Shown here piece by piece: positions 1 to 64,000 of a DNA stretch of 64,000 nt. The position numbers were made by a program, and so were the translations under genes. This stretch comes from Syntrophobacterales bacterium (GTDB lineage: Bacteria > Desulfobacterota > Syntrophia > Syntrophales > UBA2192), in contig JAGPKU010000003.1 of assembly GCA_018053845.1 (NCBI GenBank), forward strand, positions 1,091 through 65,090, written 5' to 3'. Numbering within the stretch: position 1 is the stretch's first letter; each line of letters begins with the position of its first letter. The notes beneath the pieces were generated by a model, which saw only the letters and a program-made list of their open reading frames with translations, made no database searches and was not told where the DNA came from.

Positions 1-1448
1 CGGACCTCTGGCTCCAACTGCGCCCCGGAACGGCCCAGGCCCTGGCCCTTGCCATCATCCACGTCATCTGCGAGGAGGGACTCTACGACAAAACCTTCGT
101 GGAGAAGTACACCCACGGCTTCGATGACCTGGCGCAGCATGCAAAGCAGTATACCCCGGAAAAAGTGGCCGGGATCACCTGGGTGCCCGCGGAGTCGATC
201 CGCAAGGCCGCCCGAATGTACGCCGAGGCCAAGCCCGCCGCCCTGCAGTGGGGGAACGCCATCGAACACGACATCAACGTGTTCGACGTCACCCGCTCCC
301 TGGCCTGCCTGATGGGGATCACCGGCAACCTCGAGATCCCCGGCGGGAACGTCAATGCCCGCGATCCCAAGATCATGGGCCTTGCCCAGTTTGTCCGCGC
401 CGATCTGATCCCCGACAAGCGCACGGAGATGATCAGCGCCCATTACCGCGTCATCCCGAGGCTCATGACCATCGCCCCGGCATTTTTCCGCAAGGCTGTC
501 CTGGAGGGCAAGCCCTACCCCGTTCGGGGCTACTACGGGATGTGCACCAACCCGATGGTGGCCTGGGCCGACAGCCGGCTCACCTACGAGGCGTTCAAGA
601 GCCTCGATTTCGCCGCCGTCGCGGAGATCTTCATGACGCCCACGGCCGCCATGGCCGACATCGTCTTCCCCGTTGCCCATCAGTACGAGATGAATGACAT
701 CGGCCACTACGGCATCGGCCACGGCATGATCCTCGCCCGCCCGAAGGTCGTCGACCCGCCCGGGGAATGCTGGCCCGACATGAAAATCATGAATGAGCTG
801 GGCAAGCGGGTCTCCCCGCCGGAGCTGTGGCACGAAAACCACGAGGAGTTCCTGGAGGACCTCGTGAAGCCGGCCGGGCTCACCTACAGCCAGTTCGTCG
901 AGAAGGGGTACCTGAAGGGCCCGTCGGGCAACAAATCCTATGAGGCGAAGGGCTTCCCGACACCCACCGGCAAGGTGGAACTGCGCCTGAGCACGGCCGA
1001 GAAATTCAGGCTCAAGCCGCTGCCGGAATTCACGGGGTTCCCCGAGCCCGACGACCCCGAGTACCCCCTGCTCGCCATCAGCGCCAAGAGCCGTTACTAC
1101 CTGCTGTCTTCCTACCGGTGGGTCGGGAGGCTGCGCGAGAAGAGGCCTCACCCGCTCGTGGAGATCCACCCCGACACGGCGGCGAAGTACGGCATCGGCC
1201 AGGGCGACGACGTGGTGATCGAGACGAAATACGGCTCCATCACCCAGAAGGCCCGGGTCACTGACATCATCGACCCCCGCGTGGTGAGCCCGGCCCTGGG
1301 CTGGTGGTTCCCCGAGGCATCGCCGGAGACCCAGTACGACTGGCGGAAGTCCAACTACAACATGCTGACATCGGTCGGGAAGCTGGGCAAGGAGTTCGGG
1401 ACGCCGAACATCAAGAACCTGCCCTGCCGGATCCGGAAGGCGTCGTGA
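1..1448 (+). CDS. molybdopterin-dependent oxidoreductase catalytic subunit (DMSO-reductase superfamily), 5'-truncated at window edge
   Basis: Frame 3 is open from nt 3 (DLWLQLRPGTAQALALAIIHV..) into listed ORF 99..1448, so the gene starts upstream of the window. It shows family-like blocks and a C-terminal ..HPDTAAKYGIGQGDDVVIETKYGSI.. domain. Substrate cannot be assigned by eye. Confidence 0.8.
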   Translation, partial: DLWLQLRPGTAQALALAIIHVICEEGLYDKTFVEKYTHGFDDLAQHAKQYTPEKVAGITWVPAESIRKAARMYAEAKPAALQWGNAIEHDINVFDVTRSLACLMGITGNLEIPGGNVNARDPKIMGLAQFVRADLIPDKRTEMISAHYRVIPRLMTIAPAFFRKAVLEGKPYPVRGYYGMCTNPMVAWADSRLTYEAFKSLDFAAVAEIFMTPTAAMADIVFPVAHQYEMNDIGHYGIGHGMILARPKVVDPPGECWPDMKIMNELGKRVSPPELWHENHEEFLEDLVKPAGLTYSQFVEKGYLKGPSGNKSYEAKGFPTPTGKVELRLSTAEKFRLKPLPEFTGFPEPDDPEYPLLAISAKSRYYLLSSYRWVGRLREKRPHPLVEIHPDTAAKYGIGQGDDVVIETKYGSITQKARVTDIIDPRVVSPALGWWFPEASPETQYDWRKSNYNMLTSVGKLGKEFGTPNIKNLPCRIRKAS

Positions 1449-1614
1449 TGCCGTCCGCTGTGCCCTGCCGCCGGTGGGGATGTGGGAAAAGCCCGGCGTT
1501 CTGAATTTCTGCAAAGAAGGCTCCCGCGAGGGGGTCTTTTTTGTTCGTAAAGCCGGGGGATCCGGTGTTGCGAAGGGCCGTCTCTGCGGTCCACGGGATG
1601 AAGGAGGTCGTACC

Positions 1615-2919
1615 GTGAAGAGAAACCCGAACGAGATAGACGAAGGCGAGGGCTATATCGGCTATCGGGAAGCCCTGGAACTCGTCGCGGCGGAAATGCG
1701 GCTGCTTGGGGATGAAGAACTGCCGCTCAACCTGTCTGCAGGCCGGGTCGCAGCAGTCGACGTTGCCGCGGAGGTGAGTTATCCCTCCATCGACGTGTCG
1801 CTCAAGGACGGGTTTGCGGTGAAGTCGGTGGATGTCGCCCGGGCCGAACGAGACGCCCCGGTCCGCCTCGACGTCGTCGGCGCCTCCTTTGCCGGTGTTC
1901 CGTACGAAGGCCGGATCGAGGACGGGGACGCCGTCAAGGTGTGCTCCGGCGCCCCCATCCCGGATGGGGCCGACGCGGTAGTGTCGGGCGAGTTCTGCGA
2001 AGAGGGGTCAGACGGGAAGGTGGTCGTGAGGGCGGATGCCGGTTCGGGCAGGAACATCCTGCGGGCCGGCATAGAGGTGGCGGCCGGGGCGACGATCATC
2101 CGCAGGGGGGAACGGATCTCGCCGGGTCACCTGGGACTGGCGGCGGCGGCGGGCATCAGCGCGGTCCGGGTCCGCTGCAGGCCCTGCGTGGCGATTGTCA
2201 GCATCGGCGACGAGGTCGTGGCGCCCGGCGGGACGCTGCACGCGGGTCAGCTCTACGCGAGCAATCTCGTCACCATGGAGGCGTGGCTGGCCTCCTTCGG
2301 CATTCCCTGTGTTTCGTCCATCGTGCCGGACGAAGTACCGTCCATTCAACGGGCGCTGAAAACGCATCGGCCCGGCGTGGATGCCGTCCTGACCAGCGGA
2401 GGCGCCTGGGGTAGCGAGCGCGACCTGGTCGTGAGGGCCCTGGACGGACTGGGGTGGAAACAGCGATTCCACTACGTGCGGATGGGACCGGGTAAGGGAA
2501 TCGCGTTCGGGACCCTGGAAGGCGTGCCGGTCTTCTGCCTGCCGGGCGGTCCGCTCAGCAACCAGATGGCATTTCTCCAGATTGCCCTGCCCGCGCTTCT
2601 CCGCATGGAAGGAGACACGGAGACCCCGCTTCGGGTCGTGCACGCCCGGCTGACCGAAGACGTGAAGAGCCGGCATCGGGCCTGGACGGAATTCAGGGAT
2701 GCCGTGATTTCTCTCGATGAGCGCGGGCAGTATGCCGTGGCGCCTTACCGGAACAGGAGCCGGTTGGCGGCGATTGCCGAGGCGGGCGGGCTGCTCTGCA
2801 TCCCGGAAGGGTCGGAGGGATTGCGCTGCGGCGACGTGGTGCCGGTGCAGCTGCTATTAAGAAACGGCCCCCTGGTTTCCCCTCCCTCGACGGGAGGGGA
2901 TGAAGGGGAGGGTGAATGA
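1615..2919 (+). CDS. moeA: molybdopterin molybdenumtransferase MoeA
   Basis: Lies in ORF 1474..2919. GTG at 1615 was chosen as start because AAGGAGG sits at 1601-1607. MoeA-like blocks are present (..SLKDGFAV.., ..LTSGGAWGSERD..). The last ~20 codons run through a GC hairpin at 2878-2898. Confidence 0.85.
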   Translation: MKRNPNEIDEGEGYIGYREALELVAAEMRLLGDEELPLNLSAGRVAAVDVAAEVSYPSIDVSLKDGFAVKSVDVARAERDAPVRLDVVGASFAGVPYEGRIEDGDAVKVCSGAPIPDGADAVVSGEFCEEGSDGKVVVRADAGSGRNILRAGIEVAAGATIIRRGERISPGHLGLAAAAGISAVRVRCRPCVAIVSIGDEVVAPGGTLHAGQLYASNLVTMEAWLASFGIPCVSSIVPDEVPSIQRALKTHRPGVDAVLTSGGAWGSERDLVVRALDGLGWKQRFHYVRMGPGKGIAFGTLEGVPVFCLPGGPLSNQMAFLQIALPALLRMEGDTETPLRVVHARLTEDVKSRHRAWTEFRDAVISLDERGQYAVAPYRNRSRLAAIAEAGGLLCIPEGSEGLRCGDVVPVQLLLRNGPLVSPPSTGGDEGEGE

Positions 2920-3035
2920 TTCCAGGACCCCTCACTGTGCAACCCGGATCATCGTTTACAGTTTAATCCGGGCACATGGTTCACAATTTAGGGCGTGGAT
3001 GGTGGCCGCGCACCGGCAGAACCGGGCGGCGGGTC

Positions 3036-3593
3036 TCAGTGCGATCCGGCTTTGTTCAGCAGGGCCGTCGCGGGTTTGCAGCCCAGGTTTTTCGCGCGGA
3101 TCAGATCGGCGATGGCCCGCGCGGAGGCCGGGTCGAGTCTTGCGCGGGTGATGCCGCGATTGTACCAGGCCAGGGCGAAATCGGGCTTCAGCCGGATCGC
3201 CATGCCGAAATCGCGGATGGCCGCCTGGTAATTGCCGCACTGGGCGCGGGACGCGCCCCTGGCGTTGTAGACCTCGGCGACGGCGAGGCCCGACCGGATG
3301 GCCCGGGTGTAATCGCGCGCCGCTTCCTCGAAGTCCTTCATCTCCTGGCGGCTGAGGCCTCTAAAGTAATACGCCTCCGCGTAATCCGGCTTCAGTTCGA
3401 TCGCCCTGTCGAACGCCTCGATCGCCATGCTGTGATGCCCCAGGACGGCCAGGACGTTTCCCCGGAGATTGTAGGCCTCTGCCAGGTCCGGGCTCGCATC
3501 CAGGATCAGGTTTGACAGGGTCAGTGCTTTGCCGTGGTCTCCCGTATCCAGGGCGGACCAACCCATCTCCAGAAGCCGATCATCCTTCTCCAT
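3036..3593 (-). CDS. tetratricopeptide-repeat (TPR) protein
   Basis: Lies in ORF 3036..3659, with start taken at MEKDD. Repeated 34-aa TPR-like units are visible (..AEAYNLRGNVL..AIEAFDRAIELKPDYAEAYYFRG..). Confidence 0.75.
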   Translation of the reverse strand: MEKDDRLLEMGWSALDTGDHGKALTLSNLILDASPDLAEAYNLRGNVLAVLGHHSMAIEAFDRAIELKPDYAEAYYFRGLSRQEMKDFEEAARDYTRAIRSGLAVAEVYNARGASRAQCGNYQAAIRDFGMAIRLKPDFALAWYNRGITRARLDPASARAIADLIRAKNLGCKPATALLNKAGSH

Positions 3594-3662
3594 GCCCGTC
3601 CTCGAATCCCTCTGCCGGCGCCCCATGCCGGCTCCGGTTCTGTGGCCTCTCCGCCGCACATA

Positions 3663-4226
3663 TCACAGATACGGCGTCTCGCCCCCGCATGCCCGGCATC
3701 GCTCGCCGTCGCGCACCGGGTAGGCCTCGCCGCATTGCGGGCAAGCGGCGACAGGCCCCATCTTCTTGCGTCTCACCGCGTCCGGCCGGACGCGGACATG
3801 CTGGACGCTCAGCAGCTTCTCCCCCGCCTCCTTGATCTCTTCGAGCAGCCGCTCCGGGTCCTGTTCCTTCTTGGGTTTCAGCTTGAAAAACCATGACTTC
3901 ACTTCCGGCCAGGAGTCCATCTTCGCCGGGTCGAGGTAGACCCGCACCCCCTCGCCGCCGTATTTTTCGTAGAAGGTGATGGCGAAGCGGCCGAAGGGCA
4001 GCACCGTGAGCCAGCCGTTTCCGATCGTGCAGGGGGTGAGAAGCTGCACGGAGTCGGGAAGACACACGGGCGTTTCGCAGATCGCATCGAAGAACTCCCC
4101 CTCCGGCAGCGATTTGAGCGCCAGGTCGACCATGAAGCCGCCGATCACGAGGCCCGGCGCGAGGCTGCCGTGGAAGGATTTCACCAGGTGGAGGTACTCG
4201 TCGTAGGAATAGTTTCCGATTTTCAT
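3663..4226 (-). CDS. FmdE/FwdE-family protein with C-terminal CxxC..CxxC zinc ribbon
   Basis: Lies in ORF 3663..4325, with start taken at MKIGNYSYDEY (ATG at 4226). It has an FmdE-like core (..HGSLAPGLVIGGFMV..) and a tail CPQCGE..CRACGG. It is last-but-one gene of the mod operon direction. Confidence 0.7.
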   Translation of the reverse strand: MKIGNYSYDEYLHLVKSFHGSLAPGLVIGGFMVDLALKSLPEGEFFDAICETPVCLPDSVQLLTPCTIGNGWLTVLPFGRFAITFYEKYGGEGVRVYLDPAKMDSWPEVKSWFFKLKPKKEQDPERLLEEIKEAGEKLLSVQHVRVRPDAVRRKKMGPVAACPQCGEAYPVRDGERCRACGGETPYL

Positions 4227-4237
4227 GAGGATGTCCT

Positions 4238-4951
4238 TTAATAGGCCAGGGCCAGCTTGGTGGTCCTGGCGGCTTTTGTTTTTTCGTCCGCTCCGGAGGA
4301 CGGTGCCAGGATCCGCTCCAGCCATTCCCGGTCCACCTCGCCCGCAACGATCGGCAGGACCGTGTTGCCGATGAAAAGGGCCTCCGTGACGTCATGGGTG
4401 ACGTAAACCACGGGGAATGTCCGTTTCTCCGTGATTTTTTTCAGCTCGTTGCGGAGAATCCGCCTTGTGACCACGTCGAGCGCGGAGAAGGGCTCATCCA
4501 TGAGCAGCAGATGAGGATTCCGGGCCAGTGCCTGGCAGACGGCGCACCGCTGCCTCTCGCCTCCCGAAACCTGGTGGGGTCTGCGGTCGCGCAGGGCCGA
4601 CAGCCCGAAGACGCCCATGAGCGCCTCCACCTCCCTGCGGTCCTGCGCCGCGAAGGCCGCGTTGCCGTAAAGCGTCAGGTGCGGGAAGAGAGAGTAGTCC
4701 TGGAAGACGTATCCGAGCTTCCGTTTCTGCGGGGGAAGGTTCACACCCCGAGCCGAATCGAAGTAGACCCGGTCCCGATACAGGATCTTTCCTTCGTCGG
4801 GCGTTTCGAGGCCTGCGAGCATCCGGATGATCGTCGTCTTTCCGGAGCCGGAGGGCCCGATGAGGGCGAGCGTCTCGCCGTCGGGGCAGGAAAGCTCCGC
4901 GTCGATGGTGAAGAACTTTGTTTTCTTTTTCAGTACGGCCGTAAGTCCCAT
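4238..4951 (-). CDS. modC: molybdate/tungstate ABC transporter ATP-binding protein
   Basis: The true start MGLTAVL (ATG 4949-4951) lies inside the 505-aa listed ORF. Walker A GPSGSGKT, signature VSGGERQR and Walker B LLLMDEP are present. No C-terminal TOBE domain (237 aa). Confidence 0.85.
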   Translation of the reverse strand: MGLTAVLKKKTKFFTIDAELSCPDGETLALIGPSGSGKTTIIRMLAGLETPDEGKILYRDRVYFDSARGVNLPPQKRKLGYVFQDYSLFPHLTLYGNAAFAAQDRREVEALMGVFGLSALRDRRPHQVSGGERQRCAVCQALARNPHLLLMDEPFSALDVVTRRILRNELKKITEKRTFPVVYVTHDVTEALFIGNTVLPIVAGEVDREWLERILAPSSGADEKTKAARTTKLALAY

Positions 4952-4953
4952 GT

Positions 4954-5604
4954 CTATTTCCTCGTTAATCGATTGACTACCAGCAAGAAGCAGTAACTGA
5001 TCGGGATGAAGGCCAGCGACAGGGCCCAGGCCTTCTCGTATTGCATGGATTCGACGGCTTCGTAGATGGCGATCGACGCCACCCGTGTCTCCCCGGCGAT
5101 GCTGCCGCCGACCATCAGGACGACGCCGAAGGCGCCCATGGTGTGCAGGAACACGAGGATCGCCGCCGCCGCGATCCCGTTGACGCTGTTGGGGATGATG
5201 ACCCGGAAGAATGTCGCCGCGGGCGACAGGCCGAGGATATAGGCGCTTTCCTTCAGGCGGGGGTCGATTTTCTCGAAGGACGCCTTGATCGGCTGGGTGG
5301 CGAAGGGAAGGCTGTAGAAGATCGACGCGATGACAATCCCGGTGAACGTGAACAGCGGGGTCCCGCCGAAGAGGCTCTCCCATGCCATCCCCACAACCCC
5401 CCTGGGGCCCAGGGCAAAGAGCAGGTAGAACCCGATGACCGTGGGGGGCAGGGCGATGGGGAGATTGACGAGGGCCTCGACAAAGGACTTGCCGGGCCAG
5501 GAAACATTCGTCAGCAGCCAGGCCAGCGGCGCCGCGATCATGATCAGGATCAACGTAGCGATCGTTGCCAGTTTCGCCGAGAGGTAGAGGGGCAGCAGTT
5601 CCAT
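4954..5604 (-). CDS. modB: molybdate/tungstate ABC transporter permease
   Basis: 216-aa polytopic membrane ORF with ModB-like N-terminus (..LSAKLATIATLILIMIAAPLAWLL..), abutting modC and modA. Confidence 0.85.
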   Translation of the reverse strand: MELLPLYLSAKLATIATLILIMIAAPLAWLLTNVSWPGKSFVEALVNLPIALPPTVIGFYLLFALGPRGVVGMAWESLFGGTPLFTFTGIVIASIFYSLPFATQPIKASFEKIDPRLKESAYILGLSPAATFFRVIIPNSVNGIAAAAILVFLHTMGAFGVVLMVGGSIAGETRVASIAIYEAVESMQYEKAWALSLAFIPISYCFLLVVNRLTRK

Positions 5605-6399
5605 CTAGAAGTAGCCGTACCGTTTCTTGATTTCCAGCGCCTTCGGGGAATCGAGGTATTTCAGCAGTCGGGAGGCGTCGCTCCGGGCAGCCGTCCGGGT
5701 CAGGACGCAGGCGGCCTGCGGGATAGGCGGCGCCTCGTCGATCACGAAGTGGCACCCCTTGCCTCCCTGCTCCGACAGGGCCGAGGAGAGGGCGCAGAAG
5801 GAGCCGTCCGTCCCGCCCGACATGGCGTACTGAAAGGACTGTCCCACGTTCTGGGCGACGACGATGCGGTCCCGGATCTCGTCCCAGAGGCCGGCTTTCT
5901 TCAGGGCCGTCTCTGCCGCTGCGCCGTAGGGGGCCGTGACGGGGTTGGCGATGGCGATTTTTTTCACTCCCTTTCGCGTGGTTGCTTCCTGCCAGGTTTT
6001 CGCGCCGCAGAAATCCTTGCCGCTCCCCCAGAGGACGACCCGCCCGGTCGCGTATAATATGGGATTTTCCACCAGGCCCTTTTCGAAAAGCGACAGAGGT
6101 GTTTTCACGTCGGCCGACAGGAACACGTCATAGGGCGCTCCGTTGACGATCTGGCCATAGAAGTTGCCCGTCGAGGAATAGGTCGGCTCGACACGGATCT
6201 TCGTCTCCGCCTCGAAGGCGGCGGCGATCTCCTTGAAGGGGATCATGAAGTTCGCCGCCACGGCGGCCTTCAGGCTCTCCGCCGCGTCCGACGGGACCGG
6301 GCAGAGGATGACGAGGGCGGCGGCGCAGATCACGACAGCCCTGTGCAGCGGGGGAAGTGTCCTCCTCGAAAAGATCCGAAACCGGGTTGTGTTCATCAT
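5605..6399 (-). CDS. modA: periplasmic molybdate-binding protein
   Basis: Signal peptide followed by ModA-like blocks (..AAVAANFMIPFKEIAAAFE.., ..APYDVFLSAD..). First gene of modABC. Confidence 0.8.
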   Translation of the reverse strand: MMNTTRFRIFSRRTLPPLHRAVVICAAALVILCPVPSDAAESLKAAVAANFMIPFKEIAAAFEAETKIRVEPTYSSTGNFYGQIVNGAPYDVFLSADVKTPLSLFEKGLVENPILYATGRVVLWGSGKDFCGAKTWQEATTRKGVKKIAIANPVTAPYGAAAETALKKAGLWDEIRDRIVVAQNVGQSFQYAMSGGTDGSFCALSSALSEQGGKGCHFVIDEAPPIPQAACVLTRTAARSDASRLLKYLDSPKALEIKKRYGYF

Positions 6400-6498
6400 C
6401 GGGTTTTGCTCCTTTCAGACCCGCTTCAGCCGGTAAAACAGGGGCAGGTTATGTTATTGCTAGCATGAGGACGGGCAAAAAAAGAGGCATTGCCCGCC

Positions 6499-6542
6499 CC
6501 TTCGGGGAAAGGCCCGTCCGCAAATGGGCCTTTCCCCGAAGG
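6499..6542 (-). terminator. perfect 17-bp stem hairpin between fdnI and modA
   Basis: CCTTCGGGGAAAGGCCC (6499-6515) pairs with GGGCCTTTCCCCGAAGG (6526-6542) around a 10-nt loop, 8 nt after the fdnI stop. On the sense strand a T7 run follows about 12 nt later. Confidence 0.6.
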
Positions 6543-6550
6543 ATGGCGTC

Positions 6551-7225
6551 TTATCCGTGTCCGTGGGCTGCCGGTTTCTTCTCTTCCCCGTAGACGACGA
6601 GGGTACCGTGGTGCTCCATCTCGCGGAGCCACTTGGGGTGCTGCTTCTTGACCCAGCCGCGGGTCACCCAGCCCGTGATCATGGCCTGGAACGAGCCGGG
6701 GTTGCCGATTGTCCCGAGATAGACGTGGACGAAAAAGAAGGCAAAGAGGGTCACGAACCCCACGGCGTGCAGCGTGTACATCCAGCGGGTGAGCGCCATG
6801 GGCAGGATCTGGAACATCATCAAAAGCCCCGTCACCAGCATCATGGGACCGCAGAGCGCCACGGCGATGAAGAACATCTTCTGACCCGGGTTGTACTTGC
6901 CGCTCTCAGGCGGGTGCTCCACGTGCCAGAGGTAGCCCCCGGCGCACTTGACCCACTCGAGATCGTCGGGCATTTCGATCACCCCCGCCTCCTTCCACCA
7001 CATGGAGATGGCGAAGATCAGCGAGAAGCCGAACACGAGGCCCGTCAGGTTGTGGATGTATTTCAGATTTTTCATCCCTCCCACGATCGTCCCGATGATG
7101 TTCAGCGACTTGAACATCATCCCCAGCCCCGTGAGGAAGAGGATGATGCAGGAGATCGCCATCACCCAGTGGACGATCCGCTCAAAGGCATCCGTTGCTT
7201 GAATCATTCCGGGTTTCATGGTCAT
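6551..7225 (-). CDS. fdnI: formate dehydrogenase cytochrome b556 (gamma) subunit
   Basis: 224 aa with four predicted TM helices and an FdnI/FdoI-like start (..FERIVHWVMAISCIILFLTGLGMMF..). Overlaps the fdnH stop. Confidence 0.8.
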   Translation of the reverse strand: MTMKPGMIQATDAFERIVHWVMAISCIILFLTGLGMMFKSLNIIGTIVGGMKNLKYIHNLTGLVFGFSLIFAISMWWKEAGVIEMPDDLEWVKCAGGYLWHVEHPPESGKYNPGQKMFFIAVALCGPMMLVTGLLMMFQILPMALTRWMYTLHAVGFVTLFAFFFVHVYLGTIGNPGSFQAMITGWVTRGWVKKQHPKWLREMEHHGTLVVYGEEKKPAAHGHG

Positions 7226-8028
7226 TCACCCCCTTCCTTCTTGCCTGCCTCGGCATCGTCGTAGGGCAGCTTGGGCCCCTTGATCAGGTAGTGCAAAAAC
7301 GAGCCCGCCAGGATGCCCCCCGCCGCCAGCAGGGAAACGGGCTTGAGGAAGTCCTTCCAGACGAGAATGGACAGCGGCACCGAGGGGCTCTTGGGCAGCG
7401 CGTCGTAGACTTCCGGCTTCTCGCTCAGGACGTAGAGCACGTGGGTGCCCCCGACGAACTGATCGCCGTAAACGTTGGCATCCCCGCCCAACTGCTGCAC
7501 GCGCTTTGCAGCGGCCTTGAGCATCGTGTCTTTGCGGCCTATCGTCAGGGCGCCCGTCGGGCAGGACAGCACGCAGGCGGGTTGCCGGCCCGCTTGGAGC
7601 CGGGTCTCGCAGAGGTCGCACTTGGTGATCCGGTCCTTCTCCCCGTCGTACTTGGGGACTTCGAAGGGGCAGGCCGCCACACAGTTCTTGCAGCCGATGC
7701 AGAGGTCCTGGTTGAGACCCACCGTCCCGAAGCCCTTGTTGTAGTAGAGGGCGCCCGAGGGGCAGACCTTCACGCAGGCCGCATCGGTGCAGTGCATGCA
7801 CCCGTCCTTCCGGAAGAGCCACTTGAGATTCCCCTTCGAATCCACGTGCTCTTGGAAGCGGATGAGCGTCCACGTGTTCCACTGCAGATCAGGGGGGTTC
7901 TGGTAGCTGCCGAAGTTGCGCGTTCTCTTTCCCGGCATTTCGTTCCACTGCTTGCACGCGACCTGGCAGCCGCGGCAGGCCGTGCATTTCGTCGTATCGA
8001 TCAGCTTTACGATCTCCGTAGCCTGCAT
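7222..8028 (-). CDS. fdnH: formate dehydrogenase iron-sulfur (beta) subunit
   Basis: Multiple CxxCxxCxxxC ferredoxin motifs (CTACRGCQVAC, CMHCTDAAC, CIGCKNCVAAC) and a C-terminal TM anchor. Confidence 0.85.
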   Translation of the reverse strand: MQATEIVKLIDTTKCTACRGCQVACKQWNEMPGKRTRNFGSYQNPPDLQWNTWTLIRFQEHVDSKGNLKWLFRKDGCMHCTDAACVKVCPSGALYYNKGFGTVGLNQDLCIGCKNCVAACPFEVPKYDGEKDRITKCDLCETRLQAGRQPACVLSCPTGALTIGRKDTMLKAAAKRVQQLGGDANVYGDQFVGGTHVLYVLSEKPEVYDALPKSPSVPLSILVWKDFLKPVSLLAAGGILAGSFLHYLIKGPKLPYDDAEAGKKEGGE

Positions 8029-8038
8029 AGCCTCTCTC

Positions 8039-11000
8039 CTATAGCTTCGTCACGTTGACCATGAATGCCTTGTACTCGGGGCAGAACGTGTTGGCGTCGC
8101 CCACGGTGGGCGTCAGGAAGTTCGTGCTGTCGCCGCCGTCCTTGGGGTGCAGCCAGCCGTAATTGAAGGGCAGGCCGACCTGGTGAACCGTCTTGCCCTC
8201 GACCAGGAACGGACGGAAGCGTTTCGTCACCATGGCCACGCACTCCACGGCGCCGCGCACGCTGGACACCCGGACCCGCTGGCCGTTCTCGATGCCCTTC
8301 TCCTTCGCCAGGGGCTCGCCGATCTCGACGTAGAGCTCGGGCTGCATCTCCAGCAGCCAGGCCTGCCACCTCGTGAGGGCGCCCGAGCACCAGTGCTCCG
8401 TGCAGGAGTAGGTGGTGCAGACGTAGGGGAATTTCTCGTCGGCGTTTGCGACCTTGTCCATGTCGCTGTTGAAGATCTTGATGGCCGGGTTGACGAGCTG
8501 CCCGGACAGGGGGTTCTTGCTCAGTGGCCCTTCGAGGGGCTCGTAGTGCTCCGGGAAGGGGCCTTCGGCCATACCCGGCCCGAAGAGGGCACCGAGTCCG
8601 TCCTGTTTCATGATAAAGGGGTACTTCCCCTTCTGCTTGTCCGACTGGGGCGGCCAGGGCCCGTCAGGGACGTCCCCGACCCAGGTCTCCCCGGTCCACT
8701 CGAGGAGCTTGCGCTTCGGGTTGTAGGGCTTGCCGTTGATGTCGCAGGAGGCCCGGTTGTAGATGATCCGGCGGTTGACCGGCCAGGCATAGGACCAGTT
8801 GGGGTAGAGGCCCAGGCCCGTCGGGTCGTCCTTGCCCCTCTTCATCATTTTATTATTGCCGGCGGCGTCGAAGCTCCCGGCCATGATCCAGTTTCCACCC
8901 GACGTCGATCCGTCGTCGGCGAGCATGCCGAAGGTGGGCACGAGCTGACCCTTCTTGAATTCCGTCTTGGTGCCCTTGGCCTTGTCCTCGATGACCGTGT
9001 CCTTGAGAAAGTGACCGTTGATCTGCCTGGCCACCTTGGGGGCGTCGAAGCGACCCTTGGTGTCCTTGTAGTCCCATTTCAAATTCAGGATAGGCTCCGG
9101 GCACGCGCCGCCTTCCTTTGCGTAGAGGGCCCTGACGGCGTCGAGGATCTTGATCGTGATCTCGCCGACGGGGATCGCGTCGTCAGGGGCCTCGGCGGCC
9201 TTGTACTTCCACTGGACCCACCGGCCGCTGTTGCTCTGGCTGCCTTCCTTCTCCATGGAGGCCGAGGCGGGCAGGAGGAAGACCTCCGTCTTGACCTTCG
9301 CGGGGTCGACGCCGGGGCCCTTCCAGAAGCAGTAGGTCTCGTTGTCGAAGATGTTCTCGCCCACGAGCCAGTCGAGGTTCTCGAGGGCCTTGCGGACCTT
9401 GGCCGTGTTGGGGGAACTGACTGCCGGGTCCGTTCCGACGGCGAAGAGGCCCTTGATCTTCCCCTTGTACATCTCGTCGAAGAGGTGCATCAGGGACGTC
9501 GCCGACCCGTCATCGAGCTTCGGCAGCCAGGAGTAGCCGAAGCCGTTTTCGGCCGTGGCCTTGTCCCCGTAGAGGGCCTTGAGGAAGCTGACGAAGAACT
9601 TCGGGTAATTCTGGTAGTAGTTCGCCGACTGGGGGTCGCTCGACTTCGGCGTGCACTTTTCGAGGTACTTGGCCAGTGTGTCCTGCGACGCGACGGGCAT
9701 CTTCAGATACCCCGGCAGGTTGCCGTAGAGGATGCAGTGGTCCGTCGAGCCCTGCACGTTGGGCTCGCCTCGAAGCGCATTCACGCCGCCGCCGCAGATG
9801 CCCATGTTGCCCAGCAGCAGCTGGATGATCGACATGGTGCGGATGATCTGACTGCCCGTCGTGTGGTGCGTCCAGCCCAGGGCGTAGCATTCCGTGCCGG
9901 CCTTGTCCGGGACACCCGTGGCGCTGTATTCCGCGTAGACCTTCGTCAGGTCGTCCTTGGAGACGCCCGTGATGCTCGATACCTTCTCCAGGGTGTAGCG
10001 GGAGTAGTGCTTTTTCATCAGCTGGAAGACGCAGCGGGGATGGGTGAGGGACATGTCCCGCATGGGGATGCCCTTGGCGTCCTTCTCGAAGACCCACGTG
10101 TCCTTGCTGTACTTCCTGGCCTTCGGGTCGTAGCCGGAGAAAAGGCCGTCCTTGAAATAAAAATCAGGGCTGACGATGAAAGAAGCGTTGGTGTAGTTCA
10201 GGACGTAGTCCTTGAACCACTTGTTGTTGCCGAGGATGTAGTGGATCATCCCGCCGAGGAAGGCGATGTCCGTCCCGGATCGGAGCGGGACGTGGTAATC
10301 GCAGCGGGCCGACGTTCTCGTGTATCGGGGGTCGACGTGGATCAGCCGCGCCCCGTTCTGTTCCTTTGCCCGCAGGATCCACTTGAAGGCGATGGGGTGG
10401 TGCTCCGCGGCGTTGCTCCCCATGATGAGGATCACGTCGCTGTTCTTCAGATCGATGTAGTGGTTCGTCATCGAACCGCGCCCGAACGACTCTCCCAGAG
10501 CCGCTACCGAGGGGCTGTGTCAGACCCTGGCCTGGTGATCGATGTAGACGAGCCCCATCGACCGGCAGGCCACGCTCATCAGCCAGCACTCCTCGTTGTC
10601 CACGTTGGAGCTGCCGAGGTGGCCGATCGTCTCGCAGCGGTTGACGAGTTCGCCCTTGGCGTTGCGGGTGACAAAGCCCTTGTCGCGCGTGTCCTTGACA
10701 AGACGGGCGATCCGCTCCAGGGTCCAGTCCCAGGTTTTCTCCTCCCACCGGTCGCTCATGGGGGCCCGGTAGAGGACCTTGCGGAGCCGGTACTTGTTGG
10801 CCTCGGTCAGGTCGAAGAAGCCCGCGCCCTTGGCGCAGAGCGATCCCTCGTTGATGGGATGCTCGGGATCCCCCTCGATGTTGAAAATCTTCCCCGTGTT
10901 CTTGTCGACACTGCAGATCAGGCCGCAGCCCACGGAGCAGTAACAGCAGACCGTGGTGACCTGCCGAGCGGCCATCACGCGCTGCATCTTGTTGATCTCG

Positions 11001-11107
11001 GCGGCGTACGCCTTTGCCGGACCCAGGTCCACGCCCAGGGAAGACAGGGCAACCCCCGATCCCAAGGCGCCGGACAGGGTCAAAAACCCTCTCCTCGTGA
11101 TCTCCAT
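8039..11107 (-). CDS. fdnG: periplasmic formate dehydrogenase catalytic (alpha) subunit, selenocysteine-containing, Tat-exported
   Basis: ORFs 10520..11185 and 8039..10471 are one gene read through TGA at 10520-10522. The junction reads ..IDHQARV-U-HSPSVAALGESFGRGSMTNHYID.., matching the FdnG Sec motif. Start is MEITRRGFLTLSG (twin-arginine) at 11107, preceded by GGAGGAGGGAGG. Confidence 0.9.
10475..10522 (-). other. in-frame UGA (Sec) codon of fdnG plus the ~45 nt downstream where a bacterial SECIS hairpin is expected
   Basis: TGA is at 10520-10522 (minus strand). The downstream mRNA CACAGCCCCUCGGUAGCGGCUCUGGGAGAGUCGUUCGGG contains a CGGUAGC block like the E. coli fdnG SECIS region. I did not verify the fold. 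Confidence 0.55.
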
Positions 11108-11143
11108 GCGAACCTCCCTCCTCCGACATATGACAACTTTGAT

Positions 11144-11185
11144 ATATGCCAAAGGTGGCATAGTCTTTTTTGCCGTTTTTGTCAA
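11144..11185 (-). promoter_or_regulatory. candidate sigma-70 promoter with overlapping inverted repeat upstream of fdnG
   Basis: The minus-sense strand reads TTGACA (11185-11180), a 17-nt spacer, then TATGCC. The -10/+1 region is TATGCCACCTTTGGCATAT (TATGCC-N6-GGCATA inverted repeat). Confidence 0.4.
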
Positions 11186-11325
11186 ACGAAAATCCGGGGA
11201 GAAAAACGGGAAATTCGGGAAGGCCGGAAAGGGATGGAAACCTCTCGGGAATTGGGTTTTAAGACTTGCTGAAGATGCCGGGCGATGCTTATTTTAGCAT
11301 AGGGAAAGCGCTTCTCCCGAACCCA

Positions 11326-12210
11326 TCAGAAGACGTTCCATTCACACCGGGTCATGGGGGCGAAGCCCTTTTCCTGCATGATCAGATCGAGGTGAACCAG
11401 GCCCATGGCCGACACGTCTCGGTCGGTATCGCCCAGGTCGCTTATGTGATTCAGCGTAATGAGGTAGCGCTTGCAGGCATCGCAGGTGAAGGCGGTTTCC
11501 TGCCGCCGGTCATCCACGTAGAAATAGTCAATCCCGCTGGGACTTTCCTTGCCGCAGCCGGGGCAGAGCATCCGGGTGAAGCGCCAGTCGTGGCCGCACC
11601 GGGAACAGTGCAGCCAGCGCTGCGTGATTTTCTCGCGGATAACGGAGATCGTCGGGTGGTCGCCGCAAATGGGGCAGGTTCCCCTGTCCCAGCCCATCTG
11701 CTCGATGTGCCCGCCAATGCCCTTCGACCGCGCCTGGAGGATGATCCGGGCCACGGCGCTCAGCACAAGCCCGATGGCCTGGGGCTTGATGTCCGCTTGA
11801 GCCGCCCAACGATCGAAGGCCGGCCCGATGCTGCCCGGGTAGTCCGCGAAGGCATCGAACAACCGGATGTCGCCGGCCTTGAGCTTCCTCTCAAGCGTTG
11901 CCGCATCCTCCCCGAGGGTCGGGAACCCCTCCCGGATGGCCGACGCCACCGCACATCCGATTTGCTGCCACGGGTCGTCCTTGAAAAAGAAAGGCGTCTG
12001 CTCGACGCAGGGGATTCCCTGCCGAAGTTTCTCCCCGTCGATCCTCGAGCGGTCCGCCGGCTTCAGATTCAGTTCGTCGACGAGACGCTCCCTGACGAGG
12101 AAAAGGGGTTTGAAGGCCGTGACGAGTCCCCGGCTGTGCGGGTTCTTCCCGATGACGTCGTCGATGATTCCCTCAACGCGGGAGGGCTTACGCTCTGCTT
12201 TTCTTGCCAT
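11326..12210 (-). CDS. fdhE: formate dehydrogenase accessory protein FdhE
   Basis: 294 aa with four CxxC pairs (CPICGD, CSRCGH, CPGCGK, CDACKRY) in the FdhE arrangement. Confidence 0.85.
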   Translation of the reverse strand: MARKAERKPSRVEGIIDDVIGKNPHSRGLVTAFKPLFLVRERLVDELNLKPADRSRIDGEKLRQGIPCVEQTPFFFKDDPWQQIGCAVASAIREGFPTLGEDAATLERKLKAGDIRLFDAFADYPGSIGPAFDRWAAQADIKPQAIGLVLSAVARIILQARSKGIGGHIEQMGWDRGTCPICGDHPTISVIREKITQRWLHCSRCGHDWRFTRMLCPGCGKESPSGIDYFYVDDRRQETAFTCDACKRYLITLNHISDLGDTDRDVSAMGLVHLDLIMQEKGFAPMTRCEWNVF

Positions 12211-12250
12211 GGTTTCGCTCCCTGCCGGCGCATGCCGGCGCCATCCGTTG

Positions 12251-14941
12251 TCAGGCCTTCTCGATCCTGACGGCGCATGCTTTATACTCCGCCGTCTGCG
12301 ACACCGGGTCGAAGGCGGGGTTCGTCAGCCAGTTGGCGCAGGCCTCGCGGAAGTGGAAGGCCATCCACACGACCCCTTTGGGGATGCGGTTCGACACGTT
12401 GGCCTTCACCTTCACCTCGCCCCGCCTCGACGCAACACGGACCATCTCGCCGTGAGCGATGCCGAGTTCCGCCGCGTCGGCGGGGGAGATGTCCGCCGTC
12501 TCCTCGCCCAGCAGGTCGTTGAGGCCGGCTGCGCGGCCCGTCTGGGTCCGCGTGTGGTAGTGGTAGAGCCTGCGGCCGGTGCTGAGCACCAGCGGGTACT
12601 GGCTGTCGGGGACTTCCGCCGGAGGGGTCCAGTCCACGGGGGTCAGTGTGCCCATGCCGGCGGTGAAACGGAACTTGTGCAGCGTCGGCGTCCCGGGGTG
12701 CTCCTCGTTGAGACAGGGCCACTGAAGGCCGTTTCCGCGGATGCGGTTGTACTTGACCCCCGCCATCGAGGGGGCGAGCACGGAGACCTCGTTGTCCCAG
12801 ATCTCCCGGGCGCTTTTCGAGGGCCACTTGTGACCCATCCGCTTCGCGATCTCCCGGAAAATCCACCAGTTGGGCTTTGCCTCCCCGGGCGGGGGGCTCG
12901 CCGTGCGGACCCGGCTGATGCGGCGCTCGCTGTTGGAGAACGTGCCGTCGTTTTCGCTCCAGGCGGCCGCCGGGAAGATCACGTGCGCAAACCGCGTCGT
13001 CTCCGTCGGGAAGATGTCGTTGCAGACGATGAACTCGGCCGATTCCAGGCAGTGCTCCACGTGCCGGATGTCCGGCTCCGTGTTGGCCAGGTTCTCGCCG
13101 AAGATCCAGAAGGCCTTGACCTTGCCGCTCGGGAGGCCCTCGAGCATCTGGGGGATCATGAGGCCCGGCTTGTCCGGCAGCGACGTCACGCCCCAGGCCT
13201 TCTCGAACTTGGCCCGCGCCTCGGCATTGTCGACCCGCTGGTAGCCCGGGAACACGTTCGGCAGGGCCCCCATGTCACAGGCGCCCTGCACGTTGTTCTG
13301 TCCCCGGAGCGGGTTGACGCCGCCGCACTCGAAGCCGACGTTGCCGAGGAGCATCTGGAGGTTCGCGCAGGACAGGACGTTGTTGACCCCGCAGGTGTGC
13401 TCGGTAATGCCGAGGGTGTACATGAGCATGACGGGCTTGACGGACGCAAGCCGCCGGGCCACCGTCCGGATCGTCTCCGCGCTCACCCCGCTGATCTCGG
13501 CCGCCCTCTCGGGGGGGTATTCCAGGACTTTCGCCTTGAGCTCCTCGAACCCGTTGCAGCGGGAGTTGACGTACTTCTTGTCGTAGAGGTCCTCGGTGAC
13601 GAGGACGTTCATGAGGCCGTTGAGAAAGGCCACGTCGCTTCCCACCCGGATGGGGATGTGAAGCTCCGCCATGTCGGCCAGTGCCGTCCGGCGGGGATCC
13701 GCGACGAACAGCGGGGCCCCGGCCAACACCGCCTGTTTCACGAAGGAGGCCGCCACGGGGTGCGCCTCGGTCATGTTGGAGCCGATCACGAAGATCATTT
13801 TGGCCTTCGCGAAGTCGGCGAAGGAATTCGTCATGGCGCCCGAACCGAATGATTTCGCCAGACCGGCGACGGTGGGGGCGTGTCAGGTCCGCGCACAATG
13901 GTCTATGTTGTTCGTCTTGAAGACAGCCCGGAAGAGTTTCTGCATCTGGTAGGAGTCCTCGTTGATGCTGCGGGCGCAGCTGACACCGGCAATGGCATCG
14001 GGGCCGTGCCTGTCGATGATCTCCTTGAATTTTGTAACCACAAGATTGAGCGCCTCGTCCCAGGAGGCCTCGCGGAACGATCCGTTTTCGCGGATCAGAG
14101 GGGTCTTGAGCCTTTCCCCCGAATAGATGAAGTCGTAGCCGAACCGGCCCTTCACGCAGAGCCGCCCTTCGTTGGGGGCGGCGCCCTCGACGGCGGTGAC
14201 CTTCACGATCCGGTTGTCCTTCACGTGCAGCCACATCTGGCAGCCCACCCCGCAGTAGGGGCAGGTCGTCCGGATCCGCTTCGTCTCCCAGGGCCGTCCC
14301 TGGCCCCTCAGTTTCTTCTCCGTCAGGGCTCCTGTCGGGCAGACCTCCACGCACTGTCCGCAGAAGACGCAGTCGCTCTGGTGATAGGGGTTGTCACCGC
14401 CCGTGACGATCTTGCTGTCCTTGCCCCGGTAGCCCTGGCTGATGGCCCGGTTTACGACGATCTGGTTGCAGGCCTGCACGCAGCGGCCGCAGAGGATGCA
14501 GCGGCTGAAGTCGCGGACGATGAACGGGTTTTCCTGCTCGGTGGGGTACACGTTCTCGTTGCGGGGAAGGGAGCTTCCGTCCACGTTGTACCGGTAGGCG
14601 AGCTCCTGGAGGCCGCAGTCCCCGTTCGCCTCGCACAGGATGCAGTCGTGCCGGCCCGACGACAGGAGGAACTCCGTGTTGAGCTTGCGGGCCTGGTGAA
14701 CCCGCGGCGTGTCCGTGAAGACCTCCATCGCCGGCGCCACCGGGGTGGAACAGGCCGCCATCAGCGAGCGGGCGCCCTTGACCTCGACGAGGCAGATCCG
14801 GCAGGCGCCTGACGGCGCGAGGCCCTTCAGGTAGCAGAGGGTCGGGATCTCGACCCCGTTGTCGCGGGCCGCATCGAGGATGGATTGTCCCAGTTTGAAT
14901 GGAACCGATCTGCCGTTCAAAACGAAGGTTGCACCGGACAT
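12251..14941 (-). CDS. fdhA: selenocysteine formate dehydrogenase alpha subunit with N-terminal 2Fe-2S/4Fe-4S (NuoG-like) domains
   Basis: ORFs 13883..14941 and 12251..13834 join through TGA at 13883-13885. The junction reads ..[31 protein letters not shown]... The N-terminus has a plant-type ferredoxin fold (..CYLKGLAPSGACRICLVEV..) and CxxCxxCxxxC clusters. No signal peptide. SD AAGGAG precedes the ATG at 14941. Confidence 0.9.
13835..13885 (-). other. in-frame UGA (Sec) codon of fdhA plus expected SECIS region
   Basis: TGA is at 13883-13885 (minus strand). The downstream mRNA ..GUCGCCGGUCUGGCGAAA.. can form a CGCC/GGCG stem with a GGUCU apical loop, reminiscent of the E. coli fdhF SECIS loop. 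Not folded computationally. Confidence 0.55.
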
Positions 14942-15009
14942 GACAGACTCCTTTGCAGACGGATTGTGTTCACGGGATTCACGAGGCGGTAATTTATATC
15001 ATATATGGC

Positions 15010-15051
15010 ATATGCCGAAAATGGCTTAATACAGGTCCGTCGGGATGTCAA
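15010..15051 (-). promoter_or_regulatory. candidate sigma-70 promoter with operator-like block upstream of fdhA
   Basis: The minus-sense strand reads TTGACA (15051-15046), a 17-nt spacer, then TAAGCC, followed by TAAGCCATTTTCGGCATAT (15028-15010). This block matches the fdnG block at 15 of 19 positions. The adjacent palindrome GGCATATGCC lies at 15007-15016. Confidence 0.4.
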
Positions 15052-15250
15052 TAACCTTTTCGGGCTCCGCCGCCGGCGGCCGCGGGAGGGGATCGCCCCG
15101 GGGAACAATGTTATTTTAAACTTATGCTTGCTGAAGGGTTTTGAAATTGATAGGTTGGACACAACCCCGGGTTGGCGCTGTCTTCCGTTGCGACGGGTTG
15201 GAAGACCGGATGAAGCAAGAAACCTTTTCTGGAACCGAAGGGCCGCCATC

Positions 15251-15589
15251 ATGAAAATTCGTTACAAGATCTGGTTGGAGCAAGACGGGAAGGTGATCTT
15301 CGGGAAAGGCCGGGATGAACTGTTCCGGGCGATCCAGGAGTGCAGGAGCCTGCAGGCGGCGGCAAAGGAATTGAAGATGTCCTACCGCGCTGCCTGGGGG
15401 AGACTCAAAGCGTCAGAAGAGCGTCTCGGCATCAAACTCGTGGAAAACGACGGTGCAAAGAAAGGCCTCCGCCTGACGGCGGAGGCCCGGGAGCTGCTGG
15501 AACAATACGAGCAGTTCGAGAAGGACCTCAAAAATTTTCTGCAGAAAAAGTCGAAAGCCTTGGGGTGGGACAGGGACGTGGAACGCTGA
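15251..15589 (+). CDS. ModE-type winged-helix regulator, N-terminal DNA-binding domain only (no Mop domains)
   Basis: Start MKIRYKIWLE lies inside ORF 15005..15589. The ..SLQAAAKELKMSYRAAWGRLKASEERLG.. block matches the ModE N-terminal HTH pattern. 112 aa. Divergent from fdhA. Confidence 0.7.
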   Translation: MKIRYKIWLEQDGKVIFGKGRDELFRAIQECRSLQAAAKELKMSYRAAWGRLKASEERLGIKLVENDGAKKGLRLTAEARELLEQYEQFEKDLKNFLQKKSKALGWDRDVER

Positions 15590-15703
15590 GACCCGTCCGG
15601 AAGGATTGCCAAACCCCCGCCCCGGTAGCGCACCCGCTTCCGGTCAATCCTTCCTCCTGATCATTACGGCCCCTTCATCGGTGCGCCAATCACCGGTCGC
15701 CCC

Positions 15704-16297
15704 TCATTTCAGTTTCCCCAGCTCCCGGATGAGCGCCTCCAGTGGCGGGCGCTTGTTGATGTCGTGGACGTCGATGTAGCGGATGACTCCCTTCTTGTCG
15801 ATGACGAACAGGGCCCGCTCGGTGGTGCCGTCGCTGCGGAGCACCCCGTAGGTCTCGGCAACCTTGCCGTGGGGGTAGAAGTCGGAGAGCACGGGGAACC
15901 ACAGCTGGCCCATCTGGTTCGTCCAGGCGTAGAGGGTGGGGATGTTGTCCACGGTGATGCCCAGCAGGATGGCGTCGCTTGCGTCGAAGAGGTCCTTCAC
16001 GATGTTGTAGCCCGGCCACTGGTCGGAGCACACGGGGGTCCAGGCGGCGGGGACGAAGGAGAGAACGACGTTCTTCTTCCCCCGGTACTCGCCCAGGGTG
16101 ACCCTCTTGCCCGCGATGGAGGGCAGCATGAAGTCCGGGGCCTGCTGGCCGACTTTGACCTTCAGGACGCTGTCGACGGGTTTCAGATCGCCGGGGGAAT
16201 AGATGTTGTCCTTGTAGGCCTCGGAGTGGGTCTGGGCCATCGCCGGCACCCCGAGGGTCAGGGCGACTACGAGGGTGATGAAGGCGGCTGTTCTCAT
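15704..16297 (-). CDS. secreted peroxiredoxin (AhpC/TSA family)
   Basis: Signal peptide ..GVPAMA-QT followed by ..VVLSFVPAAWTPVCSDQ.. (peroxidatic Cys in TPVC context). Confidence 0.85.
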   Translation of the reverse strand: MRTAAFITLVVALTLGVPAMAQTHSEAYKDNIYSPGDLKPVDSVLKVKVGQQAPDFMLPSIAGKRVTLGEYRGKKNVVLSFVPAAWTPVCSDQWPGYNIVKDLFDASDAILLGITVDNIPTLYAWTNQMGQLWFPVLSDFYPHGKVAETYGVLRSDGTTERALFVIDKKGVIRYIDVHDINKRPPLEALIRELGKLK

Positions 16298-16310
16298 TAT
16301 GGCATCCTCC

Positions 16311-16886
16311 TTACAGTCCTGCGGCTTTCTTCAGGGTGTCCAGGAAGGCCGGGATATCGCCGAACCCGCCCAGTTTGGCGTAGGTGATATCCTGGGTGCC
16401 GTTCGGGTTGAGCCTGACGGCAATGAAGAAGGGCGTTCTCACCTCGCCGCACTTCTTGTGGATGTCATAGTCGGGGTCCGGGAAGACGGGGAAGGGAACA
16501 CTGTATTTCTTCCGGAACACGTCCGTCTCGTAGGACGAGTTGCCCGCCCCGATGCCGATGATTTTAATCTTCCCCTTCGAGACGGGGTCCTTCTCAATGG
16601 CCTCGTAGAGCTGGTTCACGACGGGGGCCTCTTTCTGGCAGAAGGGGCAGTACATGCTCAGGATCTCGATGAGGACGAGATTGGCCTTGACGTCGGCCAT
16701 CTTGAAGGTCTTTCCCCAGCCCGAGAGGCCCAGGTAGGTCCGATCCGCCCGCTCGGAGGGAACCGGGAGCATCAGGTCGAACAGCTTGTCGCCGGGCTTG
16801 GGCTGGCCGGCCGCGAGGACCGGGACCGCCGCGGCCAGGGCGGCAAGCAGCAGAAGGGATACCAGGATTATCTTCTTCATCTTCAT
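16311..16886 (-). CDS. secreted thioredoxin-fold thiol:disulfide oxidoreductase (TlpA/redoxin-like)
   Basis: Start MKMKKIIL (ATG at 16886, SD GGAGGA), a signal peptide, and a CPFC active site in ..IEILSMYCPFCQKEAP... Confidence 0.75.
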   Translation of the reverse strand: MKMKKIILVSLLLLAALAAAVPVLAAGQPKPGDKLFDLMLPVPSERADRTYLGLSGWGKTFKMADVKANLVLIEILSMYCPFCQKEAPVVNQLYEAIEKDPVSKGKIKIIGIGAGNSSYETDVFRKKYSVPFPVFPDPDYDIHKKCGEVRTPFFIAVRLNPNGTQDITYAKLGGFGDIPAFLDTLKKAAGL

Positions 16887-17063
16887 CGTGTTCCTCCGCG
16901 CCATGGGTCGTTTTGTCATGAAGTCGCCGGGTCCTTCGTGCGGACCCCTCCTTTTCTCCGCCCCGAAACCATAACAAAAAAAAGCGGACGGGTCAAAGAA
17001 TGGGGCCCCGCTTCCCTGCAGTTGGACATCCCGTAATCGGGGCCGGGAGGGGACAAGAAGTGC

Positions 17064-17092
17064 TTGACATTATGTCATTAATGACATAAATG
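17064..17092 (+). promoter_or_regulatory. candidate sigma-70 promoter whose spacer is a perfect 20-bp palindrome
   Basis: TTGACA (17064-17069), a 17-nt spacer, then TAAATG (17087-17092). TTATGTCATTAATGACATAA (17070-17089) equals its own reverse complement. It lies in the 570-bp divergent region between the redoxin gene and the hydrogenase operon. Confidence 0.4.
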
Positions 17093-17492
17093 GGCTCTTG
17101 CCGGTAGCCATCCCCCTTTGAGGAGATGACCGGTGATGTACATTCGGGAGAGAAGAAGACGGCAGAAGGCGGGTGCACGGATCGCCTGAAAGGCCTTGTG
17201 GGTGAGGATTTCACTTGACTTTCGTGCATGAATAGCGTTTAGACGCAACCGGTCTACCGCATTTCTTTTGTCTCTCTTCCCTGCGGCCGGCAGCCTTTTC
17301 GATGTGCCGACTCGTTTTCGCGCGCTCATTTCCCAGCCAGTCGCAACCCAGTTCTTGAAATTTGAATGACGGAGGAAACCCGGCAGCGCCGAAAGGCGTT
17401 GCGAGTACGGTGATGAACTGTATGCAATCCTCCCTCTACCGGGGGCGGCGAATAACAAGCATCTTTACGGTTCGGTCGTGAAAGGGGGTTTT

Positions 17493-18695
17493 ATGGGGAA
17501 AGACGATTACACCAAAGCGGTAGGCCGGCAGTACAACCGGCTGTTGGAGCAGTGCAAGGTCCACATGGACCGCTTCGAGAAGGAGTATCCCGCCCCGCGG
17601 GAAGACTTCCAGGCGCTGCTGAAGGAGCGGGGGGTCTCGAGGCGGGACTTCCTCAAGTGGACCTCCTGCATGACGGCGGCCCTCATGCTGCCGCCCATCT
17701 TCGAGCCCATGGTCGCGCGGGCCGCCGAGAACTTCAGCCGCCTGCCCGTCATCTGGCTCCACTTCGCCGAGTGTACGGGCTGCACCGAGTCCCTGCTGCG
17801 CTCGTCCTACCCGAACGTCGATGACATCCTGCTCGAGACGATCTCGCTGGAGTACCACGAGACGATCATGGCCGCCGCGGGCGACCAGGCCGAGAAGTGC
17901 CTCGAGGACTGCATCCACCACTTCCCCGGCAAGTATGTCTGCGTCATCGAGGGCGCCATTCCCCTGGGCCTCAACGGCCAGTACATGCGGATCGGCCACA
18001 AGGGAGAGACGGCTCTCCAGATCGGCAAAAAGGTCACCTCCAAGGCCGCGGCGACGATCAGCATCGGCTCCTGCGCCATCTGGGGCGGCATCCCCTCGGC
18101 CCGGCCCAACCCCACCGACGCGGTCGGCGTGAGCAAGGCCCTGGGCATCTCCACGGTGAACATCGCGGGCTGCCCCCCCAACACGGTCAACTTCACGGGG
18201 ACCCTGCTGTACTTCCTCATGTTCGGCGGCATGCCGCCCCTCGACGGGCAGGGCCGCCCGGTCTGGGCCTACGGCAAGCGCGTCCACGACTTCTGCGAGC
18301 GCCGACCCCACTACGACGGCGGCGAGTTCGTGGAGCAGTGGGGCGACGAGGGCGCCCGGCGGGGCTGGTGCCTCTACAAGGTCGGCTGCAAGGGGCCCTA
18401 CACCATGGCGAATTGCCCCCACCTGAGGTTCAACGACCACATCTCCTGGCCGGTCATGGCGGGGCACGGCTGCATCGGCTGCACGGAGATCGGGTTCTGG
18501 GACACCATGGCCCCCCTGGAGAAGCCGATCCACGAGGCCACCATCGGTGGCGGGGAGAAGACCGTCGACGACATCGGCATCATGCTGACGGTGGCGACGG
18601 CGGCCGGCGTCACGGCGCACGGCCTTTTCAGCGCGCTGCGTCACGGCGGTCCGGACAAGAAGGACGAAACCCCGCACAAGGAAGGGAAGGAGTGA
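17493..18695 (+). CDS. hyaA: [NiFe] hydrogenase small subunit, Tat signal
   Basis: ATG at 17493 follows AAAGGGGG. Twin-arginine motif ..GVSRRDFLKW.., and Fe-S cluster cysteines (..AECTGCTES.., ..GSCAIWGG.., ..CIGCTE..). The symbol denotes the family only (group 1 uptake type). Confidence 0.9.
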   Translation: MGKDDYTKAVGRQYNRLLEQCKVHMDRFEKEYPAPREDFQALLKERGVSRRDFLKWTSCMTAALMLPPIFEPMVARAAENFSRLPVIWLHFAECTGCTESLLRSSYPNVDDILLETISLEYHETIMAAAGDQAEKCLEDCIHHFPGKYVCVIEGAIPLGLNGQYMRIGHKGETALQIGKKVTSKAAATISIGSCAIWGGIPSARPNPTDAVGVSKALGISTVNIAGCPPNTVNFTGTLLYFLMFGGMPPLDGQGRPVWAYGKRVHDFCERRPHYDGGEFVEQWGDEGARRGWCLYKVGCKGPYTMANCPHLRFNDHISWPVMAGHGCIGCTEIGFWDTMAPLEKPIHEATIGGGEKTVDDIGIMLTVATAAGVTAHGLFSALRHGGPDKKDETPHKEGKE

Positions 18696-18706
18696 GGAGG
18701 TGAACC

Positions 18707-20377
18707 ATGGCGAAACGACTGGTCGTTGATCCCATCACGAGGATCGAGGGACATCTCAGGATAGAAGTCGAGCTGGACAACACGAACACCATCAAGGATG
18801 CCTGGAGCAGCATCACGCTGTGGCGCGGCATCGAGACGATCCTCAAGGGCCGCGACCCCCGGGACGCGGGCCTCATCGTGCAGCGCTTCTGCGGCGTCTG
18901 CACCTACGTGCACTACGAGGCGAGCATCATGGCCTGCGAGGACGCCTTCGGAATCAAGCCGCCGCCCAACGCGCGCCTGATCCGCAACCTCACCCAGGGC
19001 ATCTGGTACCTGGGCGACCACATCATGCATTTCTACCACCTGCACGGGCTGGACTGGGTGGACATCGTGAGCGCCCTCAAGGCGAACCCGAAGGCGGCCG
19101 TGGATCTCGCAAAGAGCGTCCACCCCAATCCCTGGAACTGCTCCGAGACGCACTACAAGGCCGTCCAGGACCGGCTCACCCGCTTCGTGAAGTCGGGGCG
19201 CCTGGGCCCCTTCGCCAACGCCTACTGGGGCAACCCCTCCTACAAGCTGCCCCCCGAGGCGAACCTGGTCATCGCGTCGCACTACCTGGACGCCCTGCAG
19301 GTCTCCAAGACGGCGGCCGCGGCGCAGGCTGTCTTCGGCGGCAAGAACCCCCACCCGCAGCACCTCGTCGTGGGCGGCGTCTCCTGCGTGCTCGACGCGA
19401 TGAACCCGAGCCGCCTGGGTGAGTTCCTCTTCCGGGCCAAGGAGGTGAAGGACTTCGTCGAGAGGGCCTACATCCCCGACGTCATCCTCGCGGCGCGCTA
19501 CTACAAGGGCGAGGGCCTGGCCGGCATCGGCGGCGGCGTGAAGAACTACCTCTGCTTCGGCGGCTTCCCGCTCGATGACGGCATGACGAGCTTCCTCTTC
19601 CCGAGGGGCATCGTGAAGAACCGCGACCTGACGAAGCTGCTTCCCATCGACGAGAAGCTCATCACCGAGGAGGCGCTGCACGCCTGGTACCAGGACGACA
19701 AGCCCCAGCACCCCTACGAGGGCACGACGATCCCCAAGTACACGGGCTACGACAAGGACGGCCACGTCAAGGGCAACGAGAAGTACACCTGGTGCAAGGC
19801 GCCCCGTTACAACGGCGAGCCCCACGAGGTGGGGCCGCTCGCGCGCATGGTCGTGGGCTTTGTCGCGGGCGACAAGAAGATCAAGCCGCTCGTGGCCGAC
19901 ACGCTGAAGGCCACGGGGCTGCCGGCGACGGTGCTCTTCTCCACGCTGGGGCGCACGGCCGCCCGGGCCCTCGAGACGAAGCTCGTGGGCGACCAGCTCG
20001 AGCCCTGGTTCAACGAGCTGGTGGGCAACATCAAGAAGGGCGACGTCCGGACCTGGACGCCCTGCGACGTCCCGAAGGAAGGACAGGGCCGCGGAATGAC
20101 GGAGCCCCCGCGCGGGGCGCTCAGCCACTGGATCCGCATCAAGGACCACAAGATCGCCAACTACCAGGCCATCGTCCCCTCCACCTGGAACTGCTCGCCC
20201 AGGGACAAGAACAACAAGCGCGGCCCCTACGAGGAATCCCTCATCGGGACGAAGCTCGCGAAGGCGGATCAGCCGCTGGAGATCATCCGGACGATCCATT
20301 CCTTCGATCCCTGCATGGCCTGCGCGGTTCACGTCATCGAGCCGGGCGGCCAGGTCCGCAAGTTCCGGGTGGCCTGA
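18707..20377 (+). CDS. hyaB: [NiFe] hydrogenase large subunit
   Basis: N-terminal ..DPITRIEGHLRIEV.. and RFCGVC motifs, and C-terminal DPCMACAVH. All four Ni ligands are Cys, so this is not a NiFeSe enzyme. Confidence 0.92.
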   Translation: MAKRLVVDPITRIEGHLRIEVELDNTNTIKDAWSSITLWRGIETILKGRDPRDAGLIVQRFCGVCTYVHYEASIMACEDAFGIKPPPNARLIRNLTQGIWYLGDHIMHFYHLHGLDWVDIVSALKANPKAAVDLAKSVHPNPWNCSETHYKAVQDRLTRFVKSGRLGPFANAYWGNPSYKLPPEANLVIASHYLDALQVSKTAAAAQAVFGGKNPHPQHLVVGGVSCVLDAMNPSRLGEFLFRAKEVKDFVERAYIPDVILAARYYKGEGLAGIGGGVKNYLCFGGFPLDDGMTSFLFPRGIVKNRDLTKLLPIDEKLITEEALHAWYQDDKPQHPYEGTTIPKYTGYDKDGHVKGNEKYTWCKAPRYNGEPHEVGPLARMVVGFVAGDKKIKPLVADTLKATGLPATVLFSTLGRTAARALETKLVGDQLEPWFNELVGNIKKGDVRTWTPCDVPKEGQGRGMTEPPRGALSHWIRIKDHKIANYQAIVPSTWNCSPRDKNNKRGPYEESLIGTKLAKADQPLEIIRTIHSFDPCMACAVHVIEPGGQVRKFRVA

Positions 20378-20389
20378 AAGGAGGGTGCC

Positions 20390-21058
20390 ATGGAAGCAAT
20401 CGTTCCCAAGAAACACTGGACCGTGGCCATCCGCATCAACCACTGGGCCATGGCGCTGGCCATCTTCGTGCTCATCGGCACGGGGTTCCTCATCGCCTAC
20501 CCCTTCACCCTGCAGGGCGGCGAGACGTGGATGAAGTATTCCGTCGGGTATATCCGGTTCGTCCACATCCTCTTCGGGGTGTTCCTGGCCCTGCTGTTCG
20601 TCTGGCGGGTCTACCTCGCGTTCTTCTCCACCTTCAAGGCGGACTGGAAGGACCTGCTGGCCTTCACGAACATCCCCAACACGATCCAGCAGATCAAGTT
20701 CTACCTGCTCATCGACAAGAAGGGCCCCCCGCACACGGGCCTCTACGGACCCATGCAGTCGATGGCCTACCTGGGCCTCTTCGGCATGGTCTTCCTCATC
20801 GTGGTGACGGGGCTCATCCTTATGGGGGCGGGCTACAGCACGGGGCTCACGAGCTGGTTCTACGCGATCCTGAGGCCCGTCGAGAGCCTGCTGGGGGGGC
20901 TTGCGTCGGTGCGCTACATCCACCACGTGCTTACCTGGGGCTTCGTGCTCTTCATCGTGGTCCACGTCTACATGGCCTTCTGGTATGACGCCGTGCTGAA
21001 GGAGGGGACACTCTCCTCCATGGTGAGCGGCTTCATGTACGAGAAGGGCGAGCACTGA
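20390..21058 (+). CDS. hyaC: Ni/Fe-hydrogenase b-type cytochrome subunit
   Basis: 222 aa with four TM helices and conserved His (..IRINHWAMALAIFVL.., ..RYIHHVLTWGF..). Confidence 0.85.
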   Translation: MEAIVPKKHWTVAIRINHWAMALAIFVLIGTGFLIAYPFTLQGGETWMKYSVGYIRFVHILFGVFLALLFVWRVYLAFFSTFKADWKDLLAFTNIPNTIQQIKFYLLIDKKGPPHTGLYGPMQSMAYLGLFGMVFLIVVTGLILMGAGYSTGLTSWFYAILRPVESLLGGLASVRYIHHVLTWGFVLFIVVHVYMAFWYDAVLKEGTLSSMVSGFMYEKGEH

Positions 21059-21090
21059 AACGTCACTTGATTTAGACCAAACTGTAATTA

Positions 21091-21120
21091 AAAAGGGGGA
21101 GATGAAATCTCCCCCTTTTT
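21091..21120 (+). terminator. rho-independent terminator-like hairpin after hyaC
   Basis: GGGGGAGAT (21095-21103), loop GAA, ATCTCCCCC (21107-21115), then T5. A4 precedes the hairpin, so it could act in both directions. Confidence 0.7.
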
Positions 21121-21130
21121 CGCTCGGGAC

Positions 21131-21625
21131 ATGGAAAAGAAGCAATTCATCACCATATTAGGTCTCGGCAACATCCTCATGAAGGACGAGGGGTTCGGCG
21201 TCCATTTCGTCAAGTGGCTCGCCGGCCGCTGGAGCTTCCCCGAAACGGTCGAGCTCGTCGAGGGAGGGGTCATGGCCTATGCCCTGCTGGGGCCCGTCTG
21301 CGGCTGCGAGCACCTCATCGTCGTCGACGTCCTCAAGACGGACGACGAGCCGGGGGCGGTCTACCGGTTCACCCTGGCGGAGATCGAGCCGAAACTGCCG
21401 CCGCCCACCTCGGCCCACGAGGTGCAGTTCCTCGACGTGCTGTGCAAGGCCGAGATGCTCGATGAGGCCCCCGAGGTGATCTTCCTGTGCGTCGTGCCGG
21501 AGAACATCCGGGACATGGACATGGAGATGACGCCGCTGATGCGCGAGAAATTTCCGATCGTCGAGGCGCTGCTGATGAAGGAGCTGGCCCGCCACGGCAT
21601 CCGCCCGGAGAGACGCCATGCATGA
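21131..21625 (+). CDS. hyaD: hydrogenase maturation endopeptidase
   Basis: ..ILGLGNILMKDEGFGVHFV.. is the HyaD/HybD/HupD signature. 164 aa. Confidence 0.85.
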   Translation: MEKKQFITILGLGNILMKDEGFGVHFVKWLAGRWSFPETVELVEGGVMAYALLGPVCGCEHLIVVDVLKTDDEPGAVYRFTLAEIEPKLPPPTSAHEVQFLDVLCKAEMLDEAPEVIFLCVVPENIRDMDMEMTPLMREKFPIVEALLMKELARHGIRPERRHA

Positions 21626-21962
21626 GCTGTCGCTCGTTGAATCCATCCTGCAGATCGTCGAGGAATATGCGGCCAAGGAGGGGTTTGCCCGCGTGAGAGC
21701 CCTGCGGCTCTCCTGCGGCAAGCTCTCCTGCGTCGTCCCGCAGGCGCTGAGCTTCGCCTTCGAGGTCCAGTCGAAGGGGACCCGCGCCGAGGGCGCGGCG
21801 CTCGAGCTGCAGGTCCTGCCCGCCGCGATCCACTGCCTGGCCTGCGCCAAGGATGTCGAAGTTGAGCGCTTCGAGGCCCAGTGCCCGGAGTGCAGGGGGT
21901 ACGAGGTGTTCCTGGTGAGGGGGACGGAGGAGCTGAAGTTAATCGAACTGGACGTCGAGTAA
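21618..21962 (+). CDS. hypA: hydrogenase nickel-insertion protein HypA
   Basis: N-terminal MHE motif and two CxxC pairs (CLAC, CPEC). 114 aa. Confidence 0.9.
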   Translation: MHELSLVESILQIVEEYAAKEGFARVRALRLSCGKLSCVVPQALSFAFEVQSKGTRAEGAALELQVLPAAIHCLACAKDVEVERFEAQCPECRGYEVFLVRGTEELKLIELDVE

Positions 21963-21965
21963 AGA

Positions 21966-22000
21966 CAGTGACCGGTGACCAGTGGCCAGTGACCGGTGAA
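21966..22000 (+). repeat. tandem heptamer array, 5 units (CAGTGAC CGGTGAC CAGTGGC CAGTGAC CGGTGAA)
   Basis: Read directly from the sequence. It starts 4 nt after the hypA stop. No complementary arm nearby. Confidence 0.9.
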
Positions 22001-22081
22001 AAAAAGATGGATTGTTATTGGAAACTTCGGGAAAATCCTTCCCTGGCATTTTGTAAATTGTGATTCGAAGGAAGCGGAACG

Positions 22082-22312
22082 GTGTGTATTGCTTTTCCCG
22101 GTAAGGTCCTGACCATCGACCAGGACAATTTTGCCGTCATCGATATCAGCGGGACGCGGCGCGAGGTCTCCCTCGACATCGTCGACGAGCCCGTCGCGGT
22201 GGGCGACTACGTCATCTGCCACGCCGGCTACGCCATCCAGCGAATCGACGAGGAAGCGGCCCTGGAGAAGCTCTCCTTCCTGAAAGAGCTCATCGACAAT
22301 GAAATATATTGA
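22082..22312 (+). CDS. hypC: hydrogenase assembly chaperone HypC
   Basis: GTG start giving MCIAFPGKV.. (the HypC N-terminal Cys motif). 76 aa. Confidence 0.85.
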   Translation: MCIAFPGKVLTIDQDNFAVIDISGTRREVSLDIVDEPVAVGDYVICHAGYAIQRIDEEAALEKLSFLKELIDNEIY

Positions 22313-23402
22313 CGAATACCGCAGCCCCGATCTCGTCCGGGGCCTGCTCGACGCCGTGGCGATCCTCGCGGTGGGCATCGGCCGCGACGTCTCCCTCATG
22401 GAGATCTGCGGTACCCACACGCATGCCATCGGGCGCTACGGGTTTCGAAGGCTCCTGCCGAAGAACCTTCGCCTCATCTCGGGGCCGGGCTGTCCCGTCT
22501 GCGTGACCTCCATCGGGGACGTGGACAGGGCCCTGTGCCTCGCGGGCCTCCCGGAGGTGATCTTCGCGACCTTCGGCGACATGCTGCGCGTCCCGGGTAC
22601 GGGCGGCGAGAGCCTCACAAGGCTGCGCGCCTCGGGGGCCGACATCCGGGTCATCTCCTCGGCCGCCGATGCGGTCCGCTTCGCCGTGGAGAACCCGGCG
22701 AGGCAGATCGTCCTCATGGGGATCGGCTTCGAAACGACGGCGCCTACCGTGGCGGCGGCCATCCAGAGCGCCAGGCGAAAGGGCGTGGGGAACTTCTCCG
22801 TCTTCTCCGTGCACAAGACGGTCCCGCAGGTCATCCGGGCGCTCATCGGGGACCCGGAGCTGAACATCGACGGCTTCATCTGCCCCGGCCACGTGAGCGT
22901 CATCACCGGGGTCGAGGCCTACCGCACGATCCCGCAGGCGGGCCGGGCGGCCGTCATCACCGGCTTCGAGCCCGCCGACATCGCCGAGGGGATCCTGATG
23001 ATCCTCCGCCAGGTCGCCGACGGGCAGTTCGAGGTGGCCATCCAGTACGCCCGCGGCGTGAAGGAGCATGGGAATACCCGGGCCCGGGAGGTCATGGCGG
23101 AGGTCTTCGAGCCGGGCGATGCCGACTGGAGAGGGCTTGGCGTCATCCCCGGCAGCGGCCTCGGCATCCGGCGCGAATTCGAGGACTTCGACGCCCTCCG
23201 GCGGTTCACACTTCCCGAGATCCGCTCCGTCGAGTTCAAAGGGTGCCGTTGCGGCGAGGTTCTGCGCGGGGTGATATCGCCCGCTGAGTGCGGCCTTTTC
23301 ACAAAGGCCTGCACGCCGGCCAATCCGGTTGGGCCGTGTATGGTGTCGGGGGAAGGGACGTGCGCCGCCTATTACAAATATGAAAGAATAAGTGACCGGT
23401 GA
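22299..23402 (+). CDS. hypD: hydrogenase maturation protein HypD
   Basis: Contains ..EICGTHTHAI.. and ..GPGCPVCVT.. motifs. The stop TGA (23400-23402) lies inside the following heptamer array. Confidence 0.9.
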   Translation: MKYIDEYRSPDLVRGLLDAVAILAVGIGRDVSLMEICGTHTHAIGRYGFRRLLPKNLRLISGPGCPVCVTSIGDVDRALCLAGLPEVIFATFGDMLRVPGTGGESLTRLRASGADIRVISSAADAVRFAVENPARQIVLMGIGFETTAPTVAAAIQSARRKGVGNFSVFSVHKTVPQVIRALIGDPELNIDGFICPGHVSVITGVEAYRTIPQAGRAAVITGFEPADIAEGILMILRQVADGQFEVAIQYARGVKEHGNTRAREVMAEVFEPGDADWRGLGVIPGSGLGIRREFEDFDALRRFTLPEIRSVEFKGCRCGEVLRGVISPAECGLFTKACTPANPVGPCMVSGEGTCAAYYKYERISDR

Positions 23403-23452
23403 CCAGTGACCGGTGACCAGTGACCGGTGACCAGTGACCGGTGACCAGTGAA
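23390..23452 (+). repeat. tandem heptamer array, 9 units alternating CAGTGAC/CGGTGAC (4.5 x 14-mer)
   Basis: Read directly from the sequence. It spans the hypD stop and ends 10 nt before the hypB SD. Same unit and orientation as 21966-22000. Confidence 0.95.
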
Positions 23453-23469
23453 GAGGGGAGGATTCAAGA

Positions 23470-24129
23470 ATGAAAGTCACCGTTGTAAAAAACGTGCTCG
23501 ATGCCAATGAGCGGATCGCCGCGGAGAACCGCAGGCTCTTCGACGAGAAGAAGATCTACGTGATCAACCTCATGAGCTCGCCCGGTGCGGGCAAGACGTC
23601 GCTCGTGGAGAAAACGATCACGGCGCTGAAGGACTGCTACCGAATCGCCGTCATCGAGGGGGACATCCAGGACACCTATGACGCCGACCGCGTGGCGGCC
23701 CTGGGCATTCCCGCCGTGCAGATCAACACGGGCGGGGCCTGCCACATCGACGGCAACATGATCCGCGAGGCCCTGCCGGCCCTCGATCTGGACAGGATCG
23801 ACCTGTTGATCAGCGAAAACGTGGGGAATCTCGTATGCCCCGCCGAATTCAAGATCGGCGAGAACGCCAAGGTGATGATCCTGAGCACGACTGAGGGGGC
23901 CGACAAACCCGCCAAGTATCCCCTGATGTTCCAGGAGTCGGCCGTCATGGTCATCAACAAGATGGACCTCAAGCCCTACGTGGACTTCGACCTCGAGAAG
24001 GCCAGGCGCGACGCGCTGGCCCTGAACCGAAACCTCAAGATCTTCGAGGTCTCTTGCAAGACAGGCCAGGGCCTCGAGGGCTGGGTCCAGTGGCTGGCCG
24101 GCCAGATCGAGGCCTTCCGGAATCGATGA
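23470..24129 (+). CDS. hypB: hydrogenase nickel-incorporation GTPase HypB
   Basis: P-loop SSPGAGKTS and ..ENVGNLVCPA.. motif. 219 aa, no His-rich N-terminal tract. Confidence 0.9.
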   Translation: MKVTVVKNVLDANERIAAENRRLFDEKKIYVINLMSSPGAGKTSLVEKTITALKDCYRIAVIEGDIQDTYDADRVAALGIPAVQINTGGACHIDGNMIREALPALDLDRIDLLISENVGNLVCPAEFKIGENAKVMILSTTEGADKPAKYPLMFQESAVMVINKMDLKPYVDFDLEKARRDALALNRNLKIFEVSCKTGQGLEGWVQWLAGQIEAFRNR

Positions 24130-26408
24130 GCGAATCGATCAGGCGCATCCGATACCTCTTCTCCGGTGTCGTCCAGGGGGTGGGGTTCCGCCCCCACGTC
24201 TATCGCGCTGCGACGAAGCACCGGCTGGGCGGATACGTCTGCAACACGCCCGAGGGCGTCACCCTCGAGGTGGAGGGCCCGGCCGGACGGCTCGCGAAAT
24301 TTCATGCCGAGCTGACGAAGAGCTTTCCCCCCGCATCCGACGTGGAGGGCATGTCGCGCTCCGACGTCGCCGTCCTGGGCGAAACGGAATTTCGCATCGT
24401 CGCAAGCGAGCAGGAGGGCAGGAAAAAGGTCCTCATCTCGCCCGACATCGCCACCTGCTCCGACTGCCTGCGGGAGCTCAGAGACCCCGCGGATCGGCGC
24501 TACCGCTATCCCTTCATCAACTGCACCAACTGCGGTCCGCGCCTCACGATCATCCGCGACGTCCCCTACGACAGGCAAAACACCTCGATGGCGTGCTTCC
24601 CTCTATGTCCCCGGTGCCGCGCCGAATACGAGAACCCCGCAGACCGCCGCTTCCACGCCGAACCAAACGCCTGCCCCGTCTGCGGGCCCAGGCTGTGGAT
24701 GGCCGACGGCGAGGGAAATGAGCTCGCGGCGGACCCGGTGGAGAAGGCCGCGGAGCTGCTTCGGGCGGGAAAGATCCTCGCCATCAAGGGGCTCGGGGGC
24801 TTTCACCTGGCCGTCGACGCGTCGAACGAGGAGGCCGTCAGGCGACTTCGCTCGAGGAAGTACCGCGAGGAAAAGCCGTTGGCCATCATGGTGAGGGACA
24901 TCGACGCGGTCTCGCGGATCGCGAAGATCGGGCGGGCCGAGCGGGAGCTTCTCCTCTCCCCGCAGCGTCCCATCGTTCTGTGCCGGAAGCTCGACGACGG
25001 CCCGATTGCGCCCTCCGTGGCGCCCGGCGTGCCCAACCAGGGTATCATGCTCCCCTACGCGCCGCTTCACCACCTGCTCATGGAGACAGGCTTCACGGCG
25101 CTCGTCATGACGAGCGCAAACCAGGTCGACGAGCCTATCTGCATCGCCAACCGCGAGGCCCTGTCGCGCCTGAAGGGCATCGCCGAGTTCTTCCTCCTCC
25201 ACAACCGCGACATCCTGGTGCGCTGCGACGATTCGGTGGCGGCCGTCATGGGGCAGGCGCCGGTCCTGATGCGCCGCTCGCGCGGCTGGGCGCCGAAGCC
25301 CGTCACGCTGAAGCGATCCTACCCCGACGTGCTCGCTCTCGGCCCGCACCTCAAGGCGACGCTTTGCATCCTCAAGGGAGGCCTTGCCTACCTAAGCCCC
25401 CACATCGGCGACCTCGAAACCCCCGAGGCCCGCGACTTCCACCGCGAGAGCCTGCGGGTGATGGAGCGCATCGCCGAGTGCAGGCCCGATGTCATTGCCT
25501 GCGACCTGCACCCGGCCTACTGGACGACGCGGCTGGCCGGGGAGCTTCCCCACCGGGAGATCATCCGCGTCCAGCACCACCACGCCCACATCGTCAGCGC
25601 CATGGCCGAAAACGGGCTGTCGAAGGAGATGATCGGCCTTGCGATGGACGGCACGGGATACGGGCCCGACGGGACGGCCTGGGGCGGGGAGTTCCTCGTA
25701 TGCGACGAGGCTGACTACCGGCGGGCGGGCCACATCCGGCCCTACCCTCTGCCCGGCGCCGAGAAGGCCGTGAAGGAGCCCTGGCGCGTGGCAGCAAGCC
25801 TCCTGCGGGAGAGCTTCGGCGGGGACTGGCGCGGCGTGGCGGCAAAACTGCCGCTCGGGAAAAAAGAGGGCCAGTTCGCCGTGCTCGAGAACATGATGGC
25901 CCAGGGCTTCAACAGCCCCCTGACCTCGAGCCTTGGCCGCGTCTTCGACGGCGTGGCGGCCATCCTGGGGACCCGGCAGGCGGTGAGCTTCGAGGGGCAG
26001 GCAGCCATGGAGCTGGAGACCATCGCCGCGGGCCGCTCGACGAGGCGCTACCCCTTCGACATTGCCAATGACGGCGGGAAGCTCGTCCTCGACCTCAGGC
26101 CGCTTGTCCGGGCCGTTGTCGAGGAGAGAATCAGGGGGAAGGACCCTGCAGCTGTTGCCGCGGCCTTTCACCGAACCATCATCGAAGCCATCGCGGCCGT
26201 GGCCGCGGCCGTCCGTGTGCAGGCGGGTCTCGACAAGGCCGTCCTGAGCGGCGGCTGCTTCCAGAACCGCGTGCTCCTGGAAGGGACGGTGCAGGCCCTC
26301 GGGAAGGACGGCTTCACGGTCTACACGCATCGGCTTCTGCCGACCAACGACGGCTGCATCGCGCTGGGGCAGGCTATCGTAGCTGCTTCGCAGCTCCAAT
26401 TGAGGTGA
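24126..26408 (+). CDS. hypF: carbamoyltransferase HypF
   Basis: Start MSESIRR overlaps the hypB stop (ATGA). It has an acylphosphatase-like N-terminus (..GVVQGVGFRP..), two CxxC-x18-CxxC zinc fingers and a YrdC/Kae1-like remainder. The stop is at 26406-26408, inside the next array. Confidence 0.92.
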   Translation: MSESIRRIRYLFSGVVQGVGFRPHVYRAATKHRLGGYVCNTPEGVTLEVEGPAGRLAKFHAELTKSFPPASDVEGMSRSDVAVLGETEFRIVASEQEGRKKVLISPDIATCSDCLRELRDPADRRYRYPFINCTNCGPRLTIIRDVPYDRQNTSMACFPLCPRCRAEYENPADRRFHAEPNACPVCGPRLWMADGEGNELAADPVEKAAELLRAGKILAIKGLGGFHLAVDASNEEAVRRLRSRKYREEKPLAIMVRDIDAVSRIAKIGRAERELLLSPQRPIVLCRKLDDGPIAPSVAPGVPNQGIMLPYAPLHHLLMETGFTALVMTSANQVDEPICIANREALSRLKGIAEFFLLHNRDILVRCDDSVAAVMGQAPVLMRRSRGWAPKPVTLKRSYPDVLALGPHLKATLCILKGGLAYLSPHIGDLETPEARDFHRESLRVMERIAECRPDVIACDLHPAYWTTRLAGELPHREIIRVQHHHAHIVSAMAENGLSKEMIGLAMDGTGYGPDGTAWGGEFLVCDEADYRRAGHIRPYPLPGAEKAVKEPWRVAASLLRESFGGDWRGVAAKLPLGKKEGQFAVLENMMAQGFNSPLTSSLGRVFDGVAAILGTRQAVSFEGQAAMELETIAAGRSTRRYPFDIANDGGKLVLDLRPLVRAVVEERIRGKDPAAVAAAFHRTIIEAIAAVAAAVRVQAGLDKAVLSGGCFQNRVLLEGTVQALGKDGFTVYTHRLLPTNDGCIALGQAIVAASQLQLR

Positions 26409-26491
26409 AAGGTGCAAGGTGAAAGGCTAAAGGGAAAGAAAAAACTCCCCTTCCTTCGACCTTTGACCTTTTTCCTTTAACCTTTAACCTC
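26402..26491. repeat. 7-nt-periodic inverted array: (AAGGTGN)5, a 13-nt loop, then (NNNCCTT)6
   Basis: Left arm GAGGTGA AAGGTGC AAGGTGA AAGGCTA AAGGGAA (26402-26436). Right arm CTTCCTT CGACCTT TGACCTT TTTCCTT TAACCTT TAACCTC (26450-26491). Only the AAGG/CCTT cores are complementary. Confidence 0.9.
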
Positions 26492-26548
26492 GATTTCGAT
26501 AGACGTAAGGATGAAGACAGACCTTTAAGTTCACCTTGGAGTCGAACG

Positions 26549-27559
26549 ATGAAGCACGATCGGATTCTTCTGGAGCACGGGGGCGGTGGGCTGCTGAGCC
26601 ACGAGCTGATCACGGAGGTCTTTCTGCCGCTGCTGAAAAACCCCTGCCTGGAGCGGCTCGAGGACAGCGCGGTGATGCGCGTGGGCGACCAGATGCTCTG
26701 CTTCACGACGGACTCCTACGTCATCGACCCGATCTTCTTCCCCGGCGGCGACATCGGCTCGCTCGCCGTTCACGGGACGGTCAACGATCTCTCCGTCTGC
26801 GGGGGCAAGCCCCTCGTCATGAGCGCGGGCTTCATCCTCGAGGAGGGCTTCCCCATGGAAGACCTGCGGCAGATCACCCGCTCCATGGCCGAAGCGGCGA
26901 AAAAGGCCGGCGTCGCCATCGTCACGGGCGACACGAAGGTGGTTGCCCGCGGGGCCGCCGACGGCCTTTTCATCAACACCTCCGGCATCGGCCTCATCGA
27001 GTACCCGGCACTCCTCTCCGTGAAAAGTATCGCGCCGGGGGACGCGGTCATCGTGAGCGGCACCATCGGCGATCACGGGGCCGCCGTCCTGAGCAAGCGA
27101 AGGGAGCTGGGGGTCATCTCGGAGGTCCGCTCCGACTCGGCCCCCCTGAACGGCCTCATCGGGGCGATCCTCGAGGCGAGCCCCAGCATCCACTGCATGC
27201 GCGACCCCACCCGGGGAGGCCTCGGGGCGATCCTGGCCGAGATCGCCGGGCAGTCAGGCTGCCTCATCGAGCTGCGCGAGAAGGACGTGCCCGTCCGGGA
27301 GGAGGTGCGTGGGATCTGCGAGATCCTGGGGTTCGATCCGCTCTTCCTCGCCAACGAGGGGAAGGTGGCGGTGTTCTGCGCCGGGGCGGACGCAGAGAAG
27401 GTCCTTGCGGTCATGAGGGCCCACGAGTACGGCAGGGATGCCGCCGTCATCGGCGCCGTGGGCGAGCGCGGGCGCGGGCGGCTGGTTCTGAGAACGGTCA
27501 TCGGAGGATCCCGCGAGGTGGATCTCCCCGTGGGCGAACTGGTCCCGCGGATCTGCTGA
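26549..27559 (+). CDS. hypE: hydrogenase maturation protein HypE
   Basis: AIR-synthase-like fold. The C-terminal ..PRIC is the HypE signature. Confidence 0.92.
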   Translation: MKHDRILLEHGGGGLLSHELITEVFLPLLKNPCLERLEDSAVMRVGDQMLCFTTDSYVIDPIFFPGGDIGSLAVHGTVNDLSVCGGKPLVMSAGFILEEGFPMEDLRQITRSMAEAAKKAGVAIVTGDTKVVARGAADGLFINTSGIGLIEYPALLSVKSIAPGDAVIVSGTIGDHGAAVLSKRRELGVISEVRSDSAPLNGLIGAILEASPSIHCMRDPTRGGLGAILAEIAGQSGCLIELREKDVPVREEVRGICEILGFDPLFLANEGKVAVFCAGADAEKVLAVMRAHEYGRDAAVIGAVGERGRGRLVLRTVIGGSREVDLPVGELVPRIC

Positions 27560-27628
27560 TTGAAGAGTCCCTTGACAGGCACGGCAGTCTGTGGCACGCA
27601 GAGGGGAAACCGTGCCATTGGAGGTTTT

Positions 27629-28045
27629 ATGTCCGAGATCATCCGATTCGGCGTGTCCCTCGAGAAGAGCCTGCTTCAGCGCTTCGACCGGCTCATCCGG
27701 GGCAAGAAGTACACGAACCGCTCCGAGGCCCTGCGGGACCTCATCCGGCAGGAGATGGTCAAGAAGGAGTGGGAAGAGGGTGGGGAGGTGGCCGGGGCCA
27801 TTACCTTCATTTACGATCACCACAAGCGCGACCTGCTCAACCGGATCATGGATCTGCAGCACGACTACCAGAAGATCATCATCTCGACGCAGCACATCCA
27901 CCTCGACCACGACAATTGCCTGGAGATCGTGGCCGTCAAGGGCACCGCCGGCGACGTGCTGGAGCTGGCCGACGCCCTGAAAGCGCTGCGGGGAGTGCGG
28001 CACGGCACGCTGAGCATGACGGGGATGGGGAAAGAGACGAAGTGA
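27629..28045 (+). CDS. nikR: nickel-responsive transcriptional regulator NikR
   Basis: Start MSEIIRFGVSLEK (ribbon-helix-helix). The C-terminal domain has ..HIHLDHDNCLE.. metal-site residues. 138 aa. Confidence 0.85.
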   Translation: MSEIIRFGVSLEKSLLQRFDRLIRGKKYTNRSEALRDLIRQEMVKKEWEEGGEVAGAITFIYDHHKRDLLNRIMDLQHDYQKIIISTQHIHLDHDNCLEIVAVKGTAGDVLELADALKALRGVRHGTLSMTGMGKETK

Positions 28046-28100
28046 AAACCCGGCCAGGAACGGGTCTTATTCTTGCGGCATCGGGCATGCCGGTGCATCT

Positions 28101-29314
28101 TTAGGGCGCATCCGCAGCTTCTCTCTTCGCATACAACCGCGACAGGGGCACGGCCGTGATCCCGTGCAAGAACACGCTGAGCAGCACCGTGAGCACGATG
28201 ACGGACAGCATGCGCTCGTAGCCCGGCACCCCGAGCGCGTCGACGACGACGATCAGGTACAGCACCGAGGCGAGGCCGCGCGGCCCGAACCAGCCGACGA
28301 AGGCCGTCGAGAACCTGGACAACCCGGTGCCCGCCAGGCTGACGGCGACCGGGATCATGCGGATGACCGTCAGGCTGAGGATCGCGTAGAGCCACGCCCG
28401 GCCGTCCCAGTGCACGAGCGCCTTGGGCACCAGGACCAGGCCGAACAGGAGGAACACGAGCAAGCCCAGCTGCTGGCCCTCGGCCTCGCCGAACTCATGG
28501 ATTCGCTCCCGCACGACCTCCGTGTGCACCCCCAGCATCAGACCGCCGAAGAACGCGGCGATGAAGCCGTTGCCGTGGAATTCCTCCGCCAGGGCAAAGG
28601 CCAGGATGGCCAGGGAGCACGCTGCCAGCCGCTGAAACGTCGGGTTCATCCACCCGATGTTGGATGCCTTCTCGACCAGTTTGCCGCCGAGCCACCCCAC
28701 CAGGGCGCCCAGAAGCGGTCCGAAGAGGAGCTGCTTGACGGTGAAGCCGATCCAGTAGGGGATGCCCGCCTTTTCGGTCGCCGTGGCGGAGAGCACCGCC
28801 ATGCAGGCCAGGATGGGGGCAGCGCCATCCCGTCGTTGAGCCCGCTTTCCACATTGATGGCCTGCTTGATCCGGTCCGGCACCCGAGGGCTCGTCACGAC
28901 CGGCTGCCCGAGGGCCGCATCCGTCGGGGAGAGAATGAGTGCCAGCAGGGCGATGGACCAGACGTTCATGTCGCCGAAAATCGGGACAGCCAATGCGATC
29001 CCGAAAACCATCGTCAGCGGCAGACCGAATGCGAGAAGCCTGAACGGCAGTCCTTTTTCCCGGATCAGCGACCGCAGGTCGATCGTGGATGCGTCAATGA
29101 AGAGGACCAGCACGAGCGTCAGCTCCACGATAACGCGCACGGCCGTCGAGGTGATGCCCATCTCCATCAGGTTCAAGCCCAGCGGACCTGCGAGGATGCC
29201 GACGCTGACAAACACCATGGCCGCAGAGACGGGCAGTCGCTCGGACAGGCGGGAGAACAGTCCGTAAACGAAGATGAGCAGTGCCGCGAAAATCAGGATC
29301 GGATACTCGTGCAT
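28101..29314 (-). pseudogene. CPA1-type Na+/H+ antiporter, interrupted by a frameshift at a G5 run
   Basis: ORF 28646..29314 is the N-terminal half and ends its sensible sequence at ..INVESGLNDGMALPP. ORF 28101..28802 is the C-terminal half (..ILACMAVLSATATEK..). The frames join if one G is added to G5 at 28815-28819. Confidence 0.7.
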
Positions 29315-29536
29315 GGGGACTCCCCCGGGGATGAGTCATTTCTGCTTCTGAGAAAAAGCGGCGAGAATGAGAGAACACCGGCCGTGCTGCCGGCATCACC
29401 TGCATGGCATCCTGTTAGCGTTGGACGGGCAATAGGTCAAGGGCAATTTTCACCCGGGACCGTCCTCGATTATTGCCTGGAAATCGCAGCGCAAAGTGAT
29501 GTAGGGTTCTTCCGACATTCTCTGAGGGGGAACGCC

Positions 29537-30307
29537 ATGCCCAAGATCCTTTTCTGCGGGAAAGGAGGGAGCGGGAAGAGCACGCTGCTGTCCCTTACGG
29601 CACTGTGCCTGAGCGAGACGCGCGACGTCCTCGTCGTCGACGCCGACGAGTCCAACCCGGGGCTCGCCCGGATGATGGGCCTCGCTCCGCCGCCCCAGAC
29701 GCTGATGGAGAGCCTGGGGGGCAAGACGGCCTTCCGCCGCTCCATGGGGAAAAAGGCGGACGCCTTCGGGCAGAAGGACAAGCCGGGCGATGCGCTGAAG
29801 TCCCTCGCATCCATTCCCGAGGCTGCCGCGAGCCGTTCGGGGCGGCTTGCCCTCGTCTCCGTCGGCAAGGTCGAGCATGCCCACGAGGGCTGTGCGTGCC
29901 CCATGGGGGTGCTCGCCAGAACCTTTATCAACGGGATTCCCGCCGGCCCTTCCCGGTGGGTCCTCGTGGACACCGAGGCCGGCGTGGAGCATTTCGGGCG
30001 CGGTCTCCTGGAGGGCGTAGATGCCGTTGTGGCCGTTCTCGACCCCTCCTACGACGCGCTCATGCTCGCGGGGAAGATCCGGGCCATGGCCGCCGAGGGC
30101 GGCAGGCGGCTCCACGTCGTGCTGAACAAGGCCGACGGGGAGACAGAAGCCCTCATGCGCGCCGAACTCGAAAAGCAGGGGTTCGGCGTCGCCTGCACCC
30201 TGCCGCATTCGCAGGAGATTGCGCGGGCGAATCTCCGCGGACTGCCGCTCGACGTGAATCCCTTCCGAAGTACCCTGCAGGCCCTCCTCGAGTCCCTCGG
30301 ATCGTAG
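29537..30307 (+). CDS. CooC/MinD-family P-loop ATPase, putative nickel-insertion accessory protein
   Basis: Start MPKILFCGKGGSGKST (deviant Walker A) lies inside ORF 29309..30307. The ..HEGCACPMG.. block resembles the CxC metal motif of CooC-type proteins. It sits directly upstream of the Ni/Co transporter. Confidence 0.65.
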   Translation: MPKILFCGKGGSGKSTLLSLTALCLSETRDVLVVDADESNPGLARMMGLAPPPQTLMESLGGKTAFRRSMGKKADAFGQKDKPGDALKSLASIPEAAASRSGRLALVSVGKVEHAHEGCACPMGVLARTFINGIPAGPSRWVLVDTEAGVEHFGRGLLEGVDAVVAVLDPSYDALMLAGKIRAMAAEGGRRLHVVLNKADGETEALMRAELEKQGFGVACTLPHSQEIARANLRGLPLDVNPFRSTLQALLESLGS

Positions 30308-30423
30308 AGGAACCACGCTTTTTCCCGGCAGAAAACCGTTGACAAAAGAAACCGCCTGTGCTACGGATTTCAGAAACGTGACACGGATGATTTCCTTCCG
30401 GACGGGCAGCGCCCTTCATTTTT

Positions 30424-30460
30424 TTGACCCGTTGGTAGCACGAAATTATAACAGGTAGCA
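30424..30460 (+). promoter_or_regulatory. candidate promoter/operator upstream of cbiM
   Basis: TTGACC (30424-30429), a 17-nt spacer, then TATAAC (30447-30452). The spacer holds GGTAGCACGAAA (30434-30445), and a second GGTAGCA lies 20 bp downstream (30454-30460). Confidence 0.4.
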
Positions 30461-30474
30461 TCGAAGGACCCTCC

Positions 30475-31173
30475 ATGCACCTACCCGACGGCTTTCTATC
30501 GACGACGACGTGGGTCTCCGCCTGGTCCGTATCGGCAGGCGGGCTCGGGTACTGCCTGAGGAGGGCAGCCCGTGAGATGCAGGATCGGATGGTGCCGCTC
30601 ATGGGTGTGCTGTCGGCCTTCGTCTTTGCGGCCCAGATGATCAACTTCCCCGTCATGGGGGGGACCTCGGGGCACTTGCTGGGCGGGGTCCTGACCGCCA
30701 TTCTCCTGGGGCCCTGGGCGGGGGCGTCCGTTATCGCCTGCGTGCTTATCTTCCAGTGCCTGGTCTTCCAGGACGGCGGGCTCACGGCTTTGGGGGCCAA
30801 TATCCTGAACATGGCTCTCGTGGGGACCGTCGGCGGCTATTTTCTCTACCGCTTTGTCGCAATACTCCGGGGCGGCCAGAGAAGCATCGTGACCGGCGCC
30901 ACCGCGGCCGCCTGGTTCTCCGTTGTCATTGCCGCTTCCCTTTGCGCCCTGGAGCTTGCCCTGTCGGGCACCTCGCCACTGGCACTCGTGCTGCCGGCCA
31001 TGGCCGCCGTGCACGCCGTCATCGGGATCGGCGAGGCCGTGATAACGGGCCTCATTGTGGCGTTCATCCTCAGGACGAGACCGGATCTGATCTACAAGGG
31101 CGAGAGTCTCGGGTCTCGGGTATCGGGTATCGAGTCGGAAGCGGCGGAGCGGCTCAGAGAGGTGACTCGATGA
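30475..31173 (+). CDS. cbiM: ECF-type Ni/Co transporter substrate-capture component CbiM/NikM
   Basis: N-terminal MHLPDGFL (CbiM/NikM metal-binding N-terminus) and ..FPVMGGTSGHLLGG... The C-terminal ~25 aa are encoded partly by a heptamer array. Confidence 0.88.
   Translation: MHLPDGFLSTTTWVSAWSVSAGGLGYCLRRAAREMQDRMVPLMGVLSAFVFAAQMINFPVMGGTSGHLLGGVLTAILLGPWAGASVIACVLIFQCLVFQDGGLTALGANILNMALVGTVGGYFLYRFVAILRGGQRSIVTGATAAAWFSVVIAASLCALELALSGTSPLALVLPAMAAVHAVIGIGEAVITGLIVAFILRTRPDLIYKGESLGSRVSGIESEAAERLREVTR
31106..31140 (+). repeat. tandem heptamer array inside the 3' end of cbiM (GTCTCGG GTCTCGG GTATCGG GTATCGA GTCGGAA)
   Basis: Read directly from the sequence. It is translated as ..SLGSRVSGIESE.. 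in the cbiM frame. No stop codons on either strand. Confidence 0.8.
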
Positions 31174-31460
31174 AGATGCGCGAAGCCCTCATCGGTCTGG
31201 CCGTCGCTCTTGCGATCGCCCTTTTTTTGTCGCCGTTCGCCTCGTCCCTGCCCGACGGGCTCGAGCGGGTGGCGAAGGATTCGGGGTTCATCGAGAAGGG
31301 GGAGGGGGCGGAGGTCCTGAAGGCCCCCATTGCCGATTACAAAATGCCCGGGCTGGACCATGAAGGTCTCTCCACGGCGGTCTCCGGCGCGGTGGGGACG
31401 CTCGCCATGTTCGGCGTCGGCTTCGGCGTAGCATGTCTGCTTCGGCGGAAGGGGCGGTGA
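31170..31460 (+). CDS. small membrane protein with PDGLE motif (CbiN/NikL-position component)
   Basis: ATG overlaps the cbiM stop (ATGA). 96 aa with two TM segments flanking ..SSLPDGLERVA... Confidence 0.65.
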   Translation: MKMREALIGLAVALAIALFLSPFASSLPDGLERVAKDSGFIEKGEGAEVLKAPIADYKMPGLDHEGLSTAVSGAVGTLAMFGVGFGVACLLRRKGR

Positions 31461-31461
31461 A

Positions 31462-32232
31462 GTGGAACACGGTTTTCTCGACGAAATGAGCCGCATCCCA
31501 AGCCCGATGCGCCGCCTCGATCCCCGCATCAAGGTGCTCGGGTTCGTGGCCCTTCTCCTGTCCGTCGTCCTGACGCCGGGCGCCTCGCCTGCGCCCTTCG
31601 TGCTTTACGCGGCGATCTTGGCCGTCCTTGTCGCCCTGTCGCGTCTCCCCGTGGATCACGTCTTCGAGCGCACGCTGGTCATCTTGCCTTTTGCCGTGAT
31701 GACGGCCCTCTTCATTCCATTCCTGAAAGGCACAGAGGTCCTGTGGTCCTTCGATGCGGGCCCTTTACACATAGTGCTCGCCCGGGAAGGGCTCGAGATG
31801 TTCGCCGTCATCGTCGTGAAATCCTTTCTCTCGATTCTCTGCGTCGTCCTCCTGACGGCGACGACGGGTTTCCCGGAGCTGCTGAGGGCTCTCGAGCGGC
31901 TTCGCTGCCCCAGTCTTGTCATCCTGATCCTTTCCTTCATGTACCGCTACCTCTTCGTCGTGCAGGACGAGTTCATGAAGATGAGGCTTGCCAAGGAGTC
32001 CCGCTCAGCGGGCCGTTCCCGCCGCATGGACTGGAAGGCCCTGTCGGGCATGGCGGGCGTCCTTTTCGTTCGATCCTACGAGAGGGCCGAGGCCGTCTAC
32101 CTGGCCATGTGCTCCAGGGGGTATTGCGGGCGAATCGTCGTGAGCCATGATTTCCGGCTGAAAACAGCCGATGCAGCCTTTGCGGTCCTGCTGGCCGCAA
32201 CGCTGGTTGTTATCAACCTGTATGCTTGGTAA
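31462..32232 (+). CDS. cbiQ: ECF transporter transmembrane (T) component CbiQ
   Basis: 256-aa polytopic protein with ..RRLDPRIKVLGF.. start and ..ERAEAVYLAMCSRGY.. block, typical of CbiQ/EcfT. Confidence 0.8.
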   Translation: MEHGFLDEMSRIPSPMRRLDPRIKVLGFVALLLSVVLTPGASPAPFVLYAAILAVLVALSRLPVDHVFERTLVILPFAVMTALFIPFLKGTEVLWSFDAGPLHIVLAREGLEMFAVIVVKSFLSILCVVLLTATTGFPELLRALERLRCPSLVILILSFMYRYLFVVQDEFMKMRLAKESRSAGRSRRMDWKALSGMAGVLFVRSYERAEAVYLAMCSRGYCGRIVVSHDFRLKTADAAFAVLLAATLVVINLYAW

Positions 32233-32271
32233 ACATTGCGCCCCGCTGCATGCGGGGCTTATTTCGTGGCG

Positions 32272-33003
32272 ATGGAAATGGAAAACCCGCTCATAGAGAT
32301 CAGAGACCTTCGCTTTGCCTACCCCGACGGGACGAGGGCGCTCCAGGGCGTGACCCTCGAGGTCGGCAGGGGGGAGACGATCGGGCTCATCGGCTCGAAC
32401 GGTGCCGGGAAATCCACGCTGCTGCTTCACCTCAACGGGATCCTGCGGGGTGAGGGTCGGGTGCGCATCCTGGGAATGGAGGCGACGGAGAAGAACCTGC
32501 CCGAGCTCAGGCGCCGCGTGGGCATGGTCTTCCAAGACCCCGAAAACCAGCTTTTCATGCCCACCGTCTACGACGATGTGGGGTTTGGGCCCCTTCACCT
32601 GGGCCGGCCGAAAGGGGAGGTGGACGACGCGGTGCGCAGGGCCCTTGCGGCCGTGGACATGCTGGCCTTCATCGAGCGCACACCCCATCACCTGAGCATC
32701 GGCGAGAAGAAGCGGATCGCCATCGCCACGGTTCTCTCCATGGACCCGGAGATCCTTGTTCTCGACGAGCCTTCGAGCAACCTGGATCCGCGCCATCGCC
32801 GCGAGCTGATGACGCTGCTGGAAAGGCTTTCCATCACGAAGATCATCGCCTCCCACGACCTCGATTTCATCTCCCGGACCTGCAGCCGCGTGGCCCTGCT
32901 CGACGCAGGGGTCATCCTGGCGTCGGGCGGCACGGCGGCCATCCTTGGCGACCGCGCGCTCATGGGGCGCTTCGGCATGCTCGACCCGCCGGCGACAACC
33001 TGA
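32272..33003 (+). CDS. cbiO: ECF transporter ATPase CbiO
   Basis: Start MEMENPLIEIRDL. Walker A GSNGAGKST, signature LSIGEKKR and Walker B LVLDEP are present. Confidence 0.88.
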   Translation: MEMENPLIEIRDLRFAYPDGTRALQGVTLEVGRGETIGLIGSNGAGKSTLLLHLNGILRGEGRVRILGMEATEKNLPELRRRVGMVFQDPENQLFMPTVYDDVGFGPLHLGRPKGEVDDAVRRALAAVDMLAFIERTPHHLSIGEKKRIAIATVLSMDPEILVLDEPSSNLDPRHRRELMTLLERLSITKIIASHDLDFISRTCSRVALLDAGVILASGGTAAILGDRALMGRFGMLDPPATT

Positions 33004-33027
33004 GCGAGTACGGAGAGAGGAATTTTT

Positions 33028-33057
33028 TTGAACCTGTCGGTAGCACGAAACTAATTT
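33028..33057 (+). promoter_or_regulatory. candidate promoter/operator upstream of the TonB-dependent receptor
   Basis: TTGAAC (33028-33033), an 18-nt spacer, then TAATTT. The spacer holds the same 12-mer GGTAGCACGAAA (33039-33050) as the cbiM promoter. Confidence 0.4.
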
Positions 33058-33100
33058 TTGTATGTTTGAGTGCCTGTGTATTCATTCGGAGGGATCATTC

Positions 33101-35059
33101 ATGGCCAGGTCATTCCTGTTCGCAATTCTCCTCTTCATCGCACTCGCTGCATGGATTCCCGCTTGTCCGGCTGCGGATGGCGAGGAGAAAAAGCCCGTCC
33201 GGATGGACGAGGTTGTCGTGACGGCCCCGCCCATCATCGAGGGGAACCGGGTGAGCGACTTCGGCAGCTCCTCGACGGTCGTCACGAAGGAGCAGATCGA
33301 GGCCCTCAACGCCCAGGACCTTCCCTCGGCCCTGCGACTCACCCCCGGCGTCGTCATCTCCCGCCACAATCCCGTCGGCAGCTTCGGCGGTGGCGAGGGG
33401 GGCGCCATCTACATCCGGGGCATGGGAAGCTCGAGGCCGGGGGCGGAAATCCAGACCCTCGTCGACGGCGTCCCGAAGTTCGTCAGCGTCTGGAGCCACC
33501 CCCTGATGGACACCCTGAGCATCGATCCCGTGGAGCGCATCGAGGTCTACAAGGGGGCCCAGCCCCTGCTCTACGGCAACGGGGCCTTCGGCGCCGTGAA
33601 CATGGTCACCAAGCGCCAGCTCGAAGAGGGCTTCACCACCCGGCTTCAGGGGGCCTACGGCTCCTACAACACCCTCGTCGAGGTAGCCGAGCACGGCGGA
33701 AAGATCAAGGACACGGATTACTACCTGGTCCAGAGCTTCCGGAGCTCCAGCGGCCACCGGGATAACGCCGGCGGCCAGCTCCAGGACTACTTCGGCCGGG
33801 TGGGCCAGCAGCTCACGGGCAACTGGTACTTCTCGCTGACGGCCAACGGGACAAGCAACTACGCCAACGACCCCGGCCCCGAGGGAAGGCCGCGTGAGGC
33901 CCAGGGAACCTACGAGGTGGACGACCAGATGACCGTGGCCACGCTGGCGCATTCCTATTCCCGGGCGAAGGGAGACGTCAAGGCCTACTGGAACGGCGGC
34001 AAGGCAAGCTGGGTCAACCAGTACGACCTGACGAGCCTCTTCTATTACGACACGATCACCCGCTACGACAACTACGGCGTCCGCGCCCGCGAGAACCTGA
34101 CGCCTTGGACCGGTGCGAACCTGCTGGCGGGCCTCGACCTGGACTTCATCAGCGGCAAGGTCGACATCGACAGGGCCACGCCCCGGCCCGACTCGACCTT
34201 CCCGTGGGAGGCCTTCCGGATCCTCTCCCCCTACACCGGGGTCTCCCAGGAGATTCCCCTCGGCTGCGGCTGGACGCTCGTCCCCTCGGGGGGCATCCGA
34301 TACTACAGCCACAGCGACTTCGATGAGCAGTGGGCCCCCCAGGCGGGCCTGGTTCTGCGCAACCCCGACACGGACCTCCACGCTTCCTACGGCCGGGGTG
34401 TCAGCTACCCGGGCATCTTCGTCGCCGCCCAGTCCAACCTCTTCTGGGGCGGCAATACGCGCTGGAAGGACCTCGACCCGGAGACGGTAGACCACATCGA
34501 GGCCGGAATCGCCCACTCGTTCACCCCCCGGATCCGGGCCGACGTGACCTTCTTCCACGACAGGGGGCAGAACCGGTTCATCCTGGTGACGGTCCCTGCG
34601 CCTCCGCACTACGAAAACATCGCCGAGTTCCGGATCCAGGGAGTGGAAGCCACTCTGACCTGGGCGCCGACAAACGAATTCACGACCTTCGTGGGCGGGA
34701 CCTGGATCCCGGACCGGGCCCCAGACAACCTTCCCTACTGCCCGGACTGGTCCCTTTCGGCGGGGATGAATGTCCGCTTCCTCGAGCGGTTCCGCCTGAG
34801 CCTCGATGCCCTCTGGCAGGCCCGACAGTACGTGGCCAACACGCGCGTGGCCAACTACGGCGGCTCGAGCATCGCCGAGGTCGGAGGGTTCTTCCTGCTG
34901 AACGGAAAGCTCAGCTGGGAGTTCAAGATGCAGTCTCCCCGGATGACGGGAGAAATCTTCCTGGCGGGGGAGAACCTGGCGGACCAGGACTACGCCTACA
35001 AGAAGGACTACCCCATGCCGGGGATGACCGGGATGGTCGGGCTGAATCTCAAATTCTGA
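33101..35059 (+). CDS. TonB-dependent outer-membrane receptor
   Basis: Start MARSFLF with a signal peptide. It has a TonB-box/plug region (..DEVVVTAP..) and a beta-barrel ending in the aromatic terminus ..GLNLKF. Confidence 0.85.
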   Translation: MARSFLFAILLFIALAAWIPACPAADGEEKKPVRMDEVVVTAPPIIEGNRVSDFGSSSTVVTKEQIEALNAQDLPSALRLTPGVVISRHNPVGSFGGGEGGAIYIRGMGSSRPGAEIQTLVDGVPKFVSVWSHPLMDTLSIDPVERIEVYKGAQPLLYGNGAFGAVNMVTKRQLEEGFTTRLQGAYGSYNTLVEVAEHGGKIKDTDYYLVQSFRSSSGHRDNAGGQLQDYFGRVGQQLTGNWYFSLTANGTSNYANDPGPEGRPREAQGTYEVDDQMTVATLAHSYSRAKGDVKAYWNGGKASWVNQYDLTSLFYYDTITRYDNYGVRARENLTPWTGANLLAGLDLDFISGKVDIDRATPRPDSTFPWEAFRILSPYTGVSQEIPLGCGWTLVPSGGIRYYSHSDFDEQWAPQAGLVLRNPDTDLHASYGRGVSYPGIFVAAQSNLFWGGNTRWKDLDPETVDHIEAGIAHSFTPRIRADVTFFHDRGQNRFILVTVPAPPHYENIAEFRIQGVEATLTWAPTNEFTTFVGGTWIPDRAPDNLPYCPDWSLSAGMNVRFLERFRLSLDALWQARQYVANTRVANYGGSSIAEVGGFFLLNGKLSWEFKMQSPRMTGEIFLAGENLADQDYAYKKDYPMPGMTGMVGLNLKF

Positions 35060-35075
35060 TGTTCGGGAGAGAACT

Positions 35076-35516
35076 ATGACGACGCAGAGGATTGTTCTGG
35101 CAGGGCTGGTCCTGCTTGTTCTTGCGGCCATGCCGGTTTCGGGGCTGGCGCACGAGGAGCAGAAACCGGAGACGGCGAACGCAGCAGTGGAGGCGAACAG
35201 GCCCTTCGTGTTCGTCCTTCCCGCCGATGCGCCCCCCTACACGATGATCATGGGACCTCCACGGACCGTCACCATGCGATCCGGCCTCGTGACGCTCGCC
35301 CCAGGGAAGGACGTGGGCCGCCACTCCACGGAAAAGAACGAGGAGATGCTCGTCATCCTCGAAGGGCAGGGGGAGGTGGAACTGGAAGGTTTCGGGCGCC
35401 TGAAGATCGTCGCCGGCCGGACCGCCTATGTCCCGCCGAAGACCCGCCACAACGTCTTCAACACGGGAACGGGACCGCTCAAGTATATCTTCATCGTTGC
35501 GAGGGCCGTGGAATAA
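35076..35516 (+). CDS. secreted cupin-domain protein
   Basis: Signal peptide ..PVSGLA-HEEQK. The cupin motifs are ..GKDVGRHSTEKNEEMLVILEG.. and ..AYVPPKTRHNVFN... Confidence 0.7.
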   Translation: MTTQRIVLAGLVLLVLAAMPVSGLAHEEQKPETANAAVEANRPFVFVLPADAPPYTMIMGPPRTVTMRSGLVTLAPGKDVGRHSTEKNEEMLVILEGQGEVELEGFGRLKIVAGRTAYVPPKTRHNVFNTGTGPLKYIFIVARAVE

Positions 35517-35530
35517 GGGGATGTGATCGG

Positions 35531-36244
35531 ATGACCCTTCCAGCGGGATACGGAGTGGAAACGATGAAAACGAATGGACGGGGTGGCATCCGTTCGACTG
35601 TGGTGTTGTCTCTTGCCCTGCACGCGTGCGCGGCGCTAGCCCTTATGAGCGGGGGCGATTCCCTTCGCCCGGATGCGGCCCCGCTGCTGGTCGACATCGT
35701 TTCGGGCCCCGGTCCGTCGGGCATCCGGGCCGCCCCGTCTGAAGCGATAAGCCAGAACCGCACGAATCCGGAGCGGACAAGGATCGCCCGTGCTTCCACT
35801 GTATCGGAGACGGCTTTGCAGCCTGCAGAGCCGGCTGTTCAGGAGGTTGCTCTCTCCCGCGCGGCAGAAGGGGATGGCCGCCGTGCGACAACGGGTTCGT
35901 CAAAAGAGGCGACAGGCGGGACAGGGACTGAGGGTTTCGTGCATGCCGGCGGACAAGGAGGCGATACGGCCATTCCCCGGTATGCGGACAATGCGCCTCC
36001 CGTCTATCCCTCCCAAGCCCGCAGAAACGGTATGGAGGGCGCCGTGATCCTCTCGGTGGAAGTGCTGCCCGACGGCGCTGTGGGGGATCTCCGGGTGAAG
36101 AGAACATCGGGGCATCCCATCCTGGACAACGCGGCCATCGAGGCCGTGAAAACCTGGCGGTTCCTCCCGGCAATCCGACTGGGGAAGCCGGTCACTAGCC
36201 GCGTTGAAATTCCCGTGCGCTTTTCCCTTCGGAGACTCTCCTGA
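35531..36244 (+). CDS. tonB: energy transducer TonB
   Basis: N-terminal TM segment, a Pro/Ala-rich spacer, and a C-terminal TonB domain (..PVYPSQARRNGMEGAVILSVEV..G.V..L.V..SSGH..LD.AA..AV..W.F.P..). The start may instead be the internal M at 35564. Confidence 0.75.
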   Translation: MTLPAGYGVETMKTNGRGGIRSTVVLSLALHACAALALMSGGDSLRPDAAPLLVDIVSGPGPSGIRAAPSEAISQNRTNPERTRIARASTVSETALQPAEPAVQEVALSRAAEGDGRRATTGSSKEATGGTGTEGFVHAGGQGGDTAIPRYADNAPPVYPSQARRNGMEGAVILSVEVLPDGAVGDLRVKRTSGHPILDNAAIEAVKTWRFLPAIRLGKPVTSRVEIPVRFSLRRLS

Positions 36245-36352
36245 CGGAGCCCGATCGCAAGGGGACGGGCGATGAAAGAAGCGCTTGCGGAATATAAAAA
36301 AAAGGACAGAAGAGCCGCCCCCGTTGTTTCGTCTCCAAGAGCCCTTCCTGCC

Positions 36353-36721
36353 TCAGGAGCCGTAGGTCGTCCTGAAGCTTGACTTCATGTAGTCGACGAT
36401 GGCCCGGGCCTCCTCGGGGCTGACGAGCTGGGCGGGCATGCGGCCCTGGCCCTTGAGGATGACGTTGACGATTTTTTTATCGTCTGTCTTTTTCCAGTAG
36501 TCGGGGTTCGTGAAGTCCGCGATCTTCCCGCCGAAGGAGGGTGCCGCGATTCCTTTCCCGTCCCCTTTCTCGCCGTGGCAGACGGCGCAGTAATTCCGGT
36601 ACAGCTTCTCCCCTGCCGGCGGGGCCTGCTGGCCGACGGACTGGACTGTCAGAATGAACAAACCGAGCAGCGTCGCAGCCGGGAAAACGACAATCCTGAC
36701 GACACTCCTGTTTGTTTTCAT
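36353..36721 (-). CDS. secreted mono-haem c-type cytochrome
   Basis: Signal peptide, a single CAVCHG haem site and a distal ..GRMPA.. Met. Confidence 0.8.
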   Translation of the reverse strand: MKTNRSVVRIVVFPAATLLGLFILTVQSVGQQAPPAGEKLYRNYCAVCHGEKGDGKGIAAPSFGGKIADFTNPDYWKKTDDKKIVNVILKGQGRMPAQLVSPEEARAIVDYMKSSFRTTYGS

Positions 36722-36740
36722 TGCGACCCTCCCGGGTGTC

Positions 36741-37067
36741 TCACTTCCTGAAAGACGACTTCATGAACTCCACAACGGCCTTCGTCTCCTCGGGGGACAG
36801 CGGTACGGCGGGCATGCGGCCCTTGCCCTCCACGATGTTCTTCGAGATGGCCGCGTCGTCGCTGGCCTTCCAGAAATCGGGCCCGAAGGGGGCTGTCTGC
36901 ATGATGACGCCCTTGCCGTCGCCGTCGGCGCCGTGGCACAGGGCGCAGCGGTTGTTGTAGATCTGCTTGCCGTCCTGCCCAATGGCGGGGGCGGCGAGTA
37001 CGACCAGGAGAAGGATCCCTGAAATCGCCGCGACGGCGGAAGTTCCGAGCGTTTTTCTTGTCGACAT
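36741..37067 (-). CDS. secreted mono-haem c-type cytochrome (paralog of 36353..36721)
   Basis: Start MSTRKTLG lies inside ORF 36741..37826. It has a CALCHG site and shares ..GKGRMPA..SPEE.KA.V.FMKSSFR with its neighbour. Confidence 0.8.
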   Translation of the reverse strand: MSTRKTLGTSAVAAISGILLLVVLAAPAIGQDGKQIYNNRCALCHGADGDGKGVIMQTAPFGPDFWKASDDAAISKNIVEGKGRMPAVPLSPEETKAVVEFMKSSFRK

Positions 37068-37199
37068 GATACCCTCCCTGATAAATGGATTTGCATCGCC
37101 CGCTCGACGGCGAGCCTCATCCATTCTAATGAAGGACGGTCCCGCCGTCAATAACCCTTCCGGCTTGACCATGCAGGCGAACTCGGGTAGAAGTGACTG

Positions 37200-37946
37200 A
37201 TGCTTGAAGCGGGCGAAATCGCAGGGCGCCTTCACCGGCATCTTGCGGAAAATAGCCGGCGTATTGACGTCGTGGACGTCCGGATCGGCGCAAGCTACGT
37301 CGCCGTCGTCCTGGCCGGGGGCCTGATGGGCCTTGCCGCAAGGCTCAAGGAAGCCGTCGGGGCGGAGATCGAGCCCCGGCATGCCGCCGGGCTTTATGTC
37401 GGGAGGGCTGCAGTCACGCTCCTGGATTTTCTCGTCCGGGGGGCGGGCGCCGTCGAGCGCGCCCTGGGGCTTGCCGCGGCCAACGCTCTCATCCACCCCG
37501 CCCTGCCGGAGAGGGAAACGGATGCGATCGACCTGATGGCCCTGCGGCCCGGCGAGCGGGTCGCCATGGTCGGCCTCTTCCGGCCCATCGTCCCGCGGAT
37601 CGAGGCCGCCGGGGTGCGGCTCACGGTCATCGAGCGCGACACGCCGGAGGGCGAAAGACGAAGCGCGCTCGGCAGCTGCGACGTGGCCATCGTCACGGCC
37701 ACGACGATCCTGAACGGGACCCTCGAGGGGATCCTCGGCGAGCTGGGCCGTCGGCGCCACGTGGCCCTCATCGGGCCTTCGACGCCGCTGTGCGGGGAGG
37801 TCTTCCGGGACACCCCGGTGACGCACCTCGGCGGCTCGGCCGTTGCGGACCCGGCGGGTGTGCTCGAGGTGATCGCCCGGGGCGGCGGGACGCCGGAGAT
37901 GAGGCCCCGGCTGCGATTCGTGAACATCCGGGTGAACCGGCCATGA
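37200..37946 (+). CDS. DUF4213/DUF364-like protein (putative metal-chelation Rossmann-like fold)
   Basis: 248 aa with ..VDVRIGASYVAVVL.. and ..VAMVGLFRPIVPRI.. blocks, as I recall them for this family. The stop overlaps the mobB start. Confidence 0.55.
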   Translation: MLEAGEIAGRLHRHLAENSRRIDVVDVRIGASYVAVVLAGGLMGLAARLKEAVGAEIEPRHAAGLYVGRAAVTLLDFLVRGAGAVERALGLAAANALIHPALPERETDAIDLMALRPGERVAMVGLFRPIVPRIEAAGVRLTVIERDTPEGERRSALGSCDVAIVTATTILNGTLEGILGELGRRRHVALIGPSTPLCGEVFRDTPVTHLGGSAVADPAGVLEVIARGGGTPEMRPRLRFVNIRVNRP

Positions 37947-38443
37947 AGAAGATCCCCATCGTGTCCATCGTGGGCACCTCGGGCAGCGGCAAGACGACCC
38001 TCGTCGAGAAGATGATCCCCGAGCTCAAGCGACGGGGCTGGCGGGTGGCCACGATCAAGCACAACCGCCACGGCTTCGAGGTGGACCGCGAGGGCAAGGA
38101 CAGCTGGCGCCACCGCCGGGCGGGGGCGGCCGTGACCGTCCTGGCCTCACCGGGGAAAGCGGCCGTCCTGACGGATCTCGAGGGGGATCCGGGCCTCGAG
38201 GAACTGGGGCAGAGGTTCATCCGCGGCGTCGACGTGATCCTGGCGGAGGGCTTCAAGAAGAACCCGCACCCGAAGATCGAGGTCTGGCGAAGGTCCCTGG
38301 GCCGGGAGTTTATCTCGAGGGATGACGCGGCCCTGATGGCCGTGGCCGGCGACGACCCCGGGGGGCTGACGGCGCCCCGCTTCGACCTCGACGATGTCAC
38401 GGGGCTTGTCGATCTGATCGAGAACAGGGTGCTCCGGCCGTGA
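37943..38443 (+). CDS. mobB: molybdopterin-guanine dinucleotide biosynthesis adapter MobB
   Basis: Start MKKIPIVSIVGTSGSGKTTL (P-loop), followed by ..IKHNRHGFEVDREGKDSWRH... Confidence 0.85.
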   Translation: MKKIPIVSIVGTSGSGKTTLVEKMIPELKRRGWRVATIKHNRHGFEVDREGKDSWRHRRAGAAVTVLASPGKAAVLTDLEGDPGLEELGQRFIRGVDVILAEGFKKNPHPKIEVWRRSLGREFISRDDAALMAVAGDDPGGLTAPRFDLDDVTGLVDLIENRVLRP

Positions 38444-38817
38444 CGGACTATATCCTCCACAACCTCTTCTCGACCGAGGCCGGCGTCTTCTGGCTGGTCC
38501 TGAAATGGGTCCTCGTCGTCCTGGCCGCCGGGTTCATCGGCCAGTTCGGCAAGGCGCTCGCCTCGCACCTGATCCGGAAGGCGCAGGAGCGCAAGAGGCG
38601 GGAGGAGGCCGGGACGGCGGAGCATCGGGAGCCGCCCGCGGCCGGTCCCGTCCCGGCGGCCCCTGAAGCCCCGGCAGACGGCCCCGTGACGTCCGGTTCC
38701 GCGGACGTCGCGGACGCCGGGCGGAAGGCCCGGGAAAAGGCGCAGAAGAAGGCCCTCAAGGAGCAGCAGAAGGCCGACAAGAAGGCACGGAAGGGCATCG
38801 AGAAACTGTTGAAATAG
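38440..38817 (+). CDS. hypothetical small membrane protein with Lys/Ala-rich tail
   Basis: The GTG start overlaps the mobB stop. It has one TM region and then a charged low-complexity tail (..KAREKAQKKALKEQQKADKKARK..). Confidence 0.5.
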   Translation: MTDYILHNLFSTEAGVFWLVLKWVLVVLAAGFIGQFGKALASHLIRKAQERKRREEAGTAEHREPPAAGPVPAAPEAPADGPVTSGSADVADAGRKAREKAQKKALKEQQKADKKARKGIEKLLK

Positions 38818-38834
38818 AAAGGGCGCGGAGCACC

Positions 38835-39809
38835 ATGAGCGGGAAAACGCTTTCGGACGGCGCTTATGACGTCCTCATCATCGGCGGGGGGCCGGGGGGC
38901 CTCACGGCCGGCCTCTACGCGGCCAGGGCGAGCTTCAGGACGCTCCTGGTCGAGTCCGCCTCGCAGGTCAGCCAGATCACGGTGACCGACGTCGTCGAGA
39001 ATTACCCCGGCTGTCCCGACATCAGCGGCTACGAGCTCGTGGAGAGGTTCAAGGCGCAGGCGAAGGCGTTCGGGCTCGAGACGGCCTATGGTGTCGTTTC
39101 CGGCCTGGAGAAGACGCAGATCGCCGGCATGCCGGGCTGGCGGGTCAAGACCGACGCGGGGGATTTCGAGGCCCTCGCCGTCATCGTGGCCACCGGGGCC
39201 GACTGGCGGAAGATCGGCGTCCCCGGCGAGGCGGAGCTCACGGGGCGCGGCGTCTCCTACTGCGCCACCTGCGACGGTCCCTTCTTCCGGGACCGGGAGG
39301 TCGTCGTGATCGGCGGCGGCGACACGGCCGTCCAGGAGGCCCTGTTCCTGACGAACTTCGCGAGCAAGGTGACCATCGTCCATCGCCGCGACCGGTTCCG
39401 GGCCACGCCGGTCCTGCGCGAGCGGGCGGCCTCGAACCCGAAGATCGCCTTTGCCTGGAATTCCGTCGTGACGGCCATCGGCGGCACGGAGGCGGTCACG
39501 CACGTCTCCATCGCCGGCGTCAAGGACCCGTCGGCATCCCGGGACATCCCCGCCGCGGGCGTCTTCGTCTTCATCGGCCTCGTCCCGAACACGGGGTTCC
39601 TGCAGGGCGTCGTGGCGCTCAACCGCGAAGGGTACGTCACGGCGGACCGGGACATGAAGACCTCCGCGCCCGGGATCTTCGCCTGCGGCGACTGCACCGA
39701 GAAGCTCCTGCGCCAGGTCGTGACGGCCTGCGGCGACGGCGCCACGGCGGCCTTCTCGGCCCAGCTCTACGTCGAGGAGCTGAAGGGCGAAGGGTACGCG
39801 GGGCGCTGA
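38835..39809 (+). CDS. trxB: thioredoxin-disulfide reductase
   Basis: FAD motif GGGPGG, redox-active CATCDG and NADPH motif GGGDTA. Confidence 0.9.
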   Translation: MSGKTLSDGAYDVLIIGGGPGGLTAGLYAARASFRTLLVESASQVSQITVTDVVENYPGCPDISGYELVERFKAQAKAFGLETAYGVVSGLEKTQIAGMPGWRVKTDAGDFEALAVIVATGADWRKIGVPGEAELTGRGVSYCATCDGPFFRDREVVVIGGGDTAVQEALFLTNFASKVTIVHRRDRFRATPVLRERAASNPKIAFAWNSVVTAIGGTEAVTHVSIAGVKDPSASRDIPAAGVFVFIGLVPNTGFLQGVVALNREGYVTADRDMKTSAPGIFACGDCTEKLLRQVVTACGDGATAAFSAQLYVEELKGEGYAGR

Positions 39810-39828
39810 GCGCCCTACGGCTGCGCCT

Positions 39829-39911
39829 GAAGTGAGGAGGAGCGGAAGAGCAGAAGAGCGGAAAAAGAAAAATGAAATTTTCCATGCCGCTCTTCCGAGG
39901 TTCCTACCTTC
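39829..39911. repeat. 8-nt-periodic inverted array: (GAAGAGCR-like)5, a loop, then (NNNNCTTC)3
   Basis: Left arm GAAGTGAG GAGGAGCG GAAGAGCA GAAGAGCG GAAAAAGA (39829-39868). Right arm CGCTCTTC CGAGGTTC CTACCTTC (39888-39911). It is the reverse-complement relative of 44022-44121. Confidence 0.9.
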
Positions 39912-39962
39912 ATGAACGATGGGCGAAGATGAAGGAAGAGAATATCATGAGAGGTGTAGTCG

Positions 39963-40832
39963 TTGGATAACTTTGTCGCGTTCTGGCAGCACCTGCCCTC
40001 GAAGATCGACCCGAGCCTCTTCTCGATCGGTTCCTTCCAGGTCCGCTGGTACAGCCTCATGTATATCGTGGCCTTCGCCCTGACGTACCTGCTGATCGTA
40101 TACCGGCTGCGCACGGAGAAGTTCCCCTACAAGGCGGAAACAATCCAGGATTTCATGGTGTGGGGCATCTTCGGGCTCATCCTGGGCGGGCGTCTCGGGT
40201 ACGTGCTCTTCTATAACCTGTCGTACTTTGTCCGGCACCCCCTCGAGATCTTTCTGCCCTTCACCTTCGCAAACGGCATCCGCTTCGTCGGCATCAGCGG
40301 CATGTCCTTCCACGGCGGGCTCATCGGGATCGTCGCGGCCTCGGCCCTGTTCTGCTACACCCGGCGGGTCCGCTTCTGGGATCTCGCCGACCTGCTGGTC
40401 CCCTGCGCGCCCCTCGGGTACACCTTCGGCCGCATCGGCAATTTCATCAACGGCGAGCTCTGGGGCCGGGCGACGACCGCCCCGTGGGGAATGGTCTTCC
40501 CGCTGGATCCCGCGCAGAAGCTGCGCCACCCCTCCCAGCTCTACGAGGCCTTCTTCGAGGGCATCTTCCTCTTCGCCGTCCTCTGGGGGATCCGCAGGAA
40601 ACGGCCCTTCGAGGGGGCGTTCTTGGCCTATTACCTGATCGGCTACGGCGCCGTCCGGTTCTTCATCGAGTACGTCCGAGAGCCCGACGCGCACCTCGGC
40701 CTGTACTTCGGGCTTGTCACCATGGGCCAGATCCTCTGCCTGGCCATGATCCTCGCAGGGACGGGGCTTTACCTCTACCTGCAACCCCGGGCCGCCGCCG
40801 GTCGGCGGGCCCATCCCCGGAGGAGCCCGTGA
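39963..40832 (+). CDS. lgt: prolipoprotein diacylglyceryl transferase
   Basis: TTG start as listed. Lgt-like blocks ..VRWYSLMYIVAF.., ..SFHGGLIG.. and ..GRIGNFINGELWG.. are present. Confidence 0.88.
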   Translation: MDNFVAFWQHLPSKIDPSLFSIGSFQVRWYSLMYIVAFALTYLLIVYRLRTEKFPYKAETIQDFMVWGIFGLILGGRLGYVLFYNLSYFVRHPLEIFLPFTFANGIRFVGISGMSFHGGLIGIVAASALFCYTRRVRFWDLADLLVPCAPLGYTFGRIGNFINGELWGRATTAPWGMVFPLDPAQKLRHPSQLYEAFFEGIFLFAVLWGIRRKRPFEGAFLAYYLIGYGAVRFFIEYVREPDAHLGLYFGLVTMGQILCLAMILAGTGLYLYLQPRAAAGRRAHPRRSP

Positions 40833-41149
40833 GCGACTGCATCCAGGTGACGACCACGGCCCCGTCGAGGGAGGAGGCGGGCAGGATCGCGAAGCTCCTC
40901 GTGGAGCGCAGGCTGGCGGCCTGCGTCCAGGTCGCGGGCCCCGTGGAGAGCCACTACCGGTGGAAGGGGAACCTGGAGCGGTCGACGGAGTGGCTCTGCC
41001 TCATCAAGACGACCCGAATGAACTACCCGGCCGTCGAGGCGGCCATCCGGGCCAGCCACCCCTACGAGGTGCCCGAGATCGTCGCCTGCCCCATCGAGTC
41101 GGCAAGCGCGTCCTACCTGGCCTGGCTCCGCGCCGAGACGGACGGGTGA
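40829..41149 (+). CDS. cutA: divalent-cation tolerance protein CutA
   Basis: The GTG start overlaps the lgt stop. It has ..AACVQV.GPVES.YRWKG.. and ..HPYEVPEI.. blocks. Confidence 0.8.
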   Translation: MSDCIQVTTTAPSREEAGRIAKLLVERRLAACVQVAGPVESHYRWKGNLERSTEWLCLIKTTRMNYPAVEAAIRASHPYEVPEIVACPIESASASYLAWLRAETDG

Positions 41150-41252
41150 AGAATTTTTCTTGCAATTCCCCCCCGTTCCCCTTTAAGAAATCTCTCTGCG
41201 GCAAACACAACACCCCGGGCGTCATCGCCTGTCATGGAAAGGGCGCATCATC

Positions 41253-41867
<615 letters not shown>

Positions 41868-41873
41868 GCGACA

Positions 41874-41923
41874 CGCCGCCCCCGGGCCCAACGGCCCCGG
41901 GGGCGGCGCCCACGCCCCGTTTT
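41874..41923 (+). terminator. GC-rich hairpin after sod
   Basis: CGCCGCCCCCGGGCC (41874-41888) pairs with GGCCCCGGGGGCGGCG (41893-41908) with one bulge. A weak T4 lies at 41920-41923. Confidence 0.5.
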
Positions 41924-41973
41924 CCCCCTGCCCGACGCACATCAACCCTCACGAGCACGCCGGAACGAAGCCG

Positions 41974-42933
41974 ATGCGCCTCAAAATCGAGACATTCGGA
42001 AGGACTCGCGGCACGAGCCGGTTGGCTCCCTGGGTCCAGGCGGTCCGCGTCCACTTCGTGCCGCCCAGCTTCCTGCCCGTGACCCTTGCCGCCGCCGTTG
42101 CCTGGGCGCGCTGGCAGGTCTTCGATCCCCTCGCCTTCCTTCTCGTTTTCATCGGCGTCACGGTTCACCACTTCGGGCTCAACATGCTCGACGATCTTCT
42201 CGATTACCTCCACGCCGTCGACCGTGCCTGGGGCGACGAGAAGAACCCCTACACGGGCGGAAGCGGGGTGCTCACCGAGGGCCTTCTCACCGTGCAGGAT
42301 CTCAAGCGGGGCGCGGCCGTCTGCTACGGCATCACGATCGCCATCTGGATCTGGCTTGCGTCGATGAAAGGTTGGCCGGTGCTTGCGATCGGCGCCGTCG
42401 GGATCCTGTCGTCGATCTTCTACACCGTGCCCCCCGTCAAGTTCGCCTACCGGGGCTTCGGCGAGCTGGGGCTGCTGGTCAACTTCGGGCCCGTGCTCGT
42501 GATGGGGTCCTACTACGTCCAGCGCCAGACCTTCGATGTCGAGCCGCTGGTCGTCTCCCTCGTCCCGGGGTTTCTCATGTGGTCCATGATCGTCATCAAC
42601 GAGATCCCCGACTACGAGGAGGACCGGCAAAGCGGCAAGATGAACCTCGTGGCCCGCTTCGGCCGCAGGGCAGGCGTCTTCCTGTATCAGGCCGGCCTGC
42701 TCTGCGCCTTCGGGGTTCTCGCGGGCTCGGTGCTTCTCGGCGCGGCCTCGCCTTGGGCCCTGCTGGGGCTGCTGGCCCTTCCGACGGCGTTTCAGTCGGT
42801 GCGAATCCTCAGGGAGAACTATGAAGACCGGCTGAAGATGATCCCCGCCAACATCGCCGTCATCAAGGTGTACCTGATCACGGGGGTGGCGATGATCGCG
42901 GGGTACCTCGTTCACGGGTTTTGGGGCCGCTGA
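41974..42933 (+). CDS. UbiA-family aromatic prenyltransferase (MenA-like)
   Basis: 319 aa and polytopic, with Asp-rich motifs ..NMLDDLLDY.. and ..EIPDYEEDR... Confidence 0.75.
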   Translation: MRLKIETFGRTRGTSRLAPWVQAVRVHFVPPSFLPVTLAAAVAWARWQVFDPLAFLLVFIGVTVHHFGLNMLDDLLDYLHAVDRAWGDEKNPYTGGSGVLTEGLLTVQDLKRGAAVCYGITIAIWIWLASMKGWPVLAIGAVGILSSIFYTVPPVKFAYRGFGELGLLVNFGPVLVMGSYYVQRQTFDVEPLVVSLVPGFLMWSMIVINEIPDYEEDRQSGKMNLVARFGRRAGVFLYQAGLLCAFGVLAGSVLLGAASPWALLGLLALPTAFQSVRILRENYEDRLKMIPANIAVIKVYLITGVAMIAGYLVHGFWGR

Positions 42934-42960
42934 CCGCGGATGCATTCCGCGATCCCGCCG

Positions 42961-43056
42961 AAGGTGAGAAGGTGAGAGGATGAGAAGGTTGGATTTACAG
43001 GCAGCCAAACGCTCGCGCTTCGTTTCTCCAACCTTCTTCCCTTCACACCCTCTCCC
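42961..43056. repeat. 8-nt-periodic inverted array: (AAGGTGAG)x4-like, a 32-nt loop, then (CTTCNNNC)4
   Basis: Left arm AAGGTGAG AAGGTGAG AGGATGAG AAGGTTGG (42961-42992). Right arm TCTCCAAC CTTCTTCC CTTCACAC CCTCTCCC (43025-43056). Confidence 0.9.
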
Positions 43057-43090
43057 CCTCTGCATTGTAGGTGGGGCATAGTCTCACAGC

Positions 43091-44029
43091 ATGAAGACGG
43101 TCCGTGCCAAATATGACCCCGAGGTCCTCGTCGTCGGCTCCGTCACGATCGACCGGATCATCGAGAACCGGTCCATCACGGAGCGGCTGGGGGGTGTCGT
43201 CACCTACGGAGGGCTGACCTTTCAGCGGCTGGGCGTCGCGACGTCCGTCGTGACGAACGTGGCGGACCCTCACCGGCCCCTTCTCGATATCCTTTCCGAC
43301 GAGGGTCTTGCCGTCCACGCGGGGAAAAGCCCCGGGACCACGCGGTTCGTCAACGAGTCCCGGGGGGACTTCCGCGAGCAGCTCATGCCGGAGACGGCGG
43401 GCCCCATCTCGGCAGACCAGGTTCGGCCGCTTCTCGAACAGGTCCGCCACGTCCACGCGGGCCCCCTTCATTCCGATGACATCGATGCGCGGGCCGTGGC
43501 GCTCATGGGGGAGTCGAAGAAACTCGTGAGTCTCGACGTGCAGGGGTATCTGCGCATCAACGAAAACGGCCGGGTCGTCCCGGGTGTGTCGGCGGGGCTC
43601 GAAGGGGCTCTCGGCGCCGCCCACATCATCAAGGCCGACGAGGGGGAACTGGCCCTCATGCTCGATCACTTTCTCGAGAGCCTCCCGGGTTTCCTGCGGC
43701 GGTTCCGGATCGACGAGGCCGTGATCACCCGCGGCTCGCGCGGCGCGAGCGTGTGGACCCGCACCGGGGACGGGGTCCACTTCGGCGCCGAGGCGGTCCG
43801 GCGTCCCGTGAGCACCGTGGGGGCGGGGGATGTCTTCTTTGCCGCCTACCTCGCGGCCCATCTCTACCGGGGGCTCGACATCGACCTTGCCGCCGGGTTT
43901 GCGGCAGGGGTTGCGGCACGGCAGGTCGCCGGAAAGCACATTGCCCCGGCGTTGCTGGACTTGCCGACCGAACAACCGGGTGTGGGCGGGAGAAAAAGGT
44001 CGGCTGCCCCTTCGAGCAAGCGAAGGTAG
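43091..44029 (+). CDS. PfkB-family sugar/nucleoside kinase
   Basis: ..VLVVGSVTIDRI.. N-terminal motif and ..GAGDVFFAAYL.. ATP-site motif. The stop TAG (44027-44029) lies inside the next array. Confidence 0.8.
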   Translation: MKTVRAKYDPEVLVVGSVTIDRIIENRSITERLGGVVTYGGLTFQRLGVATSVVTNVADPHRPLLDILSDEGLAVHAGKSPGTTRFVNESRGDFREQLMPETAGPISADQVRPLLEQVRHVHAGPLHSDDIDARAVALMGESKKLVSLDVQGYLRINENGRVVPGVSAGLEGALGAAHIIKADEGELALMLDHFLESLPGFLRRFRIDEAVITRGSRGASVWTRTGDGVHFGAEAVRRPVSTVGAGDVFFAAYLAAHLYRGLDIDLAAGFAAGVAARQVAGKHIAPALLDLPTEQPGVGGRKRSAAPSSKRR

Positions 44030-44121
44030 GAAGCGAGGAAGAGCGGAAGATCGGCGTAAAAGAGGTACTTGATGATCATTGTTCTTGTCCGTTCTTCTCA
44101 ACTTCTGCTCTTCCGCTCTTC
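44022..44121. repeat. 8-nt-periodic inverted array: (GAAGNNNG)4, a loop, then (NNNNCTTC)4
   Basis: Left arm GAAGGTAG GAAGCGAG GAAGAGCG GAAGATCG (44022-44053). Right arm CGTTCTTC TCAACTTC TGCTCTTC CGCTCTTC (44090-44121). Confidence 0.9.
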
Positions 44122-44194
44122 ATGCACTGAAGTCGCCGGGCTGGCGAAAAGATAAAGAGTTCTGTTAACGGAATTGAAGAAAGGAGGGTACAAG

Positions 44195-44677
44195 ATGAAG
44201 GTGCTCATTCTCTATTTTTCCCGGACGGGCAACACGAAGAAGCTGGCCGAGGAGATCGCCAAGGGCGTTGCGGAGGTCGAGGGCGTGCAGGCCGTGATCC
44301 GATCCACGGCGGACGTCACGAAAGAGGATTTCGTCGCCGCCGACGGGATCATCGCGGGCTCTCCCGTCTACTTCGGGTCCATGGCGGCGCCCCTCAAGGA
44401 TGTCCTTGACAAGTACGTGGGGGTGCGGAAGAAGATGGAGAACAAGGTGGGCGCCGCCTTCGCCACGAGCGCCGACCCGTCGGGCGGCAAGGAGACGACG
44501 ATGATCTCCATCCTCCAGGCCCTGCTGATCTACGGGATGATCGTCGTCGGCGACCCCCTCGACGCGACGGGCCACTACGGGGTGTCCTGCCTCGGGGCCC
44601 CCGACGCGGCGGCGTCGGAGAACGGGCGCAAGCTCGGGAAGAGGGTGGCCTCCTTAGTGAAGAAGGTAAGAGGGTAA
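44195..44677 (+). CDS. flavodoxin-like fold protein (WrbA/NAD(P)H:quinone oxidoreductase-like)
   Basis: Start MKVLILYFSRTGNTKKLAE, followed by ..GSPVYFGSMAAPLK... The stop TAA (44675-44677) lies inside the next array. Confidence 0.8.
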   Translation: MKVLILYFSRTGNTKKLAEEIAKGVAEVEGVQAVIRSTADVTKEDFVAADGIIAGSPVYFGSMAAPLKDVLDKYVGVRKKMENKVGAAFATSADPSGGKETTMISILQALLIYGMIVVGDPLDATGHYGVSCLGAPDAAASENGRKLGKRVASLVKKVRG

Positions 44678-44764
44678 GAAGGCAAGAAGGTTGGACAACC
44701 CGGGAGTCATGGCATGCTGCGGCGTCTCCAACCTTCTCAACCTCCAACCTTCTCACCTTCAGTG
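44657..44764. repeat. 8-nt-periodic inverted array: (GGTAAGAR)4-like, a loop, then (CTTCTCAN/CCTCCAAC)5
   Basis: Left arm GTGAAGAA GGTAAGAG GGTAAGAA GGCAAGAA GGTTGGAC (44657-44696). Right arm TCTCCAAC CTTCTCAA CCTCCAAC CTTCTCAC CTTCAGTG (44725-44764). Confidence 0.9.
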
Positions 44765-44829
44765 TCCATACGCCGGCGGCAGAGTTTACCGGGGGAAGTA
44801 AAATCACATCTGCAGGCGAGAGGGAAGAG

Positions 44830-46401
44830 ATGAAGGTTGCCACGACGGAAGAGATGCGGGCGATGGACCGCCATGCCATCGAGCGGCTGGGCATCCCCGA
44901 CGAGATCCTCATGGAGAACGCCGGGGTCGCCGCCTATTACGCGCTGGCCGGCGAGACGGACATCCCCGGAGGGCGCTTTGCCGTCCTGTGCGGCGGGGGC
45001 AACAACGGCGGCGACGGCTTCGTCGTGGCCCGGAAGATCCACTCGGGCGGCGGCATCGTCAAGGTCTTCCTCCTGGCCGACAAGAACCGCTACAGGGGGG
45101 CCGCGCGCAAGAACCTGGAGACGCTCCTCAACCTGGCCGTCGATGTCCGGCCCGTGGAGTCCGCCGATGACGTGCGGAGCTACCTCCTGCAGGCCGACGC
45201 CGTCATCGACGCCGTCTTCGGCACGGGCCTCGACCGCGAGGTGCAGGGCCTTCACCGGGAGGTGATCGAAGTCGTCAACGCGCTGGGCAAGCCCGTCTTG
45301 AGCCTCGACATCCCCTCGGGCATCAACGGCGACACGGGTGCCGTGATGGGCACGGCCGTCCGGGCGGCGGCGACGGTGACCTTCGGCCTGCCGAAACGGG
45401 GCAACCTCCTCTACCCGGGCTTCCTCTTCGGCGGGAAGCTCTACGTGACCCACATCTCCTTCCCGCCGGAACTCTACGACTCGGAAGAGATCCGCATGGA
45501 GGTCAACGACCCGCCGCCGCTACCCGGCCGCAGGGCCTGGGGGCACAAGGGGGACTTCGGCGATGTCCTGTTCGTCGCCGGCGCTGCCGGCTACTACGGG
45601 GCCCCGGCGTTTTCGGCCCTGTCCTTCCTCAAGGCGGGCGGGGGCTACTCGCGCCTCGCGGCGCCCGCCTCGGTGATCCCGGGGCTGGCCGCGCAGGCGG
45701 GCGAAATCGTCTTCGTCCCCCAGCGGGAGACCGCGTCGGGAAGCATCGCCCTGCGGAACAAATCGGCCCTGCTCGAGCTGGCGGGGCTCGTAGACCTCGT
45801 CGTCCTGGGGCCGGGACTCTCCCTTGCCGAGGAGACGCAGAAGCTCGTCCGGGAGCTTGCGGCCAAGATCGAAAAACCGATCCTCGTCGACGGCGACGGG
45901 ATCACGGCCGTCGCGAAAAACCCCGGGTTTCTCAAGCGGCGCCGCTACGAGACCGTCCTGACGCCCCACGCGGGCGAAATGTCACGCATCACAGGAAAGA
46001 GCGTCAGCGACATCGAGAAGGACCCCGTCGGCATCCTCCGGGAAACGGCGGCCGCCCTCGATTCCTTCATCGCCCTCAAGGGCGCCCACACCCTCGTCGG
46101 CTGCCCCGACGGTCGGGTGTTCATCAACCTGAGCGGCAACTCGGGGATGGCCACGGCGGGGTCGGGCGACGTGCTGACGGGGGCCATCGGGGCCATGTTC
46201 GGGCTGGGGCTGCCGGTCCCCGAGGCGGTGAGGGCCGGCGTGTTCGTCCACGGCCTGGCGGGAGACCTCGCGGCGGCCGCGAAGGGGGAAGACGGCATCA
46301 CGGCGCGCGACATCATGGAGGGCCTGCCCAAGGCCGTCGCCATGGTCCGGGCCGGCGACCTGGGCGAGATCGCCGGGAAGAAGGGACTGTACCTCATTTA
46401 G
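44830..46401 (+). CDS. nnr: bifunctional NAD(P)H-hydrate repair enzyme (epimerase/ADP-dependent dehydratase)
   Basis: YjeF N-terminal domain (..GGGNNGGDGFVVAR..) fused to a carbohydrate-kinase-like C-terminal domain (..GSGDVLTGAIGA..). Confidence 0.88.
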   Translation: MKVATTEEMRAMDRHAIERLGIPDEILMENAGVAAYYALAGETDIPGGRFAVLCGGGNNGGDGFVVARKIHSGGGIVKVFLLADKNRYRGAARKNLETLLNLAVDVRPVESADDVRSYLLQADAVIDAVFGTGLDREVQGLHREVIEVVNALGKPVLSLDIPSGINGDTGAVMGTAVRAAATVTFGLPKRGNLLYPGFLFGGKLYVTHISFPPELYDSEEIRMEVNDPPPLPGRRAWGHKGDFGDVLFVAGAAGYYGAPAFSALSFLKAGGGYSRLAAPASVIPGLAAQAGEIVFVPQRETASGSIALRNKSALLELAGLVDLVVLGPGLSLAEETQKLVRELAAKIEKPILVDGDGITAVAKNPGFLKRRRYETVLTPHAGEMSRITGKSVSDIEKDPVGILRETAAALDSFIALKGAHTLVGCPDGRVFINLSGNSGMATAGSGDVLTGAIGAMFGLGLPVPEAVRAGVFVHGLAGDLAAAAKGEDGITARDIMEGLPKAVAMVRAGDLGEIAGKKGLYLI

Positions 46402-46526
46402 GGGGCCGGGTCCGAAGGAAGACGGCGAAGGGGACCGATCGGCGTTGCCGCGCGATCGCTCGCACGGCAATCCCCATATCGGTCTGTATGGCCCATCCGG
46501 ATCAGCGAGGAAGCGAATCAGGGGGG

Positions 46527-47046
46527 ATGGATATGAAAAAGCTGAGTTTCCTTGGACTGTGCATCATCCTTTTCGCCTCCGGATGTGCTACGGATATCCC
46601 CCCTGGCCCGAAAGCCGATTTGCAGGTTTTCGCACCGACGGGGATTCAGGAGGGGTTTTCTCTCAAACCGTCAAATCCCTTTCCTGCGGGCGTTGCCGTC
46701 GTGCGGGTTCATGCCCCTGCGTACGGCAACCCTAACCTTCAGCAACGGGGGGCGGTACGGGTCCGGCCGCTATTCGGTGATCACGACGAAGGAAGCGAAC
46801 GAAGAGACCCATTTCGAACGGATGGGCAAGCTTCCGCAGATCGCCGGGCTGGTGAGCATCAACCGGCTGCTGTTGCCGGAGCGGCTTGAAAGCGACCGAG
46901 AAATCAGAACGGCGGCATCTTGGGTCCGTCGCGATTCGGCGGATGAGGCGAGGAGACAAACGGAACAGGGAGCTTTCAGGAAGCTGATCGACGAGTTCAT
47001 CGCGACCTGGCCGACGGTGCTGAGTCGCCATAGAGCCGGCGGGTGA
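46527..47046 (+). pseudogene. lipoprotein gene with apparent frameshift near 46725-46740
   Basis: Frame of ORF 46488..46889 gives MDMKKLSFLGLCIILFASGC (lipobox) up to ..VRVHAPAYGNP, then low-GC3 Arg-rich text. Frame of ORF 46552..47046 becomes high-GC3 and protein-like from ..LTFSNGGRYGSGRYSVITTKE... Removing one C of CCC (46730-46732) joins the frames. Confidence 0.5.
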
Positions 47047-47097
47047 CAGGGCCTGCAATCGACCGGCGGGAACCTATGAACCCCTGACCCCTTCTGC

Positions 47098-48072
47098 CTA
47101 GAGGGTGCGCTCGGCGATGAAGTCGGCCATGGCCAGCAGGGCCGCCTTCGCCTCGCCGTCCTGGAAGGGCGCCAGCCGGGCCTTGCCTTCTGCGATGATG
47201 GTCCTGGCCCGGTCGAGGGCGTACGTGATGCCGTCGTACTTTCCGATGAGGCCGAAGACCGTCCGGATGTCCTCCTCCGTCGCCTGCTTCCTCTCCACGA
47301 TCCCCCGGATGGATTCCTTCTCGCCGGCGGAGCAACGGGCCAGCGTCCGGATGAGCGGCAGGGTGATCTTCCCCTCCTTGATGTCCATGCCGACGGCCTT
47401 CCCGAACTCCTTCTCGGCGGCCACGTAATCGAGAGTGTCGTCGGTGAGCTGGAAGGCGAGTCCCATGGCGTGGCCGAAGGCCCGCAGGGCCTCGACCCGG
47501 TCGGGTGCCGCGCCGGCCGTCAGGGCGCCCACGGCGCAGGCGGCCGCGATGAGGACGGCCGTCTTCTTCTCGATGAGCGTGAAGTAGTCCTCCTCGGTGA
47601 TCCCCACGTCGCCGCACTTGAGGAGCTGAAAGACCTCCCCCTCGGCCATGGTGTTCGTCGTCTCCGAGATGAGCTTGATGATGGCCAAATCCCCGTCGCG
47701 CGTCATCAGGGTGAAGGAGCGCGAGTAGAGGAAATCCCCCACGAGAACGACCGCCGCATTGCCCCAGACGTGGTTGGCCGAGGGCTTGCCCCGGCGCGTG
47801 GCAGCTCCGTCGACGACGTCGTCGTGCAGCAGCGTGGCCGTGTGGATGTACTCGATGACCGCCGACAGGGGATAGCGCCGCTCCCCGCGGTAGCCGCAAA
47901 GGTCCGCCGAGGCCAGGAGCATCAGGGGGCGGAACCGCTTGCCGCCGCTCGTGATGAGGTGGTTGACGACCTGGGGGATGAAGGGGACCTCCGAGTGGAG
48001 GCACTTGCCGAGGTGCTCTTCCACCTGCCTGAGGTCGGGCTCGTAGCGGCGCAGAACGTCGTTCATGTTCAT
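47098..48072 (-). CDS. ispB: polyprenyl (octaprenyl-type) diphosphate synthase
   Basis: First Asp-rich motif LLHDDVVD and second motif LTDDTLDY. Confidence 0.88.
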   Translation of the reverse strand: MNMNDVLRRYEPDLRQVEEHLGKCLHSEVPFIPQVVNHLITSGGKRFRPLMLLASADLCGYRGERRYPLSAVIEYIHTATLLHDDVVDGAATRRGKPSANHVWGNAAVVLVGDFLYSRSFTLMTRDGDLAIIKLISETTNTMAEGEVFQLLKCGDVGITEEDYFTLIEKKTAVLIAAACAVGALTAGAAPDRVEALRAFGHAMGLAFQLTDDTLDYVAAEKEFGKAVGMDIKEGKITLPLIRTLARCSAGEKESIRGIVERKQATEEDIRTVFGLIGKYDGITYALDRARTIIAEGKARLAPFQDGEAKAALLAMADFIAERTL

Positions 48073-48288
48073 GGCTTGCCTTCCGGTCCGCGAGGGGCGT
48101 TTCGAAGCGATGCTGTGCTCTTATCGGAGATGCCGCGAAATGTCAAGCGAGCCCCGCCCGCGTGCCTTTCCCAAAAAGGGCTTTACAGGACGGGGGTTTT
48201 GCATACAATGGGGCCACGGGGGAATCGGTGCGGCCGGGGCCCGTGCGGCGGGTGCCGCCCCTGTCGACGCCCCGCGGGAAGAGAGCCC

Positions 48289-49116
48289 ATGTCCGTCAAG
48301 CGAACCGTTTTCTTCATATCCGACCGGACGGCGATCACGGCCGAAACCTTCGGCCACAGCCTTCTGATCCAGTTCGACGACGTCGATTTCCAGAAGGTCA
48401 CGCTTCCCTTCATCGACACGATGTGGAAGGCGCAGGATGCCCTCGAGCAGATCAACGACGCGAGGGAGCACACGGGCTCGCGCCCGATCGTCTTCAGCAC
48501 GATCGTCAATACCCAGATCCGCAAGCTGATCCTGTCCGGCGAGGCCGCCGTGGTGGACCTTTTCGACGCGTTCATCGGCCCCCTCGAGGAGGAGCTGCGG
48601 GTGCAGCCGAGCCTCGGCGGCAGCTCCCACCACCCCTCGGCAGGCGACGAGCTCGACATCCGGATCAACGCCGTCAACTACGCCCTGACCAACGATGACG
48701 GGATCACCACCAAGAATTACGACAAGGCCGACGTGATCCTCGTCGGCGTCTCGCGCACCGGCAAGACGCCCACCTGCCTCTACCTGGGGCTGCAGTACGG
48801 CATTTTTGCGGCCAACTACCCGCTCACCGAGGAGGACCTGCTGATCGAGTACCGCAAGATCCCCGGTGTTCTCCAGCCTTACCGGGACCGGCTCTACGGC
48901 CTCACGATCAACCCCGAGAGGCTCCAGAAGATCCGCATGGCCCGCCGGCCCACCGGCCGGTACTCGTCGCTCGAACAGTGCCGGAAGGAGGTCTCCCTGG
49001 CCGAGTTCCTCTACGTGTCCAAGAACATCCCCTACCTCAACATCACGGCCATGTCGATCGAGGAGATCGCGGCGACGGTGATGCACAAGAACAAGCTGCA
49101 GCGGCGGATCTTCTGA
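48289..49116 (+). CDS. ppsR: PEP synthase / pyruvate-phosphate dikinase regulatory kinase-phosphorylase (DUF299)
   Basis: Start MSVKRTVFFISDRTAITAE lies inside ORF 47470..49116. P-loop GVSRTGKTP is present. Confidence 0.85.
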   Translation: MSVKRTVFFISDRTAITAETFGHSLLIQFDDVDFQKVTLPFIDTMWKAQDALEQINDAREHTGSRPIVFSTIVNTQIRKLILSGEAAVVDLFDAFIGPLEEELRVQPSLGGSSHHPSAGDELDIRINAVNYALTNDDGITTKNYDKADVILVGVSRTGKTPTCLYLGLQYGIFAANYPLTEEDLLIEYRKIPGVLQPYRDRLYGLTINPERLQKIRMARRPTGRYSSLEQCRKEVSLAEFLYVSKNIPYLNITAMSIEEIAATVMHKNKLQRRIF

Positions 49117-49152
49117 GGGGCTGCTTCCCGGGAGCGCTCTATTGCGAGGCGA

Positions 49153-49260
49153 AAGGTAGGAGGGTAAGAGGGTGAGAGGGTAGAAAGGGCTGGAGAGGCC
49201 GGTGGACTGTTTCCGGTCTCCGCTTCTCCAACCTTCTTACCTTCACACCTTCTCAACTTC
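49153..49260. repeat. 8-nt-periodic inverted array between convergent ppsR and rmuC
   Basis: Left arm AAGGTAGG AGGGTAAG AGGGTGAG AGGGTAGA AAGGGCTG (49153-49192). Right arm TCTCCGCT TCTCCAAC CTTCTTAC CTTCACAC CTTCTCAA CTTC (49217-49260). The rmuC stop (49243-49245) lies in the right arm. Confidence 0.9.
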
Positions 49261-50688
49261 TTTTTGGTTCGTCTCCACCCCTGCGATCGTCTCGCGGGCC
49301 GTCACCCGGATCTCGTCCATCGCCTCGGGCAGTTCCCGGCTCGTCGAGACGCCCAGTTCCCGGAAGCGCCGGAAGGAGGGCATGAGCCGCGTCTCGATGG
49401 ACCGGACGGCGTCGTTGTGCGCCTCGACCGCCCGGGTGAGGTTCGCCCCGGCCCTCGCGATGTGGTCGGCGACGACGGAGAAGCGCTCGTAGATCTCCCG
49501 GCCCAGGCGGTTGATCTCCCGGGCGCCCGTCGCCACCTGCTCCTGCTGCCAGCCGTAGGCCACGGCCTTGAGCAGCGCGATGAGCGTCGTGGGGGTGGCG
49601 AGGATGACCTTGCGGAGGCTGCCGTCCTCGATGAGGCCCGGGTCGTTCTCGATGGCGGCGCTGAAAAAGGTTTCGCCGGGCAGGTACATGACGACCAGCT
49701 CCGGCGACTCCTCGAACTGGTCCCAGTAGGCCTTGGAGCCCAGGGCGTTCATGTGGGCGCGCACGGCGGCGACGTACCCTGAGAAGGCCCTCTTGCGCTC
49801 CTCCTCGCCGGAGGCCTGCAGGGCATTGAGGAATGCGTCCACGGGGGCCTTGGCATCGATGACGATCGCGCGGCCGTTGGGCAGGCGGACGACCATGTCG
49901 GGGCGGAGCTTCCCCGATTCGGTCTCCACGGTGACCTGCTCGTAGAAGTCGCACCAGGGGGCCATGCCCGCGAGCTCCGCCGCGCGCCGCAGCGACATCT
50001 GGCCCCAGGAGCCGCTCACCTGGGGCTTCCGAAGGGCCGTGGCGAGGCCGGCGGTCTCCCGCTGCAGGGCCTCCTGCATGGCCCCGAGGGACTGGATCTG
50101 CCGGGAAAGGTTGCCGGCCTGCTCGGCCCGGACCCTCTCCATCTCGCGAAGCTGTTCCTCGTAGCGCTTCAGGGTCTCCTGCAGCGGCCGGATCGTCCCC
50201 TCGAGCCCCGCCTGGTGCTCGCCCAGCTTGCCCTTCGTCTGCTCCAGGATCCGGCCGAGGTTCTCCTCGGCCAGTTCCAGGAAGCTGCGGTTGCTGCTCT
50301 CGAGGGCGGCCGACGCCTGGGCCCGGAAGGTGTCGGTCATCTCCGTCTTCATCCGCTCGATGATTTCCCGCTGCCGCTCGATGCTGCGGGCGGACTCCTC
50401 CAGCCGCGCCTGGGCCTCCGCGGCCTGGACGCGCTCGTCGCCGAGGGCCTTGCGCAGCCCCGCGATCTCGCCTTCCGACTGGTCGAGCTGACGCGTCAGC
50501 TGCTGCATCTGCCCTTCGGCGTAGCGGGCGCGGCCCTCCGCCTCCGAGAGCCGGGCGCCGAGGGCCTGCCGGAGCTCGTCGGTCTGCCGCTGGAATTCCT
50601 TCCGGTCGACGAGCCGCGCCAAAATCCACAGGAGCACGCCGCCCGCCGCAAACCCCGCCAAAAAGACGATGACGATCTCGATGGACAT
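49243..50688 (-). CDS. rmuC: DNA recombination protein RmuC
   Basis: N-terminal TM segment, a long coiled-coil, and a C-terminal RmuC nuclease-like domain (..VVRLPNGRAIVIDAKAP..). Confidence 0.88.
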   Translation of the reverse strand: MSIEIVIVFLAGFAAGGVLLWILARLVDRKEFQRQTDELRQALGARLSEAEGRARYAEGQMQQLTRQLDQSEGEIAGLRKALGDERVQAAEAQARLEESARSIERQREIIERMKTEMTDTFRAQASAALESSNRSFLELAEENLGRILEQTKGKLGEHQAGLEGTIRPLQETLKRYEEQLREMERVRAEQAGNLSRQIQSLGAMQEALQRETAGLATALRKPQVSGSWGQMSLRRAAELAGMAPWCDFYEQVTVETESGKLRPDMVVRLPNGRAIVIDAKAPVDAFLNALQASGEEERKRAFSGYVAAVRAHMNALGSKAYWDQFEESPELVVMYLPGETFFSAAIENDPGLIEDGSLRKVILATPTTLIALLKAVAYGWQQEQVATGAREINRLGREIYERFSVVADHIARAGANLTRAVEAHNDAVRSIETRLMPSFRRFRELGVSTSRELPEAMDEIRVTARETIAGVETNQKEVEKV

Positions 50689-50704
50689 GAGGCCTCCGGG
50701 AAAT

Positions 50705-50790
50705 GGCTTAAGGCAAAGGGCTTACGGCGTATGGCAAAGGAATAAGAATTTCTTTCTGTGCCCTAAGCCTTACGCCCTGTGCCGTTTGCC
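50705..50790. repeat. 7-nt-periodic inverted array: (GGCNNNN)5, a 15-nt loop, then (NNNNGCC)5
   Basis: Left arm GGCTTAA GGCAAAG GGCTTAC GGCGTAT GGCAAAG (50705-50739). Right arm CTGTGCC CTAAGCC TTACGCC CTGTGCC GTTTGCC (50756-50790). It lies 17 nt upstream of the rmuC start codon. Confidence 0.9.
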
Positions 50791-51129
50791 ATTCTTCATA
50801 CCATCATCCCCTCGACATGGCAAAGGATTCGACGGGCGGGGCCGCGCCCGGGGCGGGCACCGGCCTGTCCGGAAAACCGGCAGGCGGCGTGGGCGGCGCG
50901 GGCACCCGGGGTCCGCCGTCGCGACCCCGTCCTGCAGCGTCGGGATCCCCCGGGGGCGGCCCTGCGGGCGGCTGTCCCCCGAAACGCCCTGCTGGCGATG
51001 ATTTTATCGGAGAGGGCCGGAAAATGTCTCCCGGGGCCGGTTTGGGGCCGCCTGGGGCCCGAAAGGGGCATGTATCTTGCATTTCGACGGGACGACGTTT
51101 TGAAGACGCATCGGGTAAAAAACGGGCAC

Positions 51130-51151
51130 CGCCGAAAAAATTTTTTCGGCG
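51130..51151. other. perfect 22-bp palindrome CGCCGAAAAAATTTTTTCGGCG
   Basis: Read directly from the sequence, in the 636-bp rmuC-hup gap. It could be a bidirectional hairpin or a protein site. Confidence 0.6.
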
Positions 51152-51324
51152 ATGTGAAAAAAGCTAGACTAGGAGCCGTCCCTGGGCTATACTGCCCCCG
51201 GTTTTGAACCCGGTGGCTGATTTCCTTTCGAAAGGGGGATGGTCATCAAAACAGCGAACGAAGGGAACAAGCGCGAGGGATTCAAAACAACCTCAATCAA
51301 TTTAATCAAGGAGGAGAGCTTTAC

Positions 51325-51594
51325 ATGAACAAGGGACAACTCGTTGAAGTGGTAGCCAAGGCACTTGGCTCCAAGAGCGCGGCGGAGAAGGCCATCAATG
51401 CAACCCTGAAGGCGGTCTCGGATGCCCTGAAGAAGGGCGACAAGGTCACGCTGGTCGGCTTCGGGACCTTCTCGGTCTCCAAGCGCGCCGCCCGCACCGG
51501 CCGCAACCCCCAGACGGGCAAGGAAATCAAGATCAAGGCGAAGAAGGTACCCAAGTTCACCGCCGGCAAGGCTCTCAAGGACATCATCCGGTAG
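51325..51594 (+). CDS. hup: nucleoid protein HU
   Basis: MNKGQLVE.. and ..[26 protein letters not shown].. are the HU/IHF signature arm. SD GGAGGA. Confidence 0.92.
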
Positions 51595-51610
51595 AAACAG
51601 TTGCCCTGAC

Positions 51611-51642
51611 CCCCGGTGCTCCCCACACCGGGGGTTTTTTTA
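51611..51642 (+). terminator. rho-independent terminator of hup
   Basis: CCCCCGGTG (51611-51619), a 7-nt loop, CACCGGGGG (51627-51635), then T7. Confidence 0.85.
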
Positions 51643-51711
51643 TGCCTGCCGCCCCCCGCCCCTCCACTTTTCGTTTGAGATTGCCTCGCTGAATCGAGTA
51701 AAACGTGGATC

Positions 51712-54700
51712 ATGCCCGGCCTGAAGCTCTACACCGGCAACCGTCTCGAGGCCCTCGCGGGCAAGCTCGAGGAGACCCTGCGCGTGCCCCCGGCCTCGCC
51801 CCTGGCCCCGGAGATCATCCTGGTCCAGAGCCGCGGCATGGAGCGGTGGCTCACGCTGGAGTTGGCACGTCGCCTGGGGATCTGCGCCAACATACGGTTC
51901 CCGTTCCCCAACCATTTCGTCGAGGATGTCTTCCGCGCCGTTGTCCCCGACCTGCCCGGCTCCCCGGCGTTCGACCCGGAGGTGCTCGCCTGGCGGGTCA
52001 TGGGCCTTCTGCCCCGCTGCCTCGGCGGCGAGGGGTTCGAGCCCCTGCGGGCCTACCTCGCCGACGACGGCCGCGGGCTCAAGCGCTACCAGTTCAGCCG
52101 TATCGTCGCCCGGCTGTTCGACCAGTACCTCGTGTACCGTCCCGAGATGGTCCTCGGATGGGAGTCGGGCCGGGAGCGTCACTGGCAGGCGACCCTCTGG
52201 CGGCTGCTTGCGGCCGCAGGCCCCGGGTTGCACCGGGCCGCGCGCTGGAAGGAGGCCCTCGCCCGCCTGCAGCGGACCGAGCCCGCGAAGGCGCTGCCCG
52301 CGCGGATCTCCGTATTCGGCATCTCGGCCCTGCCGCCCTTCCATCTCCGCACCCTCGAGGCCGTCGCCCGCACCGTCGACGTCCACCTCTTCGTCATGAA
52401 CCCCTGCCGGGAGTACTGGTACCTCATCTACTCCGACCGCGAGATGCGAAGGCTTGCCGACCGGCTCGGGACGGCCCCCGCCGACGAGGCCCTCCACCTG
52501 GAGCGGGGCAACAGCCTGCTCGCCTCGATGGGCGCCCTGGGCCGCGACTTCCTCCGGATGGTCTACGACACGGGATGCGAGGAGACGGACGTCTCGGAGG
52601 AGCCCGGCGGGGGAAGCCTCCTGGCCCTTATCCAGTCCGACATCCTCAACCTGCGCGACCGGGGCGCGGACGGGGAGAAGACGGCCGTTGCAGCGGATGA
52701 CGACTCGATCCGCATCCATTCGTGCCACAGCCCCATGCGGGAGGTCGAGGTCCTCCAGGATCGGATCCTCGAGCGGCTCGACCGCGACCCGTCGCTGACG
52801 CCCGCCGACATCCTCGTCATGACGCCCGAGATCGAGACCTACGCCCCCATCATCGAGGCCGTCTTCTCCCTGCCCCGGGACGACCGGCGACGGATCCCCT
52901 TCAGCGTCGCCGACCGCGGCATCCGCACTCAGAGCGCGGTGGCGGACACCTTCCTGCGGCTCCTCGACCTCGAGGACAGCCGGATGGGCGCCACGGAAGT
53001 CGCCTCCTTCCTCGAGACGGACGCCCTGCGGCGGCGCTTCGCCTTGGGTGCCGACGACCTGGCGCTCGTCCACCGGTGGATCCGCGACGCCGGCATCCGG
53101 TGGGGGGTCGACGGGTCGAGCCGCAGGCGCGAGGGGCTCCCGGGGTTTGCCGAGAACACCTGGCTTGCGGGGATCGACCGCCTGCTGCTCGGCTATGCCC
53201 TGCCGGCCAGGGGCGACGAGCTCTTCATGGGCATCCTCCCCCACGAGGGAGTGGCCGAGGGCGAGGCGGCGGCCCTGGGCTCGTTCCTGGCGTACCTGGA
53301 GCGGCTCTTCGCCTTCGCCGAGTCCCTGCGAGAGCCCCGGGACCTCGCCGGCTGGGCCGCTCACCTGGGCGCCGCCCTCGACGGGTTCTTCCTCCCCGAG
53401 GGCGACGAGGAGGACGAGGTGCAGACCCTCCGCCGGGCACTGGCCGGGTTGACGCTGCGTCAGGGGCAGTCCGGGTTCGACGGGAAGATCTGCGCCGGGG
53501 TCCTCAAGGCGCACCTCGAGGAGGCGCTCCGGGAGCCCGGGTTCGCCTCGGGCTTCATCACGGGCGGCGTCACGTTCTGTGCCATGCTGCCCATGCGGAG
53601 CATCCCCTTCCGGGTGGTCTGCCTCATCGGGCTCGACGACGCGGCCTACCCGCGGCAGACCGCGACGCCGGGCTTCGACCTGATGAAGGAACACCCGAGG
53701 CCGGGCGACCGCTCCCGCCGACTCGACGACCGCTACCTGTTCCTCGAGGCGCTCCTGTCGGCCCGGGAGAGCCTCTACATCAGCTACACCGGGCAGAGCA
53801 TCCAGGACAACAGCGCACGGCCTCCGTCGGTCGTCGTGAGCGAGCTGCTGGACTATATCGACCAGGGCTTCGAGATCCCGGGCACGGCCGACATCCGGGA
53901 CGCCATCGTCGTGCGGCACCGCCTGCAGGCCTTCAGCCCCGAGTATTTCCGGGGGCAGGGGCTCTTCAGCTACTCCGCCGAGAACGCCGCCGCGGCGGCC
54001 GCGGCGGCCGCCGGCCCGGGGCTGAAGCGACCCTTCATCGCCTCCCCCCTTCCCGAGCCGCCCCCCGAGTGGAAGACCGTCGATGTCCATGCCCTCGCCC
54101 GGTTCTTCGCCAACCCCGCCCGCACCCTGCTCGCCCGCAGGCTCGGGCTTCGCCTCGACGGGGCGGGGGCGCCGCTGGCCGACGTGGAGCCCATGAGCAT
54201 CGAGGGGCTCGAGCGATACGAGCTGGGCGGACGGCTTGCGGCCCGCTGCATCGAGGGGCTCGAGGCGGGGCCGCTGCTGCCCGTCGCGAAGGCGCTGGGG
54301 ACCCTTCCGCCGGGCACGCCGGGGGAGTGCTGGTTTTACGAGCTCTGCGAGGGCGCCCGGGCCTTTGCGGCCCGCCTGAGGCCGCACCTGCAGGGCGAGC
54401 CCCTAGGCGCGGTCGACCTGGATCGGACGCTAGGGTCCTTCCGGCTCACGGGCAGGCTTCCGCTCGGCCTGCCGGCGGGACTTGTCCACTACCGGTATGC
54501 CGACGTCAGGGCAAAGGACCTGCTGCGCGGCTGGATTCACCACCTTGCCCTCGGCGCCGGGGCGGGCGACCGCTACCCGGGGCGCTGCGTCGTCTTGGGC
54601 CGGGACGGGGGCTGGCTCCTGGGGCCCGTCACGGACGGGGAGCGCCTGCTGCTGGAATTGCTGGAGATCTATTGGAGGGGCCTGGCGGTGCCCCTGCCGT

Positions 54701-54933
54701 TCTTCCCCGAGACGGCGCGGGTCTACATCGGGAGTCTCCTGAAGGGCAAGACCGAGGGGGACGCGCTCAAGGCCGCCGCCCGGGTGTGGGCGTCCGATCG
54801 GGGCTATGCGGAGGGGCAGGACCCGTATTTCCGCTTCTGCTTCGACGGGACGGACCCGCTGGGCGGCGGGTTCCGGGAGCTGGCCGCGGCGATCCTGGGG
54901 CCCCTGCTCGAGCGGGCCGCGGAGGTGCGCTGA
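51712..54933 (+). CDS. recC: exodeoxyribonuclease V gamma subunit
   Basis: 1073 aa with a RecC-like N-terminus (..LYTGNRLEALAGKL.., ..ILVQSRGMERWL..). Followed immediately by recB and recD. Confidence 0.9.
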   Translation: MPGLKLYTGNRLEALAGKLEETLRVPPASPLAPEIILVQSRGMERWLTLELARRLGICANIRFPFPNHFVEDVFRAVVPDLPGSPAFDPEVLAWRVMGLLPRCLGGEGFEPLRAYLADDGRGLKRYQFSRIVARLFDQYLVYRPEMVLGWESGRERHWQATLWRLLAAAGPGLHRAARWKEALARLQRTEPAKALPARISVFGISALPPFHLRTLEAVARTVDVHLFVMNPCREYWYLIYSDREMRRLADRLGTAPADEALHLERGNSLLASMGALGRDFLRMVYDTGCEETDVSEEPGGGSLLALIQSDILNLRDRGADGEKTAVAADDDSIRIHSCHSPMREVEVLQDRILERLDRDPSLTPADILVMTPEIETYAPIIEAVFSLPRDDRRRIPFSVADRGIRTQSAVADTFLRLLDLEDSRMGATEVASFLETDALRRRFALGADDLALVHRWIRDAGIRWGVDGSSRRREGLPGFAENTWLAGIDRLLLGYALPARGDELFMGILPHEGVAEGEAAALGSFLAYLERLFAFAESLREPRDLAGWAAHLGAALDGFFLPEGDEEDEVQTLRRALAGLTLRQGQSGFDGKICAGVLKAHLEEALREPGFASGFITGGVTFCAMLPMRSIPFRVVCLIGLDDAAYPRQTATPGFDLMKEHPRPGDRSRRLDDRYLFLEALLSARESLYISYTGQSIQDNSARPPSVVVSELLDYIDQGFEIPGTADIRDAIVVRHRLQAFSPEYFRGQGLFSYSAENAAAAAAAAAGPGLKRPFIASPLPEPPPEWKTVDVHALARFFANPARTLLARRLGLRLDGAGAPLADVEPMSIEGLERYELGGRLAARCIEGLEAGPLLPVAKALGTLPPGTPGECWFYELCEGARAFAARLRPHLQGEPLGAVDLDRTLGSFRLTGRLPLGLPAGLVHYRYADVRAKDLLRGWIHHLALGAGAGDRYPGRCVVLGRDGGWLLGPVTDGERLLLELLEIYWRGLAVPLPFFPETARVYIGSLLKGKTEGDALKAAARVWASDRGYAEGQDPYFRFCFDGTDPLGGGFRELAAAILGPLLERAAEVR

Positions 54934-54934
54934 G

Positions 54935-57900
54935 ATGCCCGCAGCCGATTCCCCCTTTGACCTGCTGAGGAGCCCGCTCGACGGCAGGAACCTCATCGAG
55001 GCGAGCGCCGGCACGGGGAAGACCTATGCCATCGCGGGCCTGTTCCTGCGGCTGATCGTCGAGAAGCGCATGGCGCCCTCGGACATCCTCGTCGTCACCT
55101 ACACCGTGGCCGCCACGGAGGAGCTGCGCGACCGCATCCGGACCATGATCCGGGAGGCCCTCGACGTGATGGCCGGGAAGGCCGCGGGGGAGAGGTTCCT
55201 CGCCGATTTCGCGCTCGGGCTGGCCGACCGGGACGATGCGCGCGGCAGGCTGCGTGAGGCGCTTCGGGGCTTCGACGAGGCCCCCGTCTGCACGATCCAC
55301 TCCTTTTGCCGCAGGATTCTCGACGAGAACGCCTTCGAGAGCGGCAGCCCATTCGACACGGAGCTGCTGCCCGACGAGCGCACGCTGCGGGAGGAGATCG
55401 TCCGTGATTTCTGGAGGCGGCACTTCTACGAGGCGCCCCCCGAATTCGTCCTCTACGCCCGGGACCGCTTCAGCGGGCCGGCGTCGTTCCTCGCGCTGCT
55501 TCGCGCGGCGCCCTTCCGGCCCGATGCGCGGATCCTCCCCGAGAGCGCCCCTGCGGCCCTGGCGGGCCTCGAGGCGCTGCGGGAGGCCTTCGCCGGCCTG
55601 CGCGCCTCCTGGCCGGGGAGCCGCGCCGGGGTCGAGGCAGCCTTCCGGGACGAGGCCCTGAAAAAGAACGTCTACAGAAATCCGGAGCGTTACCTCGAGG
55701 CCATGGACGCCTTCCTGGCGCGTCCCTGGGCGGCGCTGCCCCTGTCGGAGGACCTCGAGAAGTTCAGTCCCAAGACCCTGGCGGGTGCCGTAAAGAAGAA
55801 CGGCCGCCCCCCGGCCCACCCGTTCTTCGAGCGCTTCGGCGACTTCCGGAACGTGGCGGAGGCCGTCTCCGGCCGGATGGAGGCGCACGTCCGCTTCCTG
55901 CGCAGCGAGCTGTTCCGGTACGTGCGGCAGGAGCTTGCCGTCCGAAAGCGGCGGCGAAACCTCCGGTCCTACGACGACCTGCTGTCCGATCTGCGGGAGG
56001 CGCTCGAGGCGGAGGGCTCCGGCGTCCTCTCCGGGGCGATCCGGAAGAAATACCGGGCCGCGCTGGTCGACGAATTCCAGGACACGGACCCCGTGCAGTT
56101 CGCCATCTTCGAGTCGCTTTTCGGGCAGGGCGAAACGGCGCTCTTCCTCATCGGCGACCCGAAGCAGGCGATCTACAGCTTCCGGGGCGCCGACCTGTTC
56201 GCCTACATCCGTGCCGCCTCCTCCGTGCAGAGGCGCTACACGCTGGCCGAGAACTGGCGCTCGGAGCCGGGCCTGATCCGCGCCGTCAACACCCTGTTCG
56301 GCCGGCGCGCGAACCCCTTCCTCTACGAGTCTGTCCCCTTCGGGCCCGCCCGGGCCGCAGACGGGCGAAAGTCGACCCCGCTGACCCTCGGCGGGCGGCA
56401 GGAGGCGCCCCTGCGCCTCTGGGTCCTGGACGGGGAGGGCGGCCGGATCCCCGGCGAGCAGGCCCGGGAGCGCATCCGCCGCGCCGTGGCGGCCGAGGTC
56501 GCGCGGCTCATCGAGGCGGGGCGTCGCGGCGAGGCCCTCCTGGGGGATCGGCCCCTCCGGGAGGCCGACATGGCCGTTCTGGTCCGCACGAACCGGGAGG
56601 CCCTCCTCGTTCAGGAGTCCCTCACCGATCTCGGCGTCCACAGCGTCCTGTACACCACGGGGAACCTCTTCGACACGGCCGAGGCCCGCGAGGTGGAGCT
56701 GGTGATGCAGGCCGTTGCGGAACCGGGCGACGAGGCGGCCGTCCGCACGGCGCTGGCCACCGACCTGATGGGCCTGGACGGGGCCGCGATCGAGAGGCTC
56801 CTGGGCGACGCGGCGGCCTGGGAGCAGAGGGTCCGCCGGTTCCATGACTGGCGCGACACCTGGGAGCGACACGGCTTTGTCCGCATGTTCCGGGACCTCC
56901 TGCAGGCCGAGGGGGTGCGTCCGCGGCTGCTTGCGCTCCCCGGCGGGGAACGCCGCCTCACCAACGTGCTGCACCTGGCCGAGGTGCTCCACGGCGAGGA
57001 GACGCGCCGGCGCGCCGGCATGGGCGGGCTCATCCAGTGGCTGGCCACGCAGCGCGACGAGGATACGCCGAGGCTCGAGGAGCATCAGCTGAGGCTCGAA
57101 AGCGACGCCGACGCCGTCAAGGTCGTCACGATCCACAAGAGCAAGGGGCTCGAGTACCCGGTCGTCTTCTGTCCCTACAACTGGGGGCCTTCCCGTGCGG
57201 GGAAGGTCTACCAATTCCACGACGAGGGGGACGGCTGGCAGCTCAACGTCGCGCTGGAGGATGCGGGCGAGCAAGCCCGCCGGGCGGCCGAGCGGGAGCA
57301 GCTCGCCGAGAACGTCCGGCTGCTCTACGTCTCCCTGACGAGGGCAAAAAACCGCTGCTATCTCGTCTGGGGGCCCATCAACCGGGCGGAGACCTCGGCG
57401 CCGGCCTACATCCTCCACGGGCCGGACGGCGACCCGTCATGTGCCGTCGACGAGACGGCGGCCCGGGTCGCCGCGATGGATGCCGAGAGCCTTCGGCGGG
57501 AGCTGCAGACGATCGCCGCCGCCTCGGGCGGCGCCGTCGAGGCCGTCCCGATGCCCGAGGGGGCCGCTGCCGCGCATCTGCCCGATGCCGGCCGGACGGG
57601 GCTCCTCGGGGCCCGCGAATTCCGCCGGGAGGCGGCGCGGGCCTTCGAGATCGCCAGCTTCTCCTCCCTCGTCGAGGATGCGGACCGCGGCTCGGCGACC
57701 GGCGAGGGCCTGGCGGAACGCCCCGACCACGACGCGGGGGCCCCCCTGCGGGCCGTCGCGGAAGCACCCGGCCGTGCGGACATCTTCTCCTTCCCCCGGG
57801 GGCCGAGGGCGGGAAAATGCCTCCACGCCGTCTTCGAGCGGCTCGACTTCGCCGACCCCGGGCGCGAGACCCTGGGAGCCGTCGTGGGGGCCGCTCTTGC

Positions 57901-58531
57901 CGAGTACGGCTACGAAGCGCGGTGGGGCGACACCCTGTGCGACATGGTCGGCCGGGTCATCGAGGCGCCCCTCGACGCCGTCGGGGGCGTCCGGCTCGCG
58001 GGTCTTGCGCCCGATCGGTGCCTGCACGAGCTGGGCTTCACGTTCCCCCTGCGGCCCCTGACCCCGGCCGGGCTCCGGGCGCTCTTCGCCGACGCCGGCT
58101 GCACCGCAGGCGACATCCCGGAGCGGATCGGCTCACTTCGCTTCCGGCCCGTCGAGGGGTTCATGAAGGGGTTCATCGACCTCGTGTTCGAATCGGGCGG
58201 GCGGTTCTACCTCGTCGACTGGAAGTCGAACCACCTCGGGATGCGTCCCGAGGACTACGATGCGGGGGCCCTGGCGGCCGTGATGCGGGAGGACCTGTAC
58301 GTTCTCCAGTACCACCTCTATGCCGTGGCCCTGCACGAGTACCTGAGGGGCCGGGTGCCGGACTACGACTACGACAGGCATTTCGGCGGGGCCTTCTACG
58401 TGTTTCTGCGGGGCGTGGACCCTGCGCGCTCCCCCGGCTGCGGCATCTTCCGGGACCGCCCCGCGCGCCGGCTCATCGAGACCCTCGCTGAGGGACTCGT
58501 GGCAAGGCCCCATGAGGTCACGGGATCATGA
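54935..58531 (+). CDS. recB: exodeoxyribonuclease V beta subunit (helicase-nuclease)
   Basis: Start MPAADSPFD lies inside ORF 54806..58531. It has the UvrD-type helicase motif I EASAGTGKTY and a C-terminal PD-(D/E)xK nuclease block (..GFIDLVFE..YLVDWKSN..). Confidence 0.92.
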   Translation: MPAADSPFDLLRSPLDGRNLIEASAGTGKTYAIAGLFLRLIVEKRMAPSDILVVTYTVAATEELRDRIRTMIREALDVMAGKAAGERFLADFALGLADRDDARGRLREALRGFDEAPVCTIHSFCRRILDENAFESGSPFDTELLPDERTLREEIVRDFWRRHFYEAPPEFVLYARDRFSGPASFLALLRAAPFRPDARILPESAPAALAGLEALREAFAGLRASWPGSRAGVEAAFRDEALKKNVYRNPERYLEAMDAFLARPWAALPLSEDLEKFSPKTLAGAVKKNGRPPAHPFFERFGDFRNVAEAVSGRMEAHVRFLRSELFRYVRQELAVRKRRRNLRSYDDLLSDLREALEAEGSGVLSGAIRKKYRAALVDEFQDTDPVQFAIFESLFGQGETALFLIGDPKQAIYSFRGADLFAYIRAASSVQRRYTLAENWRSEPGLIRAVNTLFGRRANPFLYESVPFGPARAADGRKSTPLTLGGRQEAPLRLWVLDGEGGRIPGEQARERIRRAVAAEVARLIEAGRRGEALLGDRPLREADMAVLVRTNREALLVQESLTDLGVHSVLYTTGNLFDTAEAREVELVMQAVAEPGDEAAVRTALATDLMGLDGAAIERLLGDAAAWEQRVRRFHDWRDTWERHGFVRMFRDLLQAEGVRPRLLALPGGERRLTNVLHLAEVLHGEETRRRAGMGGLIQWLATQRDEDTPRLEEHQLRLESDADAVKVVTIHKSKGLEYPVVFCPYNWGPSRAGKVYQFHDEGDGWQLNVALEDAGEQARRAAEREQLAENVRLLYVSLTRAKNRCYLVWGPINRAETSAPAYILHGPDGDPSCAVDETAARVAAMDAESLRRELQTIAAASGGAVEAVPMPEGAAAAHLPDAGRTGLLGAREFRREAARAFEIASFSSLVEDADRGSATGEGLAERPDHDAGAPLRAVAEAPGRADIFSFPRGPRAGKCLHAVFERLDFADPGRETLGAVVGAALAEYGYEARWGDTLCDMVGRVIEAPLDAVGGVRLAGLAPDRCLHELGFTFPLRPLTPAGLRALFADAGCTAGDIPERIGSLRFRPVEGFMKGFIDLVFESGGRFYLVDWKSNHLGMRPEDYDAGALAAVMREDLYVLQYHLYAVALHEYLRGRVPDYDYDRHFGGAFYVFLRGVDPARSPGCGIFRDRPARRLIETLAEGLVARPHEVTGS

Positions 58532-60378
58532 GCACCGGGGTCGTCGACAGCCTCCATGCGGCAGGCTCGGTCTCCACCCTCGACCGGGGCTTCGCGCGCC
58601 TCATGGCGCGCCTCGCGGGATCGCGGGACGGGGCGCTCGAACTTGCCGCCGCCCTCGTGAGCCGCTCCTCGACCGAGGGGAACATCTGCCTCGACCTGGC
58701 CGGCCTTGCAGGCGAGGCGGCTGCGGCGGGCCCGGGCGCGCCCCGCTGCCCCGCGCTGGAGCCCTGGGTTTCCGCGCTGCGCCGCAGCGCCGTCGTCGGC
58801 GCCCCCGGGGATTGGCGCCCGCTCATCCTGCACGGGACCCGCCTGTACCTGTACCGGCACTGGGAAGCGGAGCAGGGCCTCGTCCGATTCCTGCAGGAGC
58901 GCTCGCAGGGCCCGGGCCCCGCGGTCGACGTCGGGCTGCTCCGGGAGGGGATCCTGCGGCTCTTCCCGAACCGGGACGGGGAGACCGACTGGCAGCGGGT
59001 CGCCGCGGCCGTTGCCGTGCTGCAGCCCTTCTGCGTGATCACGGGAGGCCCCGGGACGGGGAAGACGACGACGGCGGCGGCCGTGCTGGCCCTGCTGCTG
59101 GAACAGGCGAAGGCCCGGCCGCCGCGGATCGCCCTTGCCGCGCCGACGGGGAAGGCGGCCGCACGGCTGCAGGAGGCCATCCGCGACTCGGCCGCCCGGC
59201 TCCGCTGCGGGCAGGACATCCGGGAGCGCCTCGCCGGCATGGAGGCCACCACCCTGCACCGCCTGCTCGGGGGCCGCCCCGGTGTTTTCCCGTTCGGCCG
59301 GGACGAGGAAGAGCCGCTGCCCTTCGACACGGTTGTCGTGGACGAGGCCTCGATGGTCCCCCTGCACCTCCTCCATGCCCTGGCGAGGGCCCTGTCCGGG
59401 GACGCGCGGCTGATCCTCCTGGGCGACCGGGACCAGCTGGCCTCGGTGGAGGCCGGCGCCGTTCTCGGGGATCTCTGCGGCCCGGGTCACAGGCGCCTGT
59501 TTTCCGGTGCCGCCGCGGGGAGGATCGCCGAGGCGAGCGGCGAGACGGTGCCGCTGCTGCCTGCGGGTCAGAAGCCCTCTCCCGTCGGCGACGGCATCGT
59601 CGAGCTCGAACGCAACTGGCGCTTCGGGGCCGAAAGCGGGATCGGCAGGCTCGCACGGGCCATCCGGGAAGGCCGCCCGGACGAGGCCCTTTCGACGTTG
59701 CGGGCCGGCGGTCTCGGCGATCTGGGCTACCGGGCCGTCCCCGGGCCCCGCGACCTCGCGGGGGCCCTCGTCGAGCCGGTGCTGGCCGGGTACGGCGATT
59801 ACCTCGGCGGGAGCGGGCCGGGGGAGATCTTCGAGCGCTTCAACCGCTTCCGGATCCTCTGCGCCCTCCGCGAGGGACCGTTCTCCGTGGAGGCCCTCAA
59901 CGAGGCCGTGACGGCGATCCTGGCCCGCGCGGGACGCCTGCGGCCGGGGCGCCCCTGGTACGAGGGACGTCCGGTCATGGTGACCCGCAACGACTACGGC
60001 CTGCGGCTCTTCAACGGCGATGTGGGCATCGCGCTGGCCGACCCCGATGCGGACGGGGCCATTCGCGTCTTCTTCCCGTCCCCCGATGGGTCCATGCGGA
60101 AGTTCGAGCCCTACCGCCTGCCCGAGCACGAGACGGTCTTCGCGATGACCGTGCACAAGAGCCAGGGGACGGAGTTCGATCACGTGCTGCTCATTCTTCC
60201 CGAGGGCGACGCGCGGGTGCTGACGCGGGAGCTGCTGTACACGGGTCTGACCCGGGCCCGCAAGCGCGTCGATTGCTGGGCGGGCGCGGAGGCTCTCCGG
60301 GCGGCGTTGTCGCGCAGGATTGAGCGGGTCAGCGGACTCCGGGATGCCCTCTGGCCGCAGGTAACAGGTAACAGGTAA
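58528..60378 (+). CDS. recD: exodeoxyribonuclease V alpha subunit
   Basis: ATGA overlap with recB. It has the SF1 helicase P-loop GGPGTGKTT and ..TVHKSQGTEF... The last 7 codons and the stop are encoded by the (CAGGTAA)4 array. Confidence 0.92.
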   Translation: MSTGVVDSLHAAGSVSTLDRGFARLMARLAGSRDGALELAAALVSRSSTEGNICLDLAGLAGEAAAAGPGAPRCPALEPWVSALRRSAVVGAPGDWRPLILHGTRLYLYRHWEAEQGLVRFLQERSQGPGPAVDVGLLREGILRLFPNRDGETDWQRVAAAVAVLQPFCVITGGPGTGKTTTAAAVLALLLEQAKARPPRIALAAPTGKAAARLQEAIRDSAARLRCGQDIRERLAGMEATTLHRLLGGRPGVFPFGRDEEEPLPFDTVVVDEASMVPLHLLHALARALSGDARLILLGDRDQLASVEAGAVLGDLCGPGHRRLFSGAAAGRIAEASGETVPLLPAGQKPSPVGDGIVELERNWRFGAESGIGRLARAIREGRPDEALSTLRAGGLGDLGYRAVPGPRDLAGALVEPVLAGYGDYLGGSGPGEIFERFNRFRILCALREGPFSVEALNEAVTAILARAGRLRPGRPWYEGRPVMVTRNDYGLRLFNGDVGIALADPDADGAIRVFFPSPDGSMRKFEPYRLPEHETVFAMTVHKSQGTEFDHVLLILPEGDARVLTRELLYTGLTRARKRVDCWAGAEALRAALSRRIERVSGLRDALWPQVTGNR

Positions 60379-60448
60379 CAGGTAACAGGACTCCCCTGCC
60401 GCCTGTCTTTGCCTGTCACCTGCGACCTGCCACCTGTCACCGTTTTTT
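60358..60448 (+). repeat. 7-nt-periodic inverted array with T6 tail (terminator-like) at the end of recCBD
   Basis: (CAGGTAA)4 CAGG (60358-60389), a short loop, then TCCCCTG CCGCCTG TCTTTGCCTG TCACCTG CGACCTG CCACCTG TCACCG (60392-60442), then TTTTTT (60443-60448). Confidence 0.9.
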
Positions 60449-60586
60449 AGACGGTTGTCCGGCACCCTGTCACATTTTCCGCGATGCCAAAACGGCACGA
60501 ATGATCCTCTCAGGAGGCTTTTCCTCTCTTCTGGCAGGCGTTCCGCCCAAAGCCCTCGAACCCGTCAGCTCGCTGAAACTCGCATG

Positions 60587-60628
60587 ATTCCTGACGCCTG
60601 TCGCCTGATGCCTGGTGCCTGCTTTTTT
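60587..60628 (+). repeat. orphan pyrimidine-type heptamer arm (NNGCCTG-like x5) followed by T6
   Basis: ATTCCTG ACGCCTG TCGCCTG ATGCCTG GTGCCTG (60587-60621), C, then TTTTTT (60623-60628). There is no adjacent CAGGC-type arm. Its complement resembles 61355-61389. Confidence 0.85.
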
Positions 60629-60721
60629 GGCATGAATCGTGCTGATTGACCCTCTGCAGGAAGGTCTTTTGTCGGGATACCGATCCGGGCAGGGACCGGG
60701 GAATCCGAATTCACACGAGAG

Positions 60722-61363
60722 ATGCGCCCGATGGATGTGCAGACGAAAACCAGGCTGGACCGGAAGTGGAAGAAACACGCGGACGAGATGGAGCTGGAGG
60801 TCATCCAGAAGCTCAAGGGGAACTCCGACTATCACGTGCTCGAAGTGGTCCGGGCCTCGCTGAAGCGCTTCGGCGTGGAAAAGGCGGGTCTCCGCAGAGA
60901 CAGCTTCGTCATGCGGATCGAAGCCGCGGCGGGAACGGACGAGGGCCGGCGGTCGGCCGGCGGATGGCTGTGCTTCGAGAGCGAGCCCGACGCCGTGTTC
61001 TACCTCTTCCATGTCTGGCTCCGGCACGTCAAGACCAACTTCAACGCCCTGGACGACGCCATGGCCGACACGGTGGATCTCGTGGAGAAGGCGATGGGGA
61101 TCGCCGTGCGCGAGGGGGGGTTCGGCAACGAGGTCCTCAGGGACATGATCATCCGCGCCATCGGCCGGCTGGCCTCCGTGTCCTTCGCGGCCGGGGTCTG
61201 TCTCGACGGCGGGGAGATCGAATCGGAGCTCCTCGAAGGCTGCTCGAGGGGCGACGGCCGCCACGACGAGCTCGCGAAGCTCGCCGCGACGGGCGCCCTG
61301 GACGTGCAGAACCGGAAGCACCTCAAGATGCTCGAGGCGTGGATGGCGGCAAGACAGGCGTAA
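60722..61363 (+). CDS. hypothetical protein, no motif recognised
   Basis: 213-aa ORF with high third-position G+C like its neighbours. The overlapping frames give only Arg-rich junk. The stop TAA (61361-61363) lies in the following array. Confidence 0.6.
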   Translation: MRPMDVQTKTRLDRKWKKHADEMELEVIQKLKGNSDYHVLEVVRASLKRFGVEKAGLRRDSFVMRIEAAAGTDEGRRSAGGWLCFESEPDAVFYLFHVWLRHVKTNFNALDDAMADTVDLVEKAMGIAVREGGFGNEVLRDMIIRAIGRLASVSFAAGVCLDGGEIESELLEGCSRGDGRHDELAKLAATGALDVQNRKHLKMLEAWMAARQA

Positions 61364-61389
61364 GGCGTCAGGCGCAAGGCATCAGGCGG
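61355..61389 (+). repeat. orphan purine-type heptamer arm (CAGGCGT AAGGCGT CAGGCGC AAGGCAT CAGGCGG)
   Basis: Read directly from the sequence. There is no adjacent complementary arm. A conventional terminator follows. Confidence 0.85.
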
Positions 61390-61396
61390 AGAAAGG

Positions 61397-61427
61397 GACC
61401 GGGGGCATGAATCCCCGGTCTTTTTTT
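61397..61427 (+). terminator. rho-independent terminator
   Basis: GACCGGGG (61397-61404), an 8-nt loop, CCCCGGTC (61413-61420), then T7 (61421-61427). It overlaps the stop of the convergent hydrolase gene. Confidence 0.8.
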
Positions 61428-62268
61428 ATCCCCGGCCCTCCGCAAGGAATCCCAGGACAAGCCGGTTGAACGCCTCGGGGTACTCCACGTTCGGCATGTG
61501 GCCGCAGCGCTCGAAGATGTGCAGGCGCGCCCCGGGGATGCGGCCGGCGGCATCGAGGGCCTGTCCCACGGGGAGGATCCGGTCCCGGCGGCCCCAGAGG
61601 ATGAGCACGGGTGCGGCGATCGTGCCGAGCCCCTTGCGGAGGGGTTCCAGGATGCCGGGCCTGGCGCCCCGGATCGTGACGACGGCGCGCAGGATGGCCG
61701 TGAAGGCCCGGACCGCGCCCGGCTGAAAGAACATGTCGTAGTAGAGCCGCGCGAACTCGGGGGTGATCGCGGCGGGGTCGTAGACGAGGCGGCGCAGAAA
61801 GCGGGTGAAGACCGGCAGGGGGGGCCTGCAGAAGACGCGGTCGAACAAGGGGAGCGAGGCGATCCGCAGCGGGAGGCTGACATCAGGCCCGAGACCGGCG
61901 CTGCTTGCCAGGACGAGCCGGTCCACACGGCCCGGGTCATCGAGGGTGACGCGAAGCGCCACGCCGCCGCCGAGGGAATGGCCGACGAGGGCCGCGCGCC
62001 CGAGGCCGAGGGCCGTCATGAAATCCCGGATGAAGCGGGAATAGGCCGCGGGGCTGAAGTCCATCCCCGGGGGCACGGCCGTTCTTCCGAACCCGGGGAG
62101 ATCGGGGGCGAAGACGCGGTGACTCGCGGCCAGGGCGCCGATGTTGGCCGACCAGATCTCCGCCGAGGCGCCCAGGCCGTGGATGAGCACGACGGGCGGG
62201 CCGTCTTCGCCGGCACGCAGGAAGCGTGCGTGAAGTCCGTTCACGTCGACCGTACGCTCGGCAGGCAT
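61426..62268 (-). CDS. alpha/beta-fold hydrolase
   Basis: Start MPAERTVDVNG lies inside ORF 61426..62838. It has the HG oxyanion motif ..VVLIHGLGAS.., the nucleophile elbow GHSLGG and a C-terminal ..CGHMPNVE.. His. Confidence 0.8.
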   Translation of the reverse strand: MPAERTVDVNGLHARFLRAGEDGPPVVLIHGLGASAEIWSANIGALAASHRVFAPDLPGFGRTAVPPGMDFSPAAYSRFIRDFMTALGLGRAALVGHSLGGGVALRVTLDDPGRVDRLVLASSAGLGPDVSLPLRIASLPLFDRVFCRPPLPVFTRFLRRLVYDPAAITPEFARLYYDMFFQPGAVRAFTAILRAVVTIRGARPGILEPLRKGLGTIAAPVLILWGRRDRILPVGQALDAAGRIPGARLHIFERCGHMPNVEYPEAFNRLVLGFLAEGRG

Positions 62269-62448
62269 GATGTCCGGTCTCCTTTTCCGTCCTCGCCGGG
62301 TTTTGCCGCAAAGCGGGAAGCTCTCCCGCGGCAGTGCAAATAACGGTTGAGTTTTTCCGCAATCTCTATACAATGCAGCCGGGTCTGTCAACTGATGGGA
62401 CGTTGTTCCGCTATGCGACATGGCCCGATTTTTTTCCCTACAGGCAGT

Positions 62449-63876
62449 ATGACCAAAGAGAAACAGATCGACAAGCTCAAGTCGCTGGGCGACGAGTTCA
62501 TCTACGCGCTGATCGACAACCCCTACGAGTGCCCCATCGTCATCGACAAAAAGGGGATCATCCGTTTCATGAGCCGCTTCAGCAGGCGCCTCATCGGCAT
62601 CGATCCCGAGGAGGCCGTGGGCAGGCACATCAAGGATGTCATCAAGGAGACCCGCCTCCACGAGATCCTCAAGGACGGCAAGGCCCGGATCGCCGATCTG
62701 CTTTACATCGCCGGCCGGCAGCAGGTCATTTCGCGGATCCCCCTGAAGGATCTGCAGGGCAGGATCCTCGGCGCCGTGGGCAAGGGGGTCTTCAGCAAGG
62801 TCTCCAAGGTGGCCGAGCTGTCGCAGCGGATCGAGCACCTGAGCGACCAGGTCAAATACTACAAGCAGCGGGTCACCGACATGAGGGGCGGCTCAACGAT
62901 CGTCGGCGGCACGGAGGCCATCCTGCGCATGAAGGAGAATGCGCTGCTGGCCGCGAAGAGCAACGCGTCGGTCCTCATCACGGGAGAATCCGGCACGGGG
63001 AAAGAGGTGGTGGCCTACTTCATCCACCAGAACAGTTCCCGGTCCGGCGGGCCCTTCATCCGGGTCAACTGCGCCTCGATTCCCCGGGAGCTCTTCGAAA
63101 GCGAACTGTTCGGTTACGAGGGCGGCGCCTTCACCGGGGCACGCTCCCAGGGCAAACCGGGAAAGTTCGAACTGGCCAACGGGGGCACGATCCTGCTCGA
63201 CGAGATCGGCGAGATGCCCCGGCCCATGCAGGCGAAGCTCCTGCGGGTGCTCCAGGAGCGCACCGTCGACCGGCTGGGGGGGACCAAGCCGATCCCGGCC
63301 GATTTCAGGCTCATCGCCGCCACGAACCGGGACCTGCAGGAGATGGTGCGCAAGGGGGATTTCCGGATGGATCTCTTCTACCGCATCAACATCCTCAGCA
63401 TTCACGCGCCGAGTCTCAGGGATATCCGGGGGGATATCCCCCTGCTTGCCGCCCATCTCATCGGCCTGCTCAACGAGGAAATGGGCTGGGGTGCCTCGGC
63501 CATCTCCCCCGAGGCCATGGAAGAGCTGAAGAGATACGACTGGCCCGGCAACGTGCGGGAGCTGCGCAACGTGATCGAGAGGGCCATGATCATCGCCAAG
63601 GAGCGCGTCATCCGCCCGGAGGATCTCCCCGACAGGATCCGCGGCGGGGCGGGCGCGGTCTCGATCCCGCCGGCAGCCTCCCGATCTCCCCGCGCGGGGA
63701 ACCTGCGCCTCATCCTCGCGGAGACGGAGCGGCAGGTCATCCTCGAGACTCTTCGAAATGCCGGGGGCAACAAGGCCAAGGCCGCAAAGATGCTGGGCAT
63801 CCACCGGACCTCGCTCTACCAGAAGATGCGGATGCACGGGATGGACCCCGACGGGGAGATCGATTTCAGCCTCTGA
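62449..63876 (+). CDS. sigma-54-dependent transcriptional activator with N-terminal PAS-like sensor
   Basis: Start MTKEKQ lies inside ORF 62347..63876. The AAA+ domain has GESGTGKE and the GAFTGA sigma-54 contact motif. A C-terminal Fis-type HTH is present (..GNKAKAAKMLGIHRTSLYQKM..). Confidence 0.88.
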   Translation: MTKEKQIDKLKSLGDEFIYALIDNPYECPIVIDKKGIIRFMSRFSRRLIGIDPEEAVGRHIKDVIKETRLHEILKDGKARIADLLYIAGRQQVISRIPLKDLQGRILGAVGKGVFSKVSKVAELSQRIEHLSDQVKYYKQRVTDMRGGSTIVGGTEAILRMKENALLAAKSNASVLITGESGTGKEVVAYFIHQNSSRSGGPFIRVNCASIPRELFESELFGYEGGAFTGARSQGKPGKFELANGGTILLDEIGEMPRPMQAKLLRVLQERTVDRLGGTKPIPADFRLIAATNRDLQEMVRKGDFRMDLFYRINILSIHAPSLRDIRGDIPLLAAHLIGLLNEEMGWGASAISPEAMEELKRYDWPGNVRELRNVIERAMIIAKERVIRPEDLPDRIRGGAGAVSIPPAASRSPRAGNLRLILAETERQVILETLRNAGGNKAKAAKMLGIHRTSLYQKMRMHGMDPDGEIDFSL

Positions 63877-64000
63877 TGGATCCCCGGGTCCTGCGTTTCG
63901 AAGATGTTTCCCGACCGGCCCGTCAATCCATCAGTTCCGCGGTCTTCCATCTGTAGATTAAATCCTACATGTAGATAATCTCAGACACCAGCCCCAAAAA

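Follow-up and report, generated by a model that had tools for sequence, protein, structure and literature searches.

Paired inverted arrays of 7- and 8-nt tandem units at gene ends of a Syntrophobacterales bacterium and their relation to described intergenic repeats

Described arrays and palindromes between genes

The closest described systems are the paired arrays of Xanthomonas and Geobacter metallireducens. The GGGAATC (GGGNATC) heptamers of Xanthomonas form 70–75 convergent pairs per genome, on average 28 nt away from the ORF upstream (Rehm et al. 2015, PMC4692102). They are 89–93% intergenic, prefer 4 units, lie nearer to the upstream stop than to the next ORF and are transcribed; each pair has one array per strand with the G-rich array first, and the arrays vary in length between species but stay in the same gene context (PMC4692102). 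G. metallireducens, a deltaproteobacterium, has “global regulator binding sites” of classes 1–3, which are paired on opposite strands with 3–5 tandem 7–9-mers each (Aklujkar et al. 2009, PMC2700814). Their units are four octamers GTTGCTYN (weakly conserved in the outer two), TCTCCGTS[Y] x3 or MTYCTGA x5. The intergenic sites form several families in one genome, number tens of copies, are missing from a sister species and were read as IHF/HU sites without test (PMC2700814).

The REP, BIME and REPIN elements of gamma-proteobacteria are abundant extragenic imperfect palindromes, mostly after stops or between co-transcribed genes, in species-specific families that are vertically kept at their loci and have documented terminator or stabiliser action on mRNA. 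REPs combine a GT(A/G)G head with a GC-rich palindrome and come with a cognate RAYT transposase (PMC2817692), while E. coli REP325 is both a partial terminator and a stabiliser of the upstream mRNA (bioRxiv 10.64898/2026.03.23.713779). The TAACTGA heptamers of Beggiatoaceae and the cyanobacterial STRR heptamers are intergenic, lineage-restricted and phylogenetically scattered (MacGregor 2015, PMC4679880), and three of their units close all frames because the unit contains stop codons (PMC4679880).

The arrays analysed here, from one stretch of 64,000 nt (the window) of a Syntrophaceae bacterium, are very probably the arms of several small dispersed palindromic intergenic repeat families that are confined to Syntrophaceae and some other lineages and match the paired arrays of Xanthomonas and G. 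metallireducens in kind. An earlier note on this DNA knew of no description of such arrays, but their novelty fails given the two published cases of paired inverted arrays near stops (PMC4692102, PMC2700814); these largely anticipate the finding, as it matches a repeat family that had been described before, and the published arrays are also without an assigned function. As in Xanthomonas, array 31106–31140 and its family P7-b have an essentially Xanthomonas-type unit (GGGTATC). Whereas Xanthomonas has a single unit family with G-quadruplex (G4) potential, the window has at least eight, most of them unable to form G4, half of them with an 8-nt period, one with a length-fixed centre, and exchanged at orthologous spacers. 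The unit sequences also differ from those of G. metallireducens, where paired sites are described as lying at variable distances and class 1 sites adjoin ISGme8/9 insertions, while no IS association was seen for the window arrays. In STRR and TAACTGA arrays direct repeats just 5' of start codons are almost the rule (one inverted in 170), whereas inverted pairs after stops predominate in the window.

A typical element begins at or across a stop with 4–5 G/purine-rich heptamers or octamers, followed by a centre of 10–45 nt and 4–5 complementary pyrimidine-rich units. This layout resembles REP, BIME and REPIN elements, of which the REPINs are ~90–110-nt doublets in which a less conserved centre separates the inverted arms. 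Unlike REPs, the arms are tandem 7/8-mers that are purine/pyrimidine asymmetric and AT-richer than the genome, with no GTAG head and no known RAYT.

The arrays of the window and their gene context

All 13 arrays reported earlier were recovered in place by Tandem Repeats Finder (TRF; period 7 or 8, scores 32–122), and an autocorrelation scan of the window (self-match of 75% or more across 4 units) detected nine period-7 and six period-8 arrays. With 30 dinucleotide-preserving shuffles giving 0.2 arrays for each period, both are ~10–40 times commoner than in shuffles; periods 9–13 are at background level and period 6 is elevated by coding sequence. The window scan gave no additional period-7/8 arrays, and positions 1–21,900 are without any. 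The features are listed below (paired elements are unstranded).

21966..22000, + strand: single P7-f array (CAGTGAC/CGGTGAC), 5 units, TRF period 7, score 47; begins 4 nt past the stop of hypA, which has a Pfam match.
23390..23452, + strand: P7-f array of 9 units, 14-nt super-period, self-complementary, TRF score 94/122; hypD stop TGA (23400–23402) within unit 2, hypB start 18 nt past the array.
26399..26495: paired (AAGGTGN)5, ~10-nt centre, (NNACCTT)6; hairpin −36.3/−39.3 kcal/mol, z −5.3/−5.5; first unit contains the hypF stop, hypE downstream.
31106..31140, + strand: single P7-b array (GGGTCTC/GGGTATC, GGGNATC type), 5 units, TRF period 7; within the C-terminal tail of the cbiM ORF, the CbiM domain stopping at residue 205/232.
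39829..39911: paired P8-b (GGAAGNNN x4–5 ... NNNCTTCC x3), hairpin z −3.8/−5.2; spacer between trxB-like and lgt.
42957..43068: paired P8-a, 4 octamers, 33-nt centre, 4 octamers; nhmmer 97.9 bits, hairpin z −5.0/−5.7; ubiA/pfkB spacer, orthologs in L001 and L012.
44022..44121: paired P8-b, weak hairpin; pfkB stop TAG within unit 1, FMN-reductase gene downstream; orthologs in L003 and L005.
44653..44768: paired P8-a, 31-nt centre; nhmmer 95.9 bits, hairpin z −3.9/−5.5; FMN-reductase stop TAA within unit 3, yjeF/nnr downstream; orthologs in L005, L007 and L008 at 0.87–0.90 identity.
49154..49266: paired P8-a; nhmmer 81.7 bits, hairpin −58.6/−42.4 kcal/mol; spacer of the convergent kinase/pyrophosphorylase gene and rmuC, the right arm including the final 18 nt of rmuC, then TTTTT on the + strand; orthologs found.
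50705..50790: paired P7-e (GGCNNNN x5 ... NNNNGCC x5), hairpin z −5.5/−5.0; 17 nt 5' of the rmuC ATG and 3' of a conserved promoter-like block.
60358..60448: paired P7-d, (CAGGTAA)4.6 ... (CCTGNCA)5, then T6; TRF 100% match, score 64; hairpin z −6.0/−7.6; recD stop TAA within unit 3.
60587..60621, − strand: single P7-a array (CCTGNNG x5 on +, G-rich on −), then T6; upstream of ORF 60722–61363; no fold of its own found.
61355..61389, + strand: single P7-a array (CAGGCGN x5); overlaps the stop of ORF 60722–61363, then a classical terminator at 61395–61428.

The preferred unit number per array is 4, as for Xanthomonas and Geobacter arrays.

The proposal that arrays start at or across upstream stop codons agrees with their placement: eight of 13 are at a stop (hypD, hypF, pfkB, FMN reductase, rmuC, recD and ORF213 overlapped, hypA within 4 nt) and three more begin 20–37 nt past one. 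Other placements are the cbiM ORF tail, a site 5' of ORF213 and the position upstream of the rmuC ATG, which had been recognised correctly, as had the T6 tail following 60358–60442. Most arrays occupy co-directional spacers of 100–160 nt that lack a classical terminator, while five spacers with a classical GC-stem/T-run terminator are array-free (including 6399–6551, 21058–21131, 41867–41974 and 51594–51712), and spacer 41867–41974 has its terminator without an array in all 11 species. The exception is terminator spacer 61363–61426, which also carries array 61355–61389; T-runs directly follow two elements. In 12/12 species the element upstream of rmuC begins a few nt past a conserved TTGCCA-N17-TAtgAA and finishes before GGAGG-ATG, and because 50705..50790 is downstream of this promoter-like block it is probably in the rmuC leader.

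Unit families, arm order and folding

The units sort into ~8 families that recur at non-orthologous loci and across 12 syntenic species. The suggestion that unit sequence differs between loci while architecture is kept holds only in part, as the units are not private to their loci and P8-a has a full consensus of ~105 nt (4 octamers, a 32–33-nt centre, 4 complementary octamers).

At all eight paired loci a purine-rich arm precedes a pyrimidine-rich arm, as had been proposed, and in every complementary pair the G/purine-rich arm is the 5' arm; orientation is strictly convergent. Seven of the eight fold on either strand into a single long hairpin with mismatches (−31 to −58 kcal/mol; z −3.6 to −7.6; 0/200 shuffles equally good), and the hairpin at 44019–44124 is weak (z −1.1/−1.7). 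Arm complementarity is 0.55–0.78 at the best register, ~0.05–0.1 less after a shift by one or two units and 0.21–0.35 off phase, which supports the idea of pairing by unit cores in a ladder able to slip by whole units. Three unpaired arrays in the window do not fold, among them 31106..31140, whose family P7-b occurs as a paired element in relatives L004 (15903–16018) and L008 (20149–20252). Array 23390–23452, noted as unpaired, has ACCGGT every 14 nt and folds alone (−31.8 kcal/mol, z −4.4). The first arm closes at least two reading frames in 39/60 cases, compared to 7% of random 40-mers, and the strict polarity needs more than a hairpin alone as its explanation.

A serious, if rather improbable, rival is that the arrays act as double-stranded DNA in which each 7/8-bp unit is one binding subsite of a small protein that binds cooperatively, either of the ribbon-helix-helix (RHH) type or of the HU/IHF type as proposed for Geobacter, two convergent 4-unit arrays making a polar bipartite site at gene ends that could serve as an insulator or roadblock or work together with a mobilising enzyme. 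The ParG site consists of a 4-bp core and a 4-bp spacer, and MetJ sites are 8-bp met boxes. Such RHH arrays (omega heptads of pSM19035, ParG tetramer boxes, MetJ met boxes) resemble those of the window in their contiguous 7/8-bp subsites with a short conserved core and occur in direct and convergent arrangements, convergent being preferred over divergent; they are found as one or a few sites by the cognate operon on plasmids or in regulons, whereas the window has a gene-end site every few kb. Reading of a 7-bp register by an RHH protein is documented (PMC9499535). Binding by a protein would fit the 4-unit preference shared with Xanthomonas and Geobacter, the convergent orientation, the unpaired arrays and the non-complementary neighbouring arrays of some relatives (the rmuC leader of L005 and L007; ubiA>pfkB of L006). 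It would also fit the pattern of conservation, since RNAalifold gives 0–1 covarying pairs and the arms are conserved as a core with variable positions, mismatches included. No sense-strand G·U bias was found, and the antisense strand folds better in 16/22 co-directional elements. The P8-a centre, fixed at 32–33 nt (~3 helical turns; 33 and 31 nt at 42957..43068 and 44653..44768), has almost no common sequence and is unstructured (mean z −0.16), and is therefore less suited to be a hairpin loop than to separate two recognition sites; this asymmetric centre is present in both orientations relative to genes. Against protein binding, centre length is unconstrained in the other families, at least eight unit families per genome would require a set of cognate proteins or a single highly tolerant one, a family swap at the same spacer between species would be odd for a sequence-specific regulon, and there is no evident reason for DNA sites to begin exactly at stops. 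The window has no linked candidate binding-protein gene except an HU-like gene (51325–51594), which is conserved everywhere.

A very unlikely alternative is a G-quadruplex that four G-tracts per arm would form on the G-rich DNA or RNA strand, as proposed for the GGGNATC repeats of Xanthomonas and Nostoc. Although P7-b (GGGTATC/GGGTCTC) is of this type, parts of P8-a (AGGGTAAG x3–4) yield G3N5 runs and 4 units are preferred, most families have units with GG at most (GGAAGAGC, CAGGTAA, GGCTTAA, CAGTGAC, AAGGTGA) and duplex formation with the complementary arm would compete. Judged from sequence alone, G4 formation is implausible for most families.

Conservation and a possible role at the RNA level

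Four independent assemblies of the same species, 99.85–99.92% identical to and 15–32 SNPs apart from the window, have no indels or SNPs in the 7–8 covered arrays (the eighth, 60587–60621, being present only in the three longer assemblies), and the arrays are thus real and not an assembly artefact. The slippage instability that the earlier note implied is not borne out, with no change in unit number among five strains. This contradicts, at strain level, a role as contingency loci in which slippage would switch neighbouring genes by phase variation, which is extremely unlikely despite the short tandem-unit build and the variation of unit number between species; the neighbours are also housekeeping genes, and the arrays come after stops rather than in 5' coding regions or promoters.

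The trxB>lgt and ubiA>pfkB spacers contain an element in every species with both flanking genes (nine each), and the unit families are different; therefore it is the architecture that is kept, not the sequence. Arm identity is 0.85–0.91 as compared to 0.55–0.75 at fourfold sites, which indicates selection or homogenisation.

We regard as rather unlikely the reading that the arrays are selfish or mutational by-products without host function, either non-autonomous MITE- or REPIN-like palindromes or slippage-grown arrays homogenised by gene conversion, which would accumulate only where tolerated and be purine-first because this orientation provides stop codons when a gene end is overrun. Such overrun is seen at the C-termini of rmuC, recD, FMN reductase and the cbiM tail, and polymerase slippage has been named as the cause of heptamer SSR excess (Mrazek, as cited in PMC4679880 and PMC4692102). 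Recurrent families common to loci and species, their replacement at the same spacer, P8-a in both orientations and gaps in some lineages (element at fmnred>yjeF missing or one-armed in L003 and L010; L009 array-poor) point the same way. However, neither target-site duplications nor clean empty sites turned up, the window has no transposase linked to arrays, and the P8-a centres at different loci share nearly no sequence, whereas copies of one master element would. Moreover, the arms are held well above the neutral rate, P8-a centre length is maintained over divergence that saturates fourfold sites, occupancy is conserved over 12 species and the strains show no unit-number variation.

Our best guess for the mechanism, which we hold tentatively, is that these are REP/REPIN-like elements acting as transcribed hairpins. 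We infer that they would be transcribed along with the genes beside them, whether as 3' UTRs, leaders or spacers between cistrons, and that their arms would pair into a mismatched hairpin of 30–40 bp acting like E. coli REP elements. In favour of this reading are the placement at stops and in the rmuC leader, the strongly predicted hairpins, the conserved occupancy and arms, the stable unit number, the frame closure by the first arm and the precedents of REP325 and the transcribed Xanthomonas arrays; against it stand the near absence of covarying pairs, the small effect of whole-unit shifts on arm complementarity, the missing sense-strand G·U bias, the better antisense folds, the unstructured P8-a centre, the unpaired non-folding and the non-complementary arrays, and the strict polarity. 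The tandem-unit build probably arose from slipped-strand duplication, and the helix could re-register. With the purine arm first on either strand, reading frames would be closed and C-rich, G-poor (Rho-loading) RNA would never be exposed ahead of its partner. The hairpin would protect the upstream cistron from 3'-to-5' decay and in part attenuate read-through to the next gene, and it may couple to translation termination because its foot would lie within the footprint of the terminating ribosome.

Period-7 and period-8 arrays and their unit families

The 13 tandem arrays listed in the earlier note are real and statistically solid. Tandem Repeats Finder recovered all of them in the window as period 7 or 8, and a sliding autocorrelation scan of the window (at least 75% self-match across four units, with 30 dinucleotide-preserving shuffles as the control) found nine period-7 and six period-8 arrays, far above the 0.2–0.9 expected from the shuffles, with periods 9–13 at background level and an excess of period 6 that is due to coding sequence. 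The arrays are AT-richer (43–63% GC) than the window (65% GC), the exception being 61355–61389 at 69%. Within the window, eight arrays lie on a stop codon or no more than 4 nt from one, three begin 20–37 nt past a stop codon, one is 17 nt upstream of the rmuC start, and one is upstream of an unannotated ORF. At 8 of the 13 loci an array of complementary units lies nearby on the opposite strand in convergent orientation, giving a paired element. It had also been proposed that the units differ between loci while the architecture is kept. The architecture is indeed kept, but the units are not private to a locus, as recurrent families, with either 8-nt (P8) or 7-nt (P7) periods, are common to several loci in the window and 13 related loci.

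Unit families and their positions in the window
P8-a: [AGRRGGTRAG]n-GAAGGTTGGA ... TCCAACCTTC-[YACCYTCT]n, at 42957, 44653 and 49154
P8-b: GGAAGNNN / NNNCTTCC, at 39829 and 44022
P7-a: CAGGCNT, at 60587 and 61355
P7-b: GGGTATC, at 31106
P7-d: CAGGTAA, at 60358
P7-e: GGCTTAR, at 50705
P7-f: CAGTGAC/CGGTGAC, at 21966 and 23390
AAGGTGN type: AAGGTGN, at 26402

The arrays are neither an assembly artefact nor hypervariable at the strain level, as four independent assemblies of the same species (99.85–99.92% identical over 16–21 kb) have no indels over that distance and no SNPs within the 7–8 arrays covered when compared with the window. The artefact that the earlier note raised as a concern is therefore rejected, and arrays also occur in many MAGs. 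The comparison of unit counts between strains that it proposed revealed no polymorphism in the four assemblies, and hypermutable slippage of the type seen in phase-variable (contingency) SSRs is likewise rejected at this level. The four other assemblies agree against the window at 8 differences within 31 nt (45078–45108, yjeF/nnr), and there is a second tight SNP cluster near cutA/sod (41187–41312); either recombination patches or local assembly errors in the window could account for these clusters. A separate observation concerns the Illumina adapter strings AGATCGGAAGAGCG and GCTCTTCCGATCT, which are present as exact matches within genuine arrays of three related loci (L004, L005, and L007), in the spacers between ubiA and pfkB and in P8-b right arms (e.g., L004 12785–12826, L005 13255–13354). 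Routine trimming with default settings would therefore clip real reads and harm metagenome coverage at these sites, and such clipping could break assemblies.

Syntrophaceae loci contain 69 arrays in 215 kb and Thermodesulfovibrionia/Nitrospirota loci contain 16 in 233 kb, all of the latter of period 7, while none were found in 14 loci (228 kb) from other taxa. Some of the Nitrospirota arrays are purine-first pairs, such as (GCNNAGA)n...(TCTTTGC)n at 16299–16423 of locus L041, and the Thermodesulfovibrionia locus L023 has five copies of ATCCTGA (14268–14309), a unit that matches the consensus of Geobacter class 3 sites (MTYCTGA) and is similar to the Beggiatoaceae TAACTGA repeats. RmuC of the window is 78–90% identical to proteins of Syntrophaceae/Syntrophales MAGs, and the gene content of the window includes fdh, NiFe-hydrogenase, hyp, cbi, recBCD, and housekeeping genes. 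In each of two formate dehydrogenase alpha-subunit genes (8039–11185 and 12251–14941, − strand), a single in-frame stop (10471/10520 and 13834/13883) separates an upstream ORF with the Fe4S4 domain from a downstream ORF with the molybdopterin domains, and these stops are probably selenocysteine UGA codons. In the region 31106–31173, the GGGTMTC array lies within the cbiM ORF, which overlaps the following ORF at its end by ATGA, and as this unit has no stop the array would be translated as a C-terminal tail.

Hairpins, polarity and the P8-a centre

When both strands were folded, as the earlier note had suggested, seven of the eight paired loci formed a single long mismatched hairpin on either strand (−31 to −58 kcal/mol, z −3.6 to −7.6), and none of 200 shuffles folded as well; at the remaining locus, 44019–44124, the hairpin is weak. 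The long, nominally unpaired array at 23390–23452 is self-complementary and folds alone (z −4.4), and arrays 31106, 60587, and 61355 showed no fold of their own in this test. The complementarity of the arms is 0.55–0.78 in the best register, slightly lower after a whole-unit shift and 0.21–0.35 off phase. The predicted ladder of short helices that can slip by whole units is thus borne out, as such shifts cost little complementarity. Rfam 15 gave zero matches at the gathering score for the whole window, and a known RNA family is rejected. The elements also do not have the identity of intrinsic (Rho-independent) terminators, as the consensus scan calls no array and a T-run directly follows an element only at 60358 and 49153 (+ strand).

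A REP-like mechanism based on RNA hairpins is possible, although we place it somewhat short of probable. RNAalifold identified only 0–1 compensatory pairs in two sets of orthologous elements because the arms, together with their mismatches, are conserved as they stand. Moreover, the antisense strand is the more stable in 16 of 22 elements located between co-directional genes (mean 2.8 kcal/mol), and hence the G·U signature that a sense-RNA helix would leave is absent; strand assignment from G·U asymmetry was rejected, as the sense strand is not preferred. The polarity of the pairs can be rationalized in terms of RNA. The G/purine-rich arm is 5′ in all 30 pairs from the window and its relatives, which by symmetry is true on both strands, and 445 kb of independent metagenome contigs yielded about 22 further purine-first pairs and no pyrimidine-first complementary pair. 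Whichever side an element is read from, the first arm encountered closes two or more reading frames in 39 of 60 cases, compared with 7% of random 40-mers, and the second arm is usually open. If the elements act as RNA, stops would come first and no C-rich RNA would be left exposed. On the sense strand, single arrays that follow a stop are G-rich and those that precede a start are C-rich, a strand rule that also holds in Xanthomonas, and the ORF at 60722–61363 is bracketed in this way. This ORF (213 aa) has no Pfam match, and the C-rich and G-rich arrays on its two sides, both of the CAGGCNN family, are ~730 nt apart (60587–61389).

The P8-a family was examined on a larger scale using 73 contigs obtained by scanning public metagenomes with an exact pattern for its inner stem. 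A consensus of ~105 nt, aGAaGgTgAGAaGGTgAGAgGGTaAGAAGGTTGGA - taagccgg..gcc.....catgc...ccGctTc - TCCAACCTTCTcAcCtTCt.ACCcTCTtACCtTCTg, is common to about 46 distinct high-GC elements, and a profile built from the distinct elements identified 113 elements in the ~1.3 Mb examined. When the right arm of this consensus is reverse-complemented, its units 2 and 3 stand in the opposite order to those of the left arm, so that a hairpin would contain conserved A·C/G·U mismatches and have an alternative register. Of 85 distinct elements, 56 have a centre of 32–33 nt, and minor peaks of the length distribution lie ~8 nt away. The identity of the centre between loci is 0.57 compared to 0.515 for shuffled sequence, its 5′ and 3′ halves pair no better within one element than between elements, and it folds no better than shuffles (mean z −0.16). 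The stable length, near-shuffle identity and lack of a fold therefore show that the P8-a centre is constrained in length, essentially free in sequence outside its conserved ends and unstructured. A fixed length was rejected as a general rule and applies to P8-a only, as P8-b centres are ~24–33 nt with ambiguous anchoring. The asymmetric P8-a centre has the same direction as the gene in 32 cases and the opposite direction in 19 (28 and 12 with a score margin), which is at most a weak bias since orthologs are not independent, and both orientations clearly occur. No flanking direct repeats of the target-site duplication type were found in about 50 P8-a copies and the centres share almost no sequence, and an identity as MITEs is therefore rejected. 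In some species an arm, or the element in its entirety, is missing, with boundaries that are not clean.

These properties weaken the case for an RNA hairpin, as there is no covariation, pairing is almost equal across registers, the bias is toward the antisense strand, some arrays are unpaired or not complementary, and the P8-a centre is long, unstructured and fixed in length. All of them favour instead a protein that recognizes the units in duplex DNA. This reading has difficulty with the large number of families, with their exchange at a single spacer and with their placement at stop codons, and we consider it rather unlikely.

Element exchange at conserved spacers

The gene order trxB-lgt-cutA-sod-ubiA-pfkB-FMNred-yjeF ... 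ispA-kinase-rmuC-hu-recCBD is kept in 12 species, and the identity of fourfold-degenerate sites to the window is only 0.55–0.75. A paired element is present between trxB and lgt in every species that carries both genes, but the unit families differ: P8-b in the window and L007, P8-a in L003, P7-b in L004, L008, and L009, P7-e in L006 and L012, and a GTGTTAT type in L010. Likewise, the spacer between ubiA and pfkB has an element of differing family in every species with both flanking genes. Between FMNred and yjeF, P8-a is found in four species, its left arm alone in two and a different repeat in three. In L001, L006, and L009, this spacer has a different repeat of ~200–300 nt (...GCAAAAACTCGCCCTGCGGGCTCAAACAGTTTGCGCCGCGG...), in either orientation, that replaces or adjoins P8-a and may be a MITE-like element. 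In the rmuC leader, a conserved promoter-like block is immediately followed in all 12 species by a period-7 pair, whose units differ and whose two arrays lack complementarity in some of the species. The block, GAATCCTTTGCCATGTnGnGGGGATGATGGTAwrAGA (50795–50835, − strand), is kept upstream of the leader element in 12 of 12 species and resembles TTGCCA-N17-TAtgAA, but as it is not called by a sigma-70 scan its assignment as a promoter is tentative. Between this leader element and recC is an HU/IHF-family gene (51325–51594, 89 aa, 90–97% identical across species), which is of interest only because HU/IHF were proposed to bind the Geobacter arrays.

Where orthologous elements retain their family they are 0.71–0.90 identical, with the arms (0.85–0.91) better conserved than the centres (0.72). 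A selfish or mutational origin with no host function would account for the families and their turnover, but it explains neither why arms and centre length are kept at a divergence that is saturating nor why the hallmarks of a transposon are absent, and we regard it as rather unlikely. Classical GC-stem/T-run terminators are located in the window at 6399–6551, 21058–21131, 41867–41974, 51594–51712, and 61395–61428, and these spacers are free of arrays except for the one that adjoins 61355 (61363–61426). The spacer between sod and ubiA (41867–41974) has a classical terminator in all 11 species, with a changing stem and never an array. The RNA-hairpin mechanism is favoured because the elements are found in presumably transcribed spacers and leaders that lack terminators, because arrays are missing from most spacers that contain a classical terminator (with the exception of 61363–61426), and because unit families are interchangeable at a fixed position with a polarity that can be rationalized.

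Relation to known repeats and implications

Intergenic heptamer repeats have been known since the STRRs of cyanobacteria and are the most over-represented class of long SSR in many bacteria, and to our knowledge neither function nor origin has been established for any of them. REP elements affect translation near stop codons. The paired architecture, for which the earlier note knew of no description, has been published in two cases. Xanthomonas genomes each have 183–186 heptamer arrays of the GGGAATC type (Rehm et al., 2015; PMC4692102), which are 89–93% intergenic, prefer four units, are transcribed, and have a mean distance of 28 nt to the upstream ORF and of 160 nt to the following one; 70–75 convergent opposite-strand pairs are capable of forming stem-loops, and gene context is kept between species for 83% while lengths change (PMC4692102). 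Geobacter metallireducens has three classes of opposite-strand paired sites, each with 3–5 tandem 7–9-mers (Aklujkar et al., 2009; PMC2700814), which were proposed, but not tested, as IHF/HU sites (PMC2700814). The arrays described here share with both systems at least 3–4 tandem units of 7–9 nt with a conserved core, a convergent complementary array close by with the G-rich array first, and a conserved intergenic context nearer the upstream stop than the downstream start. The GGGNATC unit of Xanthomonas, with its G-quadruplex potential, is found here only in P7-b (31106–31140), the other families having GG or no G-run. Literature searches found no Syntrophaceae-specific description of such arrays.

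The classical definition of REP elements calls for a GC-rich palindrome behind a GT(A/G)G head, together with a RAYT transposase gene flanked by the repeats (PMC2817692), and one E. coli REP acts as a partial terminator and a stabilizer of upstream mRNA (2026 preprint, bioRxiv 10.64898/2026.03.23.713779). As with REP/REPIN sequences, the elements here are multicopy extragenic imperfect palindromes (hairpins, 113 P8-a elements), but the P8-a consensus lacks such a head, the arms have 43–60% GC against 65% for the genome, and no RAYT (Y1 transposase) gene was found among the Pfam-scanned ORFs of the window. They also differ from cyanobacterial STRRs and from the direct TAACTGA heptamers upstream of start codons (MacGregor, 2015; PMC4679880), being Syntrophaceae arrays of other units that are mostly inverted pairs after stops. 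Several further identities were dropped. Shine-Dalgarno or anti-Shine-Dalgarno mimicry fits only the AAGGTGA/ACCTCC-like families and not GGCTTAA, CAGGTAA, CAGTGAC, or GGGTATC; Chi-like sites do not fit units that differ between loci; GTTGGAT resembles the integron attC core GTTRRRY, but the cores occur in inverted order and the genes concerned are housekeeping genes in conserved synteny; and CRISPR-like mini-arrays would match the 32–33-nt centre, but the flanking repeats are inverted, not direct. It seems clear that the arrays are the arms of several dispersed palindromic intergenic repeat families, which are placed like REP/REPIN sequences and are the equivalent in Syntrophaceae of the elements known from Xanthomonas and Geobacter.

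A more specific proposal, which we consider distinctly unlikely, is that the arms are polar four-unit arrays for protein recognition in a 7- or 8-bp register, with P8-a arms exactly 32–33 bp apart. ParG and MetJ have an 8-bp register. The omega protein reads contiguous 7-bp heptads, a structural precedent for a 7-bp DNA register (PMC9499535), and the likeness to RHH-type operator arrays is architectural only (period, core plus spacer, and convergent preference). If true, there would be a clade-wide set of hundreds of protein-bound markers of gene ends, which could be roadblocks to transcription or translation, insulators, or a resident element system similar to REPIN-RAYT, and a given spacer could be taken by any of several interchangeable cognate families. 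The heptamer arrays of Xanthomonas, Geobacter, Nitrospirota and cyanobacteria would then be explained by the same logic.

What is new is the lineage, the multiple families including those of period 8, the exchange of families at conserved spacers, a polarity without exception in the data examined, the stability at the strain level and the length-fixed P8-a centre. With 12 syntenic species in which the same spacers are occupied by exchangeable unit families, these organisms represent a favourable comparative system, and the constraints on polarity, centre length and arms make the function of heptamer arrays experimentally addressable.
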